IMG/VR virus record: IMGVR_UViG_3300034050_000451 | Location: 62,001 to 126,000 of that record | Strand: one strand, 5' to 3' | DNA: 64,000 bases | In this document: positions 1 through 64,000 of the stretch, piece after piece | Layout of the letters: each line of letters begins with the position of its first letter | Position numbering within the stretch: position 1 is the stretch's first letter | Position numbers and translations under genes: made by a program | The notes under the pieces: generated by a model | The model's database searches: none | The model's input: only the letters and a program-made list of their open reading frames with translations | Told to the model about the DNA's origin: nothing

Positions 1-54
1 TTCATTTGGTTCGTTAACTTCTTTCATTATATTTTTAAGAGTCTTTATGTTCAT
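1..54 (-). CDS. 5' end of a gene running off the left edge (MNIKTLKNIMKEVNEPNE...)
   Basis: Its ATG overlaps the TGA stop of the gp15-like gene (ATGA at 51-54) and the frame is open to position 1. Confidence 0.6.
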   Translation of the reverse strand, partial: MNIKTLKNIMKEVNEPNE

Positions 55-1133
55 AGTTGTTCAAATTTTCCTACAATATCCACTTCATCATTTATATCAA
101 TATCAAATCCTAATGTATTATTAAATGTAAAAACGATTTCATTTGTAGTTCCGTTAAAAGAATAACTATAAGTTGATGCTGGTTTAAATTCTGAATTAAC
201 ATAAACTCTAAACCAATTTAAAGTATCAAACGAACCAATTAGTTCATTTGGTAATATTGGTTTTCTAACATTTGTTAATTTAACAACACCTCTATTTACC
301 CCACCAGTTATACCTACAAATTGTGCTGCTTGAGAACCCCTTATAGCAACAAAATCTATAACAAACTGATATTCATTATATATGTTAGGATTGGTGAACA
401 TAGTACCACTTAAATCCGTTTCTACACCCCATACAACTTTCTTTGGTGTGAATGATTTTTTAACAACTGGTGCCTCATCACGAGTTTCAGGAAGTAAATA
501 TGCATTTACCACCATTGTGAATGTTGTTCTTATAATTCTTTCCGAACCCTCTCCAACTTCTTGTTGATTATCAAACGAATCAATACGAGTTCTAAATTTG
601 AATCCATTTTCAGTTCCCCAATATCTATCAGTTGCGTATTGAAATTGTTCAACAATTTTATTCATATGCTCGGTGAATGATGACCACACCATTACCTCAT
701 AAGTTACTGTTACATAGTCGGGTACCGAAACTTCATATTGTTCATATGCGGGTTTTGTACCACTTTGTAATGAAAATCGTTCGTATCTATTTGTTTTAGA
801 GTATCTTACATAAGCAGGTAACGTATTAACATCTTTGAATTGAGCCATAGCGGCATCTCTTTCAATAGAGTTTCGTTTGAACATTACTAATGGTATTTGA
901 ATCTTACCTCTAGCATCTCTCAAATACCCATCTACTCTAGCGTTTTTCCAACGTTCTGCATTACCATATATAAGTGGTACTTTAACCGCATTACCATTTT
1001 CTTCCACATCAGGAATAATGGTATCTACCATATACTCAGCTATGGTAGTATCTATATCAATAAGTTTTACACCTTTAGTGAACTCTTTAGATATCGAACG
1101 CTGTAAACCTCTATTTGTTTCTTTTTTATTCAT
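51..1133 (-). CDS. gp15: Tail completion / sheath stabiliser protein (T4 gp15-like)
   Basis: KVPLIYGNAERW and VPDYVTVTYEVMVWS...MNKIVEQ pattern; follows gp13/gp14-like genes. Confidence 0.7.
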   Translation of the reverse strand: MNKKETNRGLQRSISKEFTKGVKLIDIDTTIAEYMVDTIIPDVEENGNAVKVPLIYGNAERWKNARVDGYLRDARGKIQIPLVMFKRNSIERDAAMAQFKDVNTLPAYVRYSKTNRYERFSLQSGTKPAYEQYEVSVPDYVTVTYEVMVWSSFTEHMNKIVEQFQYATDRYWGTENGFKFRTRIDSFDNQQEVGEGSERIIRTTFTMVVNAYLLPETRDEAPVVKKSFTPKKVVWGVETDLSGTMFTNPNIYNEYQFVIDFVAIRGSQAAQFVGITGGVNRGVVKLTNVRKPILPNELIGSFDTLNWFRVYVNSEFKPASTYSYSFNGTTNEIVFTFNNTLGFDIDINDEVDIVGKFEQL

Positions 1134-1588
1134 TAGATATCTCTCATTTCAGTTTGTATAGAACTTCTACGTGTCATAAATGTAGAACATATAATTGAGA
1201 ATTTTTCTCCAGTCTGTCCACCAATTAATTGGTCCTCTCTTACATTATCAATTTCAAAGTATGCATTATTATGAGAAATAATATCTCCAATTTCTGGATA
1301 GAATCCCTTTCCCTCTAATGTGAAACGATTAAAACGGAATTGTACAGTCTGTCCACTATCTGGTCCAAATCCTTCATACGAAATACCAGTATCATCTCTC
1401 TCAATTACAGCAGTACATTGTGTTCCTTGAAAATACGATTTATTTAAAGATTCCCCATACAAATTTGTTTTCATATCAGAAATGACAAGTTTGTATAGAA
1501 CTACAGTTGTTTCAATAACTGCATCTACCAATTCTCTTGATATTCCTTCAAAAAATCGGATATCTCTATCTAATGCAAATCTTGGCAT
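1133..1588 (-). CDS. gp14: Neck / head-closure protein (T4 gp14-like)
   Basis: NLYGES, YPEIGDII and YFEIDNV motifs; lies between gp13- and gp15-like genes. Confidence 0.7.
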   Translation of the reverse strand: MPRFALDRDIRFFEGISRELVDAVIETTVVLYKLVISDMKTNLYGESLNKSYFQGTQCTAVIERDDTGISYEGFGPDSGQTVQFRFNRFTLEGKGFYPEIGDIISHNNAYFEIDNVREDQLIGGQTGEKFSIICSTFMTRRSSIQTEMRDI

Positions 1589-1589
1589 A

Positions 1590-2738
1590 TTATCCTACAT
1601 ATATTAGTAATGGAATTTTTTTCAACATCTCTTGCTGATGTTCTGATTCCTGAGCCTTAACTTCGAATTGGTTTTTTCTACTCAACTCCTCTAAGTTTTC
1701 TCTCAATTGTTCCATTAAATTATCCTTTTCAGTTTGAGCTTCAGCTCTTAGAGCAGCACCATCTAATGAAATTTCAGAACCTGGAATTGGAACTGAACTA
1801 TATTTTTCTCTAATTGCTCCTAATAATTCCTTAGCAAGAGCAAGTGTATATTTTCTAATCCATTGTCTACCAACATCATTTATACTTTCATATTGAATAA
1901 AACTATATCCAATATTAGCATAATCAGAAACTACATTTGGCTTTACCTTTGTAGAATTGGTTACAAATTCATCGGATACAAAATATTCAAAATATAATTT
2001 ACCAGCAGTAGTTGGTATAGGGAATATTTGTAATTTGTTGTTAGTAATATTAAAGGAGTGTGCTGATTTTCTAATTTCATCATTAAATTCAATTGCTTGA
2101 ATTCTTAACATATCTTCGAAAATTGGCATTAAGATAAATTGAGCTGCTGGTGAGAATGAACCAAATCCAAACTCATCAATTAAGTTAAGAGTTCCCTGTC
2201 CACTTACTGAATACGGGTCAAAGAATCTATTGATTGCAGGTGTTGGTTCGTGAAATACTTTTGTTATTTGTATTCGCTTTCCAGACTCGCTTACATCAGC
2301 AAATAAAGTTTGTAAATCGTAATTTTGTTGTCCACCCACTAAATCAACACTACCTTTTTTGATATCAGTACTTCCACCAGCACCAGCTAATGTACCATAT
2401 GCCTCAACAATACCAATAAGAGTTGGTAAGAATGAACCTTCAACAAATTTACCAGTGTAATCGGTACCAGTTGGATTACCCTTAAGTACATCCAAATTGT
2501 TTCTGATATTAAATTGATTTACCTGTGCACCGTATTCAGATACGGATTCTTCGAAACAAGCAAATAAACTTGCATCTACTAATTCCACATTTTGAATTGG
2601 GTATCCCAAACGAGTAGCAACCCAGTGGGCTACCTTTGGAGCATCTTCACTAAATTCATAATCGTTATCATAAGTTCCAAATGGAGTTTCTCCCGGAAAG
2701 AATGATGATGAACCTGGGTATATGTATTCTATTGCCAT
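1590..2738 (-). CDS. gp13: Neck / head-tail adaptor protein (T4 gp13-like)
   Basis: RLGYPIQNVEL at the N-terminus and WIRKYTLALAKELLGAIREKYSSVPIPGSEISLDG at the C-terminus. Confidence 0.8.
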   Translation of the reverse strand: MAIEYIYPGSSSFFPGETPFGTYDNDYEFSEDAPKVAHWVATRLGYPIQNVELVDASLFACFEESVSEYGAQVNQFNIRNNLDVLKGNPTGTDYTGKFVEGSFLPTLIGIVEAYGTLAGAGGSTDIKKGSVDLVGGQQNYDLQTLFADVSESGKRIQITKVFHEPTPAINRFFDPYSVSGQGTLNLIDEFGFGSFSPAAQFILMPIFEDMLRIQAIEFNDEIRKSAHSFNITNNKLQIFPIPTTAGKLYFEYFVSDEFVTNSTKVKPNVVSDYANIGYSFIQYESINDVGRQWIRKYTLALAKELLGAIREKYSSVPIPGSEISLDGAALRAEAQTEKDNLMEQLRENLEELSRKNQFEVKAQESEHQQEMLKKIPLLIYVG

Positions 2739-2767
2739 TTACTATTCCTTTCTAATTTTATCTTACC

Positions 2768-2775
2768 TATAAATA
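2768..2775 (-). promoter_or_regulatory. Putative phage late promoter (TATTTATA on coding strand)
   Basis: Recurrent TAYTTATA motif, about 30 nt upstream of gp13. Confidence 0.6.
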
Positions 2776-2818
2776 TAAGAAAAAAAAGAATAGTGGTTTA
2801 GAATGGGATTATATAAAA

Positions 2819-4768
2819 TTATGCTATTTGAGTTACAGTCACAATTACCGATGGTGTTGCGGGTCTAGTTGGTGATACTTGCGTTCCTTTATATTGCAAT
2901 TGTCCGTTTGCGGTTGTTTTTGACCAATACAATTCTACATAACTTCCGGATGTAATTGGAGTTAAGAAGTTTAATGCTGCCACTTGGAATCCACCACCAC
3001 TTACCTTTTCAATAGAGAAATCCGTATTTGAATTAGCTATATTAGAACCTGTCATAGCAAACCAAACAGAAAAATCACACGACTCGTTTGAGGTGGTATG
3101 TAATTGTGCTGAAAATTGAATGTTATATAATCCGTTATTTTCTACATAAATTCTAGTTGGAAATCCACTACCATTATTACCAACATATATACCTTCAAAT
3201 TCAGGAACCGGCACTTCCAACTTCATAGCGTATGCCGTATTAGCAGAACCAGTTTGAGTTTCTAATGAAGCCCATTGTCCGTAGTTGAATTGTTTGTTAC
3301 CATCCTTATAGATAGAACCACTTACATATACTGAACCACTTATATATTGTGAACCATTAAATTGATTTGAACCAGTTGTTGGTAAATTACGAGCTCCATT
3401 TATACTACCTGTTAAATTAAAATTACCACTTTCTCCAAAAGTCCATTCTCTTAAAGGAGGTCCGGCTTTGATTTTCAATGTCTCATTTCCTACACCAAGT
3501 ATAATTTGTGAGTTTGGTGCTACATTTTCAGCCGAAGTTCCAATTCTAACCGAATAATTTTCATCATCCGCATATATTTCACCAAACCCATTATTTAATT
3601 TTAAGATACCATCATCACCTAATACTATACTATGTTCACCCACTTTAAGTTCTACAGAAGCATCTGAACCAAGTTGGTAATCTGGACTTTCTATAGTCAA
3701 AGGATATGCTGGATTAAGGGATACAGATGAACCAAATGCAATAGTTCTAAAAGACTCTCCAGATGGGACATAATTACCAGTTACCGTCCTTATTGTACCA
3801 TCATAAAATCTAATTATCCATCCATTTTGTACTCCACTACTTTCTGCATTATCAGCTACAATTAATCCACTACCATTCAAACCAGTACCACCATAATAGT
3901 CTTGTGCAATTGTTATTTGTGTACCAACTGTCTCAACACTACTACCTGAAATTATATTGCCTTCAAATGTTAAAGTAGAGTCCAACAATATGGATGTACC
4001 GGAAGTTCCACTTGTACCACTTTCACCGGATGTGCCACTTTCACCAGAAGTTCCAGATGTACCATCTACTCCACTCGTACCACTTTCGCCAGATGTGCCA
4101 CCATTTCCAGATAAACTTGTATAAGTTACTCCATTTAATATAATAGAACCAGTCATTAGTAAAGAACCAGTTAAATTAATATCACCATTAGTAATGTTTA
4201 ATGAACCAGAAGTTAATCCGCTACCCAATGAATTATATCCAATATTAATATCACTAGGAAAATAACTTTTACCATCATAATCAAATACCCAATTAGATTG
4301 GAATGAACCTGATTTTTGAACTAATATTGCTGCAGTAGGTCCATCTGAAACAGGATATGAATTTAATTGATTTGCAAAAAAGGATGCATCATCAGATACA
4401 TTCGTAGGATTAGTAATAGCTCCAATTAATAAAGTTCCATCAGATGTTAGAAATAGTGGAGCTCCATCAGAACCGGTTACTCTTAAACCAAAAGAAGGAC
4501 CTCCAATAAAATTTACGTCTCCTATTGTAAGTGAAATATCACCACTACCACTTATTGTTTGAGTTCCAGTAAAAACGTTAGAACCAGTTGTTGCCAACGA
4601 ATTACTATCTGCAAATACCGAAGTACCAGAAGTTCCATTTACACCCGATGTTCCAGATGTACCAGCTACACCAACTACATCAGGTAAGTGAGATAACGAT
4701 ACTTTACCATCACCATCTAACGGAGCGTATCCATTTACTTTTCCTCTATTTATTTTACTTTCAAACAT
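2819..4768 (-). CDS. Fibre-like virion protein with collagen-like G-T-S repeats
   Basis: NGYAPLDGDGKV N-terminal motif, two Gly-X-Y tracts, TGSNxFxGxQxISGS modules and a beta-rich C-terminal domain. Confidence 0.7.
   Translation of the reverse strand: MFESKINRGKVNGYAPLDGDGKVSLSHLPDVVGVAGTSGTSGVNGTSGTSVFADSNSLATTGSNVFTGTQTISGSGDISLTIGDVNFIGGPSFGLRVTGSDGAPLFLTSDGTLLIGAITNPTNVSDDASFFANQLNSYPVSDGPTAAILVQKSGSFQSNWVFDYDGKSYFPSDINIGYNSLGSGLTSGSLNITNGDINLTGSLLMTGSIILNGVTYTSLSGNGGTSGESGTSGVDGTSGTSGESGTSGESGTSGTSGTSILLDSTLTFEGNIISGSSVETVGTQITIAQDYYGGTGLNGSGLIVADNAESSGVQNGWIIRFYDGTIRTVTGNYVPSGESFRTIAFGSSVSLNPAYPLTIESPDYQLGSDASVELKVGEHSIVLGDDGILKLNNGFGEIYADDENYSVRIGTSAENVAPNSQIILGVGNETLKIKAGPPLREWTFGESGNFNLTGSINGARNLPTTGSNQFNGSQYISGSVYVSGSIYKDGNKQFNYGQWASLETQTGSANTAYAMKLEVPVPEFEGIYVGNNGSGFPTRIYVENNGLYNIQFSAQLHTTSNESCDFSVWFAMTGSNIANSNTDFSIEKVSGGGFQVAALNFLTPITSGSYVELYWSKTTANGQLQYKGTQVSPTRPATPSVIVTVTQIA
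3992..4108 (-). repeat. Collagen-like repeat, 13 Gly-X-Y triplets (mostly GTS/GES)
   Basis: GNG GTS GES GTS GVD GTS GTS GES GTS GES GTS GTS GTS. Confidence 0.9.
4619..4672 (-). repeat. Collagen-like repeat, 6 Gly-X-Y triplets
   Basis: GVA GTS GTS GVN GTS GTS. Confidence 0.85.
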
Positions 4769-5414
4769 TTTCTATTGTTTTTTGGAAATATCTTTCTATT
4801 CTTTTACTCAAACGAACTCTTACATCTGTTTCGGTTCTGCCTACCACATCGTATGGTAATAAAAAACCAAAACTTAGGAAAACTCTTCTTGATTTGAATT
4901 CGTTTGTCCAATGTTTGTATAACGATGCTTCAAATCCGTATAAATCACCTTCATTTATAGTTATAACATCTTTATCTAAAAACAATTCGTAATCCTCTGA
5001 TAAAACACTTATGTTACATTTATAATTAACATATCCTTCAACTGCCGCATCATAGTGAGGATTTATCTTCCCACCACTATTCATATCTACCGCTTGTAAG
5101 AAGATATGATTTTTAGGAAAATGGAATTCTTTTGCAATCCTATCAATGATACTATGAATAAAATCAGGTAGTTTCTCTTTTGAAACATCTGATACGGATT
5201 GGAACTTTGTAATATAATTTGTAAAAGGTGTATCCGAAATATCGAACATATAGGATTTACCTTTTAGTTCTTTTGATAATTCCGAAAGATGATGATTAGC
5301 ACCATTACCACTATGGTCAATCGAGTCTATCCAATTTATTATTTGTTTAGACTCGGTAGGTGTAATAAATCCCCTTTTTATTTTATAATTACTAAAATCC
5401 AAAACTTTTTCCAA
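4761..5414 (-). CDS. 2OG-Fe(II) oxygenase superfamily protein
   Basis: HxD (PHYD), distal His (YKHW) and Arg (SRRVFLSF) in a DSBH-type pattern; TTG start. Confidence 0.7.
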   Translation of the reverse strand: MEKVLDFSNYKIKRGFITPTESKQIINWIDSIDHSGNGANHHLSELSKELKGKSYMFDISDTPFTNYITKFQSVSDVSKEKLPDFIHSIIDRIAKEFHFPKNHIFLQAVDMNSGGKINPHYDAAVEGYVNYKCNISVLSEDYELFLDKDVITINEGDLYGFEASLYKHWTNEFKSRRVFLSFGFLLPYDVVGRTETDVRVRLSKRIERYFQKTIENV

Positions 5415-5652
5415 TTTTTTTCAAACCATACTTTGCTAAAAACTCTTTTGGGTTCATTGCCTCTATTATAGTTAATTCAGCAGAACTCATCATCTGATTA
5501 GCTTTTTCTTCGGTAACTGCCATTACACACAATTTGTGAGTTGCAGGTAATTCTCCGCTTGGTGATAAATCTATTTTTAAGATATTATCATTTTTCATTT
5601 TTTCTCTTGCTTGCTGAACTTTTGATTCTTCGCATAATATACATATTCTCAT
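5392..5652 (-). CDS. Hypothetical protein, 86 aa
   Basis: Co-oriented ORF filling the gap and overlapping the oxygenase start. Confidence 0.65.
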   Translation of the reverse strand: MRICILCEESKVQQAREKMKNDNILKIDLSPSGELPATHKLCVMAVTEEKANQMMSSAELTIIEAMNPKEFLAKYGLKKIGKSFGF

Positions 5653-5667
5653 ATTTCTTTCGTTTTA

Positions 5668-8328
5668 TTAGTCTATTGCTTCGGTGATGGCTTGAGTTAT
5701 ATAGAATTGATTACTATCATCTAACGCAGTTAATACAATCGTTCCATCAAATCTTCTTTGAATAGTTTTGTTATAATTTCCATAAACCATTGGGGCTGGG
5801 TGTAATTCAGTAACTGTTAATACTAAATCAGTAGTTCCACCAAATGAACCAGATGCTATTGTTATAGTATCATCCACTTCGTATAGATTTCCACTATTTG
5901 TAATTGCAATATTACTAACAATACTTGATGCAACAGTTACTTCAAATACCGAACCCGAACCAAACCCTGCAGTTGAACCAGTTAAATCTGAATAAACTCC
6001 ATCAGTTCCATCGGTTATCGAAGATGATATGGTATTGATTACCCCTAAATATGTGGTAAAATCATAATCATCCAATTCCGTTTCTATTCTATTATATTGG
6101 AAGTCATTACCTATTCTATTGTATGTAAATCTATCTCCAATATTGTTATCGTAGAAGTATTCTCCGATTATATTGTCAGTAAAACTATTTCCAATTACAT
6201 TACCTCTATACGAACTGCCACCAAATCCAAAACCATCACCAATCATATTATCAGTAAAATCATTTCCAATTTTATTACTTTTGAAATCATTAGCAATGGT
6301 GTTATCAATAAAATTATTTAATATAAAATTCTCCACGAACCCATTACCAATATTATTTTCAATAGTATAATCACCAAATATGTTACTGATACAGCCTTCT
6401 CCTATATCGTTTCCGGTAAAAATATTACCAATAGTATTACTATTAAACCCATCTCCAATTTCATTTCCTACAAATGCATAACCAATTTTATTTGAGATAA
6501 AACTACCTGAAATTAAATTTCCTTTCATCTCATTACCTATTTGATTGTACTCAAACGATTCTAGTTCACCATTATTTACTATTGTATTCGATTCAAAATC
6601 ACTTTCAATATTATTGTGTAAAAATTCATTATTAATAGTATTATCGTAAAAACCACTACCGATTACATTATCCTCAAAAGATTGGCTAACAATATTATCA
6701 TAAAAATCATTACCGATTTTGTTTCGGGAAAAATTCGTATCACCATAATCATCAGACTCTCCTATATCGTTATTTCGAAAACTAGAACCTATTTGATTAT
6801 CTTCGGTCCAACTGTAAAAGTTATTATTATAAACTTCATGTCCTATTATTGTATTACCTAAGAATGATGAAAAGAAGTTATTATTATAAACCTCATCCGC
6901 TATTGTATTTTCTCTAAATTCATTGTAGGTCTTATTTCCGTAAAAACTTTCACCTATTCTATTATCACCAAATTCACCACCTAACACATTATTATAAAAC
7001 CCATTAAGAGTATTTTTACTAAATTCATCAAGTATGATGTTGTGGTCAAAACCTCCGTTGATTATGTTATAATAAAAATCATCATCTGATGTGTAGAAGT
7101 TATTATAGAACTCACCATTAATGATATTGTAATCAAAATCATCCTCATCCTCATCTCCAAAATGATTATTGTGGAACTCACCACTAACTGTGTTGTATCT
7201 AAAATCACAAACAATTATATTATTGTAAAAACTATCTTTGATTATGTTATTATCAAAATCGTTATTAATAATATTATTATAAAATCTATCCATAACTATA
7301 TTAGAGTTAGAACTAGCATCATTAAATGTGTTATTTCTAAAAACTTGTGAGAATGAATTATCTCTATAAGTGTTTTCACCTTTGAATACATTGTTTGGTA
7401 ATAGGAAAGTATTTTCATCCCATACCGTAAATGCAGCCGTATTTGTAGATGTGTTATTAAAACAGTCTCCTATATACTCAAAGGTTGGTATTTCTATTGA
7501 AGCTGAATTAGATAGGATGTTATTTTGTTTCCAAGACACTCCTTCTAATAGATTTGCATCTAACAAACGAGTATCACTAGGAGAGTTATATCTACTTCCA
7601 GTAACAACCATACGATAATCATCTTCAATTGATACGATTTCATAGTAAAATACAAGAGGGTCATTATTGATATTCAAAACACCAACAACACTTCCAGTTG
7701 TGAAATTTTCAAAAAATGTTCCACTACCGGTGATAAAAGCAAAACTACCAGATTCTTCAACAGAAATAGTTCCATCATAAACATCTTCAGAATAATATGC
7801 ATCATATCTTTTGAAAAGAACTTCTCTGAAATCGTAATCCATTTCGTTTCCTTGATTATCTTTTCTATATATAATTCTACCAAATGCAGGACTATCAGTT
7901 ACTTCGGTTTGATTAAATGTAATATCGTATTTAATATTATCATTTGGATATTCGGGTTGATATGCATCTGATGCCAAAGAACCGGAGTCTAATGCGAATA
8001 CAATTATAGGTGAAATACTACCTGTTCTATAATTACCAACTTGAATTGAGTTACCATAAACATCATAATCCGGTTGGTCATAACAAGTCCTAAAATCGGT
8101 AATCTTATAGTAAGTACCAGGTGTTAATGAATCAGTCGCTAATGAAGCGGTTAATCCATTATAAGTGGTTTCTACTAATCCACCACCAGCTCCACCACCG
8201 GTTAGATTACCTTCACTATCTTTTGCTTTGATAGAGCCATTTGTTGTATCTATAAACAAATTATACCCACCTTCTAATGGAGTATCTAAATCTGCGGCTA
8301 CTTGCCCTTGTAATTGAATGTATTGCAT
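5668..8328 (-). CDS. Fibre/spike-like virion protein with an Asn-rich beta-helix repeat region
   Basis: LTPGTYYKITDF motif and a long run of approximately 11-aa N-x-I-G-x-x-F-x-x-N repeats. Confidence 0.7.
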   Translation of the reverse strand: MQYIQLQGQVAADLDTPLEGGYNLFIDTTNGSIKAKDSEGNLTGGGAGGGLVETTYNGLTASLATDSLTPGTYYKITDFRTCYDQPDYDVYGNSIQVGNYRTGSISPIIVFALDSGSLASDAYQPEYPNDNIKYDITFNQTEVTDSPAFGRIIYRKDNQGNEMDYDFREVLFKRYDAYYSEDVYDGTISVEESGSFAFITGSGTFFENFTTGSVVGVLNINNDPLVFYYEIVSIEDDYRMVVTGSRYNSPSDTRLLDANLLEGVSWKQNNILSNSASIEIPTFEYIGDCFNNTSTNTAAFTVWDENTFLLPNNVFKGENTYRDNSFSQVFRNNTFNDASSNSNIVMDRFYNNIINNDFDNNIIKDSFYNNIIVCDFRYNTVSGEFHNNHFGDEDEDDFDYNIINGEFYNNFYTSDDDFYYNIINGGFDHNIILDEFSKNTLNGFYNNVLGGEFGDNRIGESFYGNKTYNEFRENTIADEVYNNNFFSSFLGNTIIGHEVYNNNFYSWTEDNQIGSSFRNNDIGESDDYGDTNFSRNKIGNDFYDNIVSQSFEDNVIGSGFYDNTINNEFLHNNIESDFESNTIVNNGELESFEYNQIGNEMKGNLISGSFISNKIGYAFVGNEIGDGFNSNTIGNIFTGNDIGEGCISNIFGDYTIENNIGNGFVENFILNNFIDNTIANDFKSNKIGNDFTDNMIGDGFGFGGSSYRGNVIGNSFTDNIIGEYFYDNNIGDRFTYNRIGNDFQYNRIETELDDYDFTTYLGVINTISSSITDGTDGVYSDLTGSTAGFGSGSVFEVTVASSIVSNIAITNSGNLYEVDDTITIASGSFGGTTDLVLTVTELHPAPMVYGNYNKTIQRRFDGTIVLTALDDSNQFYITQAITEAID

Positions 8329-8332
8329 ATTT

Positions 8333-9097
8333 TTATATTATTGTTCCTGTTCCGTCTATTGATGAATTACCTATTAATATAACTTCTCCACCCACACTTA
8401 TCTTACCATTATTTTCAATAACACTATCTTTAAGTAATAGATTTCCACCTATAAATAGTGTTCCTTCTTTTTTGAATGATTTGTTTGCGGAGTATTCTAC
8501 TTCTTCATCACCACCTTCAATTAATAAAAATCCGTTTTCTAAAATATAATCTCCCGAAAAAGTTAATTGTTCTGTTTTTCTTATTAAATATGAATCGTAT
8601 GTGTTATTCCAATTTGTATTTGCTGATAAATTTGTTAGTTGTCTACCATCTCCTAAATAAGCCGATGCTGTTAGTGCTGCCGTATATTTTACAGTCTTTT
8701 GTCCACCAGCATTATTCTCAATTGAAAATGATGAAGTTTCTTGCGTTACCGCATCTACGAAAATAATTGAACCTTGTGATATATAAAGGTCTTTCCAAGC
8801 ATTTGATGGTGAACCTAAACTAAATGAAGATGTGAATGTTCCTTGTCCAGTTGCCGGTACTAATGAACCACTAATTAGGATTGAGCCACTTATAACTTGC
8901 TCACCTCTAAAGGTATTCGAACCTGTGATTGCAAATTTATTATTTAATGTGGCTTGTGATGCTGTATAATCATTAAAAGAAGATGTTGTTACTAAGAAAG
9001 ATAAATCACTATCTTGTGCAGAATCTCCTTTTGGTCCTTGAACACCAACCGATGATATAGTTACTTTTGTTAAATTTTGTGTTACTTTTATTGCCAT
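8333..9097 (-). CDS. Fibre-like virion protein
   Basis: GVQGPKGD short collagen motif, ITGSNTFRGEQVISGS, FSLGSPSNAWKDLY and YLGDGRQLTNL fibre-type motifs. Confidence 0.65.
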   Translation of the reverse strand: MAIKVTQNLTKVTISSVGVQGPKGDSAQDSDLSFLVTTSSFNDYTASQATLNNKFAITGSNTFRGEQVISGSILISGSLVPATGQGTFTSSFSLGSPSNAWKDLYISQGSIIFVDAVTQETSSFSIENNAGGQKTVKYTAALTASAYLGDGRQLTNLSANTNWNNTYDSYLIRKTEQLTFSGDYILENGFLLIEGGDEEVEYSANKSFKKEGTLFIGGNLLLKDSVIENNGKISVGGEVILIGNSSIDGTGTII

Positions 9098-9098
9098 T

Positions 9099-9482
9099 TT
9101 ATCTCGTTACGTTTTTAGATAATTTAACTTTACCTTCCAATAATCTCGTAACTTCACACCCTTTAACCACTTCTAAATCATAAACTGCTTCACCAAAATC
9201 TAATAAAGATGATGAATATGCTGATATATAGATACCTATTGAACCACTTTGTATTGGTGTTATACCATTTGAACCACTTAGATTAATACCCGTTCCACAA
9301 CTATCCGAAAGTGATGATGATAGTGATAACAATGTTGTTGTTGACTCTACGTGCGGACGTATTTGCATTCTCGCATGATAACCACTCAAATCAATTGCCG
9401 AACCACTTTCATCGGTCCAATCAATTTGAAAATTAGTTGTTGCTCCTTGCTCTATTACAAATGAGTATCTTCCTGCTGCCAT
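9099..9482 (-). CDS. Small virion adaptor-like protein
   Basis: IEQGATT...IDLSGYHARMQIR...AVYDLEV...RLLEGKV pattern, common upstream of phage fibre genes. Confidence 0.6.
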   Translation of the reverse strand: MAAGRYSFVIEQGATTNFQIDWTDESGSAIDLSGYHARMQIRPHVESTTTLLSLSSSLSDSCGTGINLSGSNGITPIQSGSIGIYISAYSSSLLDFGEAVYDLEVVKGCEVTRLLEGKVKLSKNVTR

Positions 9483-9502
9483 TATAATTGATGTTTAATA
9501 CT

Positions 9503-9510
9503 TATAAATA
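9503..9510 (-). promoter_or_regulatory. Putative phage late promoter (TATTTATA)
   Basis: Motif 20 nt upstream of the ATG at 9482. Confidence 0.6.
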
Positions 9511-9540
9511 TTGTAAAATTTAGTAATGGAAAAAAAAGCA

Positions 9541-9571
9541 TAAAAAAAGAGGAATAGTTCCCTATCCCTCT
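9541..9571 (-). terminator. Rho-independent terminator after the DUF2589 pair
   Basis: Minus strand AGAGGGATAG-GGAA-CTATTCCTCT followed by a T-run; near copy of the 11024-11053 terminator. Confidence 0.85.
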
Positions 9572-9588
9572 GATTTTATAATAAAATT

Positions 9589-10065
9589 TTATTTTTGATT
9601 CGGGTCTTCCAAATTTTTAATATATTCATCAATTAATCGACTAACCGCTTCCGGCTTTTCATCTGCCTTAAATTTTACTTTAATCTTAGCCATACCAGCT
9701 TCACTTGGATTGTAACCGGAATCAACCTCAATACCTTTGATATTGTGTTCGTATCCCTTTTTCTTAAATAACCCCAATAGAGATTTTTTAAGATTGGAAA
9801 CTTCCTTTTCTTCATCACCAAATATAAGTCTACAAGAGAACTCAATATCTAATTCTTCCAACCCAATAGATGAGTGGTCTGCTAAAATATAAAGAGGAAC
9901 AATCATATCCCTACCACCTATATTAAAGGAAGTAGTTTTGGGTGTACCATCTTCATTGAAATAGTTTCGGAGAGCATTAATATGCTGTCTTTCACTTATA
10001 CCTTGAGAAACCATGGCGGCCTCTAACAGACCGCCAACTAGTTCCTCTACATTTAATCTTGCCAT
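9589..10065 (-). CDS. DUF2589-family protein (short paralogue)
   Basis: EELVGGLLEAA...YFNEDGTPK...VPLYILADHSSIGLEELDIEF...PEAVSRLID pattern. Confidence 0.7.
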   Translation of the reverse strand: MARLNVEELVGGLLEAAMVSQGISERQHINALRNYFNEDGTPKTTSFNIGGRDMIVPLYILADHSSIGLEELDIEFSCRLIFGDEEKEVSNLKKSLLGLFKKKGYEHNIKGIEVDSGYNPSEAGMAKIKVKFKADEKPEAVSRLIDEYIKNLEDPNQK

Positions 10066-10091
10066 AATATATAACCTTTATTGTTTAATTA

Positions 10092-10694
10092 TTACTTAGC
10101 TGCAGTACCTTCTCCGAATGGAATTAACGATGGCTCTAACATTTGAGTTAGGTAATCAGATAATTTCAACATACCTTCAGTTGCTGGTAATTGCTCAGCA
10201 TGTACTTTTACATTGTATTTTGCTGAGTTATCAGTTGAACGAGTGTTTTCTTTGTTGGTTGAAACTTTACCTGCTACTTTAGCGTTAAAGCTCATTCCCC
10301 ACCATTTTCCACCTGCAGACATTTCATAGCTGTTTTCACTAGCTGATGTATCCTTCGATGCTTCAGATGTTTTAACTTCCATAGCGAATTCGATGTCCGC
10401 TGATGTAATAGCCAATGATGGTAGTGGTACTAATGGTAACATTGGAACTTTACTATACAATTTTTGTATTTCTTGTTCACCTGTATCTGCGTTAGTAACA
10501 ACACGATTCATTTCTACGTCTAATGAACGAGCAGATGTTTTACCTGTCTTTTCATCTTTTACGAAAGCAACTTCAGAAATGTACTTCCAAGTTACTTCAT
10601 TTAATTTTGCTTGCCCTTTAGCCATTCCAATAATAGGAGAAACAATTAGTTCTTCTATTGGAAGACCTGCGAACTGGTCTGCGATTGATGCCAT
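10092..10694 (-). CDS. DUF2589-family protein (long paralogue)
   Basis: FAGLPIEELIVSP...AKGQAKL...VPMLPLVPLPSLAI...IEFAMEVK...TRSTDNSAKYNVKVHAEQLPATEGM. Confidence 0.8.
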   Translation of the reverse strand: MASIADQFAGLPIEELIVSPIIGMAKGQAKLNEVTWKYISEVAFVKDEKTGKTSARSLDVEMNRVVTNADTGEQEIQKLYSKVPMLPLVPLPSLAITSADIEFAMEVKTSEASKDTSASENSYEMSAGGKWWGMSFNAKVAGKVSTNKENTRSTDNSAKYNVKVHAEQLPATEGMLKLSDYLTQMLEPSLIPFGEGTAAK

Positions 10695-10739
10695 AAAATT
10701 TATTTTTTTTTATATTAGTTTAACGTAACCAAAGTTGTT

Positions 10740-10747
10740 TATAAGTA
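10740..10747 (-). promoter_or_regulatory. Putative phage late promoter (TACTTATA)
   Basis: Variant of the recurrent motif upstream of the DUF2589 pair. Confidence 0.5.
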
Positions 10748-10774
10748 TGTAGTATTTTTTGAAAGCAAATAGCT

Positions 10775-10978
10775 TTATGAAAATTTAACCATACCCTTAT
10801 ATTTCTTTTTTATTTTATCTATTTCCGAAATTGCTTCCGTAAAACTTTTTTTAATTTCTTCATTTACAGTAAAATCCATTATAACTTCACAATGTGGGCA
10901 TGCCATCACTGGATGCTTTATAATAAATTGTAAAGTTAAACCAAGTGGTTGTTTACATGCGGGGCAGGGTAAAGCCAT
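10775..10978 (-). CDS. Small zinc-ribbon protein
   Basis: CPAC...CPHC; has its own upstream promoter motif. Confidence 0.7.
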   Translation of the reverse strand: MALPCPACKQPLGLTLQFIIKHPVMACPHCEVIMDFTVNEEIKKSFTEAISEIDKIKKKYKGMVKFS

Positions 10979-10993
10979 AAAATTCTACTTTAT

Positions 10994-11001
10994 TATAAGT
11001 A
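10994..11001 (-). promoter_or_regulatory. Putative phage late promoter (TACTTATA)
   Basis: Motif 15 nt upstream of the ATG at 10978. Confidence 0.55.
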
Positions 11002-11023
11002 TAAGAGTTTTAACAAAACCGCA

Positions 11024-11053
11024 TAAAAAAGAGGGATAGTTTCCTATCCCTCT
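11024..11053 (-). terminator. Rho-independent terminator after the major capsid gene
   Basis: Minus strand AGAGGGATAG-GAAA-CTATCCCTCT perfect 10-bp stem followed by a T-run. Confidence 0.9.
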
Positions 11054-11076
11054 AATTCTATAAAATTAAGTTTCTA

Positions 11077-12717
11077 TTAAATAGAAGCTAAATCTTTAAC
11101 AAAAATACGACCGTAGTACTCAGGACGAACCATTTTCTTAGCGTATCTTGTCATTACACCTCTACGAGGAGTAAAGTTTGTTGGGTCATACACCAAAGGA
11201 GTCATAATTAATGGAACGTATGGTGCGTAAACAGCTCCAGTTTCCAAGAAGTTTGAACCTCTGAATCCTAACAAGATTTCGTTTGAAGTCATGTAAGGGT
11301 TTTTGTAAACAGTGTATCTATTAGCGATAGCACCAACTTGCGTTACACCAGCTGCGAAAGATGCAGAATCCTTATCAGCGTTCACTGTAAATGCAGGAAT
11401 CGATTCTAAGATAGTACATACATCAGGAGAAGCAACAACGAAGTTAGCTCCACCTCTTAATGTCAATTGGTGAATTTTGTTAGATACTTTGTTTAATTTA
11501 GTACCTAAAGTTTGGAACCAAGTATTCTTTTGGTAAGCCATTCCAGTTGCTGCTCCAGACCATACGCCTGATGCTGCATTGTATTCTTCACCAATAGTTG
11601 CTGACCAATACTCAGTAGTTAAAGCGTTTGATTTTAACATATCTAAGATTTCTAAGTCAATCTCTAAAGAGATATAATCAGATAACATAGAAGTTAATTC
11701 CGCTTCAGCGTCAATTGAGTGGTAAGCGTTCAAATCTTGCGCCAATTCAGGAGTCCATACTGCTTTCAACTTACGAGTCTTAGCAACGATAGCCTCTGAT
11801 TTCAATTCTAAGTCAACCTCAGGAATATCGATATCAGTTCCGATTGTTCCTTCAGTATCTGCTCTTTTACCAGAGTTTTTACCATCTTCAAAATCACCTC
11901 TAGAGTAATCATTTGGTACAACTGAGTAAGTTAATACTACAGTTTGTGCAGCAGTTTTAGCAGTTTGTAAACCAGCAGATGCTGATACGAACATTACTAA
12001 GTTAGCTCCAGATACTTTGTGGAATTGATTTAAGTTAGTAAGTGAACCACTTGCTACGTTAAATGAACGTACACCATCTAAATCAGCTGTTGTTGGAGCT
12101 GTGAAAGTTGCTTTATGCACTTGTCCAGCTGCTACAGAAGCAGAAAGTTCAGATGTAAATCCTACATCAGCCCAAGATGCTGAAGTATAAGTGATTGCAG
12201 AGTGAGCGAAAGATGCAGTTACATCATTTACTGTGTATCCGAATCTACCTTCACCATATAAACCATTTTCAGCTACTGCAGTAGTACCGAAACCAGCACC
12301 AGCAGCAGAATCTTGTCCGTTACCACCAAAAAGTGATTTTCCAGAGAAAGTTGGGTTACCACCTTGAGCAGTACCATATTTGAAATCCAAATAGAATACA
12401 AGTCCAGAAGGTAAGTTCATAGGTTGTACACTAACGAATTCTTTAGAAGCAATCTCACCGAAGATTCTTCTTACTAAAGGTAAAGCTACACCGCTCCACT
12501 CTTCAGAGTTTGCACCAACACCAGTTTGTGTTGCTTCATCAAGCAATTGTTTTGCTTGGTTTTCCAAAAGTACAGCCATTGCACTTTGGTCTTTTGTCTT
12601 TAAGCCTTCAAGAAGTCCAGTTTTTTCCCATTTTGATTTAAGTTGACGAGTTTCGTTCAACATAACCGATTGTGGGTTCTTTCCTTCCATTAACTTAGAT
12701 AAATCGAAATTTGCCAT
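11077..12717 (-). CDS. gp23: Major capsid protein (T4 gp23-like)
   Basis: VSVQPMNLPSGLVFYLDF, AKTRKLKAVWTPELAQDLNAYHSIDAEAEL, YAPYVPL and PRRGVMTRYA. Confidence 0.97.
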   Translation of the reverse strand: MANFDLSKLMEGKNPQSVMLNETRQLKSKWEKTGLLEGLKTKDQSAMAVLLENQAKQLLDEATQTGVGANSEEWSGVALPLVRRIFGEIASKEFVSVQPMNLPSGLVFYLDFKYGTAQGGNPTFSGKSLFGGNGQDSAAGAGFGTTAVAENGLYGEGRFGYTVNDVTASFAHSAITYTSASWADVGFTSELSASVAAGQVHKATFTAPTTADLDGVRSFNVASGSLTNLNQFHKVSGANLVMFVSASAGLQTAKTAAQTVVLTYSVVPNDYSRGDFEDGKNSGKRADTEGTIGTDIDIPEVDLELKSEAIVAKTRKLKAVWTPELAQDLNAYHSIDAEAELTSMLSDYISLEIDLEILDMLKSNALTTEYWSATIGEEYNAASGVWSGAATGMAYQKNTWFQTLGTKLNKVSNKIHQLTLRGGANFVVASPDVCTILESIPAFTVNADKDSASFAAGVTQVGAIANRYTVYKNPYMTSNEILLGFRGSNFLETGAVYAPYVPLIMTPLVYDPTNFTPRRGVMTRYAKKMVRPEYYGRIFVKDLASI

Positions 12718-12755
12718 TTTATTTTTCTTTTTTAATGTGTTTGTTAATAAATAAA

Positions 12756-13778
12756 TTATTTAATGTTTGCAAGTTCTTTGAATCTTGCAGCCATTAGATT
12801 TGTGTTCTCAGAAATGATTTCTTTCTTAGGTGCAGTTGAACGAGTTGGCTTAGATGCTACGCTTTCAGCGATTGCTCTTTTAGCTTTTCTTTCAGTACCT
12901 GTAAAGTTCATTGATTCTGATAACGTTGCGAAAACTAATTTTACTTCTCTAACAGAAGTTGTTCTGTCAAGATTTTCTACAACTTTACCTTTTTGCTCGT
13001 TAGTTAAATTATAACCTCTAAACAATTTGTTAGCGTAAAGTAATTTTGCGTTCAATAAGTTTACTTCGTTGATTGTAGATTGTAATTTTTTGATTACTGA
13101 ATAAGCTTCTTCTAATTCTGCTTCTAATTCTGCAGAGTTATCAACAACTTCTTCTTCACCTTCAGTTACTTCCTCATCATCCCCGTAACCCATTTCTCTA
13201 AGGATTTCCTCTAAGTCGATTTCATCTTCTTCTTCAGATACAGGAGCTTCTTCTTCAGAACCCATTTCCATTTCTTCCTCTTCAGCTACAGGAGCTTCTT
13301 CGGGAGCAATTTCCATTTCTTCTTCTTCAGTTACTTCCTCTTCTTCAGAGTCCATACCCATTTCAAGTTCTCTGATGATTTCTTCTAAATCTAACTCATC
13401 TTCACCCATCTCATCTTCTTCAGACATTGATGCGTCATCAGCGTTAGTCGGGTCATCATACCCTTCAGCTTCTTCCATTGCTTCTTCAGAGTCCATTTCT
13501 GTTTCCTCTTCTTCAACAACATCAGTAGCTTCTTCTTCATTGCTTACCATAGCAGTTTGTTCTTCGTCATCACCCATGTCTAAATCCATTGAGTCCATCT
13601 CTTCTTCCATAGTTTCTTCCTCTTCACCTTCCATTTCAGCTTGTAGCTTTCTTGATAGGATAGATTGTAAACGTGGAGTAAAAGCTTCCTCTAATGCGAT
13701 TTTAGCGTTAGCGATAGCGGTTTCCCTTACAGCCTTGGCATCAGCAATTGCTTCTTTTAACAATTTTGAATTTGCCAT
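12756..13778 (-). CDS. Prohead core scaffolding protein (gp22-like)
   Basis: Very acidic, Glu-rich coiled-coil protein immediately upstream of the major capsid gene. Confidence 0.8.
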   Translation of the reverse strand: MANSKLLKEAIADAKAVRETAIANAKIALEEAFTPRLQSILSRKLQAEMEGEEEETMEEEMDSMDLDMGDDEEQTAMVSNEEEATDVVEEEETEMDSEEAMEEAEGYDDPTNADDASMSEEDEMGEDELDLEEIIRELEMGMDSEEEEVTEEEEMEIAPEEAPVAEEEEMEMGSEEEAPVSEEEDEIDLEEILREMGYGDDEEVTEGEEEVVDNSAELEAELEEAYSVIKKLQSTINEVNLLNAKLLYANKLFRGYNLTNEQKGKVVENLDRTTSVREVKLVFATLSESMNFTGTERKAKRAIAESVASKPTRSTAPKKEIISENTNLMAARFKELANIK

Positions 13779-13920
13779 TTCTTTTACCGTGTTTTTTAAA
13801 ATTTTCTGAAGTTATTTGAGGAACCTCAATGTAGTTGGTTTTGAATTGGTTGTTCGGTAACTACACATATAGGTGAGTATTCATTAACCAATAAACCCAT
13901 AAGAATGGGTTATTAACAAA

Positions 13921-13928
13921 GATAAATA
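13921..13928 (-). promoter_or_regulatory. Putative late promoter variant (TATTTATC) for the scaffold-capsid operon
   Basis: One mismatch to the recurrent motif; about 140 nt upstream of the scaffold ATG and downstream of a terminator. Confidence 0.45.
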
Positions 13929-13990
13929 TACATATTTTTTAGAAAACGATAAAAAATGTATAATTTTCTTTAGTTTTTTTTAAAATACAT

Positions 13991-14016
13991 AAAAAAAGAT
14001 GGATAAACCACCTTTT
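13991..14016 (-). terminator. Rho-independent terminator
   Basis: Minus strand AAAAGGTGG-TTTAT-CCATCTTTT plus further Ts, right after the stop at 14018. Confidence 0.6.
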
Positions 14017-14017
14017 A

Positions 14018-14305
14018 TTAATACGATTGCCCAGTATTTATATTAAATTCAGGTATACCATAATATGCAATACCTACACCAGATGATTGTGTAATCTCAG
14101 TTATACTACCGAATACATCTACTCCAGCTGGTATTGTATTTAAACCAAATGAACCAGATATTTGTGAAGCATTAAATTTAAGGTCAGTTACTGTAGCTGT
14201 TACCGTCTTATAACGATATACATTACTAACTGTTAATTGCCTAGACCCACTTATAATTTGAGCCCCACCTAGCCCATACGCATGTTTGTTAGAATCGATA
14301 TACAT
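14018..14305 (-). CDS. Hypothetical small (probably virion) protein
   Basis: 95-aa co-oriented ORF with ISGS motifs like the structural proteins. Confidence 0.65.
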   Translation of the reverse strand: MYIDSNKHAYGLGGAQIISGSRQLTVSNVYRYKTVTATVTDLKFNASQISGSFGLNTIPAGVDVFGSITEITQSSGVGIAYYGIPEFNINTGQSY

Positions 14306-14328
14306 AATAAAATTGTTTTTTAATATAG

Positions 14329-15465
14329 TTATTTTTTTAATTTTAAACTTCTTTGTGCGTTGGTTAAACCATCAATGATTGATTGCAATCCCCCCTTAAC
14401 ACCATCAGTATCTTTATCTTTAACTCTCTTATCTAAAATCTTTGTATTCATTTTTAAAAAGTTAATGATTGCATTTTCAACTGCGCTCCATCTAATTTCT
14501 TCTTCATTTACCGATTCATTCTTTTGGTGAAGTTTGATTGTAAGTCTTTGATTTGGATTACCATCGTGTCCAACCAATGCACTAACAAAATTCATTTTAC
14601 CTTGCAAGTTTGCTGATTTAATACTTTTGAAAAGTTTTACACCATCCAAATTATGTTTATCAATAAAGGCTTGAACCGCATCACCTCTTGTAGCAGTTAA
14701 TGCTGCAATTCCCATTGCTTCTTTACCAGCACCTTCAGTTACTACTGATTCTCTTTTATCAAGCTCAAAGTATATTCTACTTTTAACTTTTTGGAATGTA
14801 TCAGCTGCTAACTTAGCGTTACCAGTAAATCCCATCTCCAATCCAATTTCTTTTGAACGAATACCTTTTTTAGCCAATGCCATTATTTGAGCTGCTACTG
14901 GTTTAGAAACTACTTGAGTTGGTGTATCAACGTGAATGATATGTTTGAATGCCTCAGTTACTACTGATTCTAAATATACATATTTACCATCAAATGATGC
15001 TGCTATTTTTTTTGAATTTAAAAAATCTGCTGCTTTTTTAGCATTGTTTGGTGAATCATAAACCATTGCACCATCATCTTCTACCATTTTAAATCCCTTA
15101 TGAATACTACCCATATGTTTAGCAACTTCAGGAGATAACGATTCTTTAATAATATTCTCCATTAATCCAATTGCAATATCTTTAACTTCTCTTTCTGCAC
15201 CAGCTGCATATTTCTTATTTACAATTGCAATAGTGTTTCCAGATACTTTAATTCTATACATCGGTATCATTGAAGTTGAGAAATCATACTTTACACCAAT
15301 TTTCTTTAATTCAGAACCAACGTTCATAAATGATGATGCGTTTTTAACTGCTGCTTCAATTTTATCTAAATCAGCATCGTATCTTCCTTCGTTTACTGAT
15401 TCTATTTCTGAAAGAACTGATTCTTTCATAGTTTCTCTTACTATTTTTCTTAATTGCTCTTTCAT
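14329..15465 (-). CDS. Putative internal head protein, modular, with ESVxxE/ESVNE linkers
   Basis: Modules separated by ESVNE, ESVVTE (twice) and ESVNE; located in the head cluster. Confidence 0.65.
   Translation of the reverse strand: MKEQLRKIVRETMKESVLSEIESVNEGRYDADLDKIEAAVKNASSFMNVGSELKKIGVKYDFSTSMIPMYRIKVSGNTIAIVNKKYAAGAEREVKDIAIGLMENIIKESLSPEVAKHMGSIHKGFKMVEDDGAMVYDSPNNAKKAADFLNSKKIAASFDGKYVYLESVVTEAFKHIIHVDTPTQVVSKPVAAQIMALAKKGIRSKEIGLEMGFTGNAKLAADTFQKVKSRIYFELDKRESVVTEGAGKEAMGIAALTATRGDAVQAFIDKHNLDGVKLFKSIKSANLQGKMNFVSALVGHDGNPNQRLTIKLHQKNESVNEEEIRWSAVENAIINFLKMNTKILDKRVKDKDTDGVKGGLQSIIDGLTNAQRSLKLKK
14735..14971. repeat. 18-bp exact direct repeat TCAGTTACTACTGATTCT at 14735-14752 and 14954-14971
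   Basis: Both copies encode the ESVVTE linker and are 219 bp (73 codons) apart. Confidence 0.85.
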
Positions 15466-15467
15466 AA

Positions 15468-16016
15468 TTATTTTTTTCCTAAACGTTCTTTTACAATTTC
15501 ACCATCTAAATCAGAAATTTCATAGTATCTATTTAATATGTTACCCATATCTTCATAAAGTGAATGTAATCTCTCATCTAACTGTCTTGCTTCAGTTGCA
15601 ACCTTTTCAAATGCTTTATCCATTTTATCTAACTCACTCATATTTCTTTTGATGGTTACTTTATCAAACCAATCATCAGCTTCAGAAAGTGTTAGGGTTT
15701 TAGCAGCTTCTACGATTCCACCCAAAGTTTCAGCTACCTCAACGATATCTGAATTTCTTTTCATTTGCTCTTGGAATGTTTTATAAGTTGAAATAATTTC
15801 TAAGAAGTGTTTTTTAACTTCGTTTGATAATGGTCTATTATCTTCTAATGATTCAGCTATACTGAATTTACCATTAACTATTTTTACTTCATTGATATTG
15901 GTTTTACGAATATCATTATATCCCTTAGATACGTTATTACCACCCTTTTGTTCTACTTTTAAAGTAAAGGTGTTATTTGTTACATAATCGTATATGTCAA
16001 AGTTTTTCTTGCTCAT
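15468..16016 (-). CDS. Hypothetical head-associated protein
   Basis: Helical 182-aa ORF coupled to the prohead protease gene. Confidence 0.65.
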   Translation of the reverse strand: MSKKNFDIYDYVTNNTFTLKVEQKGGNNVSKGYNDIRKTNINEVKIVNGKFSIAESLEDNRPLSNEVKKHFLEIISTYKTFQEQMKRNSDIVEVAETLGGIVEAAKTLTLSEADDWFDKVTIKRNMSELDKMDKAFEKVATEARQLDERLHSLYEDMGNILNRYYEISDLDGEIVKERLGKK

Positions 16017-16603
16017 TATATTAATCCTGTTATGATTTCTCTCATTAAATCTTGTGCTTTACAAAATTCACCACAAACATCAGTACCAATAGATTTAACT
16101 ACCGATTCGTTCATAGGTGTCATAAATGCACCATGCGTAGATGGATTGGAAACAAAATCCCAACCGATTAATTCAAAGTCCTCTTGAACTTCTACTTTAT
16201 TTCCTTCTAATTGTCTAGTAGAACCCATACCTCTTGATGAGATACCTAATAGGATTCCAGCTCTTAACAATTCTTTTAATATGTTTCCAGATGGTGTTGG
16301 TAAGATTTCAACTGTACCACATAAATCATTACCTTCCCAATGAATTTCTCTCACATTATGAGATACGTTCTTCAAGTTGATTACAGACGAATCAGGGTGG
16401 TCTAATTCACCTAATGCTCGTCTTTCTTTGATAAGTGTTTCATATCTCTTTGCTTCTCTTTGTAAGATTGGCATTGGATATACTCTACCATTTTGGTTTT
16501 CCGCCCCAGCTCTTTGTAGGATTCCTTTAACGATAGTTCTACCAGAGGCATCTTCGTTAACTAATCCCTTAAACAAATTCGTTTCTATTATTAAGCTTTT
16601 CAT
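16016..16603 (-). CDS. gp21: Prohead core protease (T4 gp21-like)
   Basis: NQNGRVYP, ALGELDHP, GISSRGMGS and DFVSNPS motifs. Confidence 0.95.
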   Translation of the reverse strand: MKSLIIETNLFKGLVNEDASGRTIVKGILQRAGAENQNGRVYPMPILQREAKRYETLIKERRALGELDHPDSSVINLKNVSHNVREIHWEGNDLCGTVEILPTPSGNILKELLRAGILLGISSRGMGSTRQLEGNKVEVQEDFELIGWDFVSNPSTHGAFMTPMNESVVKSIGTDVCGEFCKAQDLMREIITGLI

Positions 16604-16628
16604 ATCTGCTCCTCTTATTATTTATGGA

Positions 16629-17732
16629 TTAATTTATTGATTTGAATTTAGGATAGCCCCTACCCTCAACAAATTTAAAACCATTTTGTTTTTTCATACT
16701 ACCTAAAAACAAATCTTTGTAGTATATTTCAACATACGCATATCCAGTTACTTTACAAATATGTTCAGCTGCTTTAATTGCGCTTTCCAATGTAGTAGCC
16801 AAAAAGTTTGTTTCTCTTTCGGTATTTCTTTGATTGGAATCCGTATAGAAATCAAACATAAATCTTTTTTTAACGTCTGCTGCTTCATTAAATGTATCAG
16901 TTTCAGAATTTACATTCTCTTCCAATCCAAATGGCTTTAACCAATTAATCCAATTTTTTGTAATCCAATTAGTTCTATTTTGTGGAGATACTGTCCAATA
17001 CTTTTTATATATAGATTTAAATACCGGAATTAAACTACTATTTTTAAAACCTGCAATACCAGACCATCCTTGTCCACCTCTAACTGCTTGTAAAAAATCA
17101 CTATCATCCTCATAATATTCCATTGAGTTGGATAATATATCTACCAATGCTAACATTGATTTATCATTACCAATTGCTTCGTTAACTGATTCTTTGATTA
17201 CAACGATTCCGTTTTCATCACCTCTTTTAGCAGTTTTAATACCACCATCAATATCACCTAAACGATGTCTTACTTTTTTTGAACCCTTTGTATTACCATT
17301 TTTATCAGATGGAACGAATGTTGCTGAAATACTATCCATATCTACAACTTTATAATACTTCCCACCATCTATTCCCTTTAATCGGGTGAATCCTTGTCCT
17401 AATATTACAGAACCGATTTTTAAATCAGTTGGATATGATGCTTCATCTACTTTTTTACCAGCTCTTAAATCTGCTAAATCATCACTACCGATATCACCAT
17501 CTTTATCAACATCTAATTTCTTTTGACCACCAACTAATTCTTCATTCTTTTCACCTCTACCATCCCATGTGGCATCGATTTTATCAAAAAATGCTTTCTT
17601 TTCCTCATCACTCATAGATGGGATAGATTTTCCAGCTTTTTCTAATGCGGCTTTGAAAAATGATTGATACTCCGATTCCTCATTAACGATTGTACGAAGT
17701 GTTTCTTTTAGTTTTGCTCTAGTAATATTCAT
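16629..17732 (-). CDS. Putative internal head protein, modular, with an EF-hand-like DxDxDG loop
   Basis: LVGGQKKLDVDKDGDIGSDDL; modules separated by VDE, ESVNE and FNE. Confidence 0.6.
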   Translation of the reverse strand: MNITRAKLKETLRTIVNEESEYQSFFKAALEKAGKSIPSMSDEEKKAFFDKIDATWDGRGEKNEELVGGQKKLDVDKDGDIGSDDLADLRAGKKVDEASYPTDLKIGSVILGQGFTRLKGIDGGKYYKVVDMDSISATFVPSDKNGNTKGSKKVRHRLGDIDGGIKTAKRGDENGIVVIKESVNEAIGNDKSMLALVDILSNSMEYYEDDSDFLQAVRGGQGWSGIAGFKNSSLIPVFKSIYKKYWTVSPQNRTNWITKNWINWLKPFGLEENVNSETDTFNEAADVKKRFMFDFYTDSNQRNTERETNFLATTLESAIKAAEHICKVTGYAYVEIYYKDLFLGSMKKQNGFKFVEGRGYPKFKSIN

Positions 17733-17747
17733 AGTATAGGTTTCCTA

Positions 17748-18197
17748 TTATAGTTTGCTAATTGATGTAGCAATATTGTTTAATCTCTCTCTTATTCTGA
17801 ATAAGTTTGATTTAGTTCTTTTCCAATATTGGTCAGAGTTTAAATCACCTTCATTTTTAATCTTACCATACCAACCAAGGAATGTTTCGATTTCAGAAAG
17901 TTGTCTATTAACATTAGAAATTCCTCTACCAATTTTTTGTTTTGGAGAGGATTCATCTTTTCTTAATTCATGCCAACGATTTTCATCAACTTTTTTATAT
18001 CCAGTTGATTGATTTATTCTTTTTGTAATTGCATCATCTGGTTCAGCTTCTTCATCAGTACCATCCGTTGCTTTGAATGCATTGGGAGTATTGTATCCAG
18101 CTACATCACCAGTTGTTGTTGCTTCACCTAACTCTAACTCCTCTTGCTGAATCTCTTCTAAAAGTTCATCAATTAGTTCTCTTAGTTTACTTGTCAT
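17748..18197 (-). CDS. Hypothetical head-associated protein
   Basis: LGE-ATTTGDVAGYNTPNAF motif; head cluster. Confidence 0.65.
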   Translation of the reverse strand: MTSKLRELIDELLEEIQQEELELGEATTTGDVAGYNTPNAFKATDGTDEEAEPDDAITKRINQSTGYKKVDENRWHELRKDESSPKQKIGRGISNVNRQLSEIETFLGWYGKIKNEGDLNSDQYWKRTKSNLFRIRERLNNIATSISKL

Positions 18198-19065
18198 TTA
18201 ATCTACCCTTTAGTTCTTTAATTAATTCGTATGATATCATTAATGATGATACGTGATTATCAGAAACAGTCTTACCAATTTTAGTTTTATTTAAAACAGA
18301 TACAGTCTCAGCTAATTTAATTTTAGTAACTTTGTCATTGATAGACTTATGTAATACTTTTAATTCTTTTACTATTGATGGAATTTCCTTCTCAACGTAT
18401 TCTTTAAATTTAGTAGTATTGGTAATATTATTAATAAACTGCTTTAATAATTCTTTTTGACTTTCATCTAAATTAGAATATTTTTTATTAAACGTTTCTA
18501 CTAATATTTTGTAGGTAAGTAATCTTAAATCTTTATCTTGTTTTTTATAAGATTCTACTAATTTCTGAGCATCATCTGATTTTTCTACAATTACTGTTTG
18601 ATTCGATGTTATATTTTCAATTAAAGTAATTTTAGAATTAAAAATATCTTTAACATCATAATCTACCATATTCTTAGCTTCAAATACTTTATATATTGAT
18701 GCTAATACTTTATAGTTAGTTATTGGAGATGATAAGAAATCATCCATATCGAATGATTCATTAATCTTCTTAATAAGATTATATTTTTCTCTTTGTAATT
18801 TACTTTGATTGATACGGGTATGCGCTTCATTGATTGTATCAATAAATTTTTCAGCTCTGGATTCTGACTTATATTTCTCCTTTAGTAAGAGTTCATATAA
18901 TCTATGTTCTTTATTCAATTCAGTTTTTGGTGAAAAGAATTCTCTAACAATATGCTTTGCTTTTTCAGTCGCATCTCCATTAAGCACTTCTAATGTAATT
19001 TGCCTTACAAGAAGTTCAAATAGAATACCTGTGTTCTTAAATTTCGAATGTTTTACCTTCTTCAT
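18187..19065 (-). CDS. Conserved hypothetical protein next to portal
   Basis: 292-aa helical ORF (KHSKFKNTGILFELLVRQIT) with a late-type promoter. Confidence 0.65.
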   Translation of the reverse strand: MKKVKHSKFKNTGILFELLVRQITLEVLNGDATEKAKHIVREFFSPKTELNKEHRLYELLLKEKYKSESRAEKFIDTINEAHTRINQSKLQREKYNLIKKINESFDMDDFLSSPITNYKVLASIYKVFEAKNMVDYDVKDIFNSKITLIENITSNQTVIVEKSDDAQKLVESYKKQDKDLRLLTYKILVETFNKKYSNLDESQKELLKQFINNITNTTKFKEYVEKEIPSIVKELKVLHKSINDKVTKIKLAETVSVLNKTKIGKTVSDNHVSSLMISYELIKELKGRLNDK

Positions 19066-19113
19066 TTATTTTTGTCCTATAATAATATATTCATAAACGA
19101 TGTAATCATTGTG

Positions 19114-19121
19114 TATAAATA
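19114..19121 (-). promoter_or_regulatory. Putative phage late promoter (TATTTATA)
   Basis: Recurrent motif in the intergenic gap. Confidence 0.55.
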
Positions 19122-19132
19122 TAAGTTTTAAT

Positions 19133-20902
19133 TTATTTACTAATTTTTTCCTCGTCTAACAAATTTGAATCATCTAAAAAGTCAACTTTTTCTTTTATAA
19201 TTTGTTTTTTTGATGATATTCCGTTAATGTATTCTTTTGCAATATTTGCATTAACTCTAACCGCTGAACTTTCTCTTTTCAGAGCTTTTTGGTTTTCTTT
19301 AGCTCCTAATGGGTCTCTACCATAAGGATGTTTATCTTTACCATAAGTATTACCCTCTCTTGGTCTACCACCTTCATCCTTTAATTCCGTTTTAAGTTTT
19401 TCCAAACTTTCTTCGATATCAGTTGGTTGTTGTGGCATTGCCGGGTCATTTCCTTCGTTTTCAATAGCGTTATATCTGAATCTATCTTTGAGGTCATTTA
19501 TCATTCCAGCTTTTTGTTGGTCTACCTCATCTTTACTCATATTGAATATATTTTCATATGCCCAATCTTTAGAAATCATATTTAATGCATTGATATCAGA
19601 AACTAATCTTACTTTCTCACTCCAAAGGTTTACTTTCTCTTGCTCATAGATTGTAGATGGATTTACCAATGATAATTCAAAATCAACCATATCAGCATCT
19701 TCGATACCTTGAGATGCTAAATGTACAATTGCCAATTTAGTAAGTTCGGATACCAATGTTCTTTGGATTCTCTCAATCGTTCTTGCAAATCTTACATCTT
19801 CTGCAGCAAGTGTTGCTTTACCATTTACATTCTCATCATACCCCAAATATGCTTTTGGAATTTTAAGAGCTGCAAACAATTTGTTTTTTAAGTAATCAAT
19901 ATCTTCAATAGCTGTGTATTGTAATCCACCTAATGAATCAATTTGAGTACCACTATCACCACCCCTAACAGGTAAGAAGAAATCTTCAGTTAAGTTTTGG
20001 ATATTATATTTTAAGTTATAATCACCACTATTCTTATCAACAAATGGAACTTTCTTCATTTTGTTGATAATCTTTTGCATGTAGTTATCCACTTCGTTTG
20101 GTGGAATATTACCAATATCAATTTTGAAAACTCTCTTATCCGGTGCTCTCATAATTCTATGAATTAACATAGCATCTTCCATAAGAGAAACTTGTTTCCA
20201 AATTCTTCTACCATTTTCAATCATTGCCTTACCATAAGGTAAGAAGTTGGTATCTGATAATAATCTAAAGTGTACTACTTCATAGTTCTCATATTCACCT
20301 TTTCCAATAGGGTCATGATTAACTTTGAACTTAACATAGTTTGGATTATTTGGGTCAGTATTTTCCAATCTTTCAGTTTCATAAACTGGAAGTGGTTGTA
20401 CATTAATAATACCATTACCTGGTTGTATTTCCACCGAAAGGAAAAAATCACCATACTTAACCATATTACGAGTCCATGCCCATAGGTTAAATTCAATATT
20501 TAAAATATCATAGAAAAGATTTTCTAATAATGCTTTTACTTTTTCGTTTTGAGTTTTGATTTGAATTACATCTCCAAATTCATTCTTTAATGTAGATTCA
20601 TCTGAGTATATATCTAATGCCGATGATATAATCGGGTCATTATCCATAGCATCATAATCTCTAAATAATTCTCTACGAACTTGATGGTATGCCATTGACT
20701 GTGCAGCCATTTGGTCACCAGCAAATCCTCTTTGTAATTTAGTGTACCTATCTCTAAGGTTCAATAAATTAGTACTTCCTTGCTGTCTGTCATCAACATC
20801 AACTACTTTTCTCTTCCCATCCTTGTCAATTTTGACTACGGCTTGAGTAGAAAAGAGTTTTGTTAATCTTTGAAAAAACGTACTTTGTTGTTGTTCTGCC
20901 AT
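19133..20902 (-). CDS. gp20: Portal protein (T4 gp20-like)
   Basis: MEDAMLIHRIMRAPDKRVFKIDIGN, EDFFLPVRGG and LFAALKIPK; start moved to MAEQQQ (20902) to avoid overlapping the upstream gene. Confidence 0.95.
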   Translation of the reverse strand: MAEQQQSTFFQRLTKLFSTQAVVKIDKDGKRKVVDVDDRQQGSTNLLNLRDRYTKLQRGFAGDQMAAQSMAYHQVRRELFRDYDAMDNDPIISSALDIYSDESTLKNEFGDVIQIKTQNEKVKALLENLFYDILNIEFNLWAWTRNMVKYGDFFLSVEIQPGNGIINVQPLPVYETERLENTDPNNPNYVKFKVNHDPIGKGEYENYEVVHFRLLSDTNFLPYGKAMIENGRRIWKQVSLMEDAMLIHRIMRAPDKRVFKIDIGNIPPNEVDNYMQKIINKMKKVPFVDKNSGDYNLKYNIQNLTEDFFLPVRGGDSGTQIDSLGGLQYTAIEDIDYLKNKLFAALKIPKAYLGYDENVNGKATLAAEDVRFARTIERIQRTLVSELTKLAIVHLASQGIEDADMVDFELSLVNPSTIYEQEKVNLWSEKVRLVSDINALNMISKDWAYENIFNMSKDEVDQQKAGMINDLKDRFRYNAIENEGNDPAMPQQPTDIEESLEKLKTELKDEGGRPREGNTYGKDKHPYGRDPLGAKENQKALKRESSAVRVNANIAKEYINGISSKKQIIKEKVDFLDDSNLLDEEKISK

Positions 20903-20933
20903 TTTTGTTTTTGTTTTTATAACCTTTATTAAT

Positions 20934-21341
20934 TTACCAAGCTTTACAACTCCAATACCTTGCTCCTGTTTTTGGACCAGGTGTATCACAATTGTGTCTT
21001 GCTCTAAATGATGCTCTTCGTTCTGGGTCTGATTTTTTAATTCTCATAGTTTCTTCACCTGCTGATTTTGCTGATGTTCCGCCATGCCCAAAATTTACTT
21101 TTACAACATTCCCTTTTGGATTGTTAACATATACTTTAAACTTCTTAACATCACCTCTCATCGGTTTATTGAGTTTTACCTCTCTTCCCTGATATTCGGC
21201 TTCGTTAACTTCCCCCTTTATGGTTTTTAAGAATTCTATGAATTCTTTTAAATCATCGTAGTTTTCAACATAATATTCAGTAACATCTTCTTCGAAAATG
21301 CCTCTGATTTCATTGTAAAGTTCTAAAGTATAATTTTCCAT
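20934..21341 (-). CDS. Conserved phage head-associated protein
   Basis: VNE-AEYQGREVKLNKP...KVNFG...SFRARHNC...ARYWSCKAW domain, common in T4-like phages. Confidence 0.7.
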   Translation of the reverse strand: MENYTLELYNEIRGIFEEDVTEYYVENYDDLKEFIEFLKTIKGEVNEAEYQGREVKLNKPMRGDVKKFKVYVNNPKGNVVKVNFGHGGTSAKSAGEETMRIKKSDPERRASFRARHNCDTPGPKTGARYWSCKAW

Positions 21342-21369
21342 ATATTTGACTAAATATTATCTAATACTA

Positions 21370-21377
21370 TATAAATA
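21370..21377 (-). promoter_or_regulatory. Putative phage late promoter (TATTTATA)
   Basis: Recurrent motif 28 nt upstream of the ATG at 21341. Confidence 0.6.
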
Positions 21378-21402
21378 TCATTTTATATAACTTTACATAA
21401 TT

Positions 21403-22989
21403 TTATAACCATTTACTTAAATCTTCAATACTACCATCCCCAACGTTCATTTGCCAAGGATTACTATCCATATCGTTACCACCATAAACACCACTATAAG
21501 TATATGATGATATACTGTTAATAGCTTGTTTTGTTAAATCAATACCCTCTTGTCTTAATCTAAGTGATGTATCTCTAACCCAAAGTGATATGGCTAATGC
21601 CATCGTAAGGTCATCATTATAACCACGCATTGCCTCAGCTCTACCATTGTTCCAAATGAATGTAAATAACTCATCTATGGTTCTTACTGAACGGATTATG
21701 ATTGATTTTTCTCTTACATACTCCTCCAACTTTGAAATAATCAAAGGTCGGGTTCTTGATGTGGTTGAGAATCCAGCTACCATACTTCTATCCTCCGAAC
21801 GATATTTGTTTGATAATTGATTATCCACATCCACATATTTTAAATCTCGAGATGTATAATACAAATTAGTATATCCCCTATCCAATACTTGTTGAATAGC
21901 TGCCCAACCAATATTTGCGTTTTCAATTACCAATAGTGCGTTGTTATATTCGGTTGCTAATGATACTAAGAAATTTCCAAAATCCTTTGTATCCAACTTA
22001 CCTCTATATTCTGCTACTTGCGCAGATGCTTCAACATCAATAACGTGTGCGGTAGAGTAATCCGAAGAATCTCCCCTCGAAACGTCAGCTGATACTATGT
22101 AAGTTTTATTATAGTTAGGATATTCCCATCTCCAAAGGTTTCCATCAAATCCACCTTTTTCTACTGGGTCTTGCACAAATGTTTCTTTATAAAATTGTAG
22201 GAGTTGTGGTTCGATTACACTATCTCCAGAAGATACGAAATCACAATCACACTCTTGAGCTGCTCCCTTTGTTCCTAATAGAACCTCTTGTTCATCTCGC
22301 CAAGCTTGCTCTCTTTCAGGATGTACACTCCAATGGATTCTAATATTATTAAATGAGTTTGTTCCATCTTCAGAACCTACCCAAGTTTTGTGGAAAAAGT
22401 TTCCAACACCATTTGGTGTAGAAAGGATAATTGCGTTACCCCCAGTTGATAATGTAGATTGTGCAGATACCCATATATCTTCAATCTTATCGATAAATGC
22501 CGCCTCATCAAATACTAATAAAGATAGTGCTTCAGAACGACCAGCATCACTAGCAGCAGATGTTGCTTTGATTTGAGAGCCGTTTGCATATCTAAGTGAT
22601 AATTTGTTATCCTCCACCGTTGTTAGTTTTAACCAACTTGGTAGATATTGATTCATAACCCTTACCTTAGTTACTAAGTTTTTAGCAACCTCTTGCTTTG
22701 TTGCAATAACCAATACGTTAAAATCATCATTAAATAGCATTTTCCAAAGTGAGAAACCAGCAGTCAATGTTGAGATACCAGTTTGTCTTGATTTTAGAAT
22801 AATATTATAACGATGGTCTTTAAACTGAGTTAGTGTATCTTCTTGAAACGGAAAAAGGTGAAAGGGTATTTTACCTTTCACCGGATGTTGAATCATACAA
22901 TATTTTCGCATGAAGTATATCGGGTCTTTTGCACACTTTTGATATTCTTCAGCAATAATTTGTTTTAATGATTTCTTTACTTCAGCCAT
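21403..22989 (-). CDS. gp17: Terminase large subunit (T4 gp17-like)
   Basis: Walker A KSRQTGIST, Walker B LLVFDEAAF, STPNG, and nuclease motifs ADVSRG...DYS and NDDLTMA. Confidence 0.95.
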   Translation of the reverse strand: MAEVKKSLKQIIAEEYQKCAKDPIYFMRKYCMIQHPVKGKIPFHLFPFQEDTLTQFKDHRYNIILKSRQTGISTLTAGFSLWKMLFNDDFNVLVIATKQEVAKNLVTKVRVMNQYLPSWLKLTTVEDNKLSLRYANGSQIKATSAASDAGRSEALSLLVFDEAAFIDKIEDIWVSAQSTLSTGGNAIILSTPNGVGNFFHKTWVGSEDGTNSFNNIRIHWSVHPEREQAWRDEQEVLLGTKGAAQECDCDFVSSGDSVIEPQLLQFYKETFVQDPVEKGGFDGNLWRWEYPNYNKTYIVSADVSRGDSSDYSTAHVIDVEASAQVAEYRGKLDTKDFGNFLVSLATEYNNALLVIENANIGWAAIQQVLDRGYTNLYYTSRDLKYVDVDNQLSNKYRSEDRSMVAGFSTTSRTRPLIISKLEEYVREKSIIIRSVRTIDELFTFIWNNGRAEAMRGYNDDLTMALAISLWVRDTSLRLRQEGIDLTKQAINSISSYTYSGVYGGNDMDSNPWQMNVGDGSIEDLSKWL

Positions 22990-22992
22990 AAA

Positions 22993-23412
22993 TTACTTTA
23001 TTAAAAGGACTGTAGTTGCAATTATTCCAACAATTGAAGTTACCTTATAAAATCCAGTTTTAAACTTCTGTCCTTTTAGTTCTTTTATTAAACTTTCCGA
23101 TTTTTGTCTCTCTAATGAAAACTGCTCATCCTTTTTAGTAATGATTAATTCTAAGTTTCCAATCTTTTCGTTTTTAAGAGTATCCTTTTGTTTAAATAAA
23201 CTTATTTGTTCATCTTTAAGTAATACTGTTTTATTTAATTCAACAATCTCCAATTTAGCTCCATCAAAACGAATTAGGTCTTGATAAACTAATCTAGCAA
23301 TTTTTGTTGGTAAAACTACAACACTTGTATCTTTCTTAGTTAGCGTATCTTTCTGTGAATAAGCGCTCGAGCTCAATGTTACCAATAGTAGCAACGTTAT
23401 TAACTTTCTCAT
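22993..23412 (-). CDS. Secreted coiled-coil protein with C-terminal hydrophobic segment (spanin-like?)
   Basis: Signal peptide MRKLITLLLLVTLSSSAYS/Q, coiled coil, C-terminal VTSIVGIIATTVLLIK; overlaps the upstream membrane-anchored gene. Confidence 0.55.
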   Translation of the reverse strand: MRKLITLLLLVTLSSSAYSQKDTLTKKDTSVVVLPTKIARLVYQDLIRFDGAKLEIVELNKTVLLKDEQISLFKQKDTLKNEKIGNLELIITKKDEQFSLERQKSESLIKELKGQKFKTGFYKVTSIVGIIATTVLLIK

Positions 23413-23674
23413 CTGTATTATTTTTAATTATAGTTATGTTTTTTGTTACTTGTTGAATATCTTTATCTACATTAGAGATATGTGTATCAACTAAATCAAT
23501 TTGAGTATCTATCAAATCATTTTTTGTATAAACCGAATCAATATCCTTTTGGATTGAATCAATTTTTTGATTATAGCCAGCTATATCAGTTTTAATTTGG
23601 CTGGTTGTAAATATACTCCACCCTATTAACACTGCGATAATAACCAATAAAATTACCAATTTGTTGTCTTTCAT
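23336..23674 (-). CDS. N-terminally anchored coiled-coil membrane protein (i-spanin-like?)
   Basis: MKDNKLVILLVIIAVLIGWSIF transmembrane segment then heptad repeats; start placed at 23674. Confidence 0.55.
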   Translation of the reverse strand: MKDNKLVILLVIIAVLIGWSIFTTSQIKTDIAGYNQKIDSIQKDIDSVYTKNDLIDTQIDLVDTHISNVDKDIQQVTKNITIIKNNTDEKVNNVATIGNIELERLFTERYAN

Positions 23675-23684
23675 ATTATTAAAT

Positions 23685-24362
23685 TTAAAGTTTTGAAACC
23701 AATTCATAATTCTTATCTTTTAATAATTCATATGCTGCGTTTCGTTTTTCTATAACTTCGATAAGTTCCAACTTACCACTATCAATATCTTTTTGTATTT
23801 CAGTTTTTAACTGCTCTACATCTTTATCATTTTGCCATCTTTCAACTGAGCCATCTTCGTTTACATACTCATGTATATTGGATACCTCTTTATATGCGTT
23901 GTTTAATTTTTCCAAAACATCCGTACCATAAGCTGCCATATTTGAATAAATTCTATATTCACTATATGCTTCCCATAAACCATCTTGTTTTATTTGAAAT
24001 TCTCGTCTAGCTAAACAGCCAGCACAATATCCAGTCTTTGAAATTAACTTCTTATCTGCATTTGAGTAGTTACCACTAACATCACAATCATTTGATTTAC
24101 AACTTGAAATTTGTTGTAAATAATTTCTAACTTCAGACATGGTATCACTACTCTTAGATTGTCTTACTCTACCATATTCTTTTTGTTCCCAAAGATAACC
24201 ATCTTTATCTTCCCAAATATCTCCAATGGTTCTGGAAACTTCCTCTTTTATATTAGAGAATCCAACTTGCGTATTTTTTTCGTATTCACCAGTCTGAACC
24301 ATATCAGCCAACTTTCTACGAGTTGGATGCATGAAACTTTTCTTAAATTCTGTATTAGCCAT
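23685..24362 (-). CDS. Hypothetical protein with a Cys cluster
   Basis: IGDIWEDKDGYLWEQKEYG, CxxxxC...CxxC. Confidence 0.65.
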   Translation of the reverse strand: MANTEFKKSFMHPTRRKLADMVQTGEYEKNTQVGFSNIKEEVSRTIGDIWEDKDGYLWEQKEYGRVRQSKSSDTMSEVRNYLQQISSCKSNDCDVSGNYSNADKKLISKTGYCAGCLARREFQIKQDGLWEAYSEYRIYSNMAAYGTDVLEKLNNAYKEVSNIHEYVNEDGSVERWQNDKDVEQLKTEIQKDIDSGKLELIEVIEKRNAAYELLKDKNYELVSKL

Positions 24363-24386
24363 AAATTGTTCTTATATATTCATATA

Positions 24387-24394
24387 TATAAGTA
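24387..24394 (-). promoter_or_regulatory. Putative phage late promoter (TACTTATA)
   Basis: Recurrent motif upstream of 24362. Confidence 0.55.
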
Positions 24395-24406
24395 TTGAAT
24401 TTTTTA

Positions 24407-27400
24407 CTATTCGTAAAATAATCCAAGAATTTGATTTAATGGTGCAAATGTACCTGTTAGTTTCATTGTATTTCCATTGTACACAAATACGATACCTTCG
24501 TTTGGAACTATTTTATCTTTTCCACCAATAGCGTTTAATCTTTGTAATTCCATTTTAAGTTTTGCTATCTTCTTTTCATCACCACCAGTCTTAACATCTG
24601 ATATAGTTTTATCTAATCTATCCTTCATAGCTCTAACCGCAGAATCAGGGTTTGCTGTAAGTACTGAACTCATAAATGAAAGTACTTCAGAGCCAACACC
24701 CAAAAATATATCCTCAAAAGGTCTAATATTATCCTTTGCTATCTTAGCGTGGTCATTCTTATCAATACCAGTTGCCCAACTTAATACTTTAGCATCGGTA
24801 ATGTTTTTATTGTCTAAACGGAATGATTTATCATAGAATGCCCATCTCTTAACCAATCCCATTAGAGTTCTATTATCAATCGGAGATGGTGATTTCTTAG
24901 TTACAAAATCAGTCCACCATGCTTGATGATAATCAGCAATACCATCCGTATCGGATAGTTTAAACTTAGATTGTAGTTTTGTAATCTGTCCACTATATTT
25001 TCCTTTTAATGAAGTTAAGTTTTTTGATTGTGGTAACTTAACAACTGGAGGTCCTTGTATTGTATAAGCCGATTGTACGTTTTGATTTACTTGCTTAATC
25101 ATACCAGCCAAAACTTTAGCTGCTTCTTGATTTTCACCAATTGCTATACCAGCTTCATTATATTCCATTGTTCCATGAAATACTAATAGTGCTTGTCCAT
25201 AAGGAATTACATTTACCGAAGTTGGATATATTACCTCCAAATTCATAAAACATGCACCATTCTTAAAAACTTTTTCTCTTTGTTTTTCTGAAAGTGATTT
25301 TATTGCTTTTGATAAATCACTCATAGCAAAGTTGTATGCTTTTTCTAACTCACCTCTTCCGGCAAACTTAGTAGCTACTCCATTTATATCCAATGCCTTC
25401 TCACCTCTATTAGCTAGATGTCCTTTGTTTCTAGCAGCAACTAATCTTCCATTCACCCAACTGATTGCTAATGCTTGTCCATCAGTTTTTTCTCTTGTCA
25501 ATTCCAACTTACCTTCTAATGCACGATTCACAATATCTTTAAGTTGTCCAAATGTTAAGTTAATTTCAGTATCAAATGGATGATTCATATGTCCATACGC
25601 ACCACCTTCAGTTAATAACCCCTCAGTTATGTTTGGGTTATTATCAGTTCCACATTTGTGACACATATAGGTATCACTTCCACCTTCAGAAATTTTCCAA
25701 CTCCAACCACAATTATCACAAATTACTTTACCATTTTCTACTCTTTCACTAATCCCACCACCCAATGCGTATGGTTCGTTATATTGTAATTTCTCAGCGT
25801 TAAATTTCTTTCTTAATCTTTTAAGAACTTCTTTATGTTTATCAATCCATGCTTGGTCTGGGTAACCCATTCCAATTCCTTCAAATGCTGATTTGGTTTT
25901 TACTTTATACCAACCACCACCCGGTGTTCTGAATATTCTTGCAGGTATTTCTAATATTCCATTTGATGGTAATTTAGAATGATACTTTGAATCAATATGA
26001 ACAACCTTTACAATGAATACTTTTTTCTTATTATCAGCTCCAATCAATTCAACTTCTAATGGAACTGCTACTCCACCTATTTTAAGTTTACCACCAAAGA
26101 TATTACCTTTAGTGTATGCTTCTTCTACTGATTTTTTAACCATTTCATATCCTTTATCTTCGGTATCCTTTGTATTTGTTTGATGACCAGGTTCTGTTTT
26201 TTTACTATCATCAAAATCAATTGTATCCAATTCTGCACCATATCCCATATCAGGTGTATATGTTCCCGATTTGTGATGTTGTAAAAAATTATGGTCTATT
26301 GTACCATCCGATTTATGATTTTTTGAATTAATATTTTCATTTTTACTTATTTCAATTGCTCTTAATTGCTTAAGTGCTTTCTCTTTAGTATCATGTGTTC
26401 CTAATCTATCACCACCATCCTTTGGATATACCACCCACTTACCATCAATATGTTTGATTGTTTCAACAGTCAATTTCATTGATTCTTTGCTTCTAAAATC
26501 TCTAGTTCCACCTTTATTATCTTTAAATCCGAATGATTTATAGAATTGGATTAATCTTCCCTTAGAACCCCCAAAATCAGATGATGGAGTTAAGAATACA
26601 TCTTTTTTGGTTTTCTTTGCATAAGTAATAATATCATTCATTACTTTTGTACCAATACCCTCACTTCTTTTTTCTTTTGGAACAACTATTCTGTGAATTT
26701 CTAAGTATTCTGGATATTCATATACATCCAATTCCACACCATGTTTTTTCCCCAAATGAGAGTCTAACGTTTCAGCAATTACTGATTCAAATTTATATTC
26801 AGGTGTTGTTGTTTTGAATTCACCTTTTCTCATTATAGTTTTTGCAATAGCTTTATTAGCTTGAAGCATAAATGGTATATTGATATTAGTTCTATTATCC
26901 TTTGCTACAACTTGGTTGTATTGAGTTAAGAATTCAACAAATTTCTTTTTATTTCTACCTAATCTTTTAAAGAACCCAGTTAGTTCTGCTGCTGATATTT
27001 CCTTACCATTTCTCGTATCATTTAATCTATCGAAAAAATGTTTATCAGTAAGAACGATATCAATTGGATTTAATTGTCTATCAGCGTATTTATCAATTTG
27101 TTGTAAATCAGCCATTGGGATTTCGTTAATTACCGATTCGTTTTTACCAGTATCTGCTTTTTTAGCAGCAACACCAATTTCTTCTGCAAATTTATTTGAC
27201 ATTGGTATCACATCCTTTATATCGGCATCAATAACAATAACTTTCATATTAGCAGGTTTCCCATCTCTAATTGCGTTTGTTGTTACAGCTGCCCAACGAT
27301 GATGACCATCCACTACATATCCATCTCTACTTACATAGATTGGAGCAGTAATCTTTGGATGATTCGGGTCATTCTCTAATGCCTTTGCCATACCAGCTAC

Positions 27401-28879
27401 CTTTGCACCAACTAATTCAGATTGAGTTGCTTTTAGAGAATCCGATGGTAATTCAGTTTGGATAGTTTTAATACCCTTTCTTTTCAATAGTTCTCTAAAC
27501 ATTGGTTCCGTATCAACTTCACCATTTATATCTTTTTCCATACTTGCCGCAGGTGAACCTTCGGTTGGTTTGCCTTTAAATTGTGGCATTTCCTCACGAG
27601 GAATTCCAGCATTACCAGCACAATATAAGTTTGTTCCAGCTACAGTTATTTTACATAAATTGTAATTAGGAGCTGCTTCACCATTTTCTTTTGCCTGATT
27701 TGTTAGTTGAACCAACTTATCAATCTGCATTGAAATTTCTCTTTGTTGCTTATTTGAAATTTTAGGAATATCCGATTCTGAACTAAATGTATCTGAATCT
27801 GCTTTTGGTAATACCTTAGTTACATTATCTAATGCAACATTTGGTATTTCAGTTTTGGGTTTTTCTTTTTGCTTAACATCAGGTGCATGTTTAAACATAT
27901 CCGAACCGGCTACTTTAGTTCCTTTAGATGGTTCCGATTTTGTATCACTAGCTCCATCTATTTTAACATACTTACCACCATCATTCTTTGAAAAAGATGG
28001 AGAAGATTCATCATCCTCTTTACCTTTTTGTTTATACACACCATGTCCAATATGAGTGTATTTGGAATCATCATTTTCATCTTCAAAGATTACTTGATAT
28101 CCTTCCTTTATCATTCTAAAAGTTGCTACCTTTTTACCATTGATAGTTGGCATTCCATGTTCATCTTTTCCAATAGTTTTTACAATAACTTTTTTATTTT
28201 TAAATCTACCCATTAAAATGGTATCTCCGATTTCAACATCTAATGTAATACCTTCATCTAAATTAATTGATTCTGGTAATTTGGAAAGTTTATCAACAAC
28301 CATATCAAAAATTGATTGATTGAATTTACCATAAGCTTTCTTTACAAAGAAATCTTTTTTATCCTCAGTACTACCTTTTTTTAAACCAATCCTAACATCA
28401 GTACCACTAATTGCATTTGGTTGTGCTGGTGATATAAAAACATACCCCCTATCAGCATATCCTTCCAATTCAATACTATCTTTGTATTTTTCAAAATACT
28501 TCCCACCCAAACGACTTGAATCTTTCTCACCAACCACAGTTATAAATGCAGTAGTTTCTTTATTGAATTTGCTTAGGATTTCAGTTGGAGCATAGGGATT
28601 TTTGACCTGAGCTATTTTGTTTGATGGGATACCAAACATAGTGGTCATTACCTTTACTTTCTCCTTAAAATTGAATGGGGATTTTTGATTGTCTGTTTTA
28701 TCAGAGGTTCCGATATAAACATTATTTTTTCCAAACTTTTTTACTAATGTTTGGTAAGTAGCGAAGTGCCCTTTATGAAAAGGTTGAAAGCGACCAGAGT
28801 AAACAACAACTAAGTCCTTTACACTGCTCGCTTCTCCTAATAATATACTCTCTACTAAAAACTTTGATAAATCACTCAT
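24407..28879 (-). CDS. Multidomain (polyvalent) protein: HIGH nucleotidyltransferase, ParB/Srx-like, GNAT, Zn-ribbon and ATP-dependent ligase-like domains
   Basis: GRFQPFHKGH; VVDGHHRWAA; VPKEKRSEGIGTKVM...FYKSFGF; CDNC...CHKC; EKTDG...EGIVF...MKLTG. Confidence 0.8.
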   Translation of the reverse strand: MSDLSKFLVESILLGEASSVKDLVVVYSGRFQPFHKGHFATYQTLVKKFGKNNVYIGTSDKTDNQKSPFNFKEKVKVMTTMFGIPSNKIAQVKNPYAPTEILSKFNKETTAFITVVGEKDSSRLGGKYFEKYKDSIELEGYADRGYVFISPAQPNAISGTDVRIGLKKGSTEDKKDFFVKKAYGKFNQSIFDMVVDKLSKLPESINLDEGITLDVEIGDTILMGRFKNKKVIVKTIGKDEHGMPTINGKKVATFRMIKEGYQVIFEDENDDSKYTHIGHGVYKQKGKEDDESSPSFSKNDGGKYVKIDGASDTKSEPSKGTKVAGSDMFKHAPDVKQKEKPKTEIPNVALDNVTKVLPKADSDTFSSESDIPKISNKQQREISMQIDKLVQLTNQAKENGEAAPNYNLCKITVAGTNLYCAGNAGIPREEMPQFKGKPTEGSPAASMEKDINGEVDTEPMFRELLKRKGIKTIQTELPSDSLKATQSELVGAKVAGMAKALENDPNHPKITAPIYVSRDGYVVDGHHRWAAVTTNAIRDGKPANMKVIVIDADIKDVIPMSNKFAEEIGVAAKKADTGKNESVINEIPMADLQQIDKYADRQLNPIDIVLTDKHFFDRLNDTRNGKEISAAELTGFFKRLGRNKKKFVEFLTQYNQVVAKDNRTNINIPFMLQANKAIAKTIMRKGEFKTTTPEYKFESVIAETLDSHLGKKHGVELDVYEYPEYLEIHRIVVPKEKRSEGIGTKVMNDIITYAKKTKKDVFLTPSSDFGGSKGRLIQFYKSFGFKDNKGGTRDFRSKESMKLTVETIKHIDGKWVVYPKDGGDRLGTHDTKEKALKQLRAIEISKNENINSKNHKSDGTIDHNFLQHHKSGTYTPDMGYGAELDTIDFDDSKKTEPGHQTNTKDTEDKGYEMVKKSVEEAYTKGNIFGGKLKIGGVAVPLEVELIGADNKKKVFIVKVVHIDSKYHSKLPSNGILEIPARIFRTPGGGWYKVKTKSAFEGIGMGYPDQAWIDKHKEVLKRLRKKFNAEKLQYNEPYALGGGISERVENGKVICDNCGWSWKISEGGSDTYMCHKCGTDNNPNITEGLLTEGGAYGHMNHPFDTEINLTFGQLKDIVNRALEGKLELTREKTDGQALAISWVNGRLVAARNKGHLANRGEKALDINGVATKFAGRGELEKAYNFAMSDLSKAIKSLSEKQREKVFKNGACFMNLEVIYPTSVNVIPYGQALLVFHGTMEYNEAGIAIGENQEAAKVLAGMIKQVNQNVQSAYTIQGPPVVKLPQSKNLTSLKGKYSGQITKLQSKFKLSDTDGIADYHQAWWTDFVTKKSPSPIDNRTLMGLVKRWAFYDKSFRLDNKNITDAKVLSWATGIDKNDHAKIAKDNIRPFEDIFLGVGSEVLSFMSSVLTANPDSAVRAMKDRLDKTISDVKTGGDEKKIAKLKMELQRLNAIGGKDKIVPNEGIVFVYNGNTMKLTGTFAPLNQILGLFYE

Positions 28880-28906
28880 TATATGATAATTATTTCTCTT
28901 ATACCA

Positions 28907-28914
28907 TATAAATA
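28907..28914 (-). promoter_or_regulatory. Putative phage late promoter (TATTTATA)
   Basis: Recurrent motif upstream of the polyprotein gene. Confidence 0.6.
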
Positions 28915-28937
28915 TAATAATTTATTGTTTTAGTTTT

Positions 28938-29264
28938 TTATTTAGCCGCTTGCTCTTTAAAAGCTGGATTATAAGTAATAGTACCTTCTCTTAAATCGAT
29001 TTGACCTCTTGGGTATTCCTTTTCAAGACCAGCTACTAATTCTCTCATCGCATCATTTTGAGATTTAAAATCAGCTTCAGCTCTTTCTAAACCATCATGT
29101 AGTTTATCCATTTCTTCTTCTAATTCTTTTCTTCTCAAATAGATTTGCCCGAAAGCGTTTACTAATTCTTGAATTTTACCATTGCCTTCTCTTAGTGGAG
29201 TAAGGATATCTTCGGTTAATTCTACTGTAACTAACTCGATTTTTTGAATTGTTTCGTTTGCCAT
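28938..29264 (-). CDS. Small acidic coiled-coil protein (paralogue of 33811-34083)
   Basis: C-terminal YPRGQIDLREGTITY versus YPNGQIDLEAGTVVY in the paralogue. Confidence 0.7.
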   Translation of the reverse strand: MANETIQKIELVTVELTEDILTPLREGNGKIQELVNAFGQIYLRRKELEEEMDKLHDGLERAEADFKSQNDAMRELVAGLEKEYPRGQIDLREGTITYNPAFKEQAAK

Positions 29265-29299
29265 TGTTTTTTTAATTAAAAATTGTTTTTGAATTCATA

Positions 29300-29307
29300 T
29301 ATAAATA
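29300..29307 (-). promoter_or_regulatory. Putative phage late promoter (TATTTATA)
   Basis: Recurrent motif upstream of 29264. Confidence 0.55.
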
Positions 29308-29310
29308 TAT

Positions 29311-30063
29311 CTAACTGAAATTTTCAGAAATTACACTTACCCCACGTTTTTGTATAACCTGAGATGAACATCGATTTCCAAATATAATTGATTCATTAAT
29401 ATTATTTGTTTCCAAATACTTTGTAGTGAATCCTGCTACAAAAGTATCACCTGCTCCTGAGATATCCATTATCTCAACTTTATCAGTTGGATACATATTG
29501 TTTAAATACATACATCCATCTTTATCTAATGTGATTATTAGTTTTTCTAAAATCCATTCATTATTTTCAATAAATGATTTATTATTTTGATATTCGGTTC
29601 TGTTTAATTTAATGAACTTTAAATCAGTGCACCATTCTCCTAATTTTTTTTTAGTATCACAAATTGTATTAGGGTGATTAAATGCTATTTTAGCAATATC
29701 AGTATCACTTAGAAATCCTTTGTTATAATCCGATATGACTATCATATCAAAATCATAAAAATTTATTTCAGAAAGTGTATTACCAATAGGCGGAACTACA
29801 TCATCAATATCAACTCGTAAAAGTAAATGATTAAAACTTTCCTCAACATATCTCTTTTTTACAATCAATTGAGTATTACAAATCAATTCAGTTTTACAAC
29901 CCAATGCTTCTAAATTTTCTTTAACATTATAAGCCATACCACCATTGGTGATTGTATGTGATTCTATAAAAACAGGTGCAGGTCCTTCAGGTGATAATCG
30001 TGTAGCTTTTCCATAAACGAATTCATCTAAACATCCCTCACCTATAATTAATACTTTACTCAT
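29311..30063 (-). CDS. hldA: Heptose-7-phosphate kinase (HldE/RfaE domain I, PfkB family)
   Basis: IGEGCLDEFVYGKATRLSPEGPAPV, GGMAYNVKENL, SDYNKG and DISGAGDTF. Confidence 0.85.
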   Translation of the reverse strand: MSKVLIIGEGCLDEFVYGKATRLSPEGPAPVFIESHTITNGGMAYNVKENLEALGCKTELICNTQLIVKKRYVEESFNHLLLRVDIDDVVPPIGNTLSEINFYDFDMIVISDYNKGFLSDTDIAKIAFNHPNTICDTKKKLGEWCTDLKFIKLNRTEYQNNKSFIENNEWILEKLIITLDKDGCMYLNNMYPTDKVEIMDISGAGDTFVAGFTTKYLETNNINESIIFGNRCSSQVIQKRGVSVISENFS

Positions 30064-30445
30064 TTGTTAATATTTTAGTTGTACTGAAATCATCCATTCG
30101 ATTAAAATACACAATTGATTTTGCGTATTGTTCTCCCACTATTGGTTTATTTTTATAATCAGACCCAATTACAAATATATCAGGGTTATATGTTTTAATT
30201 ACATTTTCTAATAATTCAGCTGAATCAAATATAACTACTTTACTAACTCCTTTAATTCTTTCCAAATTATACTTTCGTTCTTCTTCAGTATGGAACGGTC
30301 TATCTTCTCCTTTTAATTCCTTTACTCTCCTATCGGAATCAATTCCAATAATAACAATATCACCAAAGGCAGATGCGAACTCAATCATCTTAAAATGCGC
30401 ATGATGTAAAACATCAAAACATCCATTTAACCAAACCTTTTTCAT
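30056..30445 (-). CDS. hldC: Heptose-1-phosphate nucleotidyltransferase (HldE/RfaE domain II)
   Basis: NGCFDVLHHAH, IDSDRRVKELKGEDRP, GSDY and FSTTKI. Confidence 0.85.
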   Translation of the reverse strand: MKKVWLNGCFDVLHHAHFKMIEFASAFGDIVIIGIDSDRRVKELKGEDRPFHTEEERKYNLERIKGVSKVVIFDSAELLENVIKTYNPDIFVIGSDYKNKPIVGEQYAKSIVYFNRMDDFSTTKILTNE

Positions 30446-31584
30446 AGAAACTTTTCTAATTCATTAATAACCATCTGAGATGTAATTGCTTTAGTACATT
30501 CAAATTGCCTATCCGTACCTTTATGGTCTGGACACCAATTCCAATCACCAGCATCTAATTTTAATCGGTTAAAGCATCCACCACATTTATCTTTAGGTGA
30601 AGTTATTCTAACACAATCTTGCATTTCTGCCCAATCATATGAGAATCCACTAATCAATACCGTCTTTGTACCCAATGCCCAACTTAACCAACTTAACCCA
30701 CTACCAATACCAATGAATGCTTTTGATTTTCTCATTTCATCCATTACTTTTTCCAAAGAACCGGCTGGGTGTTTGACTACTCCAGTTGGGTGTTTATTAC
30801 CCATATAATCATTATTCTCTTGTGATAATAGTTTAACTGTATAACCTTTATCATTTAACCAATTCACTACTTCTTGCCAACCATTTGGGTTATTCCAATA
30901 CTTAGATTGAGCAGTTCCATGTATTGCTATTGTTATTAACTTATCATCTTTAACAATATCTGATGATGGTAACTTTGGTTTTATTTCTTTATATGGTAAT
31001 CCCAATATATCAGAACCCATTTTTTGCATTGTTTGGGATTTAAAATCGTTTGGATTTTTTCTGTTATTTACACTACCATCTTCATTATAGAATAAACCAA
31101 CAGTATACATTGCGTATAAATTTTCAACACTTTGACCTGGTTTTACAAATTCTATATTTGGATATTGTGACTCTAACATTTCGTTATGAAATGTAGATAC
31201 AATTAATTCACAATTATGTACTTTCTGAAATTCGTCAAAGTATGGAAACCATGCTAATGTATCACCCAATGCTTTTGATGATAGTGCTAGATAAACTCTC
31301 TTATTAGTTGCGGTATAATCATGTTCAAAAAATAAAGTATTACCTTCCCATATTTCAATTCTCCAATCTATAAAATACTCAATATTACATTTAGCCCAAG
31401 TATTGTTTGATAATTCGGTTGTGAATAAAACATTACCATTACGTTTGTTTATAAACTTAACATTGTATTTACCCGTTTGGTTTCCCAATACTTCAGCCCA
31501 AGGACCATTTACGAAATGATAATTTACTTTATTTCGTACTTCAACAATGTTATTTAAATTTTTAGTTAATTTATCGTAAATCAT
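30442..31584 (-). CDS. Aah/TibC-type (autotransporter) protein O-heptosyltransferase
   Basis: N-terminal beta domain (YFIDWRIEI), LGDTLAWFPY, TAQSKYWNNPNGW, FIGIGSGLSWLSW...LISGFS and the Cys set CGGC...WCPDH...FECTKAIT; start placed at the TAATG overlap (31584; alternative 31593). Confidence 0.88.
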   Translation of the reverse strand: MIYDKLTKNLNNIVEVRNKVNYHFVNGPWAEVLGNQTGKYNVKFINKRNGNVLFTTELSNNTWAKCNIEYFIDWRIEIWEGNTLFFEHDYTATNKRVYLALSSKALGDTLAWFPYFDEFQKVHNCELIVSTFHNEMLESQYPNIEFVKPGQSVENLYAMYTVGLFYNEDGSVNNRKNPNDFKSQTMQKMGSDILGLPYKEIKPKLPSSDIVKDDKLITIAIHGTAQSKYWNNPNGWQEVVNWLNDKGYTVKLLSQENNDYMGNKHPTGVVKHPAGSLEKVMDEMRKSKAFIGIGSGLSWLSWALGTKTVLISGFSYDWAEMQDCVRITSPKDKCGGCFNRLKLDAGDWNWCPDHKGTDRQFECTKAITSQMVINELEKFL

Positions 31585-33746
31585 TAATTCCATTTTTTTA
31601 CTTCTCTATCAATAAGAGAAAATCCATCTGCTTGTTTAACATACATTTTATTTGTAGTATATCGTAATTTAGATTCTTTATTAAACACATCAGTTAACCA
31701 TAAATCATATCCCTCCCATAGGGTATCATTAAATCTATCAATCCACCAACTCTTTGTTCTATTTGGTATTAGATACGCATGTGCTAAATCTTGGTTTGAT
31801 GCAGTTTTACTGAATAAATCATCAATGTATTCTTTACTTCTGGAATTATTGTTTGATAATCCAATAAAGTAAACATCATCTCTTTCAGAAATAAAACATG
31901 CTTTATGAACTGCTTCAACAAATTCTTTTAATCCAGTGAATATAAACGCATCAGCTTCAAATACTAATGTATAATCAAATTCATCATCCATAGCTTCTAA
32001 TGCTCCCCTATGTGCGTTAAAGCACCCATAATGCCTACCCGTTAATGGACCTAATCCATTCCCAAAGTTTCCCGGCTTATCCGATATCTGATTTGGTCTT
32101 TTACAAAAATCAGATGGTGGTGTTCCATCAAATGGAGTATTTACAATTGGTTGATACACCATTCCATAACTTTCCAATTGTTTTAGTGATTCTGAACTAA
32201 TTTGTTCTCTCAAATCATTTGGCTTAGTCATCAAATGTTTAATTTGAATCTTTGGTTTTTTTCTAACAAATGAACGATATACGTGCTTTGCTTGATTATA
32301 AAAAAATTCATCAGCTGCTCTAGTAACCCCCGGAAAGAAACTTCCACCATAATCATCTCCACTAATAACACCACCCGGTTTTACTTTATGATACCAAAAG
32401 TTTAAATCGGATTTTAAAGAATCATAAGTATGACCCGCATCCAACATAATAAAATCAATTGAGTTATGTTGAAATTGATTTGATGCGTTTTCAGATGTAT
32501 CCTTTATTACGTTAAATAATTTTGAGTTATTACTTAACATAGTATTTTCCATAAATTCTGAAAATATATCCCCACCAAATCCACCAACTATTGTATCATG
32601 TATTTCTTCACCATCGGTACCTTTCCAAGTATCAACAGTTGTAAATTTAATATCTTTATTAGAATCTTTAATTAAGGTAGCCATATGATTGGTTGATTTA
32701 CCCAACCATGCACCCAACTCAACAAATACATCACCATCGGTTCCATTTTCAACCATTTCATTATACAAATGTTCATATGAAAACCAACCAGGAATTTCAT
32801 TAAATTCAGGTTGTAGTTTTTCTAATATAATTTGTTTGGTTTGATTTAGGTTATCATCGATATAAGTAACCAATTCATTATTATCATATGAATCCAAATA
32901 TGTGTGTAGTTTTCTGAATATAGATGGTAATCCATATCCCAATGCCTCTTTAATAGATAATGGATTTAATTCCAATTTAGAACTAAAGTAAAACATATCC
33001 GATGCTTTGTAGAATTTATCTACATCACTACGTTCACCCCATACAATACAATTATCAGGTTTGTGTTTCATTATTGGTCCCCAATATGATTCAAAGTTCA
33101 TAGCTTGGTTTCCGATAAAATGAAATTTAATTTTATATTTTTCTAATAATCTAGCTACGTTGAATATTTCACCCTGATTCTTACCTTCAGTAAATAATCC
33201 AACCATAAGAACATGCTTCCAATCAGATTCAAATCCCAATTCGTTTTTGAATTCGTTTTTATCATACTCAATAGTTTCTATTGGATAATCCCATACACGT
33301 GTATCTACTCCCACCAATTCAAATCTTCGTCTACTCCATTCAGATACTAAAACATATCTATCTGGATGATATTTGATTTCATTTGGATTTGTATGAGAAC
33401 CATGTGTAGATGCTACAATATAGTAATTTCTACTATTGTCAAAAATAGTATCTAATATATTGTGAGCTAAAAAATGTTCGGGGATTTCCGTAAAATGAAT
33501 TATGTTTGGTTGAGTTGATTTAATAATATCCACAAGTTCGGATTTATTATCACCCAATGTGTACAACTTACATAAATCAGCTATTTGATTCTTTTGTACT
33601 ACAAAGGCATCACCAGAGTGATTGTTTACCTCAACTACCTCAATATCAAATTTATCTTTAAAGATTTGAATTTGCTTTAAAAGGTATTGTGGCATCCCAC
33701 CAGTTGAGAGATGGGATGCTATATATAACAATTTTTGTTTTGACAT
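31584..33746 (-). CDS. Tri-domain enzyme: GT-B (GT4-like) glycosyltransferase, class I SAM methyltransferase and GT25-like glycosyltransferase
   Basis: HLSTGGMPQY...ELNPLSIKEALGYGLP; VELGAWLGKS...LDAGHTY...VKPGGVISGDDY; YGCFNAH...LVFEADA...AHAYLI. Confidence 0.8.
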   Translation of the reverse strand: MSKQKLLYIASHLSTGGMPQYLLKQIQIFKDKFDIEVVEVNNHSGDAFVVQKNQIADLCKLYTLGDNKSELVDIIKSTQPNIIHFTEIPEHFLAHNILDTIFDNSRNYYIVASTHGSHTNPNEIKYHPDRYVLVSEWSRRRFELVGVDTRVWDYPIETIEYDKNEFKNELGFESDWKHVLMVGLFTEGKNQGEIFNVARLLEKYKIKFHFIGNQAMNFESYWGPIMKHKPDNCIVWGERSDVDKFYKASDMFYFSSKLELNPLSIKEALGYGLPSIFRKLHTYLDSYDNNELVTYIDDNLNQTKQIILEKLQPEFNEIPGWFSYEHLYNEMVENGTDGDVFVELGAWLGKSTNHMATLIKDSNKDIKFTTVDTWKGTDGEEIHDTIVGGFGGDIFSEFMENTMLSNNSKLFNVIKDTSENASNQFQHNSIDFIMLDAGHTYDSLKSDLNFWYHKVKPGGVISGDDYGGSFFPGVTRAADEFFYNQAKHVYRSFVRKKPKIQIKHLMTKPNDLREQISSESLKQLESYGMVYQPIVNTPFDGTPPSDFCKRPNQISDKPGNFGNGLGPLTGRHYGCFNAHRGALEAMDDEFDYTLVFEADAFIFTGLKEFVEAVHKACFISERDDVYFIGLSNNNSRSKEYIDDLFSKTASNQDLAHAYLIPNRTKSWWIDRFNDTLWEGYDLWLTDVFNKESKLRYTTNKMYVKQADGFSLIDREVKKWN

Positions 33747-33771
33747 AACTTATTTATATGTTCATATCTTA

Positions 33772-33803
33772 CAAAGATACAAAATTAATTTGGTATTTCC
33801 AAA
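33772..33803 (-). promoter_or_regulatory. Bacteroidota housekeeping-sigma-type promoter for the sugar island
   Basis: Minus strand TTTG-N20-TATCTTTG. Confidence 0.75.
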
Positions 33804-33810
33804 TTATTTA

Positions 33811-34083
33811 TTAATAAACTACCGTCCCAGCTTCTAAATCAATTTGTCCATTTGGATATTTAATATCCAATTCAGCAAGTTCGGTATTCATATCAGCAAT
33901 AGATTTATCGATTCTATTACCAAATTCTTTTTCTTGAGATTCAATATCTGCAATTTGAGATTGTAATTGTCTTTTACGAACAGCCGATTGTCCCAATGCA
34001 ATAATCATATTGTTTTGTTCTTCTTGAATTGATTTTAATTTATCAATTACCGATTGTTCTAATTGTTCAGTTTTTTGTTCCAT
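33811..34083 (-). CDS. Small acidic coiled-coil protein (paralogue of 28938-29264)
   Basis: LGQ...coiled coil...YPNGQIDLEAGTVVY. Confidence 0.7.
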   Translation of the reverse strand: MEQKTEQLEQSVIDKLKSIQEEQNNMIIALGQSAVRKRQLQSQIADIESQEKEFGNRIDKSIADMNTELAELDIKYPNGQIDLEAGTVVY

Positions 34084-34107
34084 AATTATTGTGTTTGTAT
34101 ATTCATA

Positions 34108-34115
34108 TATAAGTA
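34108..34115 (-). promoter_or_regulatory. Putative phage late promoter (TACTTATA)
   Basis: Recurrent motif upstream of 34083. Confidence 0.55.
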
Positions 34116-34138
34116 TATACTTTTTTATTTAAACGAAA

Positions 34139-34525
34139 TTATTCAGGTTGTATTGGGTAAATATATGGAGTTGTATTTGTAATATCTCGTAATGCTTGTC
34201 TATAAGTTGCCCACTCCAATTTCTTTTCAGCTGATAGTGGTGAATCATTAAATTGAGTCCAATCGGATTCAGATAATAGATTATTTCGTTTCAGTCTAAC
34301 CGTAAATAAATCCCGTTCAGCTTGTTCATCATTAGTAAGTGGGTTTTTAGTATGTACACTATTTACATATTTACATCGAGTACTAATTGCCTCTTGCCAC
34401 TCATCATAGGTGAGTTCAATTCGATTTTCCGTAGGAATATACTTAATATCCCAAACATCAGTTGGGTAAAATCCAGTGTAATTCCCATCAGAATCGTATG
34501 TTGCAAAAATTTGTCTTTCAGTCAT
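34139..34525 (-). CDS. Tail fibre assembly chaperone
   Basis: RLKRNNLLSESDWTQFNDSPL...WATYRQALRDIT...P; directly downstream of the giant fibre gene. Confidence 0.85.
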   Translation of the reverse strand: MTERQIFATYDSDGNYTGFYPTDVWDIKYIPTENRIELTYDEWQEAISTRCKYVNSVHTKNPLTNDEQAERDLFTVRLKRNNLLSESDWTQFNDSPLSAEKKLEWATYRQALRDITNTTPYIYPIQPE

Positions 34526-34551
34526 AATTTAATTTTAATTAATATAATATA

Positions 34552-37500
34552 TTATCCCGTTGGAAGATTACCAATAGCTATCCAATACCCATCAACACTA
34601 TCTAATACTAAACTAACACCAGATGTGGTAAGGTTATATATATGATTATATCCATTTGAACCATTTGAACTTCTATAAGATGCACAAGTTACAACCGGTG
34701 GTGAACCAAATGTTACAGGGAATGTTACGTTAGCAGAACTATTTATTCTTCCCCATTGTATAATACTACCATCTGATAATTTTTGGTAATTATTTGTAGA
34801 CATTGAACTAGCAACCGTATTTGTTTGGTGTTGGTTTCCTAATCCAATAAGGTTATCGGTATAAGTATATGCAAACCTATTTGATGAGTTACCAATATTG
34901 TACAATGAATCAGATTCAGGTATAATATCACCCTTTGAATTAATAGCTGTTGAGGTATCAACCCCAAGACCAACTGTTTTTTCAAAATATGATATACCAC
35001 CGGCTGCTTTAAGTACTTCTTGATTAGCTGAACCTGCTGGTTTTCTTGGTATTCTAACATAGGTATCAGGTGTTGATACTACTTGAATACCACCGGCTTT
35101 AATCTCAACGAAATTGGATGGAACAGATACATTTAATATAGTATCGTATGTTGGTGTATTTGCTAAAGTTGGCCCAACAGTATGTGATTGGTATGTAAAT
35201 GAATATGAATTAATACTGGAACCAATATTTGCTCTTTGACCCGAATACCCATAAAATCTAATTGAATATCTAAATCTAATATTACCAGTAGATGTTAGAT
35301 TCATTGAGCGCGTTACACCAGTTTGGGCAGAAACATTATTTTGATAACCACTTATAGTGTTGGTTGAAATATATGTCCAAGTACCATCATTATGTGATAT
35401 AATATCATCTGAAACATAGTTATGAACTCCAGGTACAGAAAATGTATATACCCATTCATCGGTTTTAATAATTTCAACACTATCAACTAATACCAATTTA
35501 ATACCATTACCATCTTTGATGTTAATCATACTTTTACCAGCAACTAATTCAACAGTCTTTATTTGTTTATTATCGTTTAACCAAAATCCATGCGAATCAG
35601 ATACTCTAATAGTTTTACCACCGGCTGATACTTTGTAAACTTTATCAACTTTTCTCTTTTTAATTTTAGCTATTTCAAATTCACTAAATTTGTTTACTTC
35701 AGTATTATCTAATTTATCATTCCAACTCCATGCTATTATTTTTTCACCTTCAACAACATCTTTAGCAAGAATAGTTTCACCAGATGATAATATAATTTTA
35801 GTATCACCAGTTACGGATACAAAACTTTCAAGTTTTACGTTGTGGGTTAATATACCATTAACATAATAAGTATGCTTACCAGATACTCTAATGTTATAAA
35901 CATCATCGGTTTTCTCATTTATAGTTATTGATGTTATCTCAACTTCTTCATTTTCTGAATTTAGGAATATATCTCCAACATTTATTTTATCAGTTGTTTT
36001 AATACACCAAACACCATTTTGTTTAATAATATGTTTGTGTGAGTGTGTACATTCAATTAATCCATTATTTATATTGTAAATTTCATTATCAGCATATGAT
36101 TTGATATCCAACACCTCTTCAATTGTTTTTTCGGAATCGGATATATGGGTTGCAGTCCAATCATTTTCTTCGGAATATTTTGGTGTTAATGAATCAATAT
36201 CTAATGATTTAATAAAATCACCAATTTGAATATCTTTAATTTGTTTGAATGAACCATCACCCATTTCAATTAGTGATGTTCCAACTAAACACGTTCCACC
36301 TCCCCCTTCTTCTATATATTCTCCGGTATAATAATTACCAGCATTATATGAACTAACAGCTGCGGCTGTTCCAAGTAAAGTTCTACCCACAACAACACCA
36401 GTAGAAATATTAACTGCTTCTAAATTTAATTCTGCGTATGCAACAGATGGTGATGAATACCCACCATGGAATTGCCCATTGAATGTAGGTAAATACGATG
36501 GGTATGATGTGGTATGACTAACTCCTGCTGGAATTGATACAGATACGGCTGGTATATTTAGTGCAACTTCAAGTGCTCCTGCTGCTGTAACATTATATGA
36601 ACCCGTTGATGGTAATGATACCATATAACTCGAATAAACAAAATTGGCATTAGATGTATTTGTTGTTACCGATTGTGGTGTTGGATATACAACCCCCGAA
36701 CCCGTAAACTGAAAGTATTTAACATCACCTGTGGTTGTTGTTAATTCATTTGAAGGTGATATAATTACCTTTTTTTCACTACCAGTATAAAATTGTAATT
36801 CAGGTAAAGATGGGTCAAATATTATTTCACTATTATCATCACGTAAATTACCACTATCAGCATCAATAATCCAATCTCCGATTCTACCATCAGTTGCGTT
36901 AATACTACCAGATAAACCTGCATTATTAGCGTTTACATTTCCATTAGCATCAACAGTAAAATTATATCTAATTGGATTTGAACCAGAAATTATTCCTATG
37001 TTAATAGCTCCTCCATTTATTTCAGAACCATTAATTGTTGAACCTTGAACGTTTCCTGAGAAATTAACACCATCACCCGTATAGTTCAAATATGCACCAT
37101 CTTTACTTCGTAATGAGAATAACGGGTCATCTGACCCAGATGGAAATCCTAAAAATACACCAACCTCATCAAAACTTTGACTTAATTGCCCCATTGAAAG
37201 GTATGGTTTATCGGATTGATTTAATGTTGAACCTGATGTTGATAATCGCAATCCCTCACCAGAAATTATTCTAAATTCACGACTACCCGCTGATAATGAA
37301 CCTTGTGTATATGTGTAATCACCATTGGTATTGGGATAATAATAAGAGGCACTTGCGGCGGAATTAAATTTAATTGTTTGACCATATGGATTTGATGCTG
37401 ATAGAAATAATCGAGTTTCATCTTCAGAAATTCCATAAATTTTCATTGCAGGGAAATTCAAAACATTACCAATACCCAATACAGCTACATCAAATGCTTT

Positions 37501-40500
37501 TATAATATGAGATTTTAAATCACTTGGTACTTCTGGATATGCACTTTCAGGTTGGTCATAAAGTAATTCTTGTATAAAATCATAATATGATAATGGAAAA
37601 TCACCAGTTTGCCTTACTTCTAAATAATTTGCACCAGATGGCCATGCAATATATGAGTCTAAAGAAGAAGATACGACTTGCAGTGATGATGTTGTGTGGA
37701 ATGCAATTTGATAAGATGAACTATCTGCATATAATCCATTTGATAAAAATAATTTTGAATTACCAATTTCACTATTACTTGCACTATTACTTGCGCTTAA
37801 TATTCTATGATTCGTAGTAAGTGTACCAAATACCGTTAAAAGTGCAGAACCACTACCATCAAATGGATTAGGTCCTTTAAGTGCTCTATTTGCTCCAAAA
37901 CCTACTAGATTATTCAACCCAGCATATACATCATTATGTAGAGATGCTGTTACTTCCGTATTATATTGATATCCAACGGGGAATGTAGTTGGGAAGTAGA
38001 TACCAGATGGGTCAATTATCCATCCACCAAATTTACCAGCAGATGCTGATACAATACCAGATACATTTAATTCATTTCCATCCCAACGTAAGTGTCTTGT
38101 ACCATCACCATTTTCAATTGATAATAATCCAGTTGTTCCAGCAGTTCCAGTAGGTCCACCATCTTCAGTTACACCAATATAAACTCCCTTTTGTCCATAA
38201 CCTTGAATTGATTGTCCGATTGATATATATGGTTCACTATCTCCACCATAAATTGTAATTTGTGGATTAACATCATATGAAGTTGCTGGTGAACCTACAT
38301 TAATTGTATTTTTAATAAATGATTCTTCGAAGATACCAATCTTAGCTGCTACAAAGAAATCTTCTTCTCCTAACTCTTCCCAATAATCAGTTTGAGTATT
38401 AGGTTGTTTGGCGCCAATTAAAGTATATCCAGAGGGTACAGTATCAATTGATTGAGTATATAATCCAGAAACAGTATTTGATAAATAAGTATGAGGACCC
38501 GATGGTAATTTAGTTGCGTAATACATCTCAGGTGTACCATCTCCATTCTTATCAAATAAAACTGCATCTCTCCTTTTCTGATTTAAATCAAAAAGATAAT
38601 TAGTTGAACCACTCCACTCTCCTCTAAATACAACACCAGGACCAGTTGCTCCTTCAAATACTGTTGTTAATGATTGTGATAAGAAATAAGTTGCTCTACC
38701 ATTTTCTATATCAACTTTATAAACAATTGTAGCTGCTTTATTATCTTGTGGATTTGCCCAAGTTTGAATTGGTGCCACCGTAGCAGGACTTCCTGTTGGT
38801 CGATTTGTTTGAGTTATAAATCCGGGTTTACTATATAATGATGCTGAGAATTCTCCCAATGTACCAATAACATTACCAATTAAATCTAATGTTTCCTCAG
38901 AGTAAGTACTAACATGCGTTAATTCAGTAGTTCCTTTAAATGCTCTAATTTGTGTACCAGTACCAGTTAACGTTGTACTTCCATCAGTTTCAACTAATAC
39001 AGCAGTTGCTGGATTTGTTAATGAAACTTGATAGTTATCAGCTCCCGCTTTTATACCAGTAATAGTTACTTCAGATGTAGCAATTACCCCAGAGGTAGTA
39101 TTACCATCTCTAATTTGAACTTGCCATGTTGCATTTTCGCCAGGAGATGTAGCATCACCGGAACCAATTTCAAATACATTATCAGTACTAATTGTACTAT
39201 AAGCAAATCCATCTTTAAAATATTGGTAATAAGTTTGAGATGCGGTAACATTAAATGCAGTTGCCGTTAAAAATATTGAATCTAAGGGAGAAGTTACTAC
39301 ACCATCTCCATCAAAATTAACTACTAATGATGATGCAGCCAAACTAACCGAACGAGCATTTACTCCTTCTTTTTGTTTTGTAAAAGATTGTGTACGAGTT
39401 ACATATTGTGAACCAGTTACAATACCATTTGTAATTGAAAATGGTCTTATTAAAATTGAATAATCAATACTAGCTGAATCATCCGTCATATTACTCATTG
39501 ATACAAATAACATTGTATCATTTAACCCATTATCAGTTGTTTCCGTTTTTGATGCAGTTAATAAACCAACAGTAATATTATTTACCGAAATAGATGCGGT
39601 AAATGTTCCTGGTAATTCTTGTGAATTAAACTCTAAATATTCATCACCTTGCTTAACTTTTAAAGTTGTGTTTGTTGTTGTGTAATCATATACACCACCA
39701 TTTTCATCAGCAGATAACGCGAGTATTGTTGGGGCTAATTCAATATTGATTGCAGCTGCCCCATCAACACTTTTTTGGAATTGTTGAAAGAAACTTTGTG
39801 TATAATAAGATGCGGTATAGAATGGATGAATTTCTAATTTATATTCAACACTAGCGGTTAAATCAGTCATATTGCTAAATCCACTTATACTCATAGATGC
39901 ATCTCCCATTATTTCATCAAAGGTAGAATATTGAATTCCTTTTGTAATAATAGATGCAGTTGTAAATGTACCCGGTTTTTTACTACTTGTAAATATAAGT
40001 GGTAAGAATCCCTGCGTTATAGTAATATCCGTAGCTGCTGTTTCATAACTAAATACTCTACCTCTTTGGTCAGCATTTAAAGTTATTGGATTTGGATTAA
40101 TTTTTACTACAATTGCATCATCACCCGGGTCTCCATCGGGTACAGATACGAATGTTTTATCAATACTAATAGATGCTGATGTATAATCTTCTAAATAAGT
40201 AAATTTAGTACTTAATTGTTTTGTTTGAACTGCTTCATAAAATGGAATACCATTTTGACCGGGAATACCACTATTAATTATATTATTATCAAAATCCGTT
40301 ACCTCAACACTAATTCTTCTATCAAATGTACCGGTAACATAAAACATATAGTAATATGGTTCAATTGTTTCCGGGTCAACAGACATCGATGGGAATATAT
40401 TCAATGTACCACTTATAGGTGCTTCGTTTGTTCCTCTCAAATAGAATGAACCAGTTACTCTACCAATATTTGGAGTAAACTCTCTTTCGGTTCTTGATTT

Positions 40501-42921
40501 AATACCAAATTGTTCGGTATCGATTGGTATAAATCCAGATGCTAAACCATCTTGTAAATCGGTTAGGATAATTGAAGTTAAAATATCATTTTGAGTTGGA
40601 CCATCCATAAGGAAAACCGTCAACTCCCCATCAATAGAATCTCTATTAAATGTTGCGTTATAATTCAACTCACCACTACCAGTTGTACCAGCTTTTAATC
40701 CTCTAATAAATCCACTACTACTTGCTTCAGATAATAGATAATATGATGATGTTGGTTGTCCTAATGGTGTTAATGATGATGATAATACTCTTAACTTTGC
40801 ATCGGAGAATCCAATTTGTGGTAATCCATTTTTTAATATAATTTCATTTGTACCATCAATACGAATAGCTTGTAGTTCTAAATCGTTATCAGAACTATTC
40901 TTTATAAATGTTCCTCTATAAGGTCTAATTTCAAAGTTTACACCACCCTTACCATCAGCAACTCTTGTAATTACAACTTCATCAGTTACTCCTTCTACTT
41001 CTCCAGTAAATCTGATATATTGTACAGTGATATCATTTCTAGAACCAGTAAAATTAGAAACGTTTAATGTTGGAGTAAGTGTGTTTATATTATTTAATAA
41101 ACCCGGATATCTTCCACCAATATATTCAGATGGTAATATATAATCACCAAACTCATCATAGGCACCAGACGTATATGTGATTGAACCAGTTATTACACTT
41201 GTTTCAACATTAAATATAATTGTAGTTGGTGGTAATGGATTAGCAGGTGCAGATGCGGAATCAAACGCAAAATATAATTGATTTGGTGTAATTGTAAGAC
41301 TCTTATTATAAAGATTCAAATTACCACCATCAAATGTTTTTGTTTTTTCTACTGCTACTGGAATGTAATTATTGTTAATATCGTAGAATTCAAAACGATA
41401 ATCAAATGTTTCTTTTTGTAATGTTTTTGGTACAGTTTGTACAAATGTTATTTCATCAGGTGAAAATGAAGTTTCTTGCGATGCTTTAAAACTAATATCA
41501 CTTATATACCAATCACTTCCCTTAACTTCAAAATATAATCTAGCATTATCAAAATCATTAGCTATAATATTTTCACTTAAGTTTACTTTTTGTAATACTG
41601 AAGTTGATGAATCAATTGTAGTAATTGTTTGAGATGTAGGTGTTCCATTTAATGAACCACTTAAAAATACTTTAATAAAATCACCAGTTGTATTTTGTGA
41701 TTTTCTTGCATTTAAATTTAATGTATATTCAACACCTTGTTGGATACTTAAACTTTGAGTTGTATAAAAATACGTTCCCGCATTTGAATTTATTTTGGCC
41801 GAATTAAATAAGAAATCTCTATTAAATTCAACCGAAACTGCATTTGATGAGGTTAACCAATAATTATCTAACCTAATATCAGTTAAATTACCATAGTATT
41901 CTTCAGTAGCAGTTACAGTTTCAATATCTCTTAATAATTCATTAGATTCTAATTGTAAATCTTGAACAAATTCATAATCAGTAAGATTTGATTGAGAACG
42001 TCTAAATACTTTAACTCTTGCCGCATCACCAACGAATGTTTTCATATCGGTGATATTGATTTTTGCAAATGAACCAGTAAGTGCAGTTGCTAAATCAGAA
42101 ACCCCCTCCAAATAATTGAATGTTACTGAGTAGTTTTGATTTGTAAATGATTTTACAATACCATTTTGAGAATATGGTGTAGTTACTATAATTTCAGTAT
42201 CGCTTACAATATCATCAATTATACTACTATAATTTAAGCTATCTACCGTAATAGTTTGACCAACAACAGACCCTGTCCAATTATCACCACTAGCTACATT
42301 TAATCTGTATGATGTTGGTAATGTGAATCCCGTTAATTTTGCGTTTTCATTTGGTACTAAAGGAACACCATTAACAGTACCTGTCTTAGTTATTGCTAAT
42401 GAATTATTATTAAAAATTGGTTTATTTATTTCAGTAATCTCAACTTGAGGTCTACGATAAAATCTAACTCTATCTTCATTGGCAAGGTTTTTATTAACTT
42501 GAAAAGTTCTTTCCCATTTAACATTATATGCACCCTTCCATTCAGCAGGAATATCTCTTGTTACACCATTGTCAACATATTGATTAAGTTCACCTAATAC
42601 AGTAACTTTACCTAATCCAATTGGAGTATCTTCATAAATGTAAACTGCTATTAGTTTGGAAATTCCTTCATAATATTCAGGTATACCATTTCCAGGTTCG
42701 TAATAGATAGGGTCACCATTAACATCTAATATTTCAATTTTGATTTCAGTAGATGGTTGCAAGTATTGCGAACCTTCAATTAGGAATCCATTTTTACCAC
42801 CTGTAAACGTATCATTAAATTCAGTAATTCTGAAATAATCCGAATTTGGGTTATTATCTATTACAAATGTACCAAATGATGATAAATTTTGTTCTGGTGA
42901 ATATTTTTTAATTCTAGCCAT
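34552..42921 (-). CDS. Giant tail fibre/tip protein with Ig-like repeats, two tandem Hint domains and a C-terminal fibre domain
   Basis: Repeated (D/E)G..A..V.L modules, YNIGNSSNRF, C-terminal YQKLSDGSIIQWG...VTFPVTF; followed by a chaperone gene. Confidence 0.8.
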   Translation of the reverse strand: MARIKKYSPEQNLSSFGTFVIDNNPNSDYFRITEFNDTFTGGKNGFLIEGSQYLQPSTEIKIEILDVNGDPIYYEPGNGIPEYYEGISKLIAVYIYEDTPIGLGKVTVLGELNQYVDNGVTRDIPAEWKGAYNVKWERTFQVNKNLANEDRVRFYRRPQVEITEINKPIFNNNSLAITKTGTVNGVPLVPNENAKLTGFTLPTSYRLNVASGDNWTGSVVGQTITVDSLNYSSIIDDIVSDTEIIVTTPYSQNGIVKSFTNQNYSVTFNYLEGVSDLATALTGSFAKINITDMKTFVGDAARVKVFRRSQSNLTDYEFVQDLQLESNELLRDIETVTATEEYYGNLTDIRLDNYWLTSSNAVSVEFNRDFLFNSAKINSNAGTYFYTTQSLSIQQGVEYTLNLNARKSQNTTGDFIKVFLSGSLNGTPTSQTITTIDSSTSVLQKVNLSENIIANDFDNARLYFEVKGSDWYISDISFKASQETSFSPDEITFVQTVPKTLQKETFDYRFEFYDINNNYIPVAVEKTKTFDGGNLNLYNKSLTITPNQLYFAFDSASAPANPLPPTTIIFNVETSVITGSITYTSGAYDEFGDYILPSEYIGGRYPGLLNNINTLTPTLNVSNFTGSRNDITVQYIRFTGEVEGVTDEVVITRVADGKGGVNFEIRPYRGTFIKNSSDNDLELQAIRIDGTNEIILKNGLPQIGFSDAKLRVLSSSLTPLGQPTSSYYLLSEASSSGFIRGLKAGTTGSGELNYNATFNRDSIDGELTVFLMDGPTQNDILTSIILTDLQDGLASGFIPIDTEQFGIKSRTEREFTPNIGRVTGSFYLRGTNEAPISGTLNIFPSMSVDPETIEPYYYMFYVTGTFDRRISVEVTDFDNNIINSGIPGQNGIPFYEAVQTKQLSTKFTYLEDYTSASISIDKTFVSVPDGDPGDDAIVVKINPNPITLNADQRGRVFSYETAATDITITQGFLPLIFTSSKKPGTFTTASIITKGIQYSTFDEIMGDASMSISGFSNMTDLTASVEYKLEIHPFYTASYYTQSFFQQFQKSVDGAAAINIELAPTILALSADENGGVYDYTTTNTTLKVKQGDEYLEFNSQELPGTFTASISVNNITVGLLTASKTETTDNGLNDTMLFVSMSNMTDDSASIDYSILIRPFSITNGIVTGSQYVTRTQSFTKQKEGVNARSVSLAASSLVVNFDGDGVVTSPLDSIFLTATAFNVTASQTYYQYFKDGFAYSTISTDNVFEIGSGDATSPGENATWQVQIRDGNTTSGVIATSEVTITGIKAGADNYQVSLTNPATAVLVETDGSTTLTGTGTQIRAFKGTTELTHVSTYSEETLDLIGNVIGTLGEFSASLYSKPGFITQTNRPTGSPATVAPIQTWANPQDNKAATIVYKVDIENGRATYFLSQSLTTVFEGATGPGVVFRGEWSGSTNYLFDLNQKRRDAVLFDKNGDGTPEMYYATKLPSGPHTYLSNTVSGLYTQSIDTVPSGYTLIGAKQPNTQTDYWEELGEEDFFVAAKIGIFEESFIKNTINVGSPATSYDVNPQITIYGGDSEPYISIGQSIQGYGQKGVYIGVTEDGGPTGTAGTTGLLSIENGDGTRHLRWDGNELNVSGIVSASAGKFGGWIIDPSGIYFPTTFPVGYQYNTEVTASLHNDVYAGLNNLVGFGANRALKGPNPFDGSGSALLTVFGTLTTNHRILSASNSASNSEIGNSKLFLSNGLYADSSSYQIAFHTTSSLQVVSSSLDSYIAWPSGANYLEVRQTGDFPLSYYDFIQELLYDQPESAYPEVPSDLKSHIIKAFDVAVLGIGNVLNFPAMKIYGISEDETRLFLSASNPYGQTIKFNSAASASYYYPNTNGDYTYTQGSLSAGSREFRIISGEGLRLSTSGSTLNQSDKPYLSMGQLSQSFDEVGVFLGFPSGSDDPLFSLRSKDGAYLNYTGDGVNFSGNVQGSTINGSEINGGAINIGIISGSNPIRYNFTVDANGNVNANNAGLSGSINATDGRIGDWIIDADSGNLRDDNSEIIFDPSLPELQFYTGSEKKVIISPSNELTTTTGDVKYFQFTGSGVVYPTPQSVTTNTSNANFVYSSYMVSLPSTGSYNVTAAGALEVALNIPAVSVSIPAGVSHTTSYPSYLPTFNGQFHGGYSSPSVAYAELNLEAVNISTGVVVGRTLLGTAAAVSSYNAGNYYTGEYIEEGGGGTCLVGTSLIEMGDGSFKQIKDIQIGDFIKSLDIDSLTPKYSEENDWTATHISDSEKTIEEVLDIKSYADNEIYNINNGLIECTHSHKHIIKQNGVWCIKTTDKINVGDIFLNSENEEVEITSITINEKTDDVYNIRVSGKHTYYVNGILTHNVKLESFVSVTGDTKIILSSGETILAKDVVEGEKIIAWSWNDKLDNTEVNKFSEFEIAKIKKRKVDKVYKVSAGGKTIRVSDSHGFWLNDNKQIKTVELVAGKSMINIKDGNGIKLVLVDSVEIIKTDEWVYTFSVPGVHNYVSDDIISHNDGTWTYISTNTISGYQNNVSAQTGVTRSMNLTSTGNIRFRYSIRFYGYSGQRANIGSSINSYSFTYQSHTVGPTLANTPTYDTILNVSVPSNFVEIKAGGIQVVSTPDTYVRIPRKPAGSANQEVLKAAGGISYFEKTVGLGVDTSTAINSKGDIIPESDSLYNIGNSSNRFAYTYTDNLIGLGNQHQTNTVASSMSTNNYQKLSDGSIIQWGRINSSANVTFPVTFGSPPVVTCASYRSSNGSNGYNHIYNLTTSGVSLVLDSVDGYWIAIGNLPTG
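35389..35817 (-). other. Hint (intein-like) domain 2, 143 aa
   Basis: SVTGDTKIILSSG, RVSDSH, VYTFSVPGVHNYVSDDIISHN; +1 residue is Asp. Confidence 0.85.
35839..36291 (-). other. Hint (intein-like) domain 1, 151 aa
   Basis: CLVGTSLIEMGDG (block A), ECTHSH (block B), VYNIRVSGKHTYYVNGILTHN (blocks F/G); +1 residue is Val. Confidence 0.88.
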
Positions 42922-42950
42922 TTAACTAAGATTTCTTTGTTGTTTCTCTT

Positions 42951-42958
42951 TATAAGTA
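42951..42958 (-). promoter_or_regulatory. Putative phage late promoter (TACTTATA) of the giant fibre gene
   Basis: Recurrent motif 29 nt upstream of 42921. Confidence 0.6.
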
Positions 42959-42979
42959 TTTGTATTTTTTAAATATACA

Positions 42980-43014
42980 TACTTATTCTAAAGAAAACTA
43001 AAGAGTTCTAAAGA
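42980..43014 (+). promoter_or_regulatory. Putative promoter (TACTTATT) followed by three CTAAAGA repeats at 10-bp spacing (candidate operator)
   Basis: CTAAAGA at 42988, 42998 and 43008, upstream of the RHH gene. Confidence 0.6.
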
Positions 43015-43038
43015 ATGGTTAGTTTAATACGATAAATT

Positions 43039-43212
43039 ATGAATAAGAAATATGCTATGTTACAAATTGATGCTGAGGTTCATCAATTGTTAAAAGATTT
43101 TTGTAAAGATAAGGGTTATAAAATGAATGGGTTGGTTGAGAGTCTAATTAAAGATAAAGTATCCCCATTTAAAACTCAACAACCAACCAATATTTTAAGA
43201 ACTAGAACTTAA
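43039..43212 (+). CDS. Ribbon-helix-helix DNA-binding protein, 57 aa (absent from the ORF track)
   Basis: MNKKYAMLQIDAEVHQLLKDFCKDKGYKMNGLVESLIKDKV...: alternating beta strand, helix, conserved Gly, helix; fills an otherwise empty intergenic gap. Confidence 0.75.
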   Translation: MNKKYAMLQIDAEVHQLLKDFCKDKGYKMNGLVESLIKDKVSPFKTQQPTNILRTRT

Positions 43213-46200
43213 CGCTAGAGAACCCATTCACTTTTTTAATTTCCATTAAGGAATCTACTACATCTCGCATTGAATCAATATGTGATATAATCATCACAAA
43301 GTCAAATTGAGTTTTAAGATAAGCGAACAACATATACAATGATGTTAAGTTCTCATTATCTAATGTTCCAAATCCTTCATCCACTACTAAGAAGTTTGGA
43401 CGAGGCAGGTTACATACGTTGATTAGAGCGATTCTAATTGCCAATCCTGATATAAACTTCTCCATACCACTACACATCTCTAAACTCCATTTCTGGTCAT
43501 CATAGACAATATTAGCGTTGATGTTTTTACCATCCATATCCAATTGAACTCCGAACTCTACAATTTGACCTAAGATATTATTAACCTCACCTTCAATCAT
43601 AGGAAGTGCCTTTGATATCAATTCATATGATATACCATCCTTACTTAATGCATTTAAATAGTATTCATATAATCCAAATTGTTCTTCTAACTCCTCAACC
43701 TCTTTTATTCTCGCCTCAATAGTTTCCTTTTGATTTGTAAGGGATGATACATCACCATTTAAGTTAAGAAGTAATTTATTCTTTTGCTCTACTAATGTTT
43801 TAGAAGATGCTAAATCAGTTCTTACAATTTGAATTTCAGTTCTGATTTCTTTGTTCTTTTGGATTTGTTTTTCATTCTCCAAATAATCAGCTATAAGTTG
43901 TGTAACTTCCTTAACTTCATTCTCTAGCTTAACTTCTTGAGTTTCAATTGTTGATAACTTGTTAATAAGTGTTGATAACTCTCGTTCTACCTTAGTTTCA
44001 TCTGATTTGGTATCACTTAACAACTTCCAACTTACTTCATAATTCAATAATGAATTTACAGATGATTCTAATTCTAACTTAGTTTCATTATACTGAGATT
44101 GCCTTTCCTTAAATTCTTTAATAGATTCAACGGCTTCCTTTTTAGCTTCTAAAATAGTTGCTGAGTTTTCCATACAAACATTACAATCTTCATTGTACTT
44201 ATGGGAATCTAAATGTTCCTTTTTATCATATAAAGATTCTAACTTAATATCAATCTTTTCAATTTCGTTTGTAAGGGTTTGTAATTGCTCCCTTTGAGTT
44301 TTTAATCTACCAATACCACTTTCTATATCTGCTTCATCAAATCCCTCCAATGCCCCTAATAACCTATCTCTATCGGATTGTAATATAACGATATCAGCTT
44401 TAGTTTTAGATTGTTGTTTCAACAAGTCGATTAAATTATTTCCTAATGTCGATTTTTTATTTTCTAATTCAGTTAATGAATATGTATCCGATTTTAAAGG
44501 AACTATTTTTTCGTTGAGAGAAATTAATTTTTGATTGTAGGTATCCACACTTCCAGTTGCTTCATTAAGTTGAGCTTCTATCAAACTATACTCTTTGTTC
44601 TTACTAATAAGGTTAGTTTCTATATCAGCTAATCGTTGAGTGAAATCATCCTGCTTAAACTTTCTGATTAGAGAAGCGTTATCCCTATTTTCATCCGATG
44701 CTATGGTGTATAACTTATCAAATACATCAACTCCCATAAACTGAGCAAGAATCTCTTTACGTTCGGTTTGTGATTTATCAATAAATAGTGCGTTATTACC
44801 CTGAAGTGATAATGTAGTTAATACAAAATCCTCATAACTTCCCATATATTGTTGGATGATGGAATTGGTTTCCCTCCTTTGCTCTCCATTCAAAGAGGTA
44901 ACCAACCCATCTTCAACTTTCCAAAAGTCAACATCAACTTTGATGTTTTTTCCTTTATTAATTATTTTTGCTTTCCTTTCAATAAAGTAATTAATCCCAT
45001 CGATTTGGAAATTAAGTTTACAGTCAAATTCCGTTTTTCTATTATTAAGAATGTTCTTTGCTAAATACGTTCTACTTGTCTTGTCAAAAATACAAAATGA
45101 AATAGCATCAAATAGAGATGATTTACCACTAGCATTTGGTGCAAATACACCAACCATTCCCTTAGCGTTATCAAAACGAATTAAGTTGTTTGGTCCATAT
45201 GAAAACATATTTGAAAACTCAAATGTCTTTGGTATCCATTGTATATTAGGAATACTTTCCTCATCAACTAATCGAGTATTTAATTCTCTATTAATTTGTT
45301 GAATCTTATCAATCGTATCAGCATCAGCGAAGTATTGTCTTTTTAGATAATCTCTAATCAATTCATTTTGGAATTCAACATCCCTAACATTACCAATAGA
45401 AAGTTTATCATCATAATTACCAGTCTTTTGTTTGGATAATGTATCCATTCTAGTTACTGTAAATTCTTCAACTTTGTATTTCTTTTTGATATCAGTTAAT
45501 ACTCTTTTAATTTTAGATGGGTCAGTATTGGAAATACGAACTCTCAAACGAGGTTTTGCCGGCATATCCGTAACCGCTGGTACAACCCCATTAATTACAT
45601 CTAATGTATAAAACCCATAATCATTTTCAATATCAAATTCCTCAAATGTTCTTGATTCAACATCCCATAAAAGGTAACCATGCTTATCCAATGATTCTCC
45701 GTGGTTTTGTTGGATAAGTGAACCAGCATATGCAATGGTAGGAATACCCAACGTTTGTCTTTTATGGATATCACCTAACATAACCATATCAAATCCTTCA
45801 AACATATCAGTTGTAAATGAATTTGATGATACAGTATAACCAATATCAGTTTCTGCATTATTTACAGGCCCGTGAAATAAACAAATTTTATTCTCACCTT
45901 CTACCACTTCAGCCTTTGGCCAATTCTCTTTTTTGTCAAGTATCGAATACACAACAAAAGTAATATTGTTAAAGGGATAGATGCCAGTATCTCTAAGATA
46001 GTGAATTCTTTCATTATTTAAGTTTTCTACGATTGGTGTAAGTACATCCAATCTATAATTATTATTTAAGTTACAGTCGTGATTTCCGGTAATTAAAAAT
46101 GTTTCTTTTAAATTAGCACATTCGGTTAGAAACCAACTAATCTCTCTAACCAATTCCGGACTCATTTCAGTTTTAGCATGGGCAATATCACCAGCCAAAT

Positions 46201-46333
46201 AGATAATAGAATTTTCAATATTATCTTTTCTAACATTTTCTAAAAACTTATTGAATACATCTCTGTACTCATTATGTCTTTTTAAGTTACGGATATGTAA
46301 ATCCGCTAAGTGATAGATTTTTTCTACTTTCAT
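43202..46333 (-). CDS. Fused Mre11/SbcD-Rad50/SbcC (gp47-gp46-like) recombination nuclease
   Basis: Phosphoesterase motifs DLH, GD, GNHD, HG, GDIH; Walker A APNASGKSS, Zn-hook CNVC, signature CSGMEKF, Walker B VVDEGFGTLD, ISH. Confidence 0.92.
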   Translation of the reverse strand: MKVEKIYHLADLHIRNLKRHNEYRDVFNKFLENVRKDNIENSIIYLAGDIAHAKTEMSPELVREISWFLTECANLKETFLITGNHDCNLNNNYRLDVLTPIVENLNNERIHYLRDTGIYPFNNITFVVYSILDKKENWPKAEVVEGENKICLFHGPVNNAETDIGYTVSSNSFTTDMFEGFDMVMLGDIHKRQTLGIPTIAYAGSLIQQNHGESLDKHGYLLWDVESRTFEEFDIENDYGFYTLDVINGVVPAVTDMPAKPRLRVRISNTDPSKIKRVLTDIKKKYKVEEFTVTRMDTLSKQKTGNYDDKLSIGNVRDVEFQNELIRDYLKRQYFADADTIDKIQQINRELNTRLVDEESIPNIQWIPKTFEFSNMFSYGPNNLIRFDNAKGMVGVFAPNASGKSSLFDAISFCIFDKTSRTYLAKNILNNRKTEFDCKLNFQIDGINYFIERKAKIINKGKNIKVDVDFWKVEDGLVTSLNGEQRRETNSIIQQYMGSYEDFVLTTLSLQGNNALFIDKSQTERKEILAQFMGVDVFDKLYTIASDENRDNASLIRKFKQDDFTQRLADIETNLISKNKEYSLIEAQLNEATGSVDTYNQKLISLNEKIVPLKSDTYSLTELENKKSTLGNNLIDLLKQQSKTKADIVILQSDRDRLLGALEGFDEADIESGIGRLKTQREQLQTLTNEIEKIDIKLESLYDKKEHLDSHKYNEDCNVCMENSATILEAKKEAVESIKEFKERQSQYNETKLELESSVNSLLNYEVSWKLLSDTKSDETKVERELSTLINKLSTIETQEVKLENEVKEVTQLIADYLENEKQIQKNKEIRTEIQIVRTDLASSKTLVEQKNKLLLNLNGDVSSLTNQKETIEARIKEVEELEEQFGLYEYYLNALSKDGISYELISKALPMIEGEVNNILGQIVEFGVQLDMDGKNINANIVYDDQKWSLEMCSGMEKFISGLAIRIALINVCNLPRPNFLVVDEGFGTLDNENLTSLYMLFAYLKTQFDFVMIISHIDSMRDVVDSLMEIKKVNGFSSVKF

Positions 46334-47268
46334 AAATTATTAAGTTTGGATAGGATTAAGGAATCCCATTCCGTTATATTTGCGTTTTTAACTAAATCAT
46401 TAACCTCATCAAATCCCATATCACCAGCATCTTTACCAATTGGAATAATGTTTTTAACACTTATCCCATTTTTAGTAAAGTATTCAGAATGTTTAACTGA
46501 ATCACTAACAGCATCCGAATCTAATATGATTGTGATTTCCTTAACGCCTCTTTCAAATATTTTCTTCTTTAATGTTTTTGGTAAAAACTTACCTAAGATT
46601 GGAATTACATTTCTCTTAACTGAGAATGAATCAAATACACCTTCCACCAATGTAATAGGTTCGTTCCAATTGATTTGATTATCAAATACAATTACATCTC
46701 TACTAACAGGTGGATTTTTATATTTCATTGTAGCATCTTCATAAAACGAACGAGCTACAAAATAATTTAATTCATCATTCTCATTATAAGATGGTACAAT
46801 TACTCTACCACCATATAATCCATCTTCACAATACCCCATACCATATTTAAGAATCTCATCTTTAGAAATTCCTCTACGATGTAGATATCCCAACGCTTGG
46901 TTGTATGCGATGTTGATTGATTTTGGTTTGATGTGTAATGGTTTGAATTCTTTTGGAAGTTGTAGTTTAATTACTTCCTCATTCTCATCCGAACTAGTTG
47001 GTGTGTAATCACCATAAATGGATATTATTTTACCCAACTCATTTCTATCCACATTTAATTTGCGGAGTAATGATTGGATACTACGTCCTTTTGAATCACA
47101 AACCCAACAATGCCAATATTGGGTATCCAAATTGACTTGTAGTTTCTTTTTGTGGTGATGACAAAATGGACAATGATGGGTTTGTTCGTTGCCCTTCAAA
47201 GAAGTACCAACGCCTAAAACACCATCTAATACATTTATAACAATTAATTTATTTCTAGCGGAGAGCAT
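46330..47268 (-). CDS. DNA primase-like protein (Zn finger + TOPRIM)
   Basis: CPFC...HCWVC, LVEGVFD and LDSDA. Confidence 0.85.
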   Translation of the reverse strand: MLSARNKLIVINVLDGVLGVGTSLKGNEQTHHCPFCHHHKKKLQVNLDTQYWHCWVCDSKGRSIQSLLRKLNVDRNELGKIISIYGDYTPTSSDENEEVIKLQLPKEFKPLHIKPKSINIAYNQALGYLHRRGISKDEILKYGMGYCEDGLYGGRVIVPSYNENDELNYFVARSFYEDATMKYKNPPVSRDVIVFDNQINWNEPITLVEGVFDSFSVKRNVIPILGKFLPKTLKKKIFERGVKEITIILDSDAVSDSVKHSEYFTKNGISVKNIIPIGKDAGDMGFDEVNDLVKNANITEWDSLILSKLNNL

Positions 47269-47289
47269 ATATTTAAATTATGGTTTATA

Positions 47290-47321
47290 CAAATATACGA
47301 ATAATATTTGATATATCCAAA
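47290..47321 (-). promoter_or_regulatory. Bacteroidota-type promoter for the primase and Mre11-Rad50 genes
   Basis: Minus strand TTTG-N20-TATATTTG. Confidence 0.75.
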
Positions 47322-47522
47322 TTAAATACCAGAATTCTTTACTTCTCTTAAAAATTCAGCTAATAGTTCTAATTGCTTGATTACATTTGTATCACCATTA
47401 CGTGCTTGCATTCCCCTAACAATATCTTGGATTGAAGTTGCTGCTACAATTAGAGCATCATCCTTTGAATTTAAGAATGCTTCCGAAATATTGAATTTTT
47501 GTGCTACTTGTGTTAAGTTCAT
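47322..47522 (-). CDS. Hypothetical 66-aa protein (possible HTH-like N-terminus)
   Basis: MNLTQVAQKFNISEAFL; preceded by host-type promoters. Confidence 0.6.
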   Translation of the reverse strand: MNLTQVAQKFNISEAFLNSKDDALIVAATSIQDIVRGMQARNGDTNVIKQLELLAEFLREVKNSGI

Positions 47523-47553
47523 AATATGTTCTATTTAATTTATAGTTTATACT

Positions 47554-47681
47554 CAAATATACGAAAAATTTCCCAGTATACCAAATATTTTTGATAAAAT
47601 TTTCCACTATAAATTGATTTAAGTACAAATATAGTGAAAATTTTCCATTATACCAAGTCTTTTCGGTAAAATTTTCCACTA
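47554..47681 (-). repeat. Two 56-bp imperfect direct repeats (72-bp period), each containing a Bacteroidota-type promoter
   Basis: 47554-47609 and 47626-47681; TTTG-N20-TATATTTG and CTTG-N20-TATATTTG. Confidence 0.8.
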
Positions 47682-48109
47682 ATATTGCCATTTAGGCAAT
47701 TGTCATCTGAAAGGACATCGTATTTGAACATCCAATATACCTCATAATAAGATAGTGATTTTTTAGAATTGCAGAATTGGATGATTTCTCGTTTGAACTC
47801 ATCTTGCTTTCCTTCTTTAACTTGTTCGTTTATCCACTCATTAGATGAGTAGTATTTTTCCCAATCGGATGTTTTACGAACCTTCTTTTTAAGAGGAGCT
47901 CTACCACCCATTCCGGCTGCCTTACGCTCCCCCTTAATTTTTGCAAGTTCTCTTACTCCGATTTTTACATTACGAACACTTTCAAGTGATTTCTTTCCAA
48001 TGTAGTATTTGCCGCTTGGGGTGTGTGTTATCATATAGATAAACCCAACAGCTTCTTCAGAGATTACATCTTCGGTAATCTCTTTATTTTCACATAACCA
48101 ATTTGACAT
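47648..48109 (-). CDS. GIY-YIG family nuclease
   Basis: GFIYMITHTPSGKYYIGKK, YYSS, FKREII, YYE and terminal N motif. Confidence 0.8.
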   Translation of the reverse strand: MSNWLCENKEITEDVISEEAVGFIYMITHTPSGKYYIGKKSLESVRNVKIGVRELAKIKGERKAAGMGGRAPLKKKVRKTSDWEKYYSSNEWINEQVKEGKQDEFKREIIQFCNSKKSLSYYEVYWMFKYDVLSDDNCLNGNISGKFYRKDLV

Positions 48110-48112
48110 AAA

Positions 48113-48325
48113 CTATTTTTTAAATTTATCAGAATAAGGTTTACCTGGAGCAAATCCAGAGGCACCTTGTCCTAATTTTCTTCCGCCAGCAGCTTCAATT
48201 GCTTTTTCATCTTTTGATAAATCTCTTCCGCCATCAGCTTCAAGTGGAGTTTTGTCACCACCTTTAATATTTGCTTTAGATGCAGCGGGTGGAGTTTTTG
48301 CTAATAATTCTTCTAATGTTGCCAT
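48113..48325 (-). CDS. Hypothetical 70-aa protein
   Basis: Co-oriented ORF with a TATTTATA motif 13 nt upstream. Confidence 0.65.
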   Translation of the reverse strand: MATLEELLAKTPPAASKANIKGGDKTPLEADGGRDLSKDEKAIEAAGGRKLGQGASGFAPGKPYSDKFKK

Positions 48326-48338
48326 AATTTTTGTTTAT

Positions 48339-48346
48339 TATAAATA
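48339..48346 (-). promoter_or_regulatory. Putative phage late promoter (TATTTATA)
   Basis: Recurrent motif. Confidence 0.55.
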
Positions 48347-48350
48347 TTAT

Positions 48351-49289
48351 TTAAGTATCGAAACGTACAATAAAATTAATAGGATAATCCGGTAATGATT
48401 TTATTGGTTTTGGTAATTTAGCTACTGCTACCATATTAAGTCCATCATCATATAATCCAATTGTTGTAATATATGGTGCTAAGTATGAACCAGTAGGGTC
48501 AACTGAACCACTATTGATATAATCATCAAAACTTCCAATAGATACCCCATCTAATTGAGAAACGTATGGATGTTGTGAATCACGAATTAATTTAAACCCA
48601 GGTTTATAATATGATGCAGTGGTAAACTGATTTGATGATAGTTTTTTATCTCTTCTATTTGTTACAATATCAATTTTTTCTGCACCTTGCTCATAAACAG
48701 CAGTTGGGTTTTGTGATACGTTAAATTCATTCTCATTAACTGATAGGAATATTTCATTCTCATAAATTGTCATTGTAGAACGATATGATATTTCAAAATT
48801 ACTAAGAGTTGTTTCATCAACAACATCTTTAGTAACTACAACTAATCCCCTATCGTAAAATACATTTCCTTTTATATTACCAGAATTATCTACCAAATTA
48901 GAATTACCATCATCAGTTACACTAACCGCTCCATATTGTAATTCCATTGTTCCTATTTTTATACCCTCACCATAATACTCCTGTGGTATTGATATTACAC
49001 CAATAGCATTACCCATAATTCTTTCATTAGTGGATGCATATGATTCACGATTACCAACTTCAGTTAATACCGATGCGGTTGCTGGATTTAAATAGAATTG
49101 TGCATATATTGAATCATACAAAGTTCGTTTGGATATACCATTGGAATTTGTATCGTCTGTTTCAGAATCATACAAATCACTTTGTAGTGTTCCATACAAT
49201 GGGGTAATATCAGTCTCATCCAAAGTCCACTCTTTGTAAACTTTGAAAGGTCTAACGATTACATCCGATTTTGGAATTTCTTTTATCAT
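48351..49289 (-). CDS. Virion structural protein (baseplate/tail region)
   Basis: ENEFNVSQNPT and PYITTIGLYDD..NMVAVAKLPKPI, shared with 49380-50585; start moved to MIKEIPK (49289), downstream of the promoter motif. Confidence 0.7.
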   Translation of the reverse strand: MIKEIPKSDVIVRPFKVYKEWTLDETDITPLYGTLQSDLYDSETDDTNSNGISKRTLYDSIYAQFYLNPATASVLTEVGNRESYASTNERIMGNAIGVISIPQEYYGEGIKIGTMELQYGAVSVTDDGNSNLVDNSGNIKGNVFYDRGLVVVTKDVVDETTLSNFEISYRSTMTIYENEIFLSVNENEFNVSQNPTAVYEQGAEKIDIVTNRRDKKLSSNQFTTASYYKPGFKLIRDSQHPYVSQLDGVSIGSFDDYINSGSVDPTGSYLAPYITTIGLYDDGLNMVAVAKLPKPIKSLPDYPINFIVRFDT

Positions 49290-49305
49290 TCGAAATATAC
49301 TTTCA

Positions 49306-49313
49306 TATAAATA
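49306..49313 (-). promoter_or_regulatory. Putative phage late promoter (TATTTATA)
   Basis: Recurrent motif 16 nt upstream of the ATG at 49289. Confidence 0.6.
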
Positions 49314-49323
49314 TCTAATAAAC

Positions 49324-49350
49324 AAAAAACCCCCTTATTCAGGGGGTTTC
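49324..49350 (-). terminator. Rho-independent terminator
   Basis: Minus strand AAACCCCCT-GAATA-AGGGGGTTT plus further Ts. Confidence 0.85.
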
Positions 49351-49379
49351 TATAATTTAGGGTTTATTAATTTCTAATT

Positions 49380-50585
49380 TTAGAATGATAATTTAACTTT
49401 TATAAGTACCTCTTTATCAAATGATTTGTTTATAGGTTGAGATGTTTTAGCTACTGCGATTAATTCGTTTGAATCGTTTAATAATCCTACTGTTGTTATG
49501 AATGTTTGTGGGTCAGTTTCGAAAGTTGTTTCTACAAATGTTCCATCAGTATTTGTGTACGTTGGGTTATTTGAATAGTTGAACTCTCTATTTGTTGCTC
49601 TAACAAAGAAATGTTGTGTAGAAACGTTTTCAGTTCTACGAGCTTCAAAATCTGCACCATTAGCAATTGCTTGTACTAATCTTTTGTGATTTTGTTGTTC
49701 TGCTGCTACTGATATAGAACCACTAACATTAACAGACGTTGTTCCCCAAGGTTTAACAGTACCAATTGTTGTACCAATTGCGGTTGGGTTTAATATAATA
49801 ATACCTCTATCAGGATAGAACAATCCAAATCCTTCGTTTGTAGAAGATGTTGTTGTATTGATTGTAGCTTCGTTTTCAGTACCTAAGTTAAGTGAACCAC
49901 TTACTACTTTAAATACTCTACCAGCTTTACCTAATGTATCACCAAATTTCTTACCACTATCATCAATGAAAGTGAAAACTCCATTTGAACCAGAAACGGT
50001 CATTGACCAGTTTCCTGCATCCATCTTTTCTCTATATCTTGCTCTATTTAATGTGATAGCGTAGATTGAATTTGAATCATTAGCTATACCACTTCCATTT
50101 TCAAATGAGAATTGTGTATCAGTTGGGTCTAATAGAATAGAACGATATTGTGCGTAAGTTGCTTTAGAAGCAAGTAATGCATTATCATCATTCTGAAGTG
50201 ATACTGAACCACTACCATTCACATGTCCATAAGCTACACCGAATTGAACTTCAGCAGCAGTATCCGTTCTTGGGTCAGTACTATACACATCATAATAGTA
50301 ATTACCACTTTGGGCTACTTGCGTTGATGAAGTATAAGCTGCGGTTAGGGAACCAGCATCTCCACTCCATATTCCAGTTGTTACGATTTCTACTTTTGCA
50401 TTTACTTTATCGAATTCACCGAATCTTTTGTAAACTCCAGTAGATACTCCAGCACCTGCTTGTAGTTGTTGTCCAGCCGGTAGGGCTGAATTTAAAAGAG
50501 CTACGATATCATTACTATCGATTTGCCCTCCAGCTGCTAGTGCTGCGATTTGGGATGCGATTTGTGGGTTGTTTATAATTGCCAT
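49380..50585 (-). CDS. Virion structural protein (baseplate/tail region)
   Basis: NREFNYSNNPT and TFITTVGLLND.NELIAVAKTSQPI; paralogous C-terminus with 48351-49289. Confidence 0.7.
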   Translation of the reverse strand: MAIINNPQIASQIAALAAGGQIDSNDIVALLNSALPAGQQLQAGAGVSTGVYKRFGEFDKVNAKVEIVTTGIWSGDAGSLTAAYTSSTQVAQSGNYYYDVYSTDPRTDTAAEVQFGVAYGHVNGSGSVSLQNDDNALLASKATYAQYRSILLDPTDTQFSFENGSGIANDSNSIYAITLNRARYREKMDAGNWSMTVSGSNGVFTFIDDSGKKFGDTLGKAGRVFKVVSGSLNLGTENEATINTTTSSTNEGFGLFYPDRGIIILNPTAIGTTIGTVKPWGTTSVNVSGSISVAAEQQNHKRLVQAIANGADFEARRTENVSTQHFFVRATNREFNYSNNPTYTNTDGTFVETTFETDPQTFITTVGLLNDSNELIAVAKTSQPINKSFDKEVLIKVKLSF

Positions 50586-50599
50586 ATCTTATTTTCCTT

Positions 50600-51223
50600 T
50601 TATGCTCTATATGTTACAGTTACAGGAATAGTTTGTGAACCTCCAGTTTCGTTACCATAAACAGTTATTGTTGTTGAAATATTTGTAGTTAACGATGGAT
50701 TTGGTGTAAATGCAAATGATAAACCATTTACTACTTGTGCAGTAGTTGTGATTTCCTCACCTAAAAATACCGGTACAGTTCCTGCCCCAGCTGCCCCTTG
50801 CGATACTGATAATGTTCCAGCTCTTTGGTCAGCTAATACAACAGTGTATCCAGCGTTTGTATTTCCAGCAGGAGAAGTTGTTGGAGAAAGAGAAACGATT
50901 CCCTCATTCTGAAAAACTCCTATTGATGGAATACCCAATGATACAATTGGAATTTGTGTTGTACCCTTTGGTAGTGTAACTAATTTATAACGTAATACCT
51001 GCGTTTCATCAGGCGATGCTTCCAAAATTGGAATTGCTTTTATTGCCGAATCATAATATGCACTTCCTTTTGGATGAGCTGGTTCGTACAATGTATAATC
51101 AATCTCATCATCACCTAATGCAAATTTGGTTATGTTAAGAGATTGACCCGATGCCAATTTTTGTCTACCTTTTTTGGTAAGAATAGCATCTACTGTAATT
51201 GATGTGTTATTTAAATATCCCAT
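50600..51223 (-). CDS. Virion structural protein
   Basis: MGYLNNTSITVDAILTKKGRQKLA...ITKFALGDDEIDY, a baseplate-attachment-like N-terminus. Confidence 0.7.
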   Translation of the reverse strand: MGYLNNTSITVDAILTKKGRQKLASGQSLNITKFALGDDEIDYTLYEPAHPKGSAYYDSAIKAIPILEASPDETQVLRYKLVTLPKGTTQIPIVSLGIPSIGVFQNEGIVSLSPTTSPAGNTNAGYTVVLADQRAGTLSVSQGAAGAGTVPVFLGEEITTTAQVVNGLSFAFTPNPSLTTNISTTITVYGNETGGSQTIPVTVTYRA

Positions 51224-51250
51224 AATTTTTTATTATCCCTTTTGATATAC

Positions 51251-51258
51251 TATAAATA
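51251..51258 (-). promoter_or_regulatory. Putative phage late promoter (TATTTATA)
   Basis: Recurrent motif. Confidence 0.6.
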
Positions 51259-51287
51259 TAACTTTTTTTAAATTTAATTAATTTTGA

Positions 51288-54200
51288 TTAGTCAACCTCC
51301 AATATTGGTTCACCTGAACCTCTACCAGTATTAGCCACTCTAAGAATGTTAGGATTAGTAGTAAATATTTCAACCGGGTCTAATCCATCAGGCGTTGTAG
51401 TTGATGTTTGTTGTGAACCTTCGAAAAATGAATATTTTAATCCTTGTGTTAAATTATTTTTATAACGATAATGTGATGGGAAGTAACCATTTAATGGAGT
51501 TACCTCTATTACATTATTACCAATCGATGGTGGAGTTGCCCCAACCGGTACAATTGATACATTATACCTATAATTAGTTACTTCTTGAATTTCGTACTTA
51601 ATTTGTTCATTATTTGTTGTTGCCGGCCAACCTTCAGTTTGAACACTTACTTTTTCTATATAAGATTCCTTAACTTTATATATTTGCTTTCTTGATGAAG
51701 TCATATTACCAAATATATCTAATGTTGTCAACGAACCAGTTCCATTTAATGCATATAATCCAAATCCTGCCAAATCCAATGATTTATCATCCATTCCAAT
51801 TTGTGTAGATGAGAATGAATCAACAGTAGATTCTAATTTGGAACCATTTGGAATTTCAATTTCTACTTCATAAGTTGGATATGAACCTTCTAATACCGTA
51901 ACATCTTCTAATTCAATTAATGAATCATATGTAGGATAATCAACTAATAATCTTGTAATTTCATCTGAATTAATGGTTGCTTCATAGTTATCCATTTGAA
52001 ATGAAAACTCAACATTATCAGTTGTATTAATAGATGTATCATGTACATTATAAGTAGATTCAACTTCTATATTATCACGTGTATCAATTGATGATTCATA
52101 ATCACCCCTTTCAGCTGCTGGTTGTTTCCATTTAGTTTTACTTCTTTCTAAATAATGTGGTTCAATTAATAAACCTTTAGAAACACTAGCTCTAGCCGGA
52201 ACTAAATCTTGTAATACATCAAATAATGATTTGTCGATTTGTCTAACTAACTGAATGTATTCATAAATATCTCTATCTAATCTTTCAAAATAGTATTCTC
52301 TTAAAATTCTAAGTTCGTTGTAATCATCCTTATATTCATCAGCAGGTGCACCAATATAATTGTCAATGTTGAATGAACCAAATGATTTTAAGATATCCAT
52401 ATTCAATTCCTTAACAGGCGAAAAGAATAATCCTAATCTATTTGAATCAACTGGTGCTCTATCAAATGCTTTTTTGGTTGCTCTAACTTTGTGAGATAAA
52501 TCACCAACTAAAGTTTGTTGTTCAAATCTAATTTTATCAGATTGATTAAATCCTAATGACGGTACGTTTGCCGTTACAGTCCTATCATATGGAGTATATT
52601 GGTATGGATAAATGCTTGATGATGGGAATGATACAGTTGTACCATATGTTACACCATAAGCTTGAGAAACCGCAACATTCAATAAGTTGTTATCGGCTGT
52701 TCTATCTTTTGGGTATTCAAAATCAAATCTAACCCATAAATCTTCAGTAGATGCTGTATATGAATTTCCATTGGTTGCATCAGGTAGAAGTGTATGTGTT
52801 TCAATTACACCATCTTCCAATGGTTGTTTCCATAAACGGAACTCATCCATTGAACCACTTAATGCATATCCAATTTTAATCAAACTACCAGTATTCCAAG
52901 AAGTATTACCAGTTAATACTAATGGTGCCGATGTTACTTGCGTTCTAATTCTATCACCCAATGCATCCTTTGCAATAATTTGAAAAGATGAATTAGCTCC
53001 AACTAATGTTCTATTAATTACAATCTCAGTATATTCATCATTGAATATATTAAATTCAGATGTGGATGCGGATGCTACTAATCCAGTCGATGCTGATACA
53101 TAAAAATCTAATGTACCAAATGTACCCTTTGTATTAGTAACTCCCAGTTTCCAATTTTGAATAGAACCACTTTCAGCTTTTACAATACCATAATTACCCG
53201 GCTGAGTTAGATTAACTCTTAACTCAACTGAATTTGGATATGTACCACTTACTTCTTTCCAATCCGTTTGAACATATTCATTTGTATTGGTAAAGTTAAT
53301 AGCTGCCGTTCTATCATCAAATGTAAATTTGGTGCTACCACCCAATGTTGGGTCTTGTGGTCCACCAAACTCCATAATAGTTAATAGAGATTGTGGTACT
53401 CCATAACAAGCCATTACAGCTTTTAAAGAACGAGCCGTACCTTTATGTTTTAATAAATAAGGTAAGTTGTTTAATATTCTTCTCCAAACTTCTTCGTTTG
53501 CAGATTTTAAACTTGTACCATATTTTTCAGTTCCATCTTTGTTTTGTCCAAATGCATACTCCCATAGGAATTGAGAATCGTATGCACGTTTCCCCTCCCA
53601 TCCCATTGATTCCAACATTTGGAATACCAATTCATCTGAGAATCCATTTGAAGTGGCTTGGTTAAGATTTTTTAATTGTTTTAATGAATTTATGTATGCC
53701 CAAATGATATCAAAGTGCTGTCCAATCATATCTAAGAATAACATATATTCTTCATTGTCATAATCCTCTTTGATAAATCTAGGAAGATTATTATTTAGAT
53801 AGTTTGGATTATACTTATCATAATCATCAGCCACACTTATAATAGTATCATACCAATCAATTGCCGTATTACTTGTAGTTGCTACAATTGTATTAGAAAC
53901 TTTTGGATATGCTAAAGAATTTGTTGATGTATATAAGAATGTTTCAAATCCATCAAATGAACCAATTAAATTATTAATATTATCTAATTGTTTATTTGCT
54001 TCAATTTGAGATAGAATATTGTAAGAAGGAGTTTCGTACTCTAAAAATAAATCATTTTCGGTTAATAAATAATAATCATTCTCCGTTGTTAAATAAGTTA
54101 ATACAACATTTTGAGAAGAAACTGAGTTATAGGTTGTTTGGTATGTTTCTAATAATTGAATCTTATACCAAAAGTTTTTAACTCTTTCAGCAGATGAACC

Positions 54201-55544
54201 AAAATGTACATAGTTATCAAAGGTATATGTTGAACCAGATACATATTCAATATTTAATTGAGATGTATCAATATCATTATTTGTTATATACTTTTGTATT
54301 AATGATGTTGATGTAGTTGAACCACTTGCAATCAAATCAGCAAAGATTTGCATTCCAGTTCCATTATCAGTTTCTAATGTAAAATTAGGTCCTTTTAATG
54401 GTTGACATAAACTATCTAATTTACCAACCAATGTAACCATTTCAATCATTGGTTCCGTTTGTGCCTTTGTTATCCAAACTTTTTGGTTTGGTTGCACAGA
54501 CGTTGGTAATGGTTCGTATAATTTAAGGATTAATGAATCCTCAGTTGGAGATAATACTGCTTTATCAATATTACTCTCATCTAATCCAGTCCAAGTTGTA
54601 ATTACTTTGTTATCACCATTACCTAAATGTAATAAGTGAGTTAAGAATTTAGATTCATCAAATATTTTTCTATCGAACTGAGCAACAAATCCTTCAACAA
54701 TTCTATTGATTGCTAAATCTCTTGGTATCTCTAAGTCACCCTTATCAAATAGGATAGGAATAAATTCAATAGGCCCCGTTACAACTTCTTTACCTGCAGT
54801 ATTATATGGTATTAATTTAAGAGGAATTGTTACTTTATCAGTAGTAGATTGGTTTATATTAACCATATCTCCATTTCTTCTAAAATCAGATTGAGCTATG
54901 CCATCTTCCAAATTAACTGAAATTTCTTTTTTAGTTAATTTAGTACTAATTGGAGTAGCCGTTTCAAAAACACTAGCTGGGTATTTCTCAACTAATTGTT
55001 TTACATTAAATGTTTGCGTACCCTTTGGTGAAACTTGAATATAATCAGTTGAATTACCAACATATATTCTAACATATGTAGTATCAACAGAATTCCAACT
55101 AATATCAAAGTTTACATCATACCCAATAAAATCAGCACCTCTAACTACTTTAGGATAACTAATTTCTCTAATATCAGGCACATTTACAAATACATCATCA
55201 ACTACATTAATGAAAATATCTAAACCAAATTCAGATACATTTATTGATTCTTGAGTAGGTTGATTTGTAACAATACTTTGAGCTACAGTTATTGGAGCTG
55301 GTTTGATTTGTTCCCTTATAGGATTATTTGTAAGTAATCCAATTTCATTTTTAGGTGTTGTTGGAAATGTAATTGGTGTTATTGGAATTGTTATAGGTGG
55401 TTGTGATACAATTGTCGCACCTCCACCGCCGCCTCCTCCTCCATAATTTGGAAAATTAAAGCCACCGCCTCCACCACCATCATTGATGAATGAAAATCCA
55501 CCCTCTGTGTTGGAACCTAAATCCGTTTGTAGTGCTCTTATCAT
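51288..55544 (-). CDS. Large baseplate wedge-like protein with a LamG/ConA-like domain and Gly-rich N-terminus
   Basis: LPYLLKHKGTARSLKAVMACYG (gpI/gp7-like) and LSGSMDEFRLW (LamG-like). Confidence 0.7.
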   Translation of the reverse strand: MIRALQTDLGSNTEGGFSFINDGGGGGGFNFPNYGGGGGGGGATIVSQPPITIPITPITFPTTPKNEIGLLTNNPIREQIKPAPITVAQSIVTNQPTQESINVSEFGLDIFINVVDDVFVNVPDIREISYPKVVRGADFIGYDVNFDISWNSVDTTYVRIYVGNSTDYIQVSPKGTQTFNVKQLVEKYPASVFETATPISTKLTKKEISVNLEDGIAQSDFRRNGDMVNINQSTTDKVTIPLKLIPYNTAGKEVVTGPIEFIPILFDKGDLEIPRDLAINRIVEGFVAQFDRKIFDESKFLTHLLHLGNGDNKVITTWTGLDESNIDKAVLSPTEDSLILKLYEPLPTSVQPNQKVWITKAQTEPMIEMVTLVGKLDSLCQPLKGPNFTLETDNGTGMQIFADLIASGSTTSTSLIQKYITNNDIDTSQLNIEYVSGSTYTFDNYVHFGSSAERVKNFWYKIQLLETYQTTYNSVSSQNVVLTYLTTENDYYLLTENDLFLEYETPSYNILSQIEANKQLDNINNLIGSFDGFETFLYTSTNSLAYPKVSNTIVATTSNTAIDWYDTIISVADDYDKYNPNYLNNNLPRFIKEDYDNEEYMLFLDMIGQHFDIIWAYINSLKQLKNLNQATSNGFSDELVFQMLESMGWEGKRAYDSQFLWEYAFGQNKDGTEKYGTSLKSANEEVWRRILNNLPYLLKHKGTARSLKAVMACYGVPQSLLTIMEFGGPQDPTLGGSTKFTFDDRTAAINFTNTNEYVQTDWKEVSGTYPNSVELRVNLTQPGNYGIVKAESGSIQNWKLGVTNTKGTFGTLDFYVSASTGLVASASTSEFNIFNDEYTEIVINRTLVGANSSFQIIAKDALGDRIRTQVTSAPLVLTGNTSWNTGSLIKIGYALSGSMDEFRLWKQPLEDGVIETHTLLPDATNGNSYTASTEDLWVRFDFEYPKDRTADNNLLNVAVSQAYGVTYGTTVSFPSSSIYPYQYTPYDRTVTANVPSLGFNQSDKIRFEQQTLVGDLSHKVRATKKAFDRAPVDSNRLGLFFSPVKELNMDILKSFGSFNIDNYIGAPADEYKDDYNELRILREYYFERLDRDIYEYIQLVRQIDKSLFDVLQDLVPARASVSKGLLIEPHYLERSKTKWKQPAAERGDYESSIDTRDNIEVESTYNVHDTSINTTDNVEFSFQMDNYEATINSDEITRLLVDYPTYDSLIELEDVTVLEGSYPTYEVEIEIPNGSKLESTVDSFSSTQIGMDDKSLDLAGFGLYALNGTGSLTTLDIFGNMTSSRKQIYKVKESYIEKVSVQTEGWPATTNNEQIKYEIQEVTNYRYNVSIVPVGATPPSIGNNVIEVTPLNGYFPSHYRYKNNLTQGLKYSFFEGSQQTSTTTPDGLDPVEIFTTNPNILRVANTGRGSGEPILEVD

Positions 55545-55548
55545 ATCT

Positions 55549-55556
55549 TATAAATA
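55549..55556 (-). promoter_or_regulatory. Putative late promoter 4 nt from the ATG
   Basis: GATATTTATAAGAT-ATG. Confidence 0.6.
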
Positions 55557-55591
55557 TCCAATTTATAATTCTTATTTGTCTTATTTACCAC

Positions 55592-57004
55592 TTATCTAAA
55601 GTTTTGTTCCCTATTTCTACTAGGTCCTCCACCTCCACCATAAGGTGAACCACCTCCACCTGATGATGGTTTTGGTGTTACTGTAACTGGTTTTGGTGTT
55701 CCTATTGATGGAGTTCCTCCACCAGCATAAGGATTAGATACTACCTTTGGTGGTGTTGATACTACTACCTCAGTAAGAACTTCACGAGATGGTCCTCCAC
55801 CTCCACTATATGGATTTGTTGTTATTTTTATAGGTGCTTCAACCGGTCTTACTTCATTTTCATAATCACTTAATGAAAATGGAAAAATCTTAGCACCATA
55901 TTTACCAATATTTTTAAATACAGAATGTGGTATTGTTATTCCAGCTACATCACCATCCTGTAAATCATCAAACTCCAATATATCTTGTCCAATAATAACA
56001 GTAACAGCTTTAACATCTGCGTTTTTTAAAAATCCAATAGGTACACCTAACTTAGAATTTATGTTATATATTATTGATTGCTTTTTTAATAATGTTATTT
56101 GTGGGTTTAATGCAGGTCTAGGTGCTTTAACCAACTCAGTTGTAATTGTTATTGATGCGTTATTATTTAATGTTATATTATAACTTAAACTTTCATTTGG
56201 CGCTGCTGATATTGGTGGTCTTGTATTTGATTGTATTTGTGTTATTCTGTATAGTGAAGTATTTGCGGATTCTACTTTAAATGTAGTTCCACTAATATCA
56301 GAATATGGAGTTGAACCATTATCAGGAAAAAACTCAACACTTCCATTTTTTACAACCCTAACCGAATTACCAGCACCACTTACGTTTACAGTAAAATTAT
56401 ATAAAGCGGTATCATTTTCAACTGATTGTTGGGTTAAATTAAAATTTAAATTTGAAACAACAGATGAAACAGCGGCTGTTGTATTTGTTGATTGTTCCAC
56501 ATCATTTATATAATGCTTTACTTTCATTTGAGTTGATGTAATTCCCAATGTACCCAATGATGATAAATCAGGTAAATTAAATATATTAAGGAATGGTCTA
56601 TTAATAATAGTTGCACCATTTGGATTTTCTAATGAAATTACATATTTATCACTACTGGTGTATCCTTGTTTTTCTATTGTTATTACCTTATCACCATTTT
56701 TTAATTCTTCTTTACTAAAAGTTAAATTTTCTGATGTTGTTTTTGATGAATTTATACCATTAATATAAATACTTGCACCAGCTATGTTTGATGTTATTTG
56801 AAATGTTCTATTAGATGGTGTTGCTATAATTGTTGGCGTAGGTACAGCTATTGGTGTTGGTGTAATAAAAGTACTACCACCACCGCCGCCACCGCCGCCA
56901 CCACCAAAAGATAAGTTTGAACCGAAATTACCAAATTGGTTTTCGCCAAACCCATTACCAAAGGAGTTTAAATTAAAATCATCATATTGTAATGCTTGTA
57001 TCAT
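55592..57004 (-). CDS. Virion protein with a PEGA-like domain and Gly/Pro-rich termini
   Basis: FQITSNIAGASIYING...ITIEKQGY; PYxGGG repeats at the C-terminus. Confidence 0.65.
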   Translation of the reverse strand: MIQALQYDDFNLNSFGNGFGENQFGNFGSNLSFGGGGGGGGGGSTFITPTPIAVPTPTIIATPSNRTFQITSNIAGASIYINGINSSKTTSENLTFSKEELKNGDKVITIEKQGYTSSDKYVISLENPNGATIINRPFLNIFNLPDLSSLGTLGITSTQMKVKHYINDVEQSTNTTAAVSSVVSNLNFNLTQQSVENDTALYNFTVNVSGAGNSVRVVKNGSVEFFPDNGSTPYSDISGTTFKVESANTSLYRITQIQSNTRPPISAAPNESLSYNITLNNNASITITTELVKAPRPALNPQITLLKKQSIIYNINSKLGVPIGFLKNADVKAVTVIIGQDILEFDDLQDGDVAGITIPHSVFKNIGKYGAKIFPFSLSDYENEVRPVEAPIKITTNPYSGGGGPSREVLTEVVVSTPPKVVSNPYAGGGTPSIGTPKPVTVTPKPSSGGGGSPYGGGGGPSRNREQNFR

Positions 57005-57008
57005 ATCT

Positions 57009-57016
57009 TATAAATA
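57009..57016 (-). promoter_or_regulatory. Putative late promoter 4 nt from the ATG
   Basis: GATATTTATAAGAT-ATG, identical to the 55549 context. Confidence 0.6.
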
Positions 57017-57022
57017 TCAAAT

Positions 57023-58225
57023 TTAAGAATCTCTACTAATTCCACCACCACCTCCATATCCACCACCGCTAGTTTCGGTTGGTGTTGGTGTTATTTGGCT
57101 TGGGGTTGGTATTGTTACTGGGTCAGGAGACACTACCGTTGATTTAACTGGGTTAGGTGTTGAAAATACAGGTATAGGAATTCCAACAGGTATAGCATCT
57201 TGAATACTAACATCTCGTGTTGGATTACTAACTTCAGTTTTTTGTTTGGTTACCATTACCACAGCAGGTTTAGCTCCAATCATAACATCCGATTCTCTTC
57301 TTTGTAATACAACACCAACATCATCTTTACTTTCATCAAAGCCAGCATCGATTTCAGTTTTTGTTTGTATCGTTCTCATTGGTAAATAAACTTGTACAAT
57401 TTCTATTAAGATTATTTGTGCTATTTTAAACACATCTTCTCTGGATAATTGTAGTGGTAAACTTATCGATTTTTTATTTCCATAATTTGCCGATTTAATT
57501 GATGACTCTCTACCAGCAAATTCATATTTAACTGCTTCAACAAATTTAGTATGTATTTTAGTAGCTAATGTATCCAATCCAGCTATACCAAATTCAGCAA
57601 CTAATTTATTATACCATTGTTGACTATAAGTTCTTTTAATAAAATCATCAACTATTGATGGATTTATTGATTCCAAAAAAGTTGGAACATATGGAATAAC
57701 ATCATCTTTAAAATCTCCACCATTAATTAATATATTAAATCTCTGAAGTAAATCAGTTTTTTTAGATACATCATTTATTAATGGTAATAGTTTAACTTCA
57801 GTTCTGGATGGTGATATTTGCTTAATCCACATTTTTTCATTTGGTGATTCAAACCCAACTCGTTTATTTAATAAAGTTATTTGAGTTTTAAATATACCAT
57901 TATCATAACCACTTTCTTTTAACAATCTTTCTATATCAATAAAGTATTCTTTTGGGAATTGCAATGCTTGAAATAATGTGTTATCTGCAATTAAAAAGTA
58001 ATCACTAATATTTTGTGAGTTTAATGGGACATACCTAACTAATTCACCAAATTCACCCTGTGGTAATTGTGTATCGTTAACATCATAGATGATAAATTCA
58101 ATCATATCCGAATCAGAAAAACCAAAGAATGATTGAAGAGTTCCCTGTTCAAAAATTGCTCGGTCTTTAGCACTAATTCTAAATGCTTGATTATCAATTA
58201 TTTGTTTAAATGTTTGTATTGCCAT
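57023..58225 (-). CDS. Virion (baseplate-region) protein with a Pro/Thr/Gly-rich tail
   Basis: FGFSDSDMIEFIIYD and IKQISPSRTEVKL; baseplate cluster. Confidence 0.65.
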   Translation of the reverse strand: MAIQTFKQIIDNQAFRISAKDRAIFEQGTLQSFFGFSDSDMIEFIIYDVNDTQLPQGEFGELVRYVPLNSQNISDYFLIADNTLFQALQFPKEYFIDIERLLKESGYDNGIFKTQITLLNKRVGFESPNEKMWIKQISPSRTEVKLLPLINDVSKKTDLLQRFNILINGGDFKDDVIPYVPTFLESINPSIVDDFIKRTYSQQWYNKLVAEFGIAGLDTLATKIHTKFVEAVKYEFAGRESSIKSANYGNKKSISLPLQLSREDVFKIAQIILIEIVQVYLPMRTIQTKTEIDAGFDESKDDVGVVLQRRESDVMIGAKPAVVMVTKQKTEVSNPTRDVSIQDAIPVGIPIPVFSTPNPVKSTVVSPDPVTIPTPSQITPTPTETSGGGYGGGGGISRDS

Positions 58226-58239
58226 TTTTATATTTTATA

Positions 58240-59304
58240 TTATGTAGCCCTTCTACGTCTTGCTTGCCAATAATGTGTGTTTAATGTAAGTGTACCTTTT
58301 GAATTAGCATCTTTTAAAACTACTTTACCATCAAATGTACCTTCATTATCATATTTACCACCTCTTCTAGAAACTACTATGGCTACTTTACCAGGTGTAC
58401 TACCACCATCAGTTGATTTTGGTATTGTTATTTTACCACCAACAACATTACTAAAATCAAATGCATTATTTCCTTGTTCTGATACTGTTAATACCGCATC
58501 AATATCACCCACATTATACAAATCAAATCCATTTCCAATAAGAAATCCCCTAGCATCTTTTTTTCTATCATCATACCAAATCTGGAAACCTTCATTAAAC
58601 TTATCTGCAATTTGTACTTGTATAACTTTATATCCGATTTTTTCCGATATTGCGTATTGGTTTGGTAATCCATTTATAAAATCTAATAAACTAGCTTTCT
58701 TAGCAGCATCAGTTGCTAACTCTTGTTGCTCTTTAAGTTTTCTTTCAAGTTTAAATGCTTCCTGCAATGCCTCAACCCTAGCTTCTAAGGATACCCTTTG
58801 TATTGCTTCATTTAATGAATTAACAATTGCGTTTTGTAAATCAATTGTAGTTGTTGCTATTTGTGAGTTAGCAACTGTAGATTGATTTTCAGCAATACTA
58901 GCTTTAAGCTTTTCACCATCAACTTCAACTCTCAAACTTTGTGTTACAATTTCAAGACCACTAACCTTAGAACGTAAATCTGATACTGTCCTAGTTAAAT
59001 CCTTTACCTGAAGTGTTAAATCAAATACACTTTGAGTTGCTTCATTATATATAGGTCTAGCTACACCATCAAATGGTTGAACACGTCTTTGTGGTATTAA
59101 TTCAAATATAGTTGTATCAACTGCTTTAGTTAACTCATCTATATTATAGTTAGGTTTAACCAATTTACCAGAAATAATACCATCTGCCAAATCTGATTCT
59201 TGAAACAAACGGACACCAGCTGCGTTCTTCTCATTTAATGCTTGAGAACCACTAACTATTATTCTACCAACTTGTTGTTCGTTTTTTAAACCGGAATCTT
59301 TCAT
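58240..59304 (-). CDS. Virion protein with a central coiled coil
   Basis: KAVDTTIFELIP, then a heptad region and a beta-rich C-terminus. Confidence 0.6.
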   Translation of the reverse strand: MKDSGLKNEQQVGRIIVSGSQALNEKNAAGVRLFQESDLADGIISGKLVKPNYNIDELTKAVDTTIFELIPQRRVQPFDGVARPIYNEATQSVFDLTLQVKDLTRTVSDLRSKVSGLEIVTQSLRVEVDGEKLKASIAENQSTVANSQIATTTIDLQNAIVNSLNEAIQRVSLEARVEALQEAFKLERKLKEQQELATDAAKKASLLDFINGLPNQYAISEKIGYKVIQVQIADKFNEGFQIWYDDRKKDARGFLIGNGFDLYNVGDIDAVLTVSEQGNNAFDFSNVVGGKITIPKSTDGGSTPGKVAIVVSRRGGKYDNEGTFDGKVVLKDANSKGTLTLNTHYWQARRRRAT

Positions 59305-59306
59305 AA

Positions 59307-60371
59307 TTATGCTATAACACTAAATGTATAATCTTCATCAAAAAATTGAGGTGTTCCATCAACCACAACTTTAATTTCTATTTTATATACTCTGTCAACT
59401 TCCCAATTAGATAAATTTAATTTAAAGAAGTTTCCATCCGTATCACAACTTACTTTAGTAAATTCACCAAATGGTACAATTACATCACCACTGTGGTAAT
59501 CTGATATTTGGTAATACGTTTGTTCATTTAAGAACTTTGATGTTGAGTATTGAGCGGTTGAACTAAATGTTTTAATTGGATATAATTCTCTACCAACTAC
59601 TCTTATTTTAGGAGTTGTATTTACTTTATATTCCTTTTTAAAATTTCTTAATCCAACTTTTATTTCTTCTGCTACCAATTCAGTCATTGAACCAGTTACA
59701 AAAGTTGTATCATCCCAACCAATTCTAATTTTTGGTTGATGTATTGTTTTTGTTTCTTTACTAAAGAATTTTAAAATACCATAATCAGATGTATTATATT
59801 CATTTGCAAATGGTAGTTTTAAAATAAGACCATCATTTGGAATTGAACCACTAATCCAATCTTGCATAATATCGTTGATATCCATATTGACATCAGTTGT
59901 ACGATATTCAAAATCTTGCGTAGCAAATACATTTGAATAAAATGTACCACCTAAACCAGCATAAGAACCAGTAGATACTTCAGAAAATTCTGCGGTTTGT
60001 AACCAACGTAATACTGAATCTCCCTCTCTATTGTTCCAAGTTACCCCAGCGGTTGTGATATCATCAAATCGAGTACCCTTGCCCATTTCCCAACTTTGTG
60101 AGATTGGATATGCCTCCAATGTAAATTCCAATGGTAGTTCCTCAGAATCAGTTTCTCTCAAAACTAACTCAGCAGAACTCATTGTTACATCACCACTAGC
60201 TATACTAGCTGAGAGTGGCTCTATATCGAATTTAAGGAGTGCTCTTGATATATCTTTTATGTTACCATAAAATACCTTACTCACTTCCAATACTTCATCT
60301 AAACCAGTGTTTTGGTCTGGTTGTTGTAAGTACACCGATGCATCTTTTGATGCTGTTAAAAAGTATATCAT
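59307..60371 (-). CDS. Baseplate-region structural protein
   Basis: KDASVY...NTGLDEVLE...SRALLKFD...SQSWEMGKG...FFSKET...PKIRIGWDD; coupled to gp6. Confidence 0.65.
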   Translation of the reverse strand: MIYFLTASKDASVYLQQPDQNTGLDEVLEVSKVFYGNIKDISRALLKFDIEPLSASIASGDVTMSSAELVLRETDSEELPLEFTLEAYPISQSWEMGKGTRFDDITTAGVTWNNREGDSVLRWLQTAEFSEVSTGSYAGLGGTFYSNVFATQDFEYRTTDVNMDINDIMQDWISGSIPNDGLILKLPFANEYNTSDYGILKFFSKETKTIHQPKIRIGWDDTTFVTGSMTELVAEEIKVGLRNFKKEYKVNTTPKIRVVGRELYPIKTFSSTAQYSTSKFLNEQTYYQISDYHSGDVIVPFGEFTKVSCDTDGNFFKLNLSNWEVDRVYKIEIKVVVDGTPQFFDEDYTFSVIA

Positions 60372-62404
60372 TATTTAGCTCTTCCTTTTATATCCACGTC
60401 CGGAAACTTAACTTCAAAAACCGATGGGTCCAATGATGGATAAATTACTTTATCTTTAGTTGCCGCCATTATATTATATGAATTAGCAGAATATTGTCCA
60501 CCACATTTATTTACAATTTCCATTTTTGGTACTGAACTTACCCCATCCACATTAGCTACTATTAATTCCAATTCACTTAAGTTGATAGTATTATTAAATG
60601 TCCAATTATCAATATTAAAATAATCTTTTAATTCTTGAATACAATTAGATAGTACTTCACTATTGTTGTAATTTCTAAGTGTAATAATTTCAAAATTAAT
60701 TCCAATGTTTATAATATATCCATTTGATATATTTACACCATCGGTAAGAATTTTATATTCTGTTAAATATGTTTTTAAGTTTTCCTTAACTGCTCTATTC
60801 AGTTCCGAAAGTTTACCATCTGCATCATATCCTAATAAATAAAGATTGATTGCGAATGGGTTATTTTTTTCATTATCATTTGAAGTTTTACCAACTAAGA
60901 AATCTCTAATTTCAGTTTGTACACTTCTCCTATCAGGTTCTTCATTATCCGGCTTATTAACAAAACTCATTACCAAATCAGTAAACTCATTTAGAGCCGA
61001 TGGTGATGATAATATTGCTGATGGGGAGTTGTTATCCAATGTACCATCTGCCGTAGCGTATGCCTTTGCAATACCCCCAAATTTGGATGGCATTGCCAAT
61101 ACTCTAATTTGATAATCTTTAGCAGTTACTGCTCTATTTTGTGAACCAAAGTTTGCTAATGCATTTTGTCTAATCTCTTCAATTGCTTCACCATCTCTAC
61201 CACCAGTTGCAGGTACTTCATTATCAACGGCAATTGATGCTTTTGTTGTATTATAAATTGCACGTTCCGTATCAGTAAATAATTGTGTATCTTCTTCAAA
61301 TTGAATACCAGTAATTCTAGTAAGTGTACCTTTACCAACATTTGATGAAACACCACCACCAACTAAATACTTAAGAGTTATAGTTGTATTTGATGGTGAA
61401 GTACCATAAGTTTTAGTATGTAAGAAATTGGTTGGGTCAAATGATGCTTCCAATCTATTGATTGAATTTGGTAAACCTAATCCAACATTTTTTAAATTTG
61501 GAATTAAAGTTTCATCATTTGCAGTTGGGTCACCAGCACCAAATTGAACAGTAGTTGTACTATCTGAATTTACTTTCTTTACAAAACGTTTTGGTGTTTT
61601 TATTGTTTTAAGAATGTAAGGTACTGTTGTTTTAAATTGATATAAGTCCGGGTCATTATTTTCAGTATTTGGGTAATCCACAAATACCATTTCTTGTCCT
61701 AAATATGGAACCTCATAATATTTGTTTCCGTTTAAATCTCTTACATCATAAATATCAATTACATTAGTATCAGCAATATCAATTTTTTGAAATGCTTCAT
61801 ATGAACCAAAATCAAAATCTTGCGTTTTTATTTCAGCTGAAATTGCGTTTACATATTTCTTAACTAAATAAAATGATGGTTCACCAGAAATGGCATCCCT
61901 TTCATATAAAGTTAGTTCTCTATCAGTTGAATCGGTAAAATCTATAACATTTTGAGTAATGAATTTAATACCACTTGCTGATTCAACCTGCATACCCTCT
62001 TTAATCCTAAGTAAAAACTTAGTATCAATTGTATTATTAACACCAGTACCAATAGCTGGTACTAATTGGTAAACCGATAATGTTGTAATTGCAGGTGATG
62101 TTACTTTTGGAGTGTATCCTAAATATTGTGATAATGCAATAACATTTTCAATATCTTCCGCATGAACCATTAATGATTCCTTTAACGTATCATCAATGTA
62201 ATATGAAAGTGAATCACCTATATACGATGCCATTTCAATGAACATCATACCAGGAGATGATTCATTAAAATCAGAATATGTTTTAGGGAAATAAGTTTTA
62301 CTAAACTCTATTAAATTATTTCTAAAGTCCGTAAAATCTTTATTAAGGTATTTTATATCCTTACCCTTATTCTTAAAATTCTTATTTGTTTTAGTTATTG
62401 CCAT
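60371..62404 (-). CDS. gp6: Baseplate wedge subunit (T4 gp6-like)
   Basis: YLNKDF...YSDFNESSPGMMFIEMASYIGDSLSYYID and GGRDGEAIEEIRQNA...QNRAVTAKDY. Confidence 0.9.
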   Translation of the reverse strand: MAITKTNKNFKNKGKDIKYLNKDFTDFRNNLIEFSKTYFPKTYSDFNESSPGMMFIEMASYIGDSLSYYIDDTLKESLMVHAEDIENVIALSQYLGYTPKVTSPAITTLSVYQLVPAIGTGVNNTIDTKFLLRIKEGMQVESASGIKFITQNVIDFTDSTDRELTLYERDAISGEPSFYLVKKYVNAISAEIKTQDFDFGSYEAFQKIDIADTNVIDIYDVRDLNGNKYYEVPYLGQEMVFVDYPNTENNDPDLYQFKTTVPYILKTIKTPKRFVKKVNSDSTTTVQFGAGDPTANDETLIPNLKNVGLGLPNSINRLEASFDPTNFLHTKTYGTSPSNTTITLKYLVGGGVSSNVGKGTLTRITGIQFEEDTQLFTDTERAIYNTTKASIAVDNEVPATGGRDGEAIEEIRQNALANFGSQNRAVTAKDYQIRVLAMPSKFGGIAKAYATADGTLDNNSPSAILSSPSALNEFTDLVMSFVNKPDNEEPDRRSVQTEIRDFLVGKTSNDNEKNNPFAINLYLLGYDADGKLSELNRAVKENLKTYLTEYKILTDGVNISNGYIINIGINFEIITLRNYNNSEVLSNCIQELKDYFNIDNWTFNNTINLSELELIVANVDGVSSVPKMEIVNKCGGQYSANSYNIMAATKDKVIYPSLDPSVFEVKFPDVDIKGRAK

Positions 62405-62410
62405 ATTATA

Positions 62411-62839
62411 TTATCCTTGTACATTAAATGTTACTTCATTTAAATCTACACTACCATTAACTTGAAACTTTAGTGAAATATTTATTTGATTCCTATCTTT
62501 TAATGCATCTGTTTGTTCAACTACTATATCAGCTATTGTAACATAAGGTAGCCATTGTTCAAATGCCTCATTTATAGCATCCTCAATTTTGCCCTCAATA
62601 TCATCATTATTAAAATCAAATAGTATTTCATGTAATCCACTACCAAATTCAGGTTGTAAAATTCTTTCACCTCTTTGTGTTAATAATAAATTTTTTATGT
62701 TTGACTTTATTTGGTCGGTTGTATTATATGTTTGAGTGAATCCATTTCCTCCAATTTGAAGAGGCAAAGATATACCTATCGCATAATCATTGTACGTTTG
62801 GGTATCTTTTACTATCTTTGAACCTAATTCAATTGCCAT
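62411..62839 (-). CDS. gp25: Baseplate wedge subunit (gp25/GPW-like)
   Basis: QIKSNIKNLLLTQRGERILQPEFGSGL...WLPYV. Confidence 0.92.
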   Translation of the reverse strand: MAIELGSKIVKDTQTYNDYAIGISLPLQIGGNGFTQTYNTTDQIKSNIKNLLLTQRGERILQPEFGSGLHEILFDFNNDDIEGKIEDAINEAFEQWLPYVTIADIVVEQTDALKDRNQINISLKFQVNGSVDLNEVTFNVQG

Positions 62840-62848
62840 ATCTTATAA

Positions 62849-63397
62849 TTACATTCCAGGTCTCCAACCACCTTTTGATTTATCAAATGCTTTAACTAAT
62901 GCTGAGTTATCTCTATTAAGAATTCTATCCAATCCAGCTAATCCAGTTGTTATACCCAATCCAGCTTTAGATGGACCTGAGCTCATATCACCATATCCCA
63001 TTTTTTCTGCTATATTTTGTGCACCCATTGTATGAACATCTGATGTATTAAAATTTAATGTTTTATATTCATCTCCCATTGGAGCCCCAGCGTATGGTGA
63101 TTCCGTATGTTGTGTTCCATTAAATGGCTGTGTTTGGTTTAACACTTCATTCAATAAAGGATTTTTACTTAACATTCTAGTTGGTTGTGGAGTATGTTGA
63201 ATACCCTCACTAACCTCATTATCCATAAATGTTGGTTGAGCAGGTTTTTTAGTTAGAGCTCCTCTTAATTGAGAATTCTCTCTTAATAACTTTTTCATTT
63301 CAGCCTTTACACCTTCTTTAACTAAGGTTGGTAATACGGCTTTTATTTCATCTTTAACAATAATTTGTATTGCTTTTACTAATTTATCAGTATCCAT
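62849..63397 (-). CDS. Hypothetical protein
   Basis: 182-aa co-oriented ORF with a late-type promoter. Confidence 0.65.
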   Translation of the reverse strand: MDTDKLVKAIQIIVKDEIKAVLPTLVKEGVKAEMKKLLRENSQLRGALTKKPAQPTFMDNEVSEGIQHTPQPTRMLSKNPLLNEVLNQTQPFNGTQHTESPYAGAPMGDEYKTLNFNTSDVHTMGAQNIAEKMGYGDMSSGPSKAGLGITTGLAGLDRILNRDNSALVKAFDKSKGGWRPGM

Positions 63398-63423
63398 ACT
63401 TGTTTAGTTTTTATTCCCTTCAC

Positions 63424-63431
63424 TATAAATA
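63424..63431 (-). promoter_or_regulatory. Putative phage late promoter (TATTTATA)
   Basis: Recurrent motif. Confidence 0.6.
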
Positions 63432-63477
63432 TCTTATTATAATTTTTTGGTTATTGAAGTGATAGGTACGTTATGTT

Positions 63478-63999
63478 CTATTTTTTTACACAAGGAGGTG
63501 GTATAACAAACCCATCATATTTTTTTGGTGCTTTTGAAAATACACCACATCCATTTCTATTAAATCCACCACCACCAGTGTTTCCTTCTATTGTTGTTAT
63601 TGAACCATTTGGTAAAACCGCTGATACAATTCCAATATGATGTGCATGTCCTGTCTTATCTGAATATATTACAGCTGCTCCTAATACTGGTTTAGATGAC
63701 CAATATCCTTTTGATTTTGCCCAAGATTTCCAACTTGCACAAGCTGCTGCTCCGGGTGGAGTTGGTAAACCGGCTTCTTTCCACCAAGTAGTTACAGCAC
63801 CCGCACACCAATAATAACCAGAACCAGATGATTTAACTTTCGCTTGATTATTTAATCCAGCAAATCCAATCATAGCATCAATTCTACCTGCTTTTGGTAA
63901 TTGCCTACCTCCAGTAAAACCACCATAGTTTTTACCAGGTGGAGTACCAGTTTCTAATATACCAATATCCTTTTTGGCCGCATTAACTACCTTAGCCCC
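63478..63999 (-). CDS. CHAP-domain peptidoglycan hydrolase, partial (5' end beyond the window)
   Basis: WCAGAV (Cys), HHIGIV (His), TIEGNT; the frame is open to the right edge (GAKVVNAAKKDIGILE...). Confidence 0.85.
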   Translation of the reverse strand, partial: GAKVVNAAKKDIGILETGTPPGKNYGGFTGGRQLPKAGRIDAMIGFAGLNNQAKVKSSGSGYYWCAGAVTTWWKEAGLPTPPGAAACASWKSWAKSKGYWSSKPVLGAAVIYSDKTGHAHHIGIVSAVLPNGSITTIEGNTGGGGFNRNGCGVFSKAPKKYDGFVIPPPCVKK

Positions 64000-64000
64000 A

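What the first reader, a model, noticed from the sequence alone, without database searches (positions are those of the whole stretch)
2819..62404. Virion proteins are saturated with [S/T]-[G/A]-S tripeptides: a candidate glycosylation sequon
Seen: SGS/TGS/SAS/TAS/SSS recur throughout predicted virion proteins. Examples are VISGSILISGSL (254 aa); ESGS, LSGS, QSGS (127 aa); VSGSNG, VSGSL, VSGSIS (401 aa); NSGSVDPTGSY; LSASIASG, STGSY, ISGSI (354 aa); and dozens in the 2789-aa fibre. By eye they are rare in terminase, portal, primase, Mre11-Rad50 and the sugar enzymes. Known: Aah/TibC heptosylate Ser in short Ser-Gly turns of beta-rich passenger domains. Inference: unrelated surface proteins converged on one acceptor motif for the phage's own transferase, giving a glycan-coated virion.
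Basis: partly seen in the sequence, partly recalled or inferred. Interest (0 to 1): 0.78.

Follow-up and report, generated by a model that had tools for sequence, protein, structure and literature searches.

The report
Ser-Gly-Ser signature on phage virion surfaces
The outward-facing virion proteins of this uncultured T4-like phage carry three to four times more [Ser/Thr]-[Gly/Ala]-Ser tripeptides than chance allows, and the phage encodes a true TibC-type protein heptosyltransferase. Relatives without that enzyme carry the same signature, so it is probably not that enzyme's private glycosylation code.

Summary
[ST][GA]S occurs 105 times in the window's 54 proteins. The 23 virion or tail-module proteins hold 101 (27.7 expected from composition); the other 31 proteins hold 4 (8.6 expected). 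SGS is the most over-represented of all tripeptides, and the signal is order-specific (TGS 31 against SGT 17; TAS 16 against SAT 3). It is encoded at the protein level and spread over 11 proteins with no detectable sequence similarity. SSS is not enriched.

The transferase is also real. Gene 30442-31593 passes the curated Aah/TibC model and keeps the catalytic Asp and all four iron-finger Cys. It sits beside heptose kinase-like and adenylyltransferase-like genes and a GT4+methyltransferase gene.

Phages with no TibC homolog (Flavobacterium phage immuto, Rhodothermus phage RM378) show the same enrichment, as do eight metagenomic relatives with no TibC homolog at the syntenic site. Some phages that carry the enzyme lack the enrichment. 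T4, two Bacteroidota siphophages and the huge phage LR756508 also lack it.

In the capsid protein, 91% of sites fall in one hypervariable region. I read the motif as a lineage-specific signature of exposed virion surfaces. Its status as a glycosylation sequon is unproven.

The parts
2819..4768 (-). 649-aa fibre-like protein, 15 [ST][GA]S sites (3.9 expected), including hexad-spaced pairs at aa 200/206 and 477/483
5668..8328 (-). 886-aa protein of the fibre module, 12 sites (1.5 expected)
8333..9097 (-). 254-aa protein, 5 sites (1.3 expected); contains VISGSILISGSL
9099..9482 (-). 127-aa protein (phrog_1084; weak match to tail-fibre assembly), 3 SGS sites (0.7 expected)
11077..12717 (-). T4-type major capsid protein, 6 sites (1.4 expected), 5 of them in aa 167-247. 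In 72 relatives 91% of sites fall in aa 125-275, a hypervariable, indel-rich region.
14018..14305 (-). 95-aa protein, 2 SGS sites (0.4 expected)
34552..42921 (-). 2789-aa fibre, 34 sites (8.4 expected), no internal repeats detectable by BLAST. It lies about 0.9 kb upstream of the glycosyltransferase cassette, with two small genes between them (34139-34525, a tail-fibre assembly/chaperone-like gene, and 33811-34083).
48351..49325 (-). 324-aa baseplate-module protein, 4 sites (0.5 expected)
49380..50585 (-). 401-aa baseplate-module protein, 4 SGS sites (1.3 expected); two columns are shared with the Mel-JY01 and immuto orthologs
51288..55544 (-). 1418-aa baseplate-module protein, 9 sites (2.2 expected); most site positions are not shared with orthologs
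59307..60371 (-). 354-aa beta-sandwich baseplate-module protein next to the gp6-like wedge protein, 5 sites (0.6 expected). Its 57 metagenomic orthologs carry 3-8 sites each and 0-1 of the reverse motif.
30442..31593 (-). Aah/TibC-family protein O-heptosyltransferase (BAHT, bacterial autotransporter heptosyltransferase), 383 aa, 0 motif sites
31584..33746 (-). 720-aa GT4-type glycosyltransferase fused to a TylF/Methyltransf_24 methyltransferase. In Mel-JY01 the BAHT lies in one 1226-aa protein with a GT4 domain (the record names it methyltransferase FkbM). In LR756501 a homolog of this gene lies next to the BAHT.
30056..30445 (-). 129-aa nucleotidyltransferase; best family is heptose 1-phosphate adenylyltransferase (rfaE domain II), below the curated cut-off
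29311..30063 (-). 250-aa PfkB-type kinase; best family is heptose-7-phosphate kinase (rfaE domain I; PDB 4e84), below the curated cut-off

Best explanation
[ST]-[GA]-S (core [ST]-G-S, with hydrophobic residues at -2, -1 and +1) is a genuine, order-specific signature of the outward-facing virion proteins. It is found in this phage and in a patchy set of related aquatic and thermophilic T4-like phages.

Shown:
- It is not a by-product of Ser/Gly richness, of a DNA word, of internal repeats or of paralogy.
- It tends to sit where beta-strands end.
- In the capsid protein it is confined to one hypervariable region.
- Individual sites turn over between orthologs while the density is kept.
- Its presence does not depend on the TibC-type heptosyltransferase.

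Inferred: selection acts on exposed virion surfaces for a hydroxyl-small-hydroxyl strand-exit or turn element. This is a surface design idiom of these lineages, not a feature required by the folds. The heptosyltransferase + GT4/methyltransferase + heptose-activation cassette is a separate, exchangeable accessory module. It probably O-heptosylates Ser on fibre-type proteins, first of all the nearby 2789-aa fibre. It may use some of these exposed Ser as acceptors because they resemble the strand-loop-strand sites of its bacterial relatives, but it did not create the motif.
For: Reality and specificity of the motif:
- The enrichment is robust.
- Only S is favoured after SG or TG, only S or T before GS, and G then A in the middle. 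The same holds in immuto and Mel-JY01 but not in T4.
- The signal is at the protein level: Ser uses both TCN and AGY codons, and the word GGTTC occurs 76 times in frame 0 against 2 and 2 in the other frames.
- The carrier proteins are not paralogous.
- Flanking residues are hydrophobic: 56% at -1 and 55% at +1, against a 33% background.

Independence from the BAHT (TibC-type heptosyltransferase):
- immuto and RM378 lack it and are equally enriched.
- Capsid proteins give 18 vs 5.8 with the BAHT and 21 vs 7.9 without it.
- 80 baseplate loci give 793 vs 405, and 72 capsid proteins give 307 vs 100.
- BAHT-carrying loci L020, L055 and L056 show no excess in neighbouring fibres.

Surface restriction:
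- 91% of capsid sites lie in aa 125-275, and the conserved HK97 core is depleted (SGS 2 vs 9.8).
- Portal, protease, the gp6-like and gp25-like proteins have 0-1 sites.

Not intrinsic to the folds:
- LR756508 has orthologs (capsid protein 53% identical) without enrichment.
- T4 has none.

Position in models and in fibres:
- Sites lie at strand ends, at turns and in one helix in two AlphaFold models.
- Hexad or heptad repeats of the motif occur in fibre shafts.
Against: - No physical reason is established for Ser-only specificity at position 3. Generic beta-turn statistics (my own knowledge, not tested here) would also allow Asn, Thr or Asp.
- Confinement to exposed, hypervariable regions, together with site turnover, is also what a modification sequon would show.
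- Every enriched phage carries glycosyltransferases. A GT4 found only in this clade (best solved relative: chlorovirus glycosyltransferase B736L) is shared by RM378, immuto and Mel-JY01.
- Both structure models are of moderate or low confidence (mean pLDDT 70 and 63).
- Solvent exposure could not be computed.
Confidence: 0.42

Rival explanations
1. Clade-wide O-glycosylation (or other Ser modification) sequon. The position-3 Ser of [ST]-[GA]-S on exposed virion surfaces is the acceptor for phage-encoded cytoplasmic glycosyltransferases. Different lineages attach different sugars; here it would be heptose through the BAHT cassette, elsewhere through the clade GT4 or other enzymes. The result would be a glycan-coated virion.
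For: - Specificity is strict at all three positions.
- Sites are confined to the exposed hypervariable part of the capsid protein and to external components.
- Sites turn over while density is kept.
- The trait lies on top of conserved folds and is absent from LR756508 and T4.
- All four enriched cultured or assembled phages carry glycosyltransferases.
- A GT4 whose best solved relative is chlorovirus B736L occurs, among 50,697 phage records, only in RM378, immuto, Mel-JY01 and LR756508. It has at least 578 IMG/VR hits.
- Virion glycosylation by phage enzymes is known in mycobacteriophages (Freeman et al. 2023, cited in PMC12619734).
Against: - No single transferase tracks the motif. The BAHT is absent from enriched immuto and RM378. 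The clade GT4 is present in non-enriched LR756508.
- Non-virion proteins do not clearly avoid the motif: observed/expected is 0.66 in immuto and 0.90 in Mel-JY01, against 0.61 in T4.
- Flanks are hydrophobic, some conserved sites lie in a helix, and many sites are part of structural shaft repeats.
- Different transferase families sharing one tripeptide acceptor would be unusual.
Confidence: 0.27
2. One reading: the motif is the acceptor sequon of this phage's own TibC-type heptosyltransferase, and unrelated virion proteins converged on it.
For: - The gene is a true BAHT: TIGR04414 at 285.6 bits against a cut-off of 200; TibC E 3.4e-55; Asp110, Thr226, Lys230, Trp305 and the four Cys are conserved.
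- Heptose kinase-like and adenylyltransferase-like genes are adjacent.
- The cassette lies about 0.9 kb downstream of the most site-rich protein.
- BAHTs are Ser-specific, and the mapped TibA sites are Ser followed by Gly or Ala (QNSGG, NTSAA; PMC4358343).
- In several other phage lineages the BAHT lies next to Ser-rich fibres that are enriched in the motif (L037, L040, L049, L050, L053).
Against: - There is a double dissociation. Enrichment is equal in BAHT-free immuto, RM378 and eight relatives with no BAHT at the syntenic site. BAHT-carrying L020, L055 and L056 show no enrichment in neighbouring fibres.
- Pure (Gly-Thr-Ser)n collagen-like neighbours of the BAHT contain no [ST]GS at all.
- The TibA sites are S-[GA]-[GA], not [ST]-[GA]-S.
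Confidence: 0.1
3. Artefact: the excess only reflects Ser/Gly/Thr-rich composition, local low-complexity patches, repeated domains or a nucleotide-level motif.
For: The carrier proteins are Ser/Gly/Thr-rich. The capsid variable region is richer in S, G, T and A than the rest of the protein. A few sites come in tandem hexads.
Against: - Permutations of the same residues are not enriched or are depleted (GSS, SSG, SGG, SGT, SAT, STS).
- The excess persists under first-order Markov and region-restricted expectations.
- BLAST detects no paralogy or internal repeats.
- The DNA word is frame-specific and Ser codons are mixed.
- T4 fibres, and siphophages of Bacteroidota hosts, show nothing.
Confidence: 0.02

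Closest known systems
Aah/TibC bacterial autotransporter heptosyltransferases (BAHT) acting on AIDA-I and TibA of E. coli
   Same: Gene 30442-31593 aligns over its full length with TibC (PDB 4rap, E 3.4e-55). It passes the curated equivalog model. It keeps the catalytic Asp110, Thr226, Lys230, Trp305 and the Cys339/342/358/370 iron finger. ADP-heptose-type activation genes are adjacent. The candidate substrates are beta-rich, Ser-rich surface proteins.
   Different: It is encoded by a phage, with no autotransporter substrate. Arg286 aligns to Val and Pro300 to Gly. In relatives it is paired or fused with a GT4 glycosyltransferase (the pairing partner here also carries a methyltransferase domain). 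The mapped TibA sites are S-G-G or S-A-A rather than [ST]-[GA]-S. Activity, donor and oligomeric state are untested.
Virion glycosylation of mycobacteriophages (Freeman et al. 2023, Cell Host Microbe; cited in PMC12619734)
   Same: Phage-encoded glycosyltransferases sit beside structural genes. The proposed outcome is a glycan-decorated capsid and tail.
   Different: In the mycobacteriophages the glycans sit at the C-termini of the capsid and tail-tube subunits. Here the candidate sites are internal, spread over many proteins, and the enzyme family is different. Nothing has been shown experimentally here.
Chlorovirus capsid glycosylation by virus-encoded cytoplasmic glycosyltransferases (for example B736L, PDB 3oy2)
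   Same: The clade-specific GT4 of RM378, immuto and Mel-JY01 has B736L as its best solved relative (E 1.5e-8). The virus encodes its own sugar machinery.
   Different: The role of chlorovirus enzymes in capsid glycosylation is stated from my own knowledge, not tested here. No function is known for the phage GT4. It is also present in LR756508, which lacks the motif excess.
Structural shaft repeats of phage fibres (beta-helix or beta-spiral hexad/heptad repeats; collagen-like Gly-X-Y arrays)
   Same: Runs such as L-SGS-LNL-TGS-LLM-TGS-L, and TAS-Y/SGS-F repeats in immuto and metagenomic fibres, place the motif at fixed periods like a structural repeat.
   Different: Most sites in the window are isolated, not periodic. 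They also occur in the capsid protein, in sheath proteins of relatives and in baseplate proteins. T4 fibres lack the excess.

Membership tests
BAHT (Aah/TibC autotransporter strand-loop-strand O-heptosyltransferase) | Full-length sequence membership above the curated threshold | tested here: met
   NCBIfam TIGR04414 hepto_Aah_TibC scores 285.6 bits against a cut-off of 200, covering residues 20-381. phmmer against TibC 4rap gives E 3.4e-55 over residues 33-377.
BAHT (Aah/TibC autotransporter strand-loop-strand O-heptosyltransferase) | Catalytic base Asp110 and sugar-binding residues Thr226, Lys230, Arg286 and Trp305 (PMC4358343) | tested here: inconclusive
   Asp110, Thr226, Lys230 and Trp305 are conserved in the alignment. 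Arg286 aligns to Val, with a Lys one position earlier (read).
BAHT (Aah/TibC autotransporter strand-loop-strand O-heptosyltransferase) | Four-cysteine iron finger (Cys339, 342, 358, 370 in TibC) | tested here: met
   All four Cys align (C-G-G-C ... W-C-P ... F-E-C) and are also invariant in the Mel-JY01 homolog.
BAHT (Aah/TibC autotransporter strand-loop-strand O-heptosyltransferase) | Dodecameric ring; transfer of heptose from ADP-heptose to Ser of a beta-helical substrate | not testable with these tools
   Needs biochemistry. Only indirect support is available: adjacent genes whose best families are rfaE domain I and rfaE domain II, both below cut-off.
Glycosylation sequon of the phage's own transferase | Motif over-represented in presumed substrates beyond composition | tested here: met
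Glycosylation sequon of the phage's own transferase | Motif density co-varies with presence of the transferase across related genomes | tested here: not met
   immuto and RM378 lack the BAHT but are enriched. Capsid proteins give 18 vs 5.8 with the BAHT and 21 vs 7.9 without. BAHT-carrying L020, L055 and L056 are not enriched.
Glycosylation sequon of the phage's own transferase | Sites lie on exposed parts of the substrates | tested here: inconclusive
   Capsid sites are confined to the hypervariable aa 125-275 region, and internal virion parts lack sites. The models place sites at strand ends and turns. No solvent accessibility could be computed.
Glycosylation sequon of the phage's own transferase | Avoidance of the motif in cytoplasmic non-substrate proteins | tested here: inconclusive
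   The window's non-virion proteins give 2 vs 7.4. Baseline ratios are 0.61 in T4, 0.66 in immuto and 0.90 in Mel-JY01.
Glycosylation sequon of the phage's own transferase | Modified Ser detected on virions | not testable with these tools
   Needs mass spectrometry.
Mycobacteriophage-type virion glycosylation | Glycans on C-terminal extensions of the capsid and tail-tube subunits | tested here: not met
   No motif sites occur in capsid aa 475-546 in 73 sequences; sites are internal.

The most novel reading that the evidence does not exclude
[ST]-[GA]-S is a true O-glycosylation sequon that marks the exposed surfaces of capsid, sheath, baseplate and fibres in an abundant lineage of aquatic T4-like phages (hundreds of IMG/VR contigs, plus Mel-JY01, immuto and RM378). 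It would be written by exchangeable phage-encoded transferase modules, here a TibC-type heptosyltransferase with a GT4/methyltransferase extension. The virion would then wear a lineage-specific glycan coat predictable from sequence.
Probability: 0.3. Interest if true: 0.85.

Novelty: new variant of a known kind. Interest (0 to 1): 0.6.

Why it matters
If the motif marks modification sites, glycan shields on phage virions could be read directly from sequence in a widespread environmental phage lineage. Such shields have so far been shown only for mycobacteriophages. They would bear on adsorption, stability and recognition.

Two results stand even without that. First, phages carry genuine Aah/TibC-family protein heptosyltransferases. 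There are 46 IMG/VR loci and 4 GenBank phage records, often adjacent to or fused with a GT4 glycosyltransferase and sitting beside giant or collagen-like fibres. My literature searches found no description of this. Second, a three-residue signature separates exposed from internal virion proteins in these phages. It is easy to test on the cultured phages Mel-JY01, immuto and RM378.

Tried and rejected
- Composition artefact: rejected by per-protein shuffles, permutation controls, first-order Markov expectation and region-restricted expectation.
- DNA-level motif: rejected, because the word is frame-specific and Ser codons are mixed.
- Paralogy or internal repeats: rejected.
- Generic property of myophage fibres: rejected by T4.
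- Host-phylum effect: rejected by Flavobacterium siphophage 11b and Bacteroides phage B40-8.
- Property intrinsic to the shared folds: rejected by LR756508, whose orthologs lack the excess.
- The conserved C-terminal 400 aa of the 1490-aa protein as a clade-wide writer: rejected. It is absent from immuto and RM378, and the N-terminus looks like an NMN adenylyltransferase.
- Clade GT4 as a sufficient writer: weakened by LR756508. Whether the window's own genome carries it could not be checked, because the rest of the 168-kb contig was not retrievable.
- Identifying the 354-aa baseplate-module protein by fold search gave only generic beta-sandwich matches.
- Orthologs of the 401-aa protein were not within the fetched flanks.
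It was redone without those rows.
- The T4 head review held no residue ranges for the gp23 insertion domain.

Full report
**Setting.** The window is part of an uncultured T4-like myophage. It matches IMG/VR contig IMGVR_UViG_3300042385_001265 (168,635 bp) at 100%. GC content is about 32% and all genes lie on the minus strand. The annotated parts are:
- neck proteins at 51-2738;
- a fibre module at 2819-9482;
- the T4-type major capsid protein (MCP) at 11077-12717;
- the prohead protease, the portal (19133-20989) and the large terminase (21403-22989);
- a 1490-aa multidomain protein;
- a sugar cassette at 29311-33746;
- a 2789-aa fibre;
- an Mre11-Rad50 fusion and a primase;
- a baseplate module at 48351-62839.

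The closest annotated phages by terminase are Microcystis phage Mel-JY01 (55.7%) and Flavobacterium phage immuto (54.7%).

**The observation.** [ST][GA]S occurs 105 times in 54 proteins. Per-protein shuffles show strong excess in 11 proteins. The fibre has 34 against 8.4 expected, 2819-4768 has 15 against 3.9, 5668-8328 has 12 against 1.5, and the capsid protein has 6 against 1.4. Thirty-seven proteins have none. With classes fixed beforehand, the virion and tail-module proteins give 101 against 27.7 and all others 4 against 8.6.

An unbiased scan of every tripeptide ranks SGS first (39 against 11.4, z 8.9). TGS is also high (z 6.2), followed by SAS (z 4.6) and TAS (z 3.5). The permutations of the same residues are at or below expectation: SGT, SAT, GSS, SSG, SGG and SSS. 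Specificity is sharp at each position. After SG or TG only Ser is favoured, before GS only Ser or Thr, and in the middle Gly then Ala.

- The excess persists at about 2x over a first-order Markov expectation that already contains the motif's own dipeptides.
- Flanks are hydrophobic at -2, -1 and +1.
- The signal is at the protein level. Both Ser codon families are used, and the word GGTTC occurs 76 times in frame 0 against 2 and 2 in the other frames.
- The 11 carrier proteins show no mutual or internal similarity by BLAST.

SSS does not belong to the motif, and several virion proteins (gp6-like, gp25-like, neck proteins, 55592-58225) are not enriched.

**The enzyme.** Gene 30442-31593 is a real Aah/TibC-family protein O-heptosyltransferase (BAHT, bacterial autotransporter heptosyltransferase):
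- It scores 285.6 bits on NCBIfam equivalog TIGR04414, whose cut-off is 200.
- It aligns with TibC (4rap) at E 3.4e-55 over the full length.
- Read against the TibC paper (PMC4358343), it keeps the catalytic Asp110, Thr226, Lys230, Trp305 and all four iron-finger cysteines.
- Arg286 aligns to Val and Pro300 to Gly.

The neighbouring genes fit a heptose pathway. Their best families are heptose-7-phosphate kinase (PDB 4e84; rfaE domain I) and heptose-1-phosphate adenylyltransferase (rfaE domain II), both below the curated cut-offs. Gene 31584-33746 is a GT4-type glycosyltransferase fused to a methyltransferase. In Mel-JY01 the BAHT forms one 1226-aa protein together with a GT4 domain; the record names that protein methyltransferase FkbM. 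In the huge phage LR756501 the homologs of 31584-33746 and of the BAHT are adjacent. These genes therefore behave as one module.

Among 50,697 GenBank phage records only Mel-JY01 and three huge phages carry a BAHT. IMG/VR holds 46 such loci. My literature searches found no description of phage BAHTs.

**The link between motif and enzyme.** For this transferase, that is what I find.
- Mel-JY01 (BAHT present): 139 against 63.9; SGS 59 against 21; TGS 40 against 16.
- immuto (BAHT absent): 181 against 85.5. SGS is again the top tripeptide of the whole proteome (65 against 24), with TGS 53 against 23.
- Rhodothermus phage RM378 (BAHT absent): 81 against 35.2; SGS 29 against 10; TGS 24 against 8; SGT 8 against 9.

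Portal-anchored IMG/VR loci separate relatives that have the cassette at the syntenic site from eight that lack it there. Capsid proteins give 18 against 5.8 with the BAHT (window, Mel-JY01, L139, L166). They give 21 against 7.9 without it (immuto, L162, L181, L195, L208, L211).

The dissociation also runs the other way. The fibre next to the BAHT in L020 has 7 against 10.9. The collagen-like (Gly-Thr-Ser)n proteins next to it in L055 have 15 against 17.4 and 5 against 13.7. L056 shows no excess.

In several other lineages the BAHT does sit beside Ser-rich, motif-rich fibres or collagen-like Gly-Ser-Ser/Gly-Thr-Ser arrays (L037, L040, L044, L048, L049, L050, L053). This supports fibres as its likely targets, but it does not establish the tripeptide as its code.

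**How widely the signature occurs.**
- It is pervasive in the window's lineage. Eighty baseplate loci give 793 against 405, with T[GA]S 370 against S[GA]T 167.
- The 57 orthologs of the 354-aa protein carry 3-8 sites each and 0-1 reverse motifs.
- The 72 capsid proteins give 307 against 100.
- It is absent from T4: 26 against 43.3, with gp34, gp37, gp12, gp23 and the sheath all unremarkable.
- It is absent from Flavobacterium siphophage 11b and Bacteroides phage B40-8.
- It is weak and undirected in cyanophage S-H38.
- It is absent from LR756508, a 484-kb relative whose capsid protein is 53% identical to the window's: 57 against 43.7, capsid 1 against 0.7.

The trait therefore follows neither the host phylum nor the shared folds. 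It is patchy even within the clade.

**Behaviour of the sites.** Between window, Mel-JY01 and immuto orthologs (about 30-50% identity) most site columns are not shared. In the 1418-aa family only about 3 of 27 columns are shared. Among closer relatives some columns are nearly fixed, such as TAS at aa 6, SGS at aa 174 and TGS at aa 226 of the 354-aa protein. Other columns come and go.

In the capsid protein, 91% of 313 sites in 73 sequences fall within aa 125-275. This region is indel-rich and hypervariable. There are no sites in aa 300-375 or 400-449, and one across aa 450-546. Within that region alone:
- SGS is 82 against 17.8, SAS 102 against 19.4, TGS 55 against 16.0 and TAS 47 against 16.9;
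- SGT, GSS, SSG and STS are depleted;
- the conserved core is depleted in the motif (SGS 2 against 9.8).

AlphaFold models of the 354-aa protein (mean pLDDT 70) and of the capsid protein (mean pLDDT 63; the variable region scores 66-88) place sites mostly at the ends of strands or in short connections, with one in a helix. In fibres the motif can form hexad or heptad repeats. Non-virion proteins show no clear avoidance. Observed/expected is 0.61 in T4, 0.66 in immuto and 0.90 in Mel-JY01; the window's 0.27 rests on 2 sites against 7.4 expected.

**Interpretation.** The data show a lineage-specific, selection-maintained signature of exposed virion surfaces that does not depend on the BAHT. I put the most weight (0.42) on a surface design idiom. 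This would be a hydroxyl-small-hydroxyl element at strand exits and turns, with the BAHT-GT4/methyltransferase-heptose cassette as a separate, exchangeable module. That module probably decorates fibre Ser residues and may use some of these sites.

A clade-wide modification sequon served by other or several transferases remains a serious rival (0.27). Three things favour it: the three-position specificity, the restriction to exposed hypervariable regions, and the site turnover. In addition, a GT4 found only in this clade is shared by RM378, immuto and Mel-JY01; its best solved relative is chlorovirus B736L. That GT4 is also present in non-enriched LR756508, so no candidate writer tracks the trait.

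The remainder is for mechanisms not considered here.

**Limits.**
- Gene calls in the comparison genomes are longest-ORF heuristics.
- "BAHT absent" for IMG/VR contigs means absent at the syntenic site and from a pattern-limited scan.
- Counts across related sequences are not independent events.
- Both structure models are of modest confidence, and solvent exposure could not be computed.
- The remainder of the window's own genome could not be inspected.

Noticed in passing
window 1-64000: GATC does not occur at all in 64,000 bases (232 expected from a maximal-order Markov estimate). CATG (53 vs 201) and CTAG (60 vs 124) are also strongly under-represented. This looks like complete avoidance of a Dam/MboI-type site. 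It probably explains why Gly before Ser inside the motif is GGT in 88% of cases against 55% elsewhere, since GGA-TCN would create GATC.
   Followed up: partly
window 24407-28879: The 1490-aa protein has an NMN-adenylyltransferase-like N-terminus and a GNAT domain. Its C-terminal ~400 aa are 63-86% identical in the close IMG/VR relatives (45-51% in more distant ones), while the rest of the protein varies from about 780 to 1980 aa. In GenBank phages that C-terminal part is found only in Mel-JY01 and two huge phages. Its function is unknown.
   Followed up: partly
L222:9165-10619 (RM378), L005/L006 (immuto 49172-50614), L002:33441-34932 (Mel-JY01): A GT4 glycosyltransferase occurs, among 50,697 phage records, only in RM378, immuto, Mel-JY01 and LR756508. 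It has at least 578 IMG/VR hits, and its best solved relative is chlorovirus glycosyltransferase B736L (3oy2, E 1.5e-8). In Mel-JY01 it is split into two adjacent ORFs. Apart from replication enzymes (DNA polymerase I-like 5'-3' exonuclease, helicase), it is the only non-structural gene that BLAST finds shared by RM378 and immuto, and Mel-JY01 has it too.
   Followed up: partly
L044:13243-14511, L048:7779-9983, L050:2934-8540 and 11238-15155, L055:11867-18222: In other phage lineages the TibC-type gene sits next to proteins made largely of collagen-like Gly-Thr-Ser / Gly-Ser-Ser triplet arrays (Ser 15-38%). These are plausible heavily O-modified fibres.
   Followed up: partly
L001:4750-8430 (Mel-JY01): The protein annotated 'methyltransferase FkbM' is a 1226-aa fusion with a GT4 glycosyltransferase domain near the N-terminus and a TibC-type heptosyltransferase at the C-terminus. 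BAHT ORFs of about 700-1000 aa, long enough to be similar fusions, occur in several IMG/VR loci (their extra domains were not scanned).
   Followed up: partly
window 51288-55544 (aa 23-42) and 55592-57004 (aa 34-43 and around 400-450): Long poly-glycine runs lie near the N-termini of two neighbouring baseplate-module proteins. They account for GGG being the second most over-represented tripeptide (40 vs 11).
   Followed up: no
window 2819-10694 and 55592-59304: Relatives such as L142, L162 and L166 go almost directly from the capsid gene to the neck gene. The fibre module 2819-10694 therefore looks like an insertion specific to this phage. The three baseplate-module genes 55592-59304 have no homolog in Mel-JY01 or immuto.
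   Followed up: partly
window 43202-46333: Mre11 (SbcD-like phosphoesterase, N-terminal) and Rad50 (SbcC-like) are fused into one 1043-aa protein. Mel-JY01 has the same fusion, while LR756508 and T4 have separate genes.
   Followed up: no

Follow-up and report, generated by a model that had tools for sequence, protein, structure and literature searches.

Paired DUF2589 genes in a mobile, late-type cassette of an aquatic jumbo phage: a possible lysis module

Between the major capsid protein (MCP) gene of a T4-like jumbo phage with a 270,865-bp genome and the next gene downstream lie three small genes, two of which encode members of a protein family without an assigned function. What such a set does for the phage, and whether its place behind the capsid gene has any bearing on this, are the questions raised by the locus. 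It forms part of a 64,000-nt stretch of DNA that was analyzed as a whole (the window, whose numbering is used below unless genome positions are given). Region 9589–10978 is filled by three minus-strand ORFs, and an earlier note made from the sequence alone had both the gene content and the coordinates exactly: Zn67 (10775–10978), whose 67-aa product is a zinc ribbon with two CPxC knuckles and, at the C terminus, a basic helix; D200 (10092–10694), encoding a 200-aa long-type DUF2589 protein; and D158 (9589–10065), encoding a 158-aa short-type paralogue of it. The flanking genes are also on the minus strand. Upstream is the gp23-type MCP gene (11077–12717; PF07068, 3.3e-76; phrog_138), and downstream is p127 (9099–9482), a 127-aa gene assigned to phrog_1084 and weakly similar to a tail-fiber assembly family. 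The earlier placing of the unit after the capsid gene describes this phage and 100%-identical copies; all other loci have different neighborhoods.

The trio is bordered by a direct repeat of ~50 nt, with one copy upstream (11015–11063) and one downstream (9532–9581), both on the minus strand and spaced 1482–1483 nt apart (repeat families D2 and D4). Each copy contains a terminator hairpin, at 11030–11053 for the end of the capsid transcript and at 9548–9571 for the end of the cassette; in the whole genome, this hairpin occurs at these two sites only. A late-promoter-like motif, ATACTTATA, is found on the minus strand at 10994–11002, 16–24 nt 5′ of the Zn67 start codon, and again at 10740–10748 upstream of D200, while the next gene has its own late motif, ATATTTATA, after the downstream repeat copy (9503–9511, minus strand). 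The consensus ATAYTTATA occurs 20 times in the window against 8.4 ± 2.9 expected, with 19 of the 20 matches on the coding strand, and is mostly intergenic, 5′ of many structural genes. A scan for sigma-70 promoters found 12 where 9.9 were expected from shuffles, that is, no excess. With two ATAYTTATA-like motifs and terminator hairpins at its borders, the cassette is indeed the self-contained late-type unit, with promoters and terminator of its own, that had been described.

Both larger proteins are bona fide members of Pfam DUF2589 (PF11655). Against a gathering score of 23 bits, D200 scores 105.5 bits (4.5e-30) over profile positions 1–153 of 154, and D158 49.7 bits (6.8e-13) over positions 3–153. 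The long- and short-type family profiles align with a probability of 98.8%, and a search of the phage's own genome found exactly these two copies. D200 homologues form 994 clusters, the top 120 of which are all at least 91% identical. The predicted order of elements in D200 is N-terminal helix, beta-sheet, Ser/Thr-flanked hairpin, beta-strand, and C-terminal helix; its AF2 model (m33ea8f329e2a) has a pLDDT of 75, with values below 50 at residues 113–153. The D158 model (me61e9151179a; pLDDT 66) has the same topology.

The hairpin-coding region of D200 (residues 108–156; 10227–10373, minus strand) specifies Ser/Thr-rich arms and a GGKWWG tip. The hairpin seen in this one protein proves to be real and conserved in the long-type family: Ser and Thr make up 32% of it, and 67 of 74 sequences have an aromatic residue adjoining Gly at the tip. 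Strand periodicity is above that of shuffles in 95% of the 74 long-type sequences (median z 1.73); at the tip, the hydrophobic face is a short one, of about 7 and 11 residues, and some members of the family have only a weak one. D158 has a different insert at the equivalent position (about residues 83–111; 9733–9819, minus strand), as previously noted and as alignment, AF2 model, and aligned columns agree. In the phage lineage this insert is predicted to be a cationic amphipathic helix (…LKKSLLGLFKKKG…; helix at residues 91–96 in the AF2 model), which is limited to that lineage and a few others; the insert of the bacterial short paralogues is a variable loop, mostly acidic.

No signal peptide, lipobox, or transmembrane (TM) segment is found in the sequences of Zn67, D200, or D158, and no 19-residue window in them, or in the orthologues from the related locus L005 (D198 and D159 for the DUF2589 pair), reaches a Kyte-Doolittle value of 1.6. 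The DUF2589 proteins are soluble by prediction, and because they lack a signal peptide a secreted-toxin mode of action is impossible. This bears on the likeness to pore-forming toxins that the hairpin suggests at first sight. As in the aerolysin/ETX-MTX2 toxins, there is an amphipathic hairpin with Ser/Thr-rich arms and an aromatic tip, for which the prediction is disorder or lability in the monomer, and as in the bicomponent leukocidins there are two paralogous subunits. However, neither fold similarity nor a secretion signal accompanies these features; the core of D200 is an alpha/beta domain with a long helix at either terminus, the hairpin is present in one paralogue only, and action would be needed from the cytoplasmic side. 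The pore-former reading of the earlier note gains no support from fold searches, which found no similarity of the D200 model to an aerolysin-type or any other solved pore former in the PDB: the best Foldseek E-value was 0.87, and the best VIA-align Z-score against 48,161 chains was 4.4, with no pore-forming toxin among the leading matches. The same model retrieved only other DUF2589 proteins, and no solved fold, from AFDB clusters and the ESM Atlas. A profile search of PDB sequences and an Atlas feature search for D200 gave no match, and Pfam none to an aerolysin-type family; no informative family for the DUF2589 pair came from PADLOC, NCBIfam, or PHROGs, nor any match to a known defense family or a structural PHROG. 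A three-chain complex prediction for D200, Zn67, and D158 (score 0.08; mark 0.32) is uninformative on binding either way. In the searchable literature DUF2589 is mentioned twice, both times incidentally, and PF11655 nowhere.

Zn67 can be classed as a zinc ribbon, with putative metal binding, by its two conserved CxxC knuckles, which have the spacing of that class (about 15–20 residues): C5, C8, C27, and C30 do not vary among 29 sequences. Its Pfam matches are to Zn-ribbon/Trm112p families, all below cut-offs, and an Atlas feature search returned only unnamed clusters and generic Zn-ribbons. All of its relatives come from this phage clade and are 67 aa long. It adjoins the DUF2589 pair in every phage locus of sufficient length and is thus an obligatory part of the cassette in phages, its third gene. 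The bacterial counterpart is a third protein of ~86 aa, present in 74 of 80 loci, for which the Atlas feature search returned unnamed clusters only. No homology is detectable between the two small proteins (hhalign probability 0.2%).

The distribution of the trio among related phages is that of a unit which travels. Zn67, D200, and D158 are kept together in about 85 loci (all those long enough), in only three gene orders, which are cyclic permutations of one another, and in at least 31 neighborhoods. D200 and D158 are 79–96% identical (D200 alone, 79–85%) across genomes whose MCPs are 22–76% identical, and the dN/dS of the cassette is about 0.1: the three genes are inherited together as an obligate set, and purifying selection on them is strong. 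For the same genomes, dS is about 0.46 for D158 where it is about 1.0 for D200. DNA identity of 87% to a 299-kb contig ends exactly at the cassette limits (9602–11004). In the closest differently arranged relative, G001, the p127 homologue comes directly after the MCP gene, with a single terminator/promoter unit in the gap, and the trio lies elsewhere, ~226 kb from the capsid gene in record coordinates; G001 has a repeat of its own, of a hairpin plus ATATTTATA. Since MCP and p127 are adjacent in G001, the cassette was inserted between them in the present phage; p127 is the ancestral downstream neighbor of the capsid gene. The cassette thus moves both between and within very divergent jumbo phage genomes. 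Cultured phages are essentially without the family: their records contain no match to D200, and one unannotated fragment that matches a bacterial member. DUF2589 is therefore not common as a phage lysis gene.

A precedent for such movement is provided by PeSLs (PMC2839356, PMC4122927), the composite terminator/promoter elements by which genes of T4-like phages are shuffled. Here too a T4-type gene module lies between directly repeated stem-loop-plus-promoter units, and the indel relative to G001 falls exactly at such a unit; cyclically permuted gene orders are the expected result of excision and re-entry as a circle. Unlike in PeSLs, the promoter element resembles the late motif ATAYTTATA, not an early sigma-70-type promoter, and the flanking direct repeats of terminator and late motif bracket the trio in 13 of 53 distinct loci, found solely in the subclade nearest the window.

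What the family does outside phages is suggested by its bacterial neighbors. DUF2589 is mainly bacterial, and the operons in which it occurs are chromosomal and include hydrolase and response-regulator genes but no virion genes. The loci examined, 80 in all, were collected with one peptide pattern, their ORFs were called crudely, and they are phylogenetically clumped, with many from Xanthomonas, Luteibacter, and Oxalobacteraceae. The statement in the earlier note that DUF2589 genes usually occur as tandem pairs in bacteria was correct: a long and a short copy are found in at least 66 of the 80. A paired module was defined as a long type of ~200–230 aa, a short type of ~160–185 aa, and a small third gene, and the phage loci conform to it, with Zn67 as the third gene. 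A peptidoglycan hydrolase gene lies beside the module, on the same strand and within about 2.3 kb, in 56 of the 80 (54 plus 2). The enzymes belong to six mutually unrelated families (GH108+PG_binding_3, GH19, a PG_binding_1 protein, Rv2525c-like, PF11860 muramidase, and GH24 lysozyme). None of the 54 neighboring enzymes has a hydrophobic 19-residue window, and 38 of the 54 hydrolase operons include no TM-bearing ORF; there is also one natural Amidase_2–DUF2589 fusion. No muralytic gene was seen in 24 of the 80 loci, and no recognizable spanins in the bacterial cassettes. A response-regulator transcription factor adjoins the module in 38 of the 80, and there are plasmid examples as well. The family is, in short, genomically coupled to peptidoglycan hydrolases that lack an export signal.

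A lysis context is also apparent in some of the phages. L005, L007, and L008 share the order 2-TMD 90-aa holin-like protein, PG_binding_1+GH19 endolysin, then trio, with no recognizable spanin pair in loci of the L005 type; an endolysin adjoins the trio in 14 of 88 phage loci. TM segments are predicted in 30% of the gene families adjacent to the trio against 15% of other flanking families (p = 0.027). In the present phage the endolysin and holin-like genes are far from the trio, with (in genome positions) the endolysin at ~8.2–9.0 kb, the cassette at 71.6–73.0 kb, and a 2-TMD holin-like gene at ~233.4 kb, and in four other complete genomes the endolysin is at least 16 kb from the trio. The endolysin is 65–78% identical, likewise above capsid conservation, as is expected of host-envelope-facing modules. 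Of the functions proposed in the earlier note, lysis assistance gains independent support from the hydrolase neighbors in 56 of 80 bacterial loci, the Amidase_2 fusion, and the holin-like/endolysin/trio order in some relatives; for superinfection exclusion and anti-competitor activity no specific evidence was found, nor a match to any known-defense family.

The explanation to which we give the greatest weight, at a probability of roughly 0.4, is that the cassette is a mobile lysis module, late-expressed and membrane-active. The long and the short paralogue would assemble late in infection at the cytoplasmic face of the inner membrane. There the D200 hairpin, which has an aromatic tip and Ser/Thr arms and is predicted to lack a settled conformation, would enter or disrupt the bilayer, together with the cationic amphipathic helix that D158 has at the same position in this phage lineage. 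The signal-less endolysin could thereby reach the wall, or envelope breakdown could otherwise be completed, with the module replacing or accompanying a classical transmembrane holin. The small third protein, a Zn-ribbon in phages and the unrelated ~86-aa protein in bacteria, might control assembly or timing, in line with the regulator role that the earlier note proposed for Zn67. This reading is favored by the obligate trio, its mobility, the coupling to hydrolases, and the phage lysis context, and also by the membrane-type features found family-wide, the hairpin pLDDT below 50, the late motifs and terminators, contigs from RNA libraries of lake, estuary, and marine origin that cover D200 and D158, and an endolysin that is likewise better conserved than the capsid protein; the pore mechanism itself is inferred. 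Against it, fold searches found no pore former or solved relative, the hydrophobic face of the hairpin is short and in some members weak, the endolysin and holin-like gene are distant in this phage and the endolysin in four others, and 24 of the 80 bacterial loci, in a clumped sample, are without a muralytic gene. Since L005-type relatives already have a classical holin candidate, the trio may be unneeded for endolysin release.

Among known systems, the natural comparison is to holin-endolysin(-spanin) phage lysis cassettes and their domesticated derivatives, the type 10 secretion systems (PMC10109510, PMC10847048). Shared with these are a signal-less muralytic enzyme gene beside small accessory genes, the non-orthologous swapping of enzyme family at one slot (GH108, GH19, GH24, muramidase, amidase), and, as in regulated lysis/secretion cassettes, chromosomal bacterial copies under response-regulator control. 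In contrast to lysis cassettes, the DUF2589 accessories have no TM segment, lipobox, or signal peptide, and consist of a paralogous pair of about 160–220 aa plus a small soluble protein, from a family essentially absent from cultured phage genomes. Unlike holins, D200, D158, and Zn67 have no transmembrane helix, and the holin-style adjacency to endolysin genes holds for 14 of 88 phage and 56 of 80 bacterial loci but not for this genome or four other complete ones; unlike spanins, the trio has no N-terminal TM anchor or lipoprotein signal. Bacterial gasdermins could conceivably be an analogy, as soluble cytoplasmic proteins proposed to insert beta-hairpins and lyse the producer from inside, although there is no sequence or fold relation, no evident protease partner or autoinhibitory tail, and the neighborhood here is one of wall hydrolases.

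Other readings fit some of the same observations. The neighborhood and fusion evidence indicates physical cooperation with hydrolases but not its nature, so the DUF2589 complex could act in the cytoplasm, without any membrane lesion, by regulating or chaperoning the muralytic enzyme. As an antiholin-like timing device or a scaffold, it would keep the hydrolase inactive, or deliver it, until some trigger comes. The predicted solubility of the proteins would suit this, as would the response regulators adjoining 38 of 80 bacterial modules, which suggest tight control. It is nonetheless unlikely: it would leave unexplained both the conserved amphipathic, aromatic-tipped hairpin and the passage of signal-less hydrolases through the membrane where the operon encodes no TM protein (38 of 54); the partner would have to recognize six or seven unrelated enzyme folds; and most phage genomes have the trio and the endolysin far apart. 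The trio could also be a spanin substitute or “disruptin” that acts on the outer envelope after holin and endolysin, its proteins being released through holin lesions and attacking the outer membrane by way of the D158 helix and the D200 hairpin. This would account for the strongly cationic amphipathic helix in the phage-lineage short paralogue and for the L005-type loci, where the trio directly follows a holin candidate and an endolysin and no spanin pair is recognizable; recognizable spanins are likewise missing from the bacterial cassettes. Such a role seems a long shot: few lineages besides that of the phages share the cationic helix, the inserts of bacteria being acidic and variable, and holin-less bacterial operons would lack an inner-membrane step.

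The features of the locus itself, with its own promoters and terminator and its insertion between core genes, are those of a moron-type accessory cassette, which might serve superinfection exclusion, the blocking of host defenses, or the killing of competing or co-infecting cells, with any membrane effect unrelated to lysis by the phage's own endolysin. Horizontal exchange, mosaicism within the cassette (the dS of D158 relative to D200), the many neighborhoods, and the usual location of phage lysis genes elsewhere in the genome all agree with this. Exclusion functions, however, are usually early or lysogenic, and late-type motifs common to structural genes fit them poorly; there is no match to known defense families, the bacterial hydrolase association is left without account, and universal retention with a dN/dS of about 0.1 across very divergent phages would be unusual for dispensable morons. 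We consider it improbable. The place immediately after the MCP gene, the late-type motifs and strong terminator, the very high sequence conservation, and the abundance of relatives in metagenomes might instead suggest a structural or decoration pair associated with the virion or head and expressed with the capsid protein. This is very unlikely indeed, and was rejected on genomic context: capsid adjacency is peculiar to this phage, MCP and p127 being adjacent in G001 with the trio ~226 kb away; the trio has at least 31 neighborhoods; the family is mainly bacterial, in operons without virion genes; and there is no structural PHROG match.

If the lysis-module reading is extended to the whole family, DUF2589 pairs would be a hitherto unrecognized class of soluble, two-component, hairpin-inserting membrane breachers, working from the cytoplasmic side in place of transmembrane holins, common to the regulated autolysis/secretion cassettes of many bacteria and to a large clade of aquatic jumbo phages, and traveling in the latter as a self-contained late unit by terminator/promoter-mediated recombination. 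This extension is rather doubtful. Should the lysis-module inference be right, a widespread domain now without a function would gain one, and a non-transmembrane component would join the few ways of moving wall hydrolases across the inner membrane. It would also bear on those holin-less endolysin and “type 10 secretion” loci for which the export step lacks an explanation, and offer a small portable lysis module for engineering. Whatever the function, the trio, bordered by composite terminator/promoter repeats, is a clear case of a gene set both conserved and exchanged across jumbo phages with far-diverged capsid proteins (22–46% identity), extending PeSL-type modular shuffling to the late genes of uncultured aquatic T4-like jumbo phages.

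The source virus record, of 270,865 bp and judged complete, contributes its bases 62001-126000 to the window, in which every gene around the cassette is on the minus strand. In order of transcription, a 340-aa, very acidic protein (12756-13778) comes first, directly upstream of the gene for a gp23-type major capsid protein (11077-12717; PF07068, 3.3e-76). The cassette follows: Zn67, a 67-aa zinc-ribbon protein with two CPxC knuckles (10775-10978), and the long and short DUF2589 proteins D200 (200 aa, 10092-10694) and D158 (158 aa, 9589-10065), both above the Pfam gathering score and the only copies of this domain in the whole genome. Downstream of D158 are p127, a 127-aa protein assigned to phrog_1084, and then tail-fibre-like genes, all on the same strand. 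Long-type and short-type profiles align with 98.8% probability over ~173 columns, with their inserts at the same position. The ORFs, the DUF2589 scores and this alignment bear out the cassette coordinates, quoted peptide and gene content of the earlier note, as well as its claim that the short paralogue has a different insert at the place equivalent to the hairpin of the long one. The 340-aa protein, with Glu, Asp and Met extremely frequent in its first two thirds and a basic C-terminal part, has no Pfam or PHROG match; it may be a scaffold or prohead-core-like protein. Also in the window, on the minus strand, are an 886-aa protein (5668-8328) of fibre-like look, mostly short Asn/Ile/Phe/Gly-rich repeats (NNxFxxNxIGxxF), and a single ORF of 2789 aa (34552-42921).

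The three genes are an obligate set under strong purifying selection (dN/dS ~0.05-0.15). Homologues of D200 form 994 clusters, the top 120 all at least 91% identical, and the trio of Zn67, D200 and D158 is always complete in the 88 metagenomic or viral loci wherever the contig reaches far enough. This strict linkage shows only that Zn67 belongs to the system. Just three gene orders were found in these loci (Zn67-D200-D158, D200-D158-Zn67 and D158-Zn67-D200): all three are rotations of a single circle, the remaining three possible orders being absent, a pattern that excision and circular re-insertion would produce. Across 85 loci there are at least 31 different neighbor pairs around the trio, and a 299-kb contig matches the window at 87% DNA identity exactly over 9602-11004, with unrelated flanks. 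In four related jumbo phage genomes the trio is conserved far better than the capsid protein: identities for capsid protein, D200 and D158 are 76, 85 and 96% in G001; 31-39, 84 and 80% in G003; 35-46, 84 and 95% in G004; and 22, 79 and ~53% in G002. Synonymous divergence (dS) of D158 falls to ~0.46 in a genome with a capsid protein of <50% identity, and dS of D200 and of D158 are unequal within one genome; these values indicate that exchange and recombination have occurred within the cassette. G001 is the closest relative with a different arrangement: there a p127 homologue comes directly after the capsid gene, separated from it by one terminator-plus-ATATTTATA unit, and the trio is elsewhere in the genome. 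The cassette is horizontally mobile, carries late-type signals, and in the window has been inserted between the capsid gene and p127.

Terminator-like hairpins on the coding strand follow the capsid stop (11053-11030) and the D158 stop (9571-9548), the only two sites of this hairpin in the 270-kb genome. Both are inside a ~50-nt direct repeat (9532-9581 and 11015-11063; spacing 1482-1483 nt, identity 88-90%). The motif ATAYTTATA is over-represented in the window (20 matches, 8.4 +/- 2.9 expected; 19 of the 20 on the coding strand), precedes both Zn67 and D200, and occupies most intergenic spaces ahead of structural genes, with minus-strand examples at 2768, 19114, 21370, 28907, 29300, 51251, 55549, 57009 and 63424. 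It is likely a late-promoter element of the phage, similar in character to the T4 late TATAAATA. With these copies and hairpins, the description of the cassette as having its own late-type promoters and terminator is fair at the level of sequence motifs, from which we infer promoter activity. Of 53 distinct loci, 13 have flanking repeats, and these belong without exception to the subclade nearest the window; in G001 the trio is bracketed by a 45-nt direct repeat consisting of a hairpin, different from that of the window, and then ATATTTATA. In form these repeats resemble "PeSLs", composite units of terminator and promoter that reportedly shuffle genes in T4-like phages (PMC2839356, PMC4122927), but their promoter element is a late-type motif, unlike that of PeSLs. 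RNA libraries of lake, estuary and marine origin contain contigs that cover D200 and D158 at 85-95% likeness, with coverage ending at the cassette borders; since DNA carry-over is possible and contig depth is no measure of expression, these contigs are compatible with transcription of cassette relatives in nature rather than proof of it.

An AF2 model of D200, for which 74 diverse members of the family were the input (mean pLDDT 75), runs from a long N-terminal helix (residues 13-43) through three long strands (57-108), a hairpin (122-143) and one more strand (155-168) to a C-terminal helix; pLDDT is below 50 in residues 113-153, which comprise the hairpin and some of its arms. The D158 model shares this topology, less confidently predicted (pLDDT 66), and has a short helix in the insert, which is a cationic amphipathic helix in the phage lineage and a variable, mostly acidic loop in bacteria. 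Ser makes up 22% and Thr 10% of the hairpin segment in 74 long-type sequences; 67 of these have an aromatic residue beside Gly near its middle, and in 95% its alternating hydrophobicity exceeds that of shuffles (median z 1.73). In D200, Y122, M124 and A126 with M133, F135, A137, V139 and V143 make a hydrophobic face at the tip, around GGKWWG, and the middle section is polar (Ser/Thr/Asn). The resemblance to aerolysin-like beta pore formers proposed earlier is thus real for the hairpin sequence. Membership of that family is unsupported, as no solved structure resembles the D200 model (Foldseek best E 0.87; exhaustive VIA-align best Z 4.4); searches of AFDB and Atlas returned DUF2589 proteins alone.

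A genome scan with a subfamily alignment gave 80 bacterial loci (Myxococcota, Burkholderiales, Xanthomonadales, Desulfobacterota, Vibrio, Amycolatopsis and others), at least 66 of them with a long and a short paralogue and 74 with a highly conserved third protein of ~86 aa, lacking Cys (consensus KRIVVGSxNP, GEHQVVLQW, YHVGFxRKP; e.g., L129:7709-7969 and L137:7677-7994). The latter has no Pfam family or named look-alike; homology to Zn67 was rejected. Within ~2.3 kb on the same strand, 54 of the 80 have a muralytic or peptidoglycan-binding gene: GH108 plus PG_binding_3 in 24, GH19 in 20, a PG_binding_1 protein in nine and an Rv2525c-like protein in one, with representatives confirmed by Pfam. 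Two of the remaining loci have a PF11860 muramidase or GH24 lysozyme, and a 484-aa metagenomic protein (P0217, L184:2514-3968) is a natural fusion of a peptidoglycan amidase domain (Amidase_2) with DUF2589 of the long type; the C-terminal part of this protein looks partly duplicated, possibly by sequencing or assembly error. Because a single peptide pattern retrieved these loci and they clump phylogenetically, their counts lack independence; a more robust figure is that of unrelated enzyme families, six with a seventh in the fusion. Replacement of enzyme families at a fixed slot is a pattern known from lysis cassettes, and here points to functional coupling of DUF2589 modules to wall hydrolysis. 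A hydrophobic 19-residue window is absent from all 54 enzymes, and with it, by this crude hydropathy test, a signal or anchor; in 38 of the 54 operons no other ORF has such a segment either. In the wider family a long/short pair goes with a small protein, and in bacteria this set is coupled to signal-less wall hydrolases, most of the operons being holin-less.

Among phages, three loci (L005, L007, L008) have the order 90-aa protein with two transmembrane segments, PG_binding_1+GH19 endolysin, Zn67, long paralogue, short paralogue, secreted 240-aa protein; L003 has the same order minus the endolysin. An endolysin flanks the trio in 14 of 88 loci. Transmembrane segments occur in 30% of families immediately adjoining the trio vs. 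15% of other flanking families (p = 0.027), weak evidence of a lysis context; ORFs of fetched loci followed a simple longest-frame rule, and transmembrane calls a hydropathy threshold alone. In the window's genome a homologous endolysin (~8175-8996, minus; L175:1336-2157) and an intact gene for the two-segment protein (L176) lie a long way from the cassette, and the same is true of four other complete genomes. Like the trio, the endolysin is much better conserved than the capsid protein (65-78% identity among jumbo phages with capsid proteins 22-46% identical; the window's genome and G001-G004, L185-L188).

With a probability of roughly 0.4, the DUF2589 pair would act on the membrane from the cytoplasmic side and supply or help the membrane step of lysis. 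The module could instead be a regulator or chaperone of the hydrolase, which we consider unlikely; response-regulator transcription factors are present in 38 of the 80 bacterial loci, and plasmids of Francisella and Fulvitalea also have them next to DUF2589 genes. A moron for competition or exclusion is a similarly doubtful reading, and an outer-membrane disruptor a still less probable one. A virion protein is very improbable; the capsid gene adjoins the trio only in 100%-identical copies of the window's phage. Some residual probability belongs to none of these. A role for the pair in the membrane step of lysis is the reading preferred here.

A literature search found no experimental paper on the DUF2589 family. 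Incidentally, Bacteroides fragilis BF9343_2744, a DUF2589 gene, is among those differentially expressed under meropenem, a cell-wall-active drug (PMC11402942), which is compatible with a wall-related role. L005, a related phage contig of 173 kb, also has unusual cargo: an 825-aa TonB-dependent-receptor-like protein (CarboxypepD_reg, Plug, OMP_b-brl_3; 10093-12570), a PspC-domain protein (14038-14217) and many proteins with signal peptides, a hint of a Bacteroidota host.

Follow-up and report, generated by a model that had tools for sequence, protein, structure and literature searches.

Head-cluster proteins of a lake-water jumbo phage and of its many uncultured relatives are built as strings of unrelated small modules joined by one conserved five-residue linker, which fits the cutting rule published for T4 gp21, the family to which the phage's own head protease belongs, and which is also the exact DNA point where modules are swapped between phages. 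We analysed a 64,000-nt window (positions 62,001 to 126,000 of IMG/VR record IMGVR_UViG_3300034050_000451; coordinates below count from its first nucleotide), in which all of the genes described here lie on the minus strand. In 58 related viral contigs and more than 1,000 database proteins the same joint links at least 78 unrelated module families. Its consensus is ES(V/I)NE, encoded by GAATCAGTAAACGAA. The modules have a median length of 77 aa, are mostly basic and occur in different orders and numbers in three or four gene slots around a T4 gp21-type prohead protease. A first-pass annotation had noticed ES(V/I)xxE linkers between the modules of a 378-aa protein and an exact 18-bp repeat at two of them, and this observation is confirmed and is far stronger than one window shows.

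The 378-aa protein (p378, 14329-15465), which matches no Pfam or PHROG family, consists of a 26-aa leader followed by five cassettes of the module families F04, F13, F10, F07 and F01, as resolved by module decomposition against the 58 related loci. The leader (15388-15465) contains ESVLSE at residues 15-20 and ends in ESVNE at residues 22-26 (15388-15402), which is encoded by the exact consensus GAATCAGTAAACGAA. It is conserved in close relatives while the downstream cassettes vary, and we propose it as a capsid-targeting propeptide. Cassette F04 (residues 27-107; 15145-15387) is an alpha/beta domain and is the only part of the AlphaFold2 model of p378 with a pLDDT of about 85, the model being poor overall (mean pLDDT 49.5). 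It is followed by a degenerate joint, ESLSPE (residues 108-113; 15127-15144), at which relatives have ESVKE or ESIIE followed by (S/G)LS.DVAKHM. Cassette F13 (residues 114-165; 14971-15126), a family also found in the p367-slot gene of the related loci L012 and L016, ends at ESVVTE (residues 166-171; 14953-14970). Cassette F10 (residues 172-238; 14752-14952) looks like a helix-turn-helix domain, although the Atlas structural look-alikes are HTH domains at TM 0.55-0.63 only, which is weak evidence, and in L034 and L038 this cassette sits inside the p149-slot gene. A second ESVVTE (residues 239-244; 14734-14751) precedes cassette F07 (residues 245-316; 14518-14733), whose family heads a separate post-protease gene in L013, L036 and L049-L056. 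The last linker, ESVNE (residues 317-321; 14503-14517), is encoded by GAATCGGTAAATGAA and precedes cassette F01 (residues 322-378; 14332-14502), a basic helical hairpin with model helices spanning residues 324-350 and 354-377. F01 is the commonest family, with 27 seed copies in different slots and positions.

Three details of the first-pass annotation require correction. The modules, which had been given as 60-80 aa in length, are about 81, 52, 67, 72 and 57 aa, and the first two are joined by the degenerate joint. The exact 18-nt direct repeat TCAGTTACTACTGATTCT at 14735-14752 and 14954-14971, which had been equated with the two ESVVTE linkers, is 17 nt of the ESVVTE codons plus one upstream base. 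Finally, close relatives have ESVNE at residue 166, so the second ESVVTE copy is a recent change in this genome.

The genome is AT-rich (29-36% G+C) and short direct repeats of 14-20 nt are common in the region, which could suggest chance or compositional repeats in Lys/Glu-rich proteins. However, among all ORFs of 50 aa or more in the 270,865-bp genome ES[VI]NE occurs only four times, three of which are in p378 and the neighbouring p367 gene, while the fourth is in another joint-bearing protein of 395 aa outside the window. Of the 120 best database relatives of p378, 117 carry ES[VILM]NE, some up to 6 times, and one relative (L053, 4975-7434) has 9. The motif recurs at module boundaries across hundreds of relatives, and a chance origin is thereby refuted.

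Decomposition of 106 distinct proteins from the 58 loci gave 254 modules of 78 families, which appear in many orders in a p149 slot (F02, 0-4 cassettes, F03), a p367 slot (F05 plus cassettes) and a post-protease slot (F06 plus up to 9 cassettes). A word search found 1,069 proteins, typically 75-99% identical over only 15-40% of p378. Profile-profile comparison of the 19 larger families found 168 of 171 pairs unrelated, the 3 related pairs being leader variants or fusions. The modules match almost no known family and have no recognisable function.

Several lines of evidence place cassette exchange exactly at the linkers. Near-identical gene pairs (97-100% nt) differ by indels of 150, 180, 180, 369, 186 and 180 nt, each flanked on both sides by the 15-17 nt linker. 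Of the nucleotide HSPs of the p378 CDS against distant loci, 68 of 69 start at a joint, with about 40 starting at CDS positions 934-957, around the last linker, and both nucleotide and protein HSPs start at residues 105-107, next to the degenerate joint. Protein HSP starts pile up at residues 18-24, 106, 165-169, 238-242 and 315-319. Lake metagenome contigs switch to other cassettes at 14510, 14742 and 17180, each inside a linker and each with a different upstream module, and at 15379, 9 nt downstream of the first linker. Nucleotide homology of 82-96% begins and ends at linkers even between phages whose portal and capsid proteins are only about 50% identical, and reaches 96% over a single cassette. 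F04 is 81-92% identical at the amino acid level and up to 96% at the nucleotide level in loci whose portal is only 48-62% identical, and F01 is 83-94% identical at the amino acid level in phages whose portal is 46-58% identical; for F01 and F04 taken together we find 83-94% identity where portal, capsid and protease proteins are 46-70% identical. Modules are thus gained, lost, reordered and moved between genes and between distantly related phages at the linkers. The first-pass annotation had named a lack of coincidence between linkers and module boundaries in relatives as grounds for rejecting its reading, and the boundaries clearly do coincide.

The linker is conserved at the DNA level beyond what the peptide requires, and its codons are far more uniform than the genes' own usage. 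In 67 distinct junction types, Val is GTA in 55 of 57 cases (background 41%), Asn is AAC in 50 of 67 (34%), Ser is never AGY (22%) and Glu is GAA in 133 of 134 (83%), with binomial p values ranging from 6e-8 to 3e-19, and information content falls to about zero outside the 15 nt. The uniformity could partly reflect shared descent of the linkers, since the junction types are not fully independent, and a 15-nt identity is short for ordinary homologous recombination. Uniform codons and a sharp end of conservation would also be expected if the 15-nt sequence were the target of a dedicated site-specific recombinase or nuclease, like an integron attC or a homing site, with an incidental peptide. We consider this very unlikely, because the variants that do occur are almost all synonymous or conservative (TCA/TCG/TCT/TCC, AAC/AAT, and GTA to ATA, Val to Ile) and the joint is always in frame, so the peptide is under selection. 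Moreover, no recombinase was seen in the head cluster, the only part of the genome screened for one.

The gene at 16016-16603 encodes a prohead protease of the Peptidase_S77 (T4 gp21) type (Pfam 2e-25; phrog_207 1.7e-50). It aligns to T4 gp21 (5JBL) with His in GELDHP and Ser in ISSRG opposite the positions mutated in the crystal, indicating that the catalytic residues are retained. T4 gp21 cuts after L/I-X-Glu, removes 10-aa capsid-targeting leaders from internal proteins and processes itself (PMC9026906). The joints fit this rule of a hydrophobic residue, any residue, then Glu, and the residue following the predicted cut (P1') is mostly Ala, Glu, Gly or Ser. However, the rule is short and common, so that a fit is weak on its own, and the conserved Glu-Ser at P5-P4 is not part of the T4 rule and is unexplained. 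Candidate self-cleavage sites in the protease are LIIE 4-7 (16583-16594), LVNE 14-17 (16553-16564) and PMNE 163-166 (16106-16117). The sites are conserved in 29 protease homologues, in which LLIE before Thr lies at the N-terminus and a hydrophobic-Asn/Gln-Glu site, similar to the joint, lies at the conserved C-terminal junction (MNE in the window). The major capsid protein, of gp23 type by PDB sequence match, has a predicted propeptide site, LLDE-61 before Ala (12535-12546), and QLL(D/S)E followed by Ala is invariant in 7 homologues and in Flavobacterium phage immuto and Microcystis phage Mel-JY01.

It is possible that the arrays act uncleaved, as intact beads-on-a-string head or ejection proteins in which the pentapeptide is only a conserved hinge and recombination site, since phage polyvalent proteins of 2-15 domains are packaged, some of them unprocessed, such as the N4 virion RNA polymerase (PMC5512222). 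This appears unlikely, as hinges between unrelated domains are not normally an invariant pentapeptide, whereas this one ends in exactly the residues that the adjacent protease family requires and recurs at the protease's own junction. Furthermore, degenerate joints keep the hydrophobic-X-Glu core and lose the rest.

We therefore favour, with reasonable confidence, the view that these genes encode in-frame arrays of small cargo proteins for the capsid interior, a polyprotein version of the T4 internal-protein arrangement. Each array starts with a conserved, mostly acidic head piece (the p378 leader, F05 in p367, F02 in p149, F06 in p182), which we propose takes the precursor into the scaffolding core of the prohead, and behind it come one to nine unrelated, mostly basic modules of 50-140 aa, separated by ES(V/I)NE or a degenerate hydrophobic-X-Glu joint. 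During head maturation the gp21-type protease would cut after the Glu of every joint and free the modules as 6-16 kDa proteins, which would stay with the DNA and probably enter the host with it. In this view recombination between the joints, kept nearly invariant as DNA, deletes, inserts, reorders or imports whole modules within a gene, between genes and between co-infecting phages, and preserves the reading frame and the processing site each time. Our data demonstrate the architecture, the unrelatedness of the modules, the exchange of cassettes with breakpoints at the joints, the DNA-level conservation of the joint and the presence of an intact S77 protease, while cleavage at the joints, targeting by the head pieces, retention in the virion, delivery into the host and the roles of the modules are inferred, without direct evidence. 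The interpretation given in the first-pass annotation, that the linker is both a maturation site and a recombination micro-homology in a plug-in system for small capsid-packaged proteins, is accordingly partly supported, the recombination half being borne out and the protease half being well motivated from sequence alone.

The properties of the modules are cargo-like, since 53 of 78 families have a pI above 8 whereas the head pieces F02, F05, F06 and F27 have pI 4.6-5.7, and this matches T4 internal proteins, which are basic, about 8-20 kDa and injected (PMC9026906, PMC12373910). An alternative is that the arrays are prohead-core proteins like T4 gp67, gp68 and gp22, cut at the joints into fragments that leave the head before DNA packaging, so that the modules would matter only for assembly or head size. 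In its favour, p292, p149 and p367 lie between the portal and protease genes, where T4 has genes 67 and 68, the head pieces are acidic like scaffold proteins, and in T4 most core fragments exit the head (PMC9026906). We regard this as possible but unlikely, because cassette content differs freely between near-identical phages and cassettes are exchanged between lineages with about 50% identical capsids, a pattern of accessory, arms-race genes rather than of assembly parts, and because most cassettes are basic, domain-sized units. The conserved parts (p292, F02 and F03) could be the true core components. The T4 core proteins occupy a similar position in the gene order, between the portal, protease and scaffold genes, and are cut into several pieces by gp21 (PMC9026906), but there is no sequence match and they are conserved assembly components, not mosaic arrays.

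The T4 internal proteins (IPI, IPII, IPIII and Alt) share with the arrays a gp21-type head protease, the hydrophobic-X-Glu rule, a short N-terminal leader removed by the cut, small, basic and mutually unrelated mature products (the cut and its products here by inference), and content that varies strongly between related phages (PMC9026906, PMC3012670, PMC12373910). In T4, however, each internal protein is its own gene with its own leader, whereas here many modules share one leader and one reading frame and are separated by a repeated internal cleavage-type joint, which is a longer, near-invariant pentapeptide. No sequence similarity to any T4 internal protein was found in the profile searches. 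At the T-even internal-protein loci and in the PeSL cassettes of T4-type phages, a short conserved sequence flanking variable units likewise appears to mediate insertion, deletion and replacement of accessory units between related phages (PMC2839356, PMC4122927), but those units are whole genes flanked by non-coding promoter and stem-loop elements, while here the unit is part of an ORF and the flanking repeat is coding, in frame and doubles as the proposed processing site. In giant phages (phiKZ gp175, SPN3US gp245 substrates), diverged gp21 homologues cut many head proteins after X-X-Glu, some at several sites, and the protease removes its own C-terminal propeptide (PMC10052503, PMC9026906). 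There the multiple cuts degrade long propeptides of a single mature protein, and a string of interchangeable mature modules with a uniform joint has not been reported. Polyvalent proteins of phages and conjugative elements (Iyer et al. 2017) are multidomain proteins encoded among virion genes, predicted to be packaged and delivered, with highly variable domain combinations and sometimes proteolytic processing (PMC5512222). They are built from recognisable enzymatic or anti-defence domains and often carry their own peptidase domain, whereas here processing would be by the separate head protease and a uniform linker marks every boundary. No cultured phage was found to carry these cassettes, and the nearest isolates, immuto and Mel-JY01, share the gene order but not the arrays.

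The joints that the first-pass annotation noted in the 367-aa (p367), 149-aa (p149) and 135-aa (p135) proteins are also present. The p182 gene (15468-16016; F15-F06) is separate here and ends 2 nt before p378, as checked in the junction sequence, whereas in relatives it is the N-terminal head piece of the post-protease polyprotein, with F06(-F67) fused in frame to 3-9 cassettes; F06 has a homologue in Mel-JY01. The p367 gene (16629-17732) encodes a leader ending in IVNE (residues 15-18), F05 with a DxDxDG loop, KVDE (94-97), F21, ESVNE (181-185; 17178-17192), an unclassified module of ~95 aa, TFNE (280-283) and F25. Its ESVNE linker is encoded by GAATCAGTTAACGAA and falls in a direct-repeat family (D1) of the region, and F21 and F25 sit behind canonical ESVNE joints in L057 and L058. 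The p149 protein (17748-18197) has an acidic leader ending in LELGE (21-25) before Ala, a conserved N-terminal part, KVDE-72, which is an empty cassette site, and a conserved C-terminal part. Relatives carry 0-4 cassettes between the same N- and C-terminal parts, and L.E before Ala is conserved after the leader. The p135 protein (20934-21341) has an acidic leader, an EVNE joint (44-47) and a basic C-terminal domain (phrog_7595), and its relatives of 140-388 aa keep an (L/V)NE joint before the same domain and add modules upstream.

The window is bases 62001-126000 of a 270,865-bp viral record with 29-36% G+C, and its head genes all lie on the minus strand. Running from 22989 down to 11077, the order is the large terminase (21403-22989), p135, a T4 gp20-type portal (19133-20989, Pfam 5.6e-69), p292, p149, p367, a Peptidase_S77 prohead protease (16016-16603), p182, p378, p95, an acidic scaffold protein and a gp23-type capsid protein (11077-12717). 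The portal ORF as listed starts at a GTG (20989, 618 aa) and overlaps p135, whereas the ATG at 20902 gives a protein of 589 aa, matches the length in relatives and removes the overlap, and is therefore probably the true start. The nearest cultured phages, Flavobacterium phage immuto and Microcystis phage Mel-JY01, share this gene order but differ in the genes on either side of the protease. A Bacteroidota host is a guess from the relationship to immuto and one MAG label. In Mel-JY01 an annotated ribosomal protein S21 gene (L002:5141-5368) occupies the variable slot between the protease and scaffold genes, where the window has p182 and p378.

The observation made in the first-pass annotation, that head-cluster proteins carry a recurrent Glu-ended linker with a DNA repeat at two of the joints, holds. 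In p378 the joints, numbered by their last residue, are ESVLSE-20, ESVNE-26, a degenerate ESLSPE-113, ESVVTE-171, ESVVTE-244 and ESVNE-321, and the two ESVVTE joints lie in an exact 18-nt repeat at 14735-14752 and 14954-14971. The joints named earlier for p367, p149 and p135 are also present. In the whole genome ES[VI]NE occurs four times, three of them in p378 and p367. The fourth is in a 395-aa protein outside the window (G000:C1:230330-231517, minus strand), which has INE, ESINE (canonical codons apart from the ATA Ile) and VNE joints, contains the module families F20 and F46 and shares modules with head-slot proteins of relatives. This protein shows that arrays also occur away from the head cluster, as in the related loci L030, L031 and L046. 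A further large protein of 1490 aa (24407-28879, minus strand) has a cytidylyltransferase-like domain (residues 26-163) and a GNAT domain (residues 722-786) and carries ESVINE at 581 and ESVIAE at 698 between the domains. It is possible that it is an enzyme-bearing member of the same joint system. Mel-JY01 has a cytidylyltransferase-like gene at the same end of its head-gene cluster, beyond the terminase.

A scan of viral contigs with p378 returned 58 loci, and their matches began and ended at residues 22-24, 162-169, 238-243 and 314-316, which are the joints. The matching ORFs carry up to 9 copies of ESVNE and read as beads on a string. In order to define the modules, 106 distinct proteins were split at the joints and the pieces were clustered. 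Single-linkage clustering chained the families together through unsplit segments and was replaced by a coverage-filtered version, which gave 254 modules in 78 families. Of 171 profile-profile comparisons among the 19 larger families, 168 showed no relationship. A MAFFT alignment misplaced isolated module fragments along p378 and was not used. A word search of 5.8 billion proteins gave 1,069 hits, all unnamed, of which most are 75-99% identical over only 15-40% of p378, and 117 of the best 120 carry the joint. In contrast, tblastn of p378 and of an 819-aa array against 50,697 phage records found no cassette in any cultured phage, and only F06, the head piece family of p182, was matched, in Mel-JY01.

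The same families appear in different orders and in different genes. The p149 slot consists of a constant N-terminal part and a constant C-terminal part with 0-4 cassettes between them; p149 of the window has none and reads KVDE followed by NRW at that point. The p367 slot is a constant head piece followed by cassettes, and the post-protease slot is a p182-like head piece fused to as many as nine cassettes, while in the window p182 and p378 are separate genes 2 nt apart. The head piece of p367 (family F05) ends just before the first joint in a DxDxDG loop (17478-17513, residues 74-85, DVDKDGDIGSDD), which resembles an EF-hand or dockerin calcium site. One relative (P0018) has a precomputed Dockerin_1 hit, and the related locus L012 carries the loop unit twice through a 96-nt tandem duplication. 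In many relatives (P0002, P0007, P0011, L021:3952-6651 and L018:2461-4059) a DUF3008 (PF11450) domain is fused upstream of the p378-type leader or at the start of arrays, and the annotated leader Met is therefore internal in those proteins.

Comparison of relatives localizes cassette exchange to the joint. Gene pairs that are 97-100% identical at the DNA level differ by indels of 150, 180, 180, 369, 186 and 180 nt, and in every case the extra segment begins with the linker sequence and is followed by it again. Close relatives of p378 (88-95% identical) gain or lose single cassettes at the joints and have ESVNE where the window has its first ESVVTE, so the 18-bp repeat reflects a recent event in this genome. 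Against distant loci, 68 of 69 nucleotide matches of the p378 coding sequence start at a joint, with identities of 70-96%. The portal, capsid and protease proteins of those same loci are only 46-70% identical to those of the window, while the cassettes F01 and F04 are 83-94% identical, and cassettes therefore move between lineages. Protein-level statistics were blunter: HSP ends lay within 6 aa of a joint in 32-44% of cases against 11% at random, and of 20 HSP-inferred indels 7 had both ends at a strict joint and 18 had at least one, against 3% for the null. We therefore rely on the DNA alignments.

A 4.3-kb stretch of the window is found, at 99-100% of sampled words, in 19 lake-water metagenome runs from 2020 to 2025, and this phage genotype thus persists over years. 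Contigs from those runs and from a related run leave the sequence of the window at 14510, 14742, 17180 and 15379, and each continues into other cassettes whose last residues, as translated by hand, complete a joint (ESMLNE, ESVTE and GINE). Since these are assembled contigs, they show variants but not their frequencies. The 270-kb record is much longer than the 160-176 kb contigs of relatives.

The joint is also conserved as DNA. Of 101 ES[VI]NE joints, 45 are exactly GAATCAGTAAACGAA. Across 67 distinct left/right family combinations, Val is GTA in 55 of 57, Asn is AAC in 50 of 67, Ser is never AGY and Glu is GAA in 133 of 134, as compared to a background in the same genes of 41%, 34%, 22% AGY and 83%, respectively. 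The variants are single third-base changes, or GTA to ATA, and conservation falls to nothing outside the 15 nt. This fits repeated recombination through the joint, or selection for it, although residual shared ancestry among joints cannot be excluded. Three Val-Asn-Glu sites of the window, at the protease N-terminus (16552-16570), the p367 linker (17177-17195) and the p135 joint (21200-21218), are all encoded GTTAACGAA and form a small repeat family that contains the palindrome GTTAAC, whereas linkers of relatives almost always use GTA instead. No dedicated recombinase was seen among the genes of the head cluster.

Cleavage at the joints seems likely, though by inference from sequence and by analogy to T4. 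The protease matches Pfam PF03420 at 2e-25 and phrog_207 at 1.7e-50, and its alignment to T4 gp21 (5JBL) places GELDHP and ISSRG, with the catalytic His and Ser, opposite the mutated catalytic positions of the T4 crystal construct. Published work shows that gp21 cuts after L/I-X-Glu, removes 10-residue capsid-targeting leaders from internal proteins, cuts core proteins into several pieces and is itself processed, with an LIE site near its N-terminus (PMC9026906). In T4 IPIII, changing the Glu to Asp or Gln blocks processing. In this clade LLIE followed by Thr lies at protease residue 7, a hydrophobic-Asn/Gln-Glu site followed by Ser or Gly lies right after the catalytic domain in 29 homologues, and QLL(D/S)E followed by Ala is invariant in the capsid protein. 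The joints show the same preference, all of them ending in (V/I/L)-N-Glu or a hydrophobic-X-Glu variant, and the residue following the proposed cut, a small residue in the gp21-type cleavage motif, is mostly Ala, Glu, Gly or Ser. Cuts at the joints of p378 would give pieces of 3.1, 15.9 (or two smaller pieces), 8.1, 8.2 and 6.4 kDa. Conserved leaders end in a fitting site (ESVNE-26, IVNE-18, and L.E before Ala at residue 25) but have no sequence similarity to the T4 leader. The head pieces are acidic, while 53 of 78 cassette families have pI above 8, with a median length of 77 aa over the families, and these basic proteins of 6-16 kDa match the profile of T4 internal proteins, which are injected and block restriction enzymes (PMC12373910). 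The interpretation offered in the first-pass annotation, that the linker is both a maturation site and a recombination micro-homology for packaged proteins, is thus partly supported: the array architecture, the exchange of cassettes at the joints, the DNA-level conservation of the joint and the presence of an S77 protease with its catalytic residues are shown, whereas cleavage, targeting by the leaders, packaging with the DNA and delivery to the host remain inferences.

The sequences of the modules say little about their function. Pfam and PHROG scans of p378, p367, p149, p182 and ten related arrays gave nothing useful beyond the protease, the portal, DUF3008 and phrog_7595; for the ten arrays Pfam found only DUF3008 and sub-threshold or single-module hits. 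The AlphaFold2 model of p378, built with 25 partly collinear relatives, is poor (mean pLDDT 49.5) and only F04 is confident. A wide fold search returned only generic helical hairpins for F01, at Z of about 8, which is within the noise for helical models, and an Atlas search gave weak helix-turn-helix look-alikes for F10 and nothing clear for F04.

The individual parts of the system are familiar, namely a gp21-type protease, leader-targeted internal proteins and modular shuffling of accessory units in T4-type phages (PMC2839356; the work of Repoila et al. 1994, PMC395341, is cited through PMC2839356 and PMC12373910). Literature searches did not find a description of their combination, in which many unrelated, putative cargo modules sit in one reading frame and one near-invariant coding 15-mer serves as both junction and exchange point. 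In comparison to the T4 internal proteins, which are separate genes each with its own leader, up to 9 modules here share one ORF and one leader, and p378, p367, p149 and p182 have no Pfam or PHROG match that would indicate homology to IPI, IPII, IPIII, Alt, gp67 or gp68. Like polyvalent proteins (Iyer et al. 2017), the arrays hold many domains in one polypeptide among virion genes (2-10 modules per protein, between the portal and capsid genes). However, polyvalent domains belong to known effector or enzyme families, often with the protein's own peptidase domain, while here almost no known family is matched and the protease is a separate gene. In the T-even IP loci, PeSLs and integrons, cassettes are whole genes bounded by non-coding recombination or regulatory elements, whereas the cassettes described here are in-frame parts of ORFs bounded by a coding 15-mer.

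A more far-reaching hypothesis, which we consider about as likely as not, is that the system is a protein-level analogue of an integron. In this view one 15-nt sequence would serve both as the recombination point and, once translated, as the head-protease cut site, and any small protein flanked by it could be dropped in frame into a capsid-loading precursor, be released inside the head and be delivered to the next host. The 78 or more cassette families would then form a shared, laterally traded pool of injected host-takeover or anti-defence proteins in freshwater phages. Capsid-delivered proteins act before any phage gene is expressed, and in T4 all three internal proteins turned out to be specific inhibitors of host restriction enzymes (PMC12373910). 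If the arrays are processed as proposed, they reveal a compact natural way for phages to load, swap and test many such proteins, and they give a catalogue of dozens of unexplored small protein families from abundant lake phages, for which the pentapeptide offers a simple sequence tag for finding more in metagenomes. They would also offer a ready-made design rule (leader, linker, cargo, linker, cargo) for packaging foreign proteins in phage heads, extending the T4 capsid-targeting approach. The arrays also look like a clear case of one short sequence being selected at both the DNA and the protein level.

Sharing of sequence with otherwise unrelated phages is seen in p135, whose basic C-terminal domain (20934-21212, residues 44-135, phrog_7595) is shared at the DNA level (66-82%) with hypothetical genes of Pelagibacter podophages.
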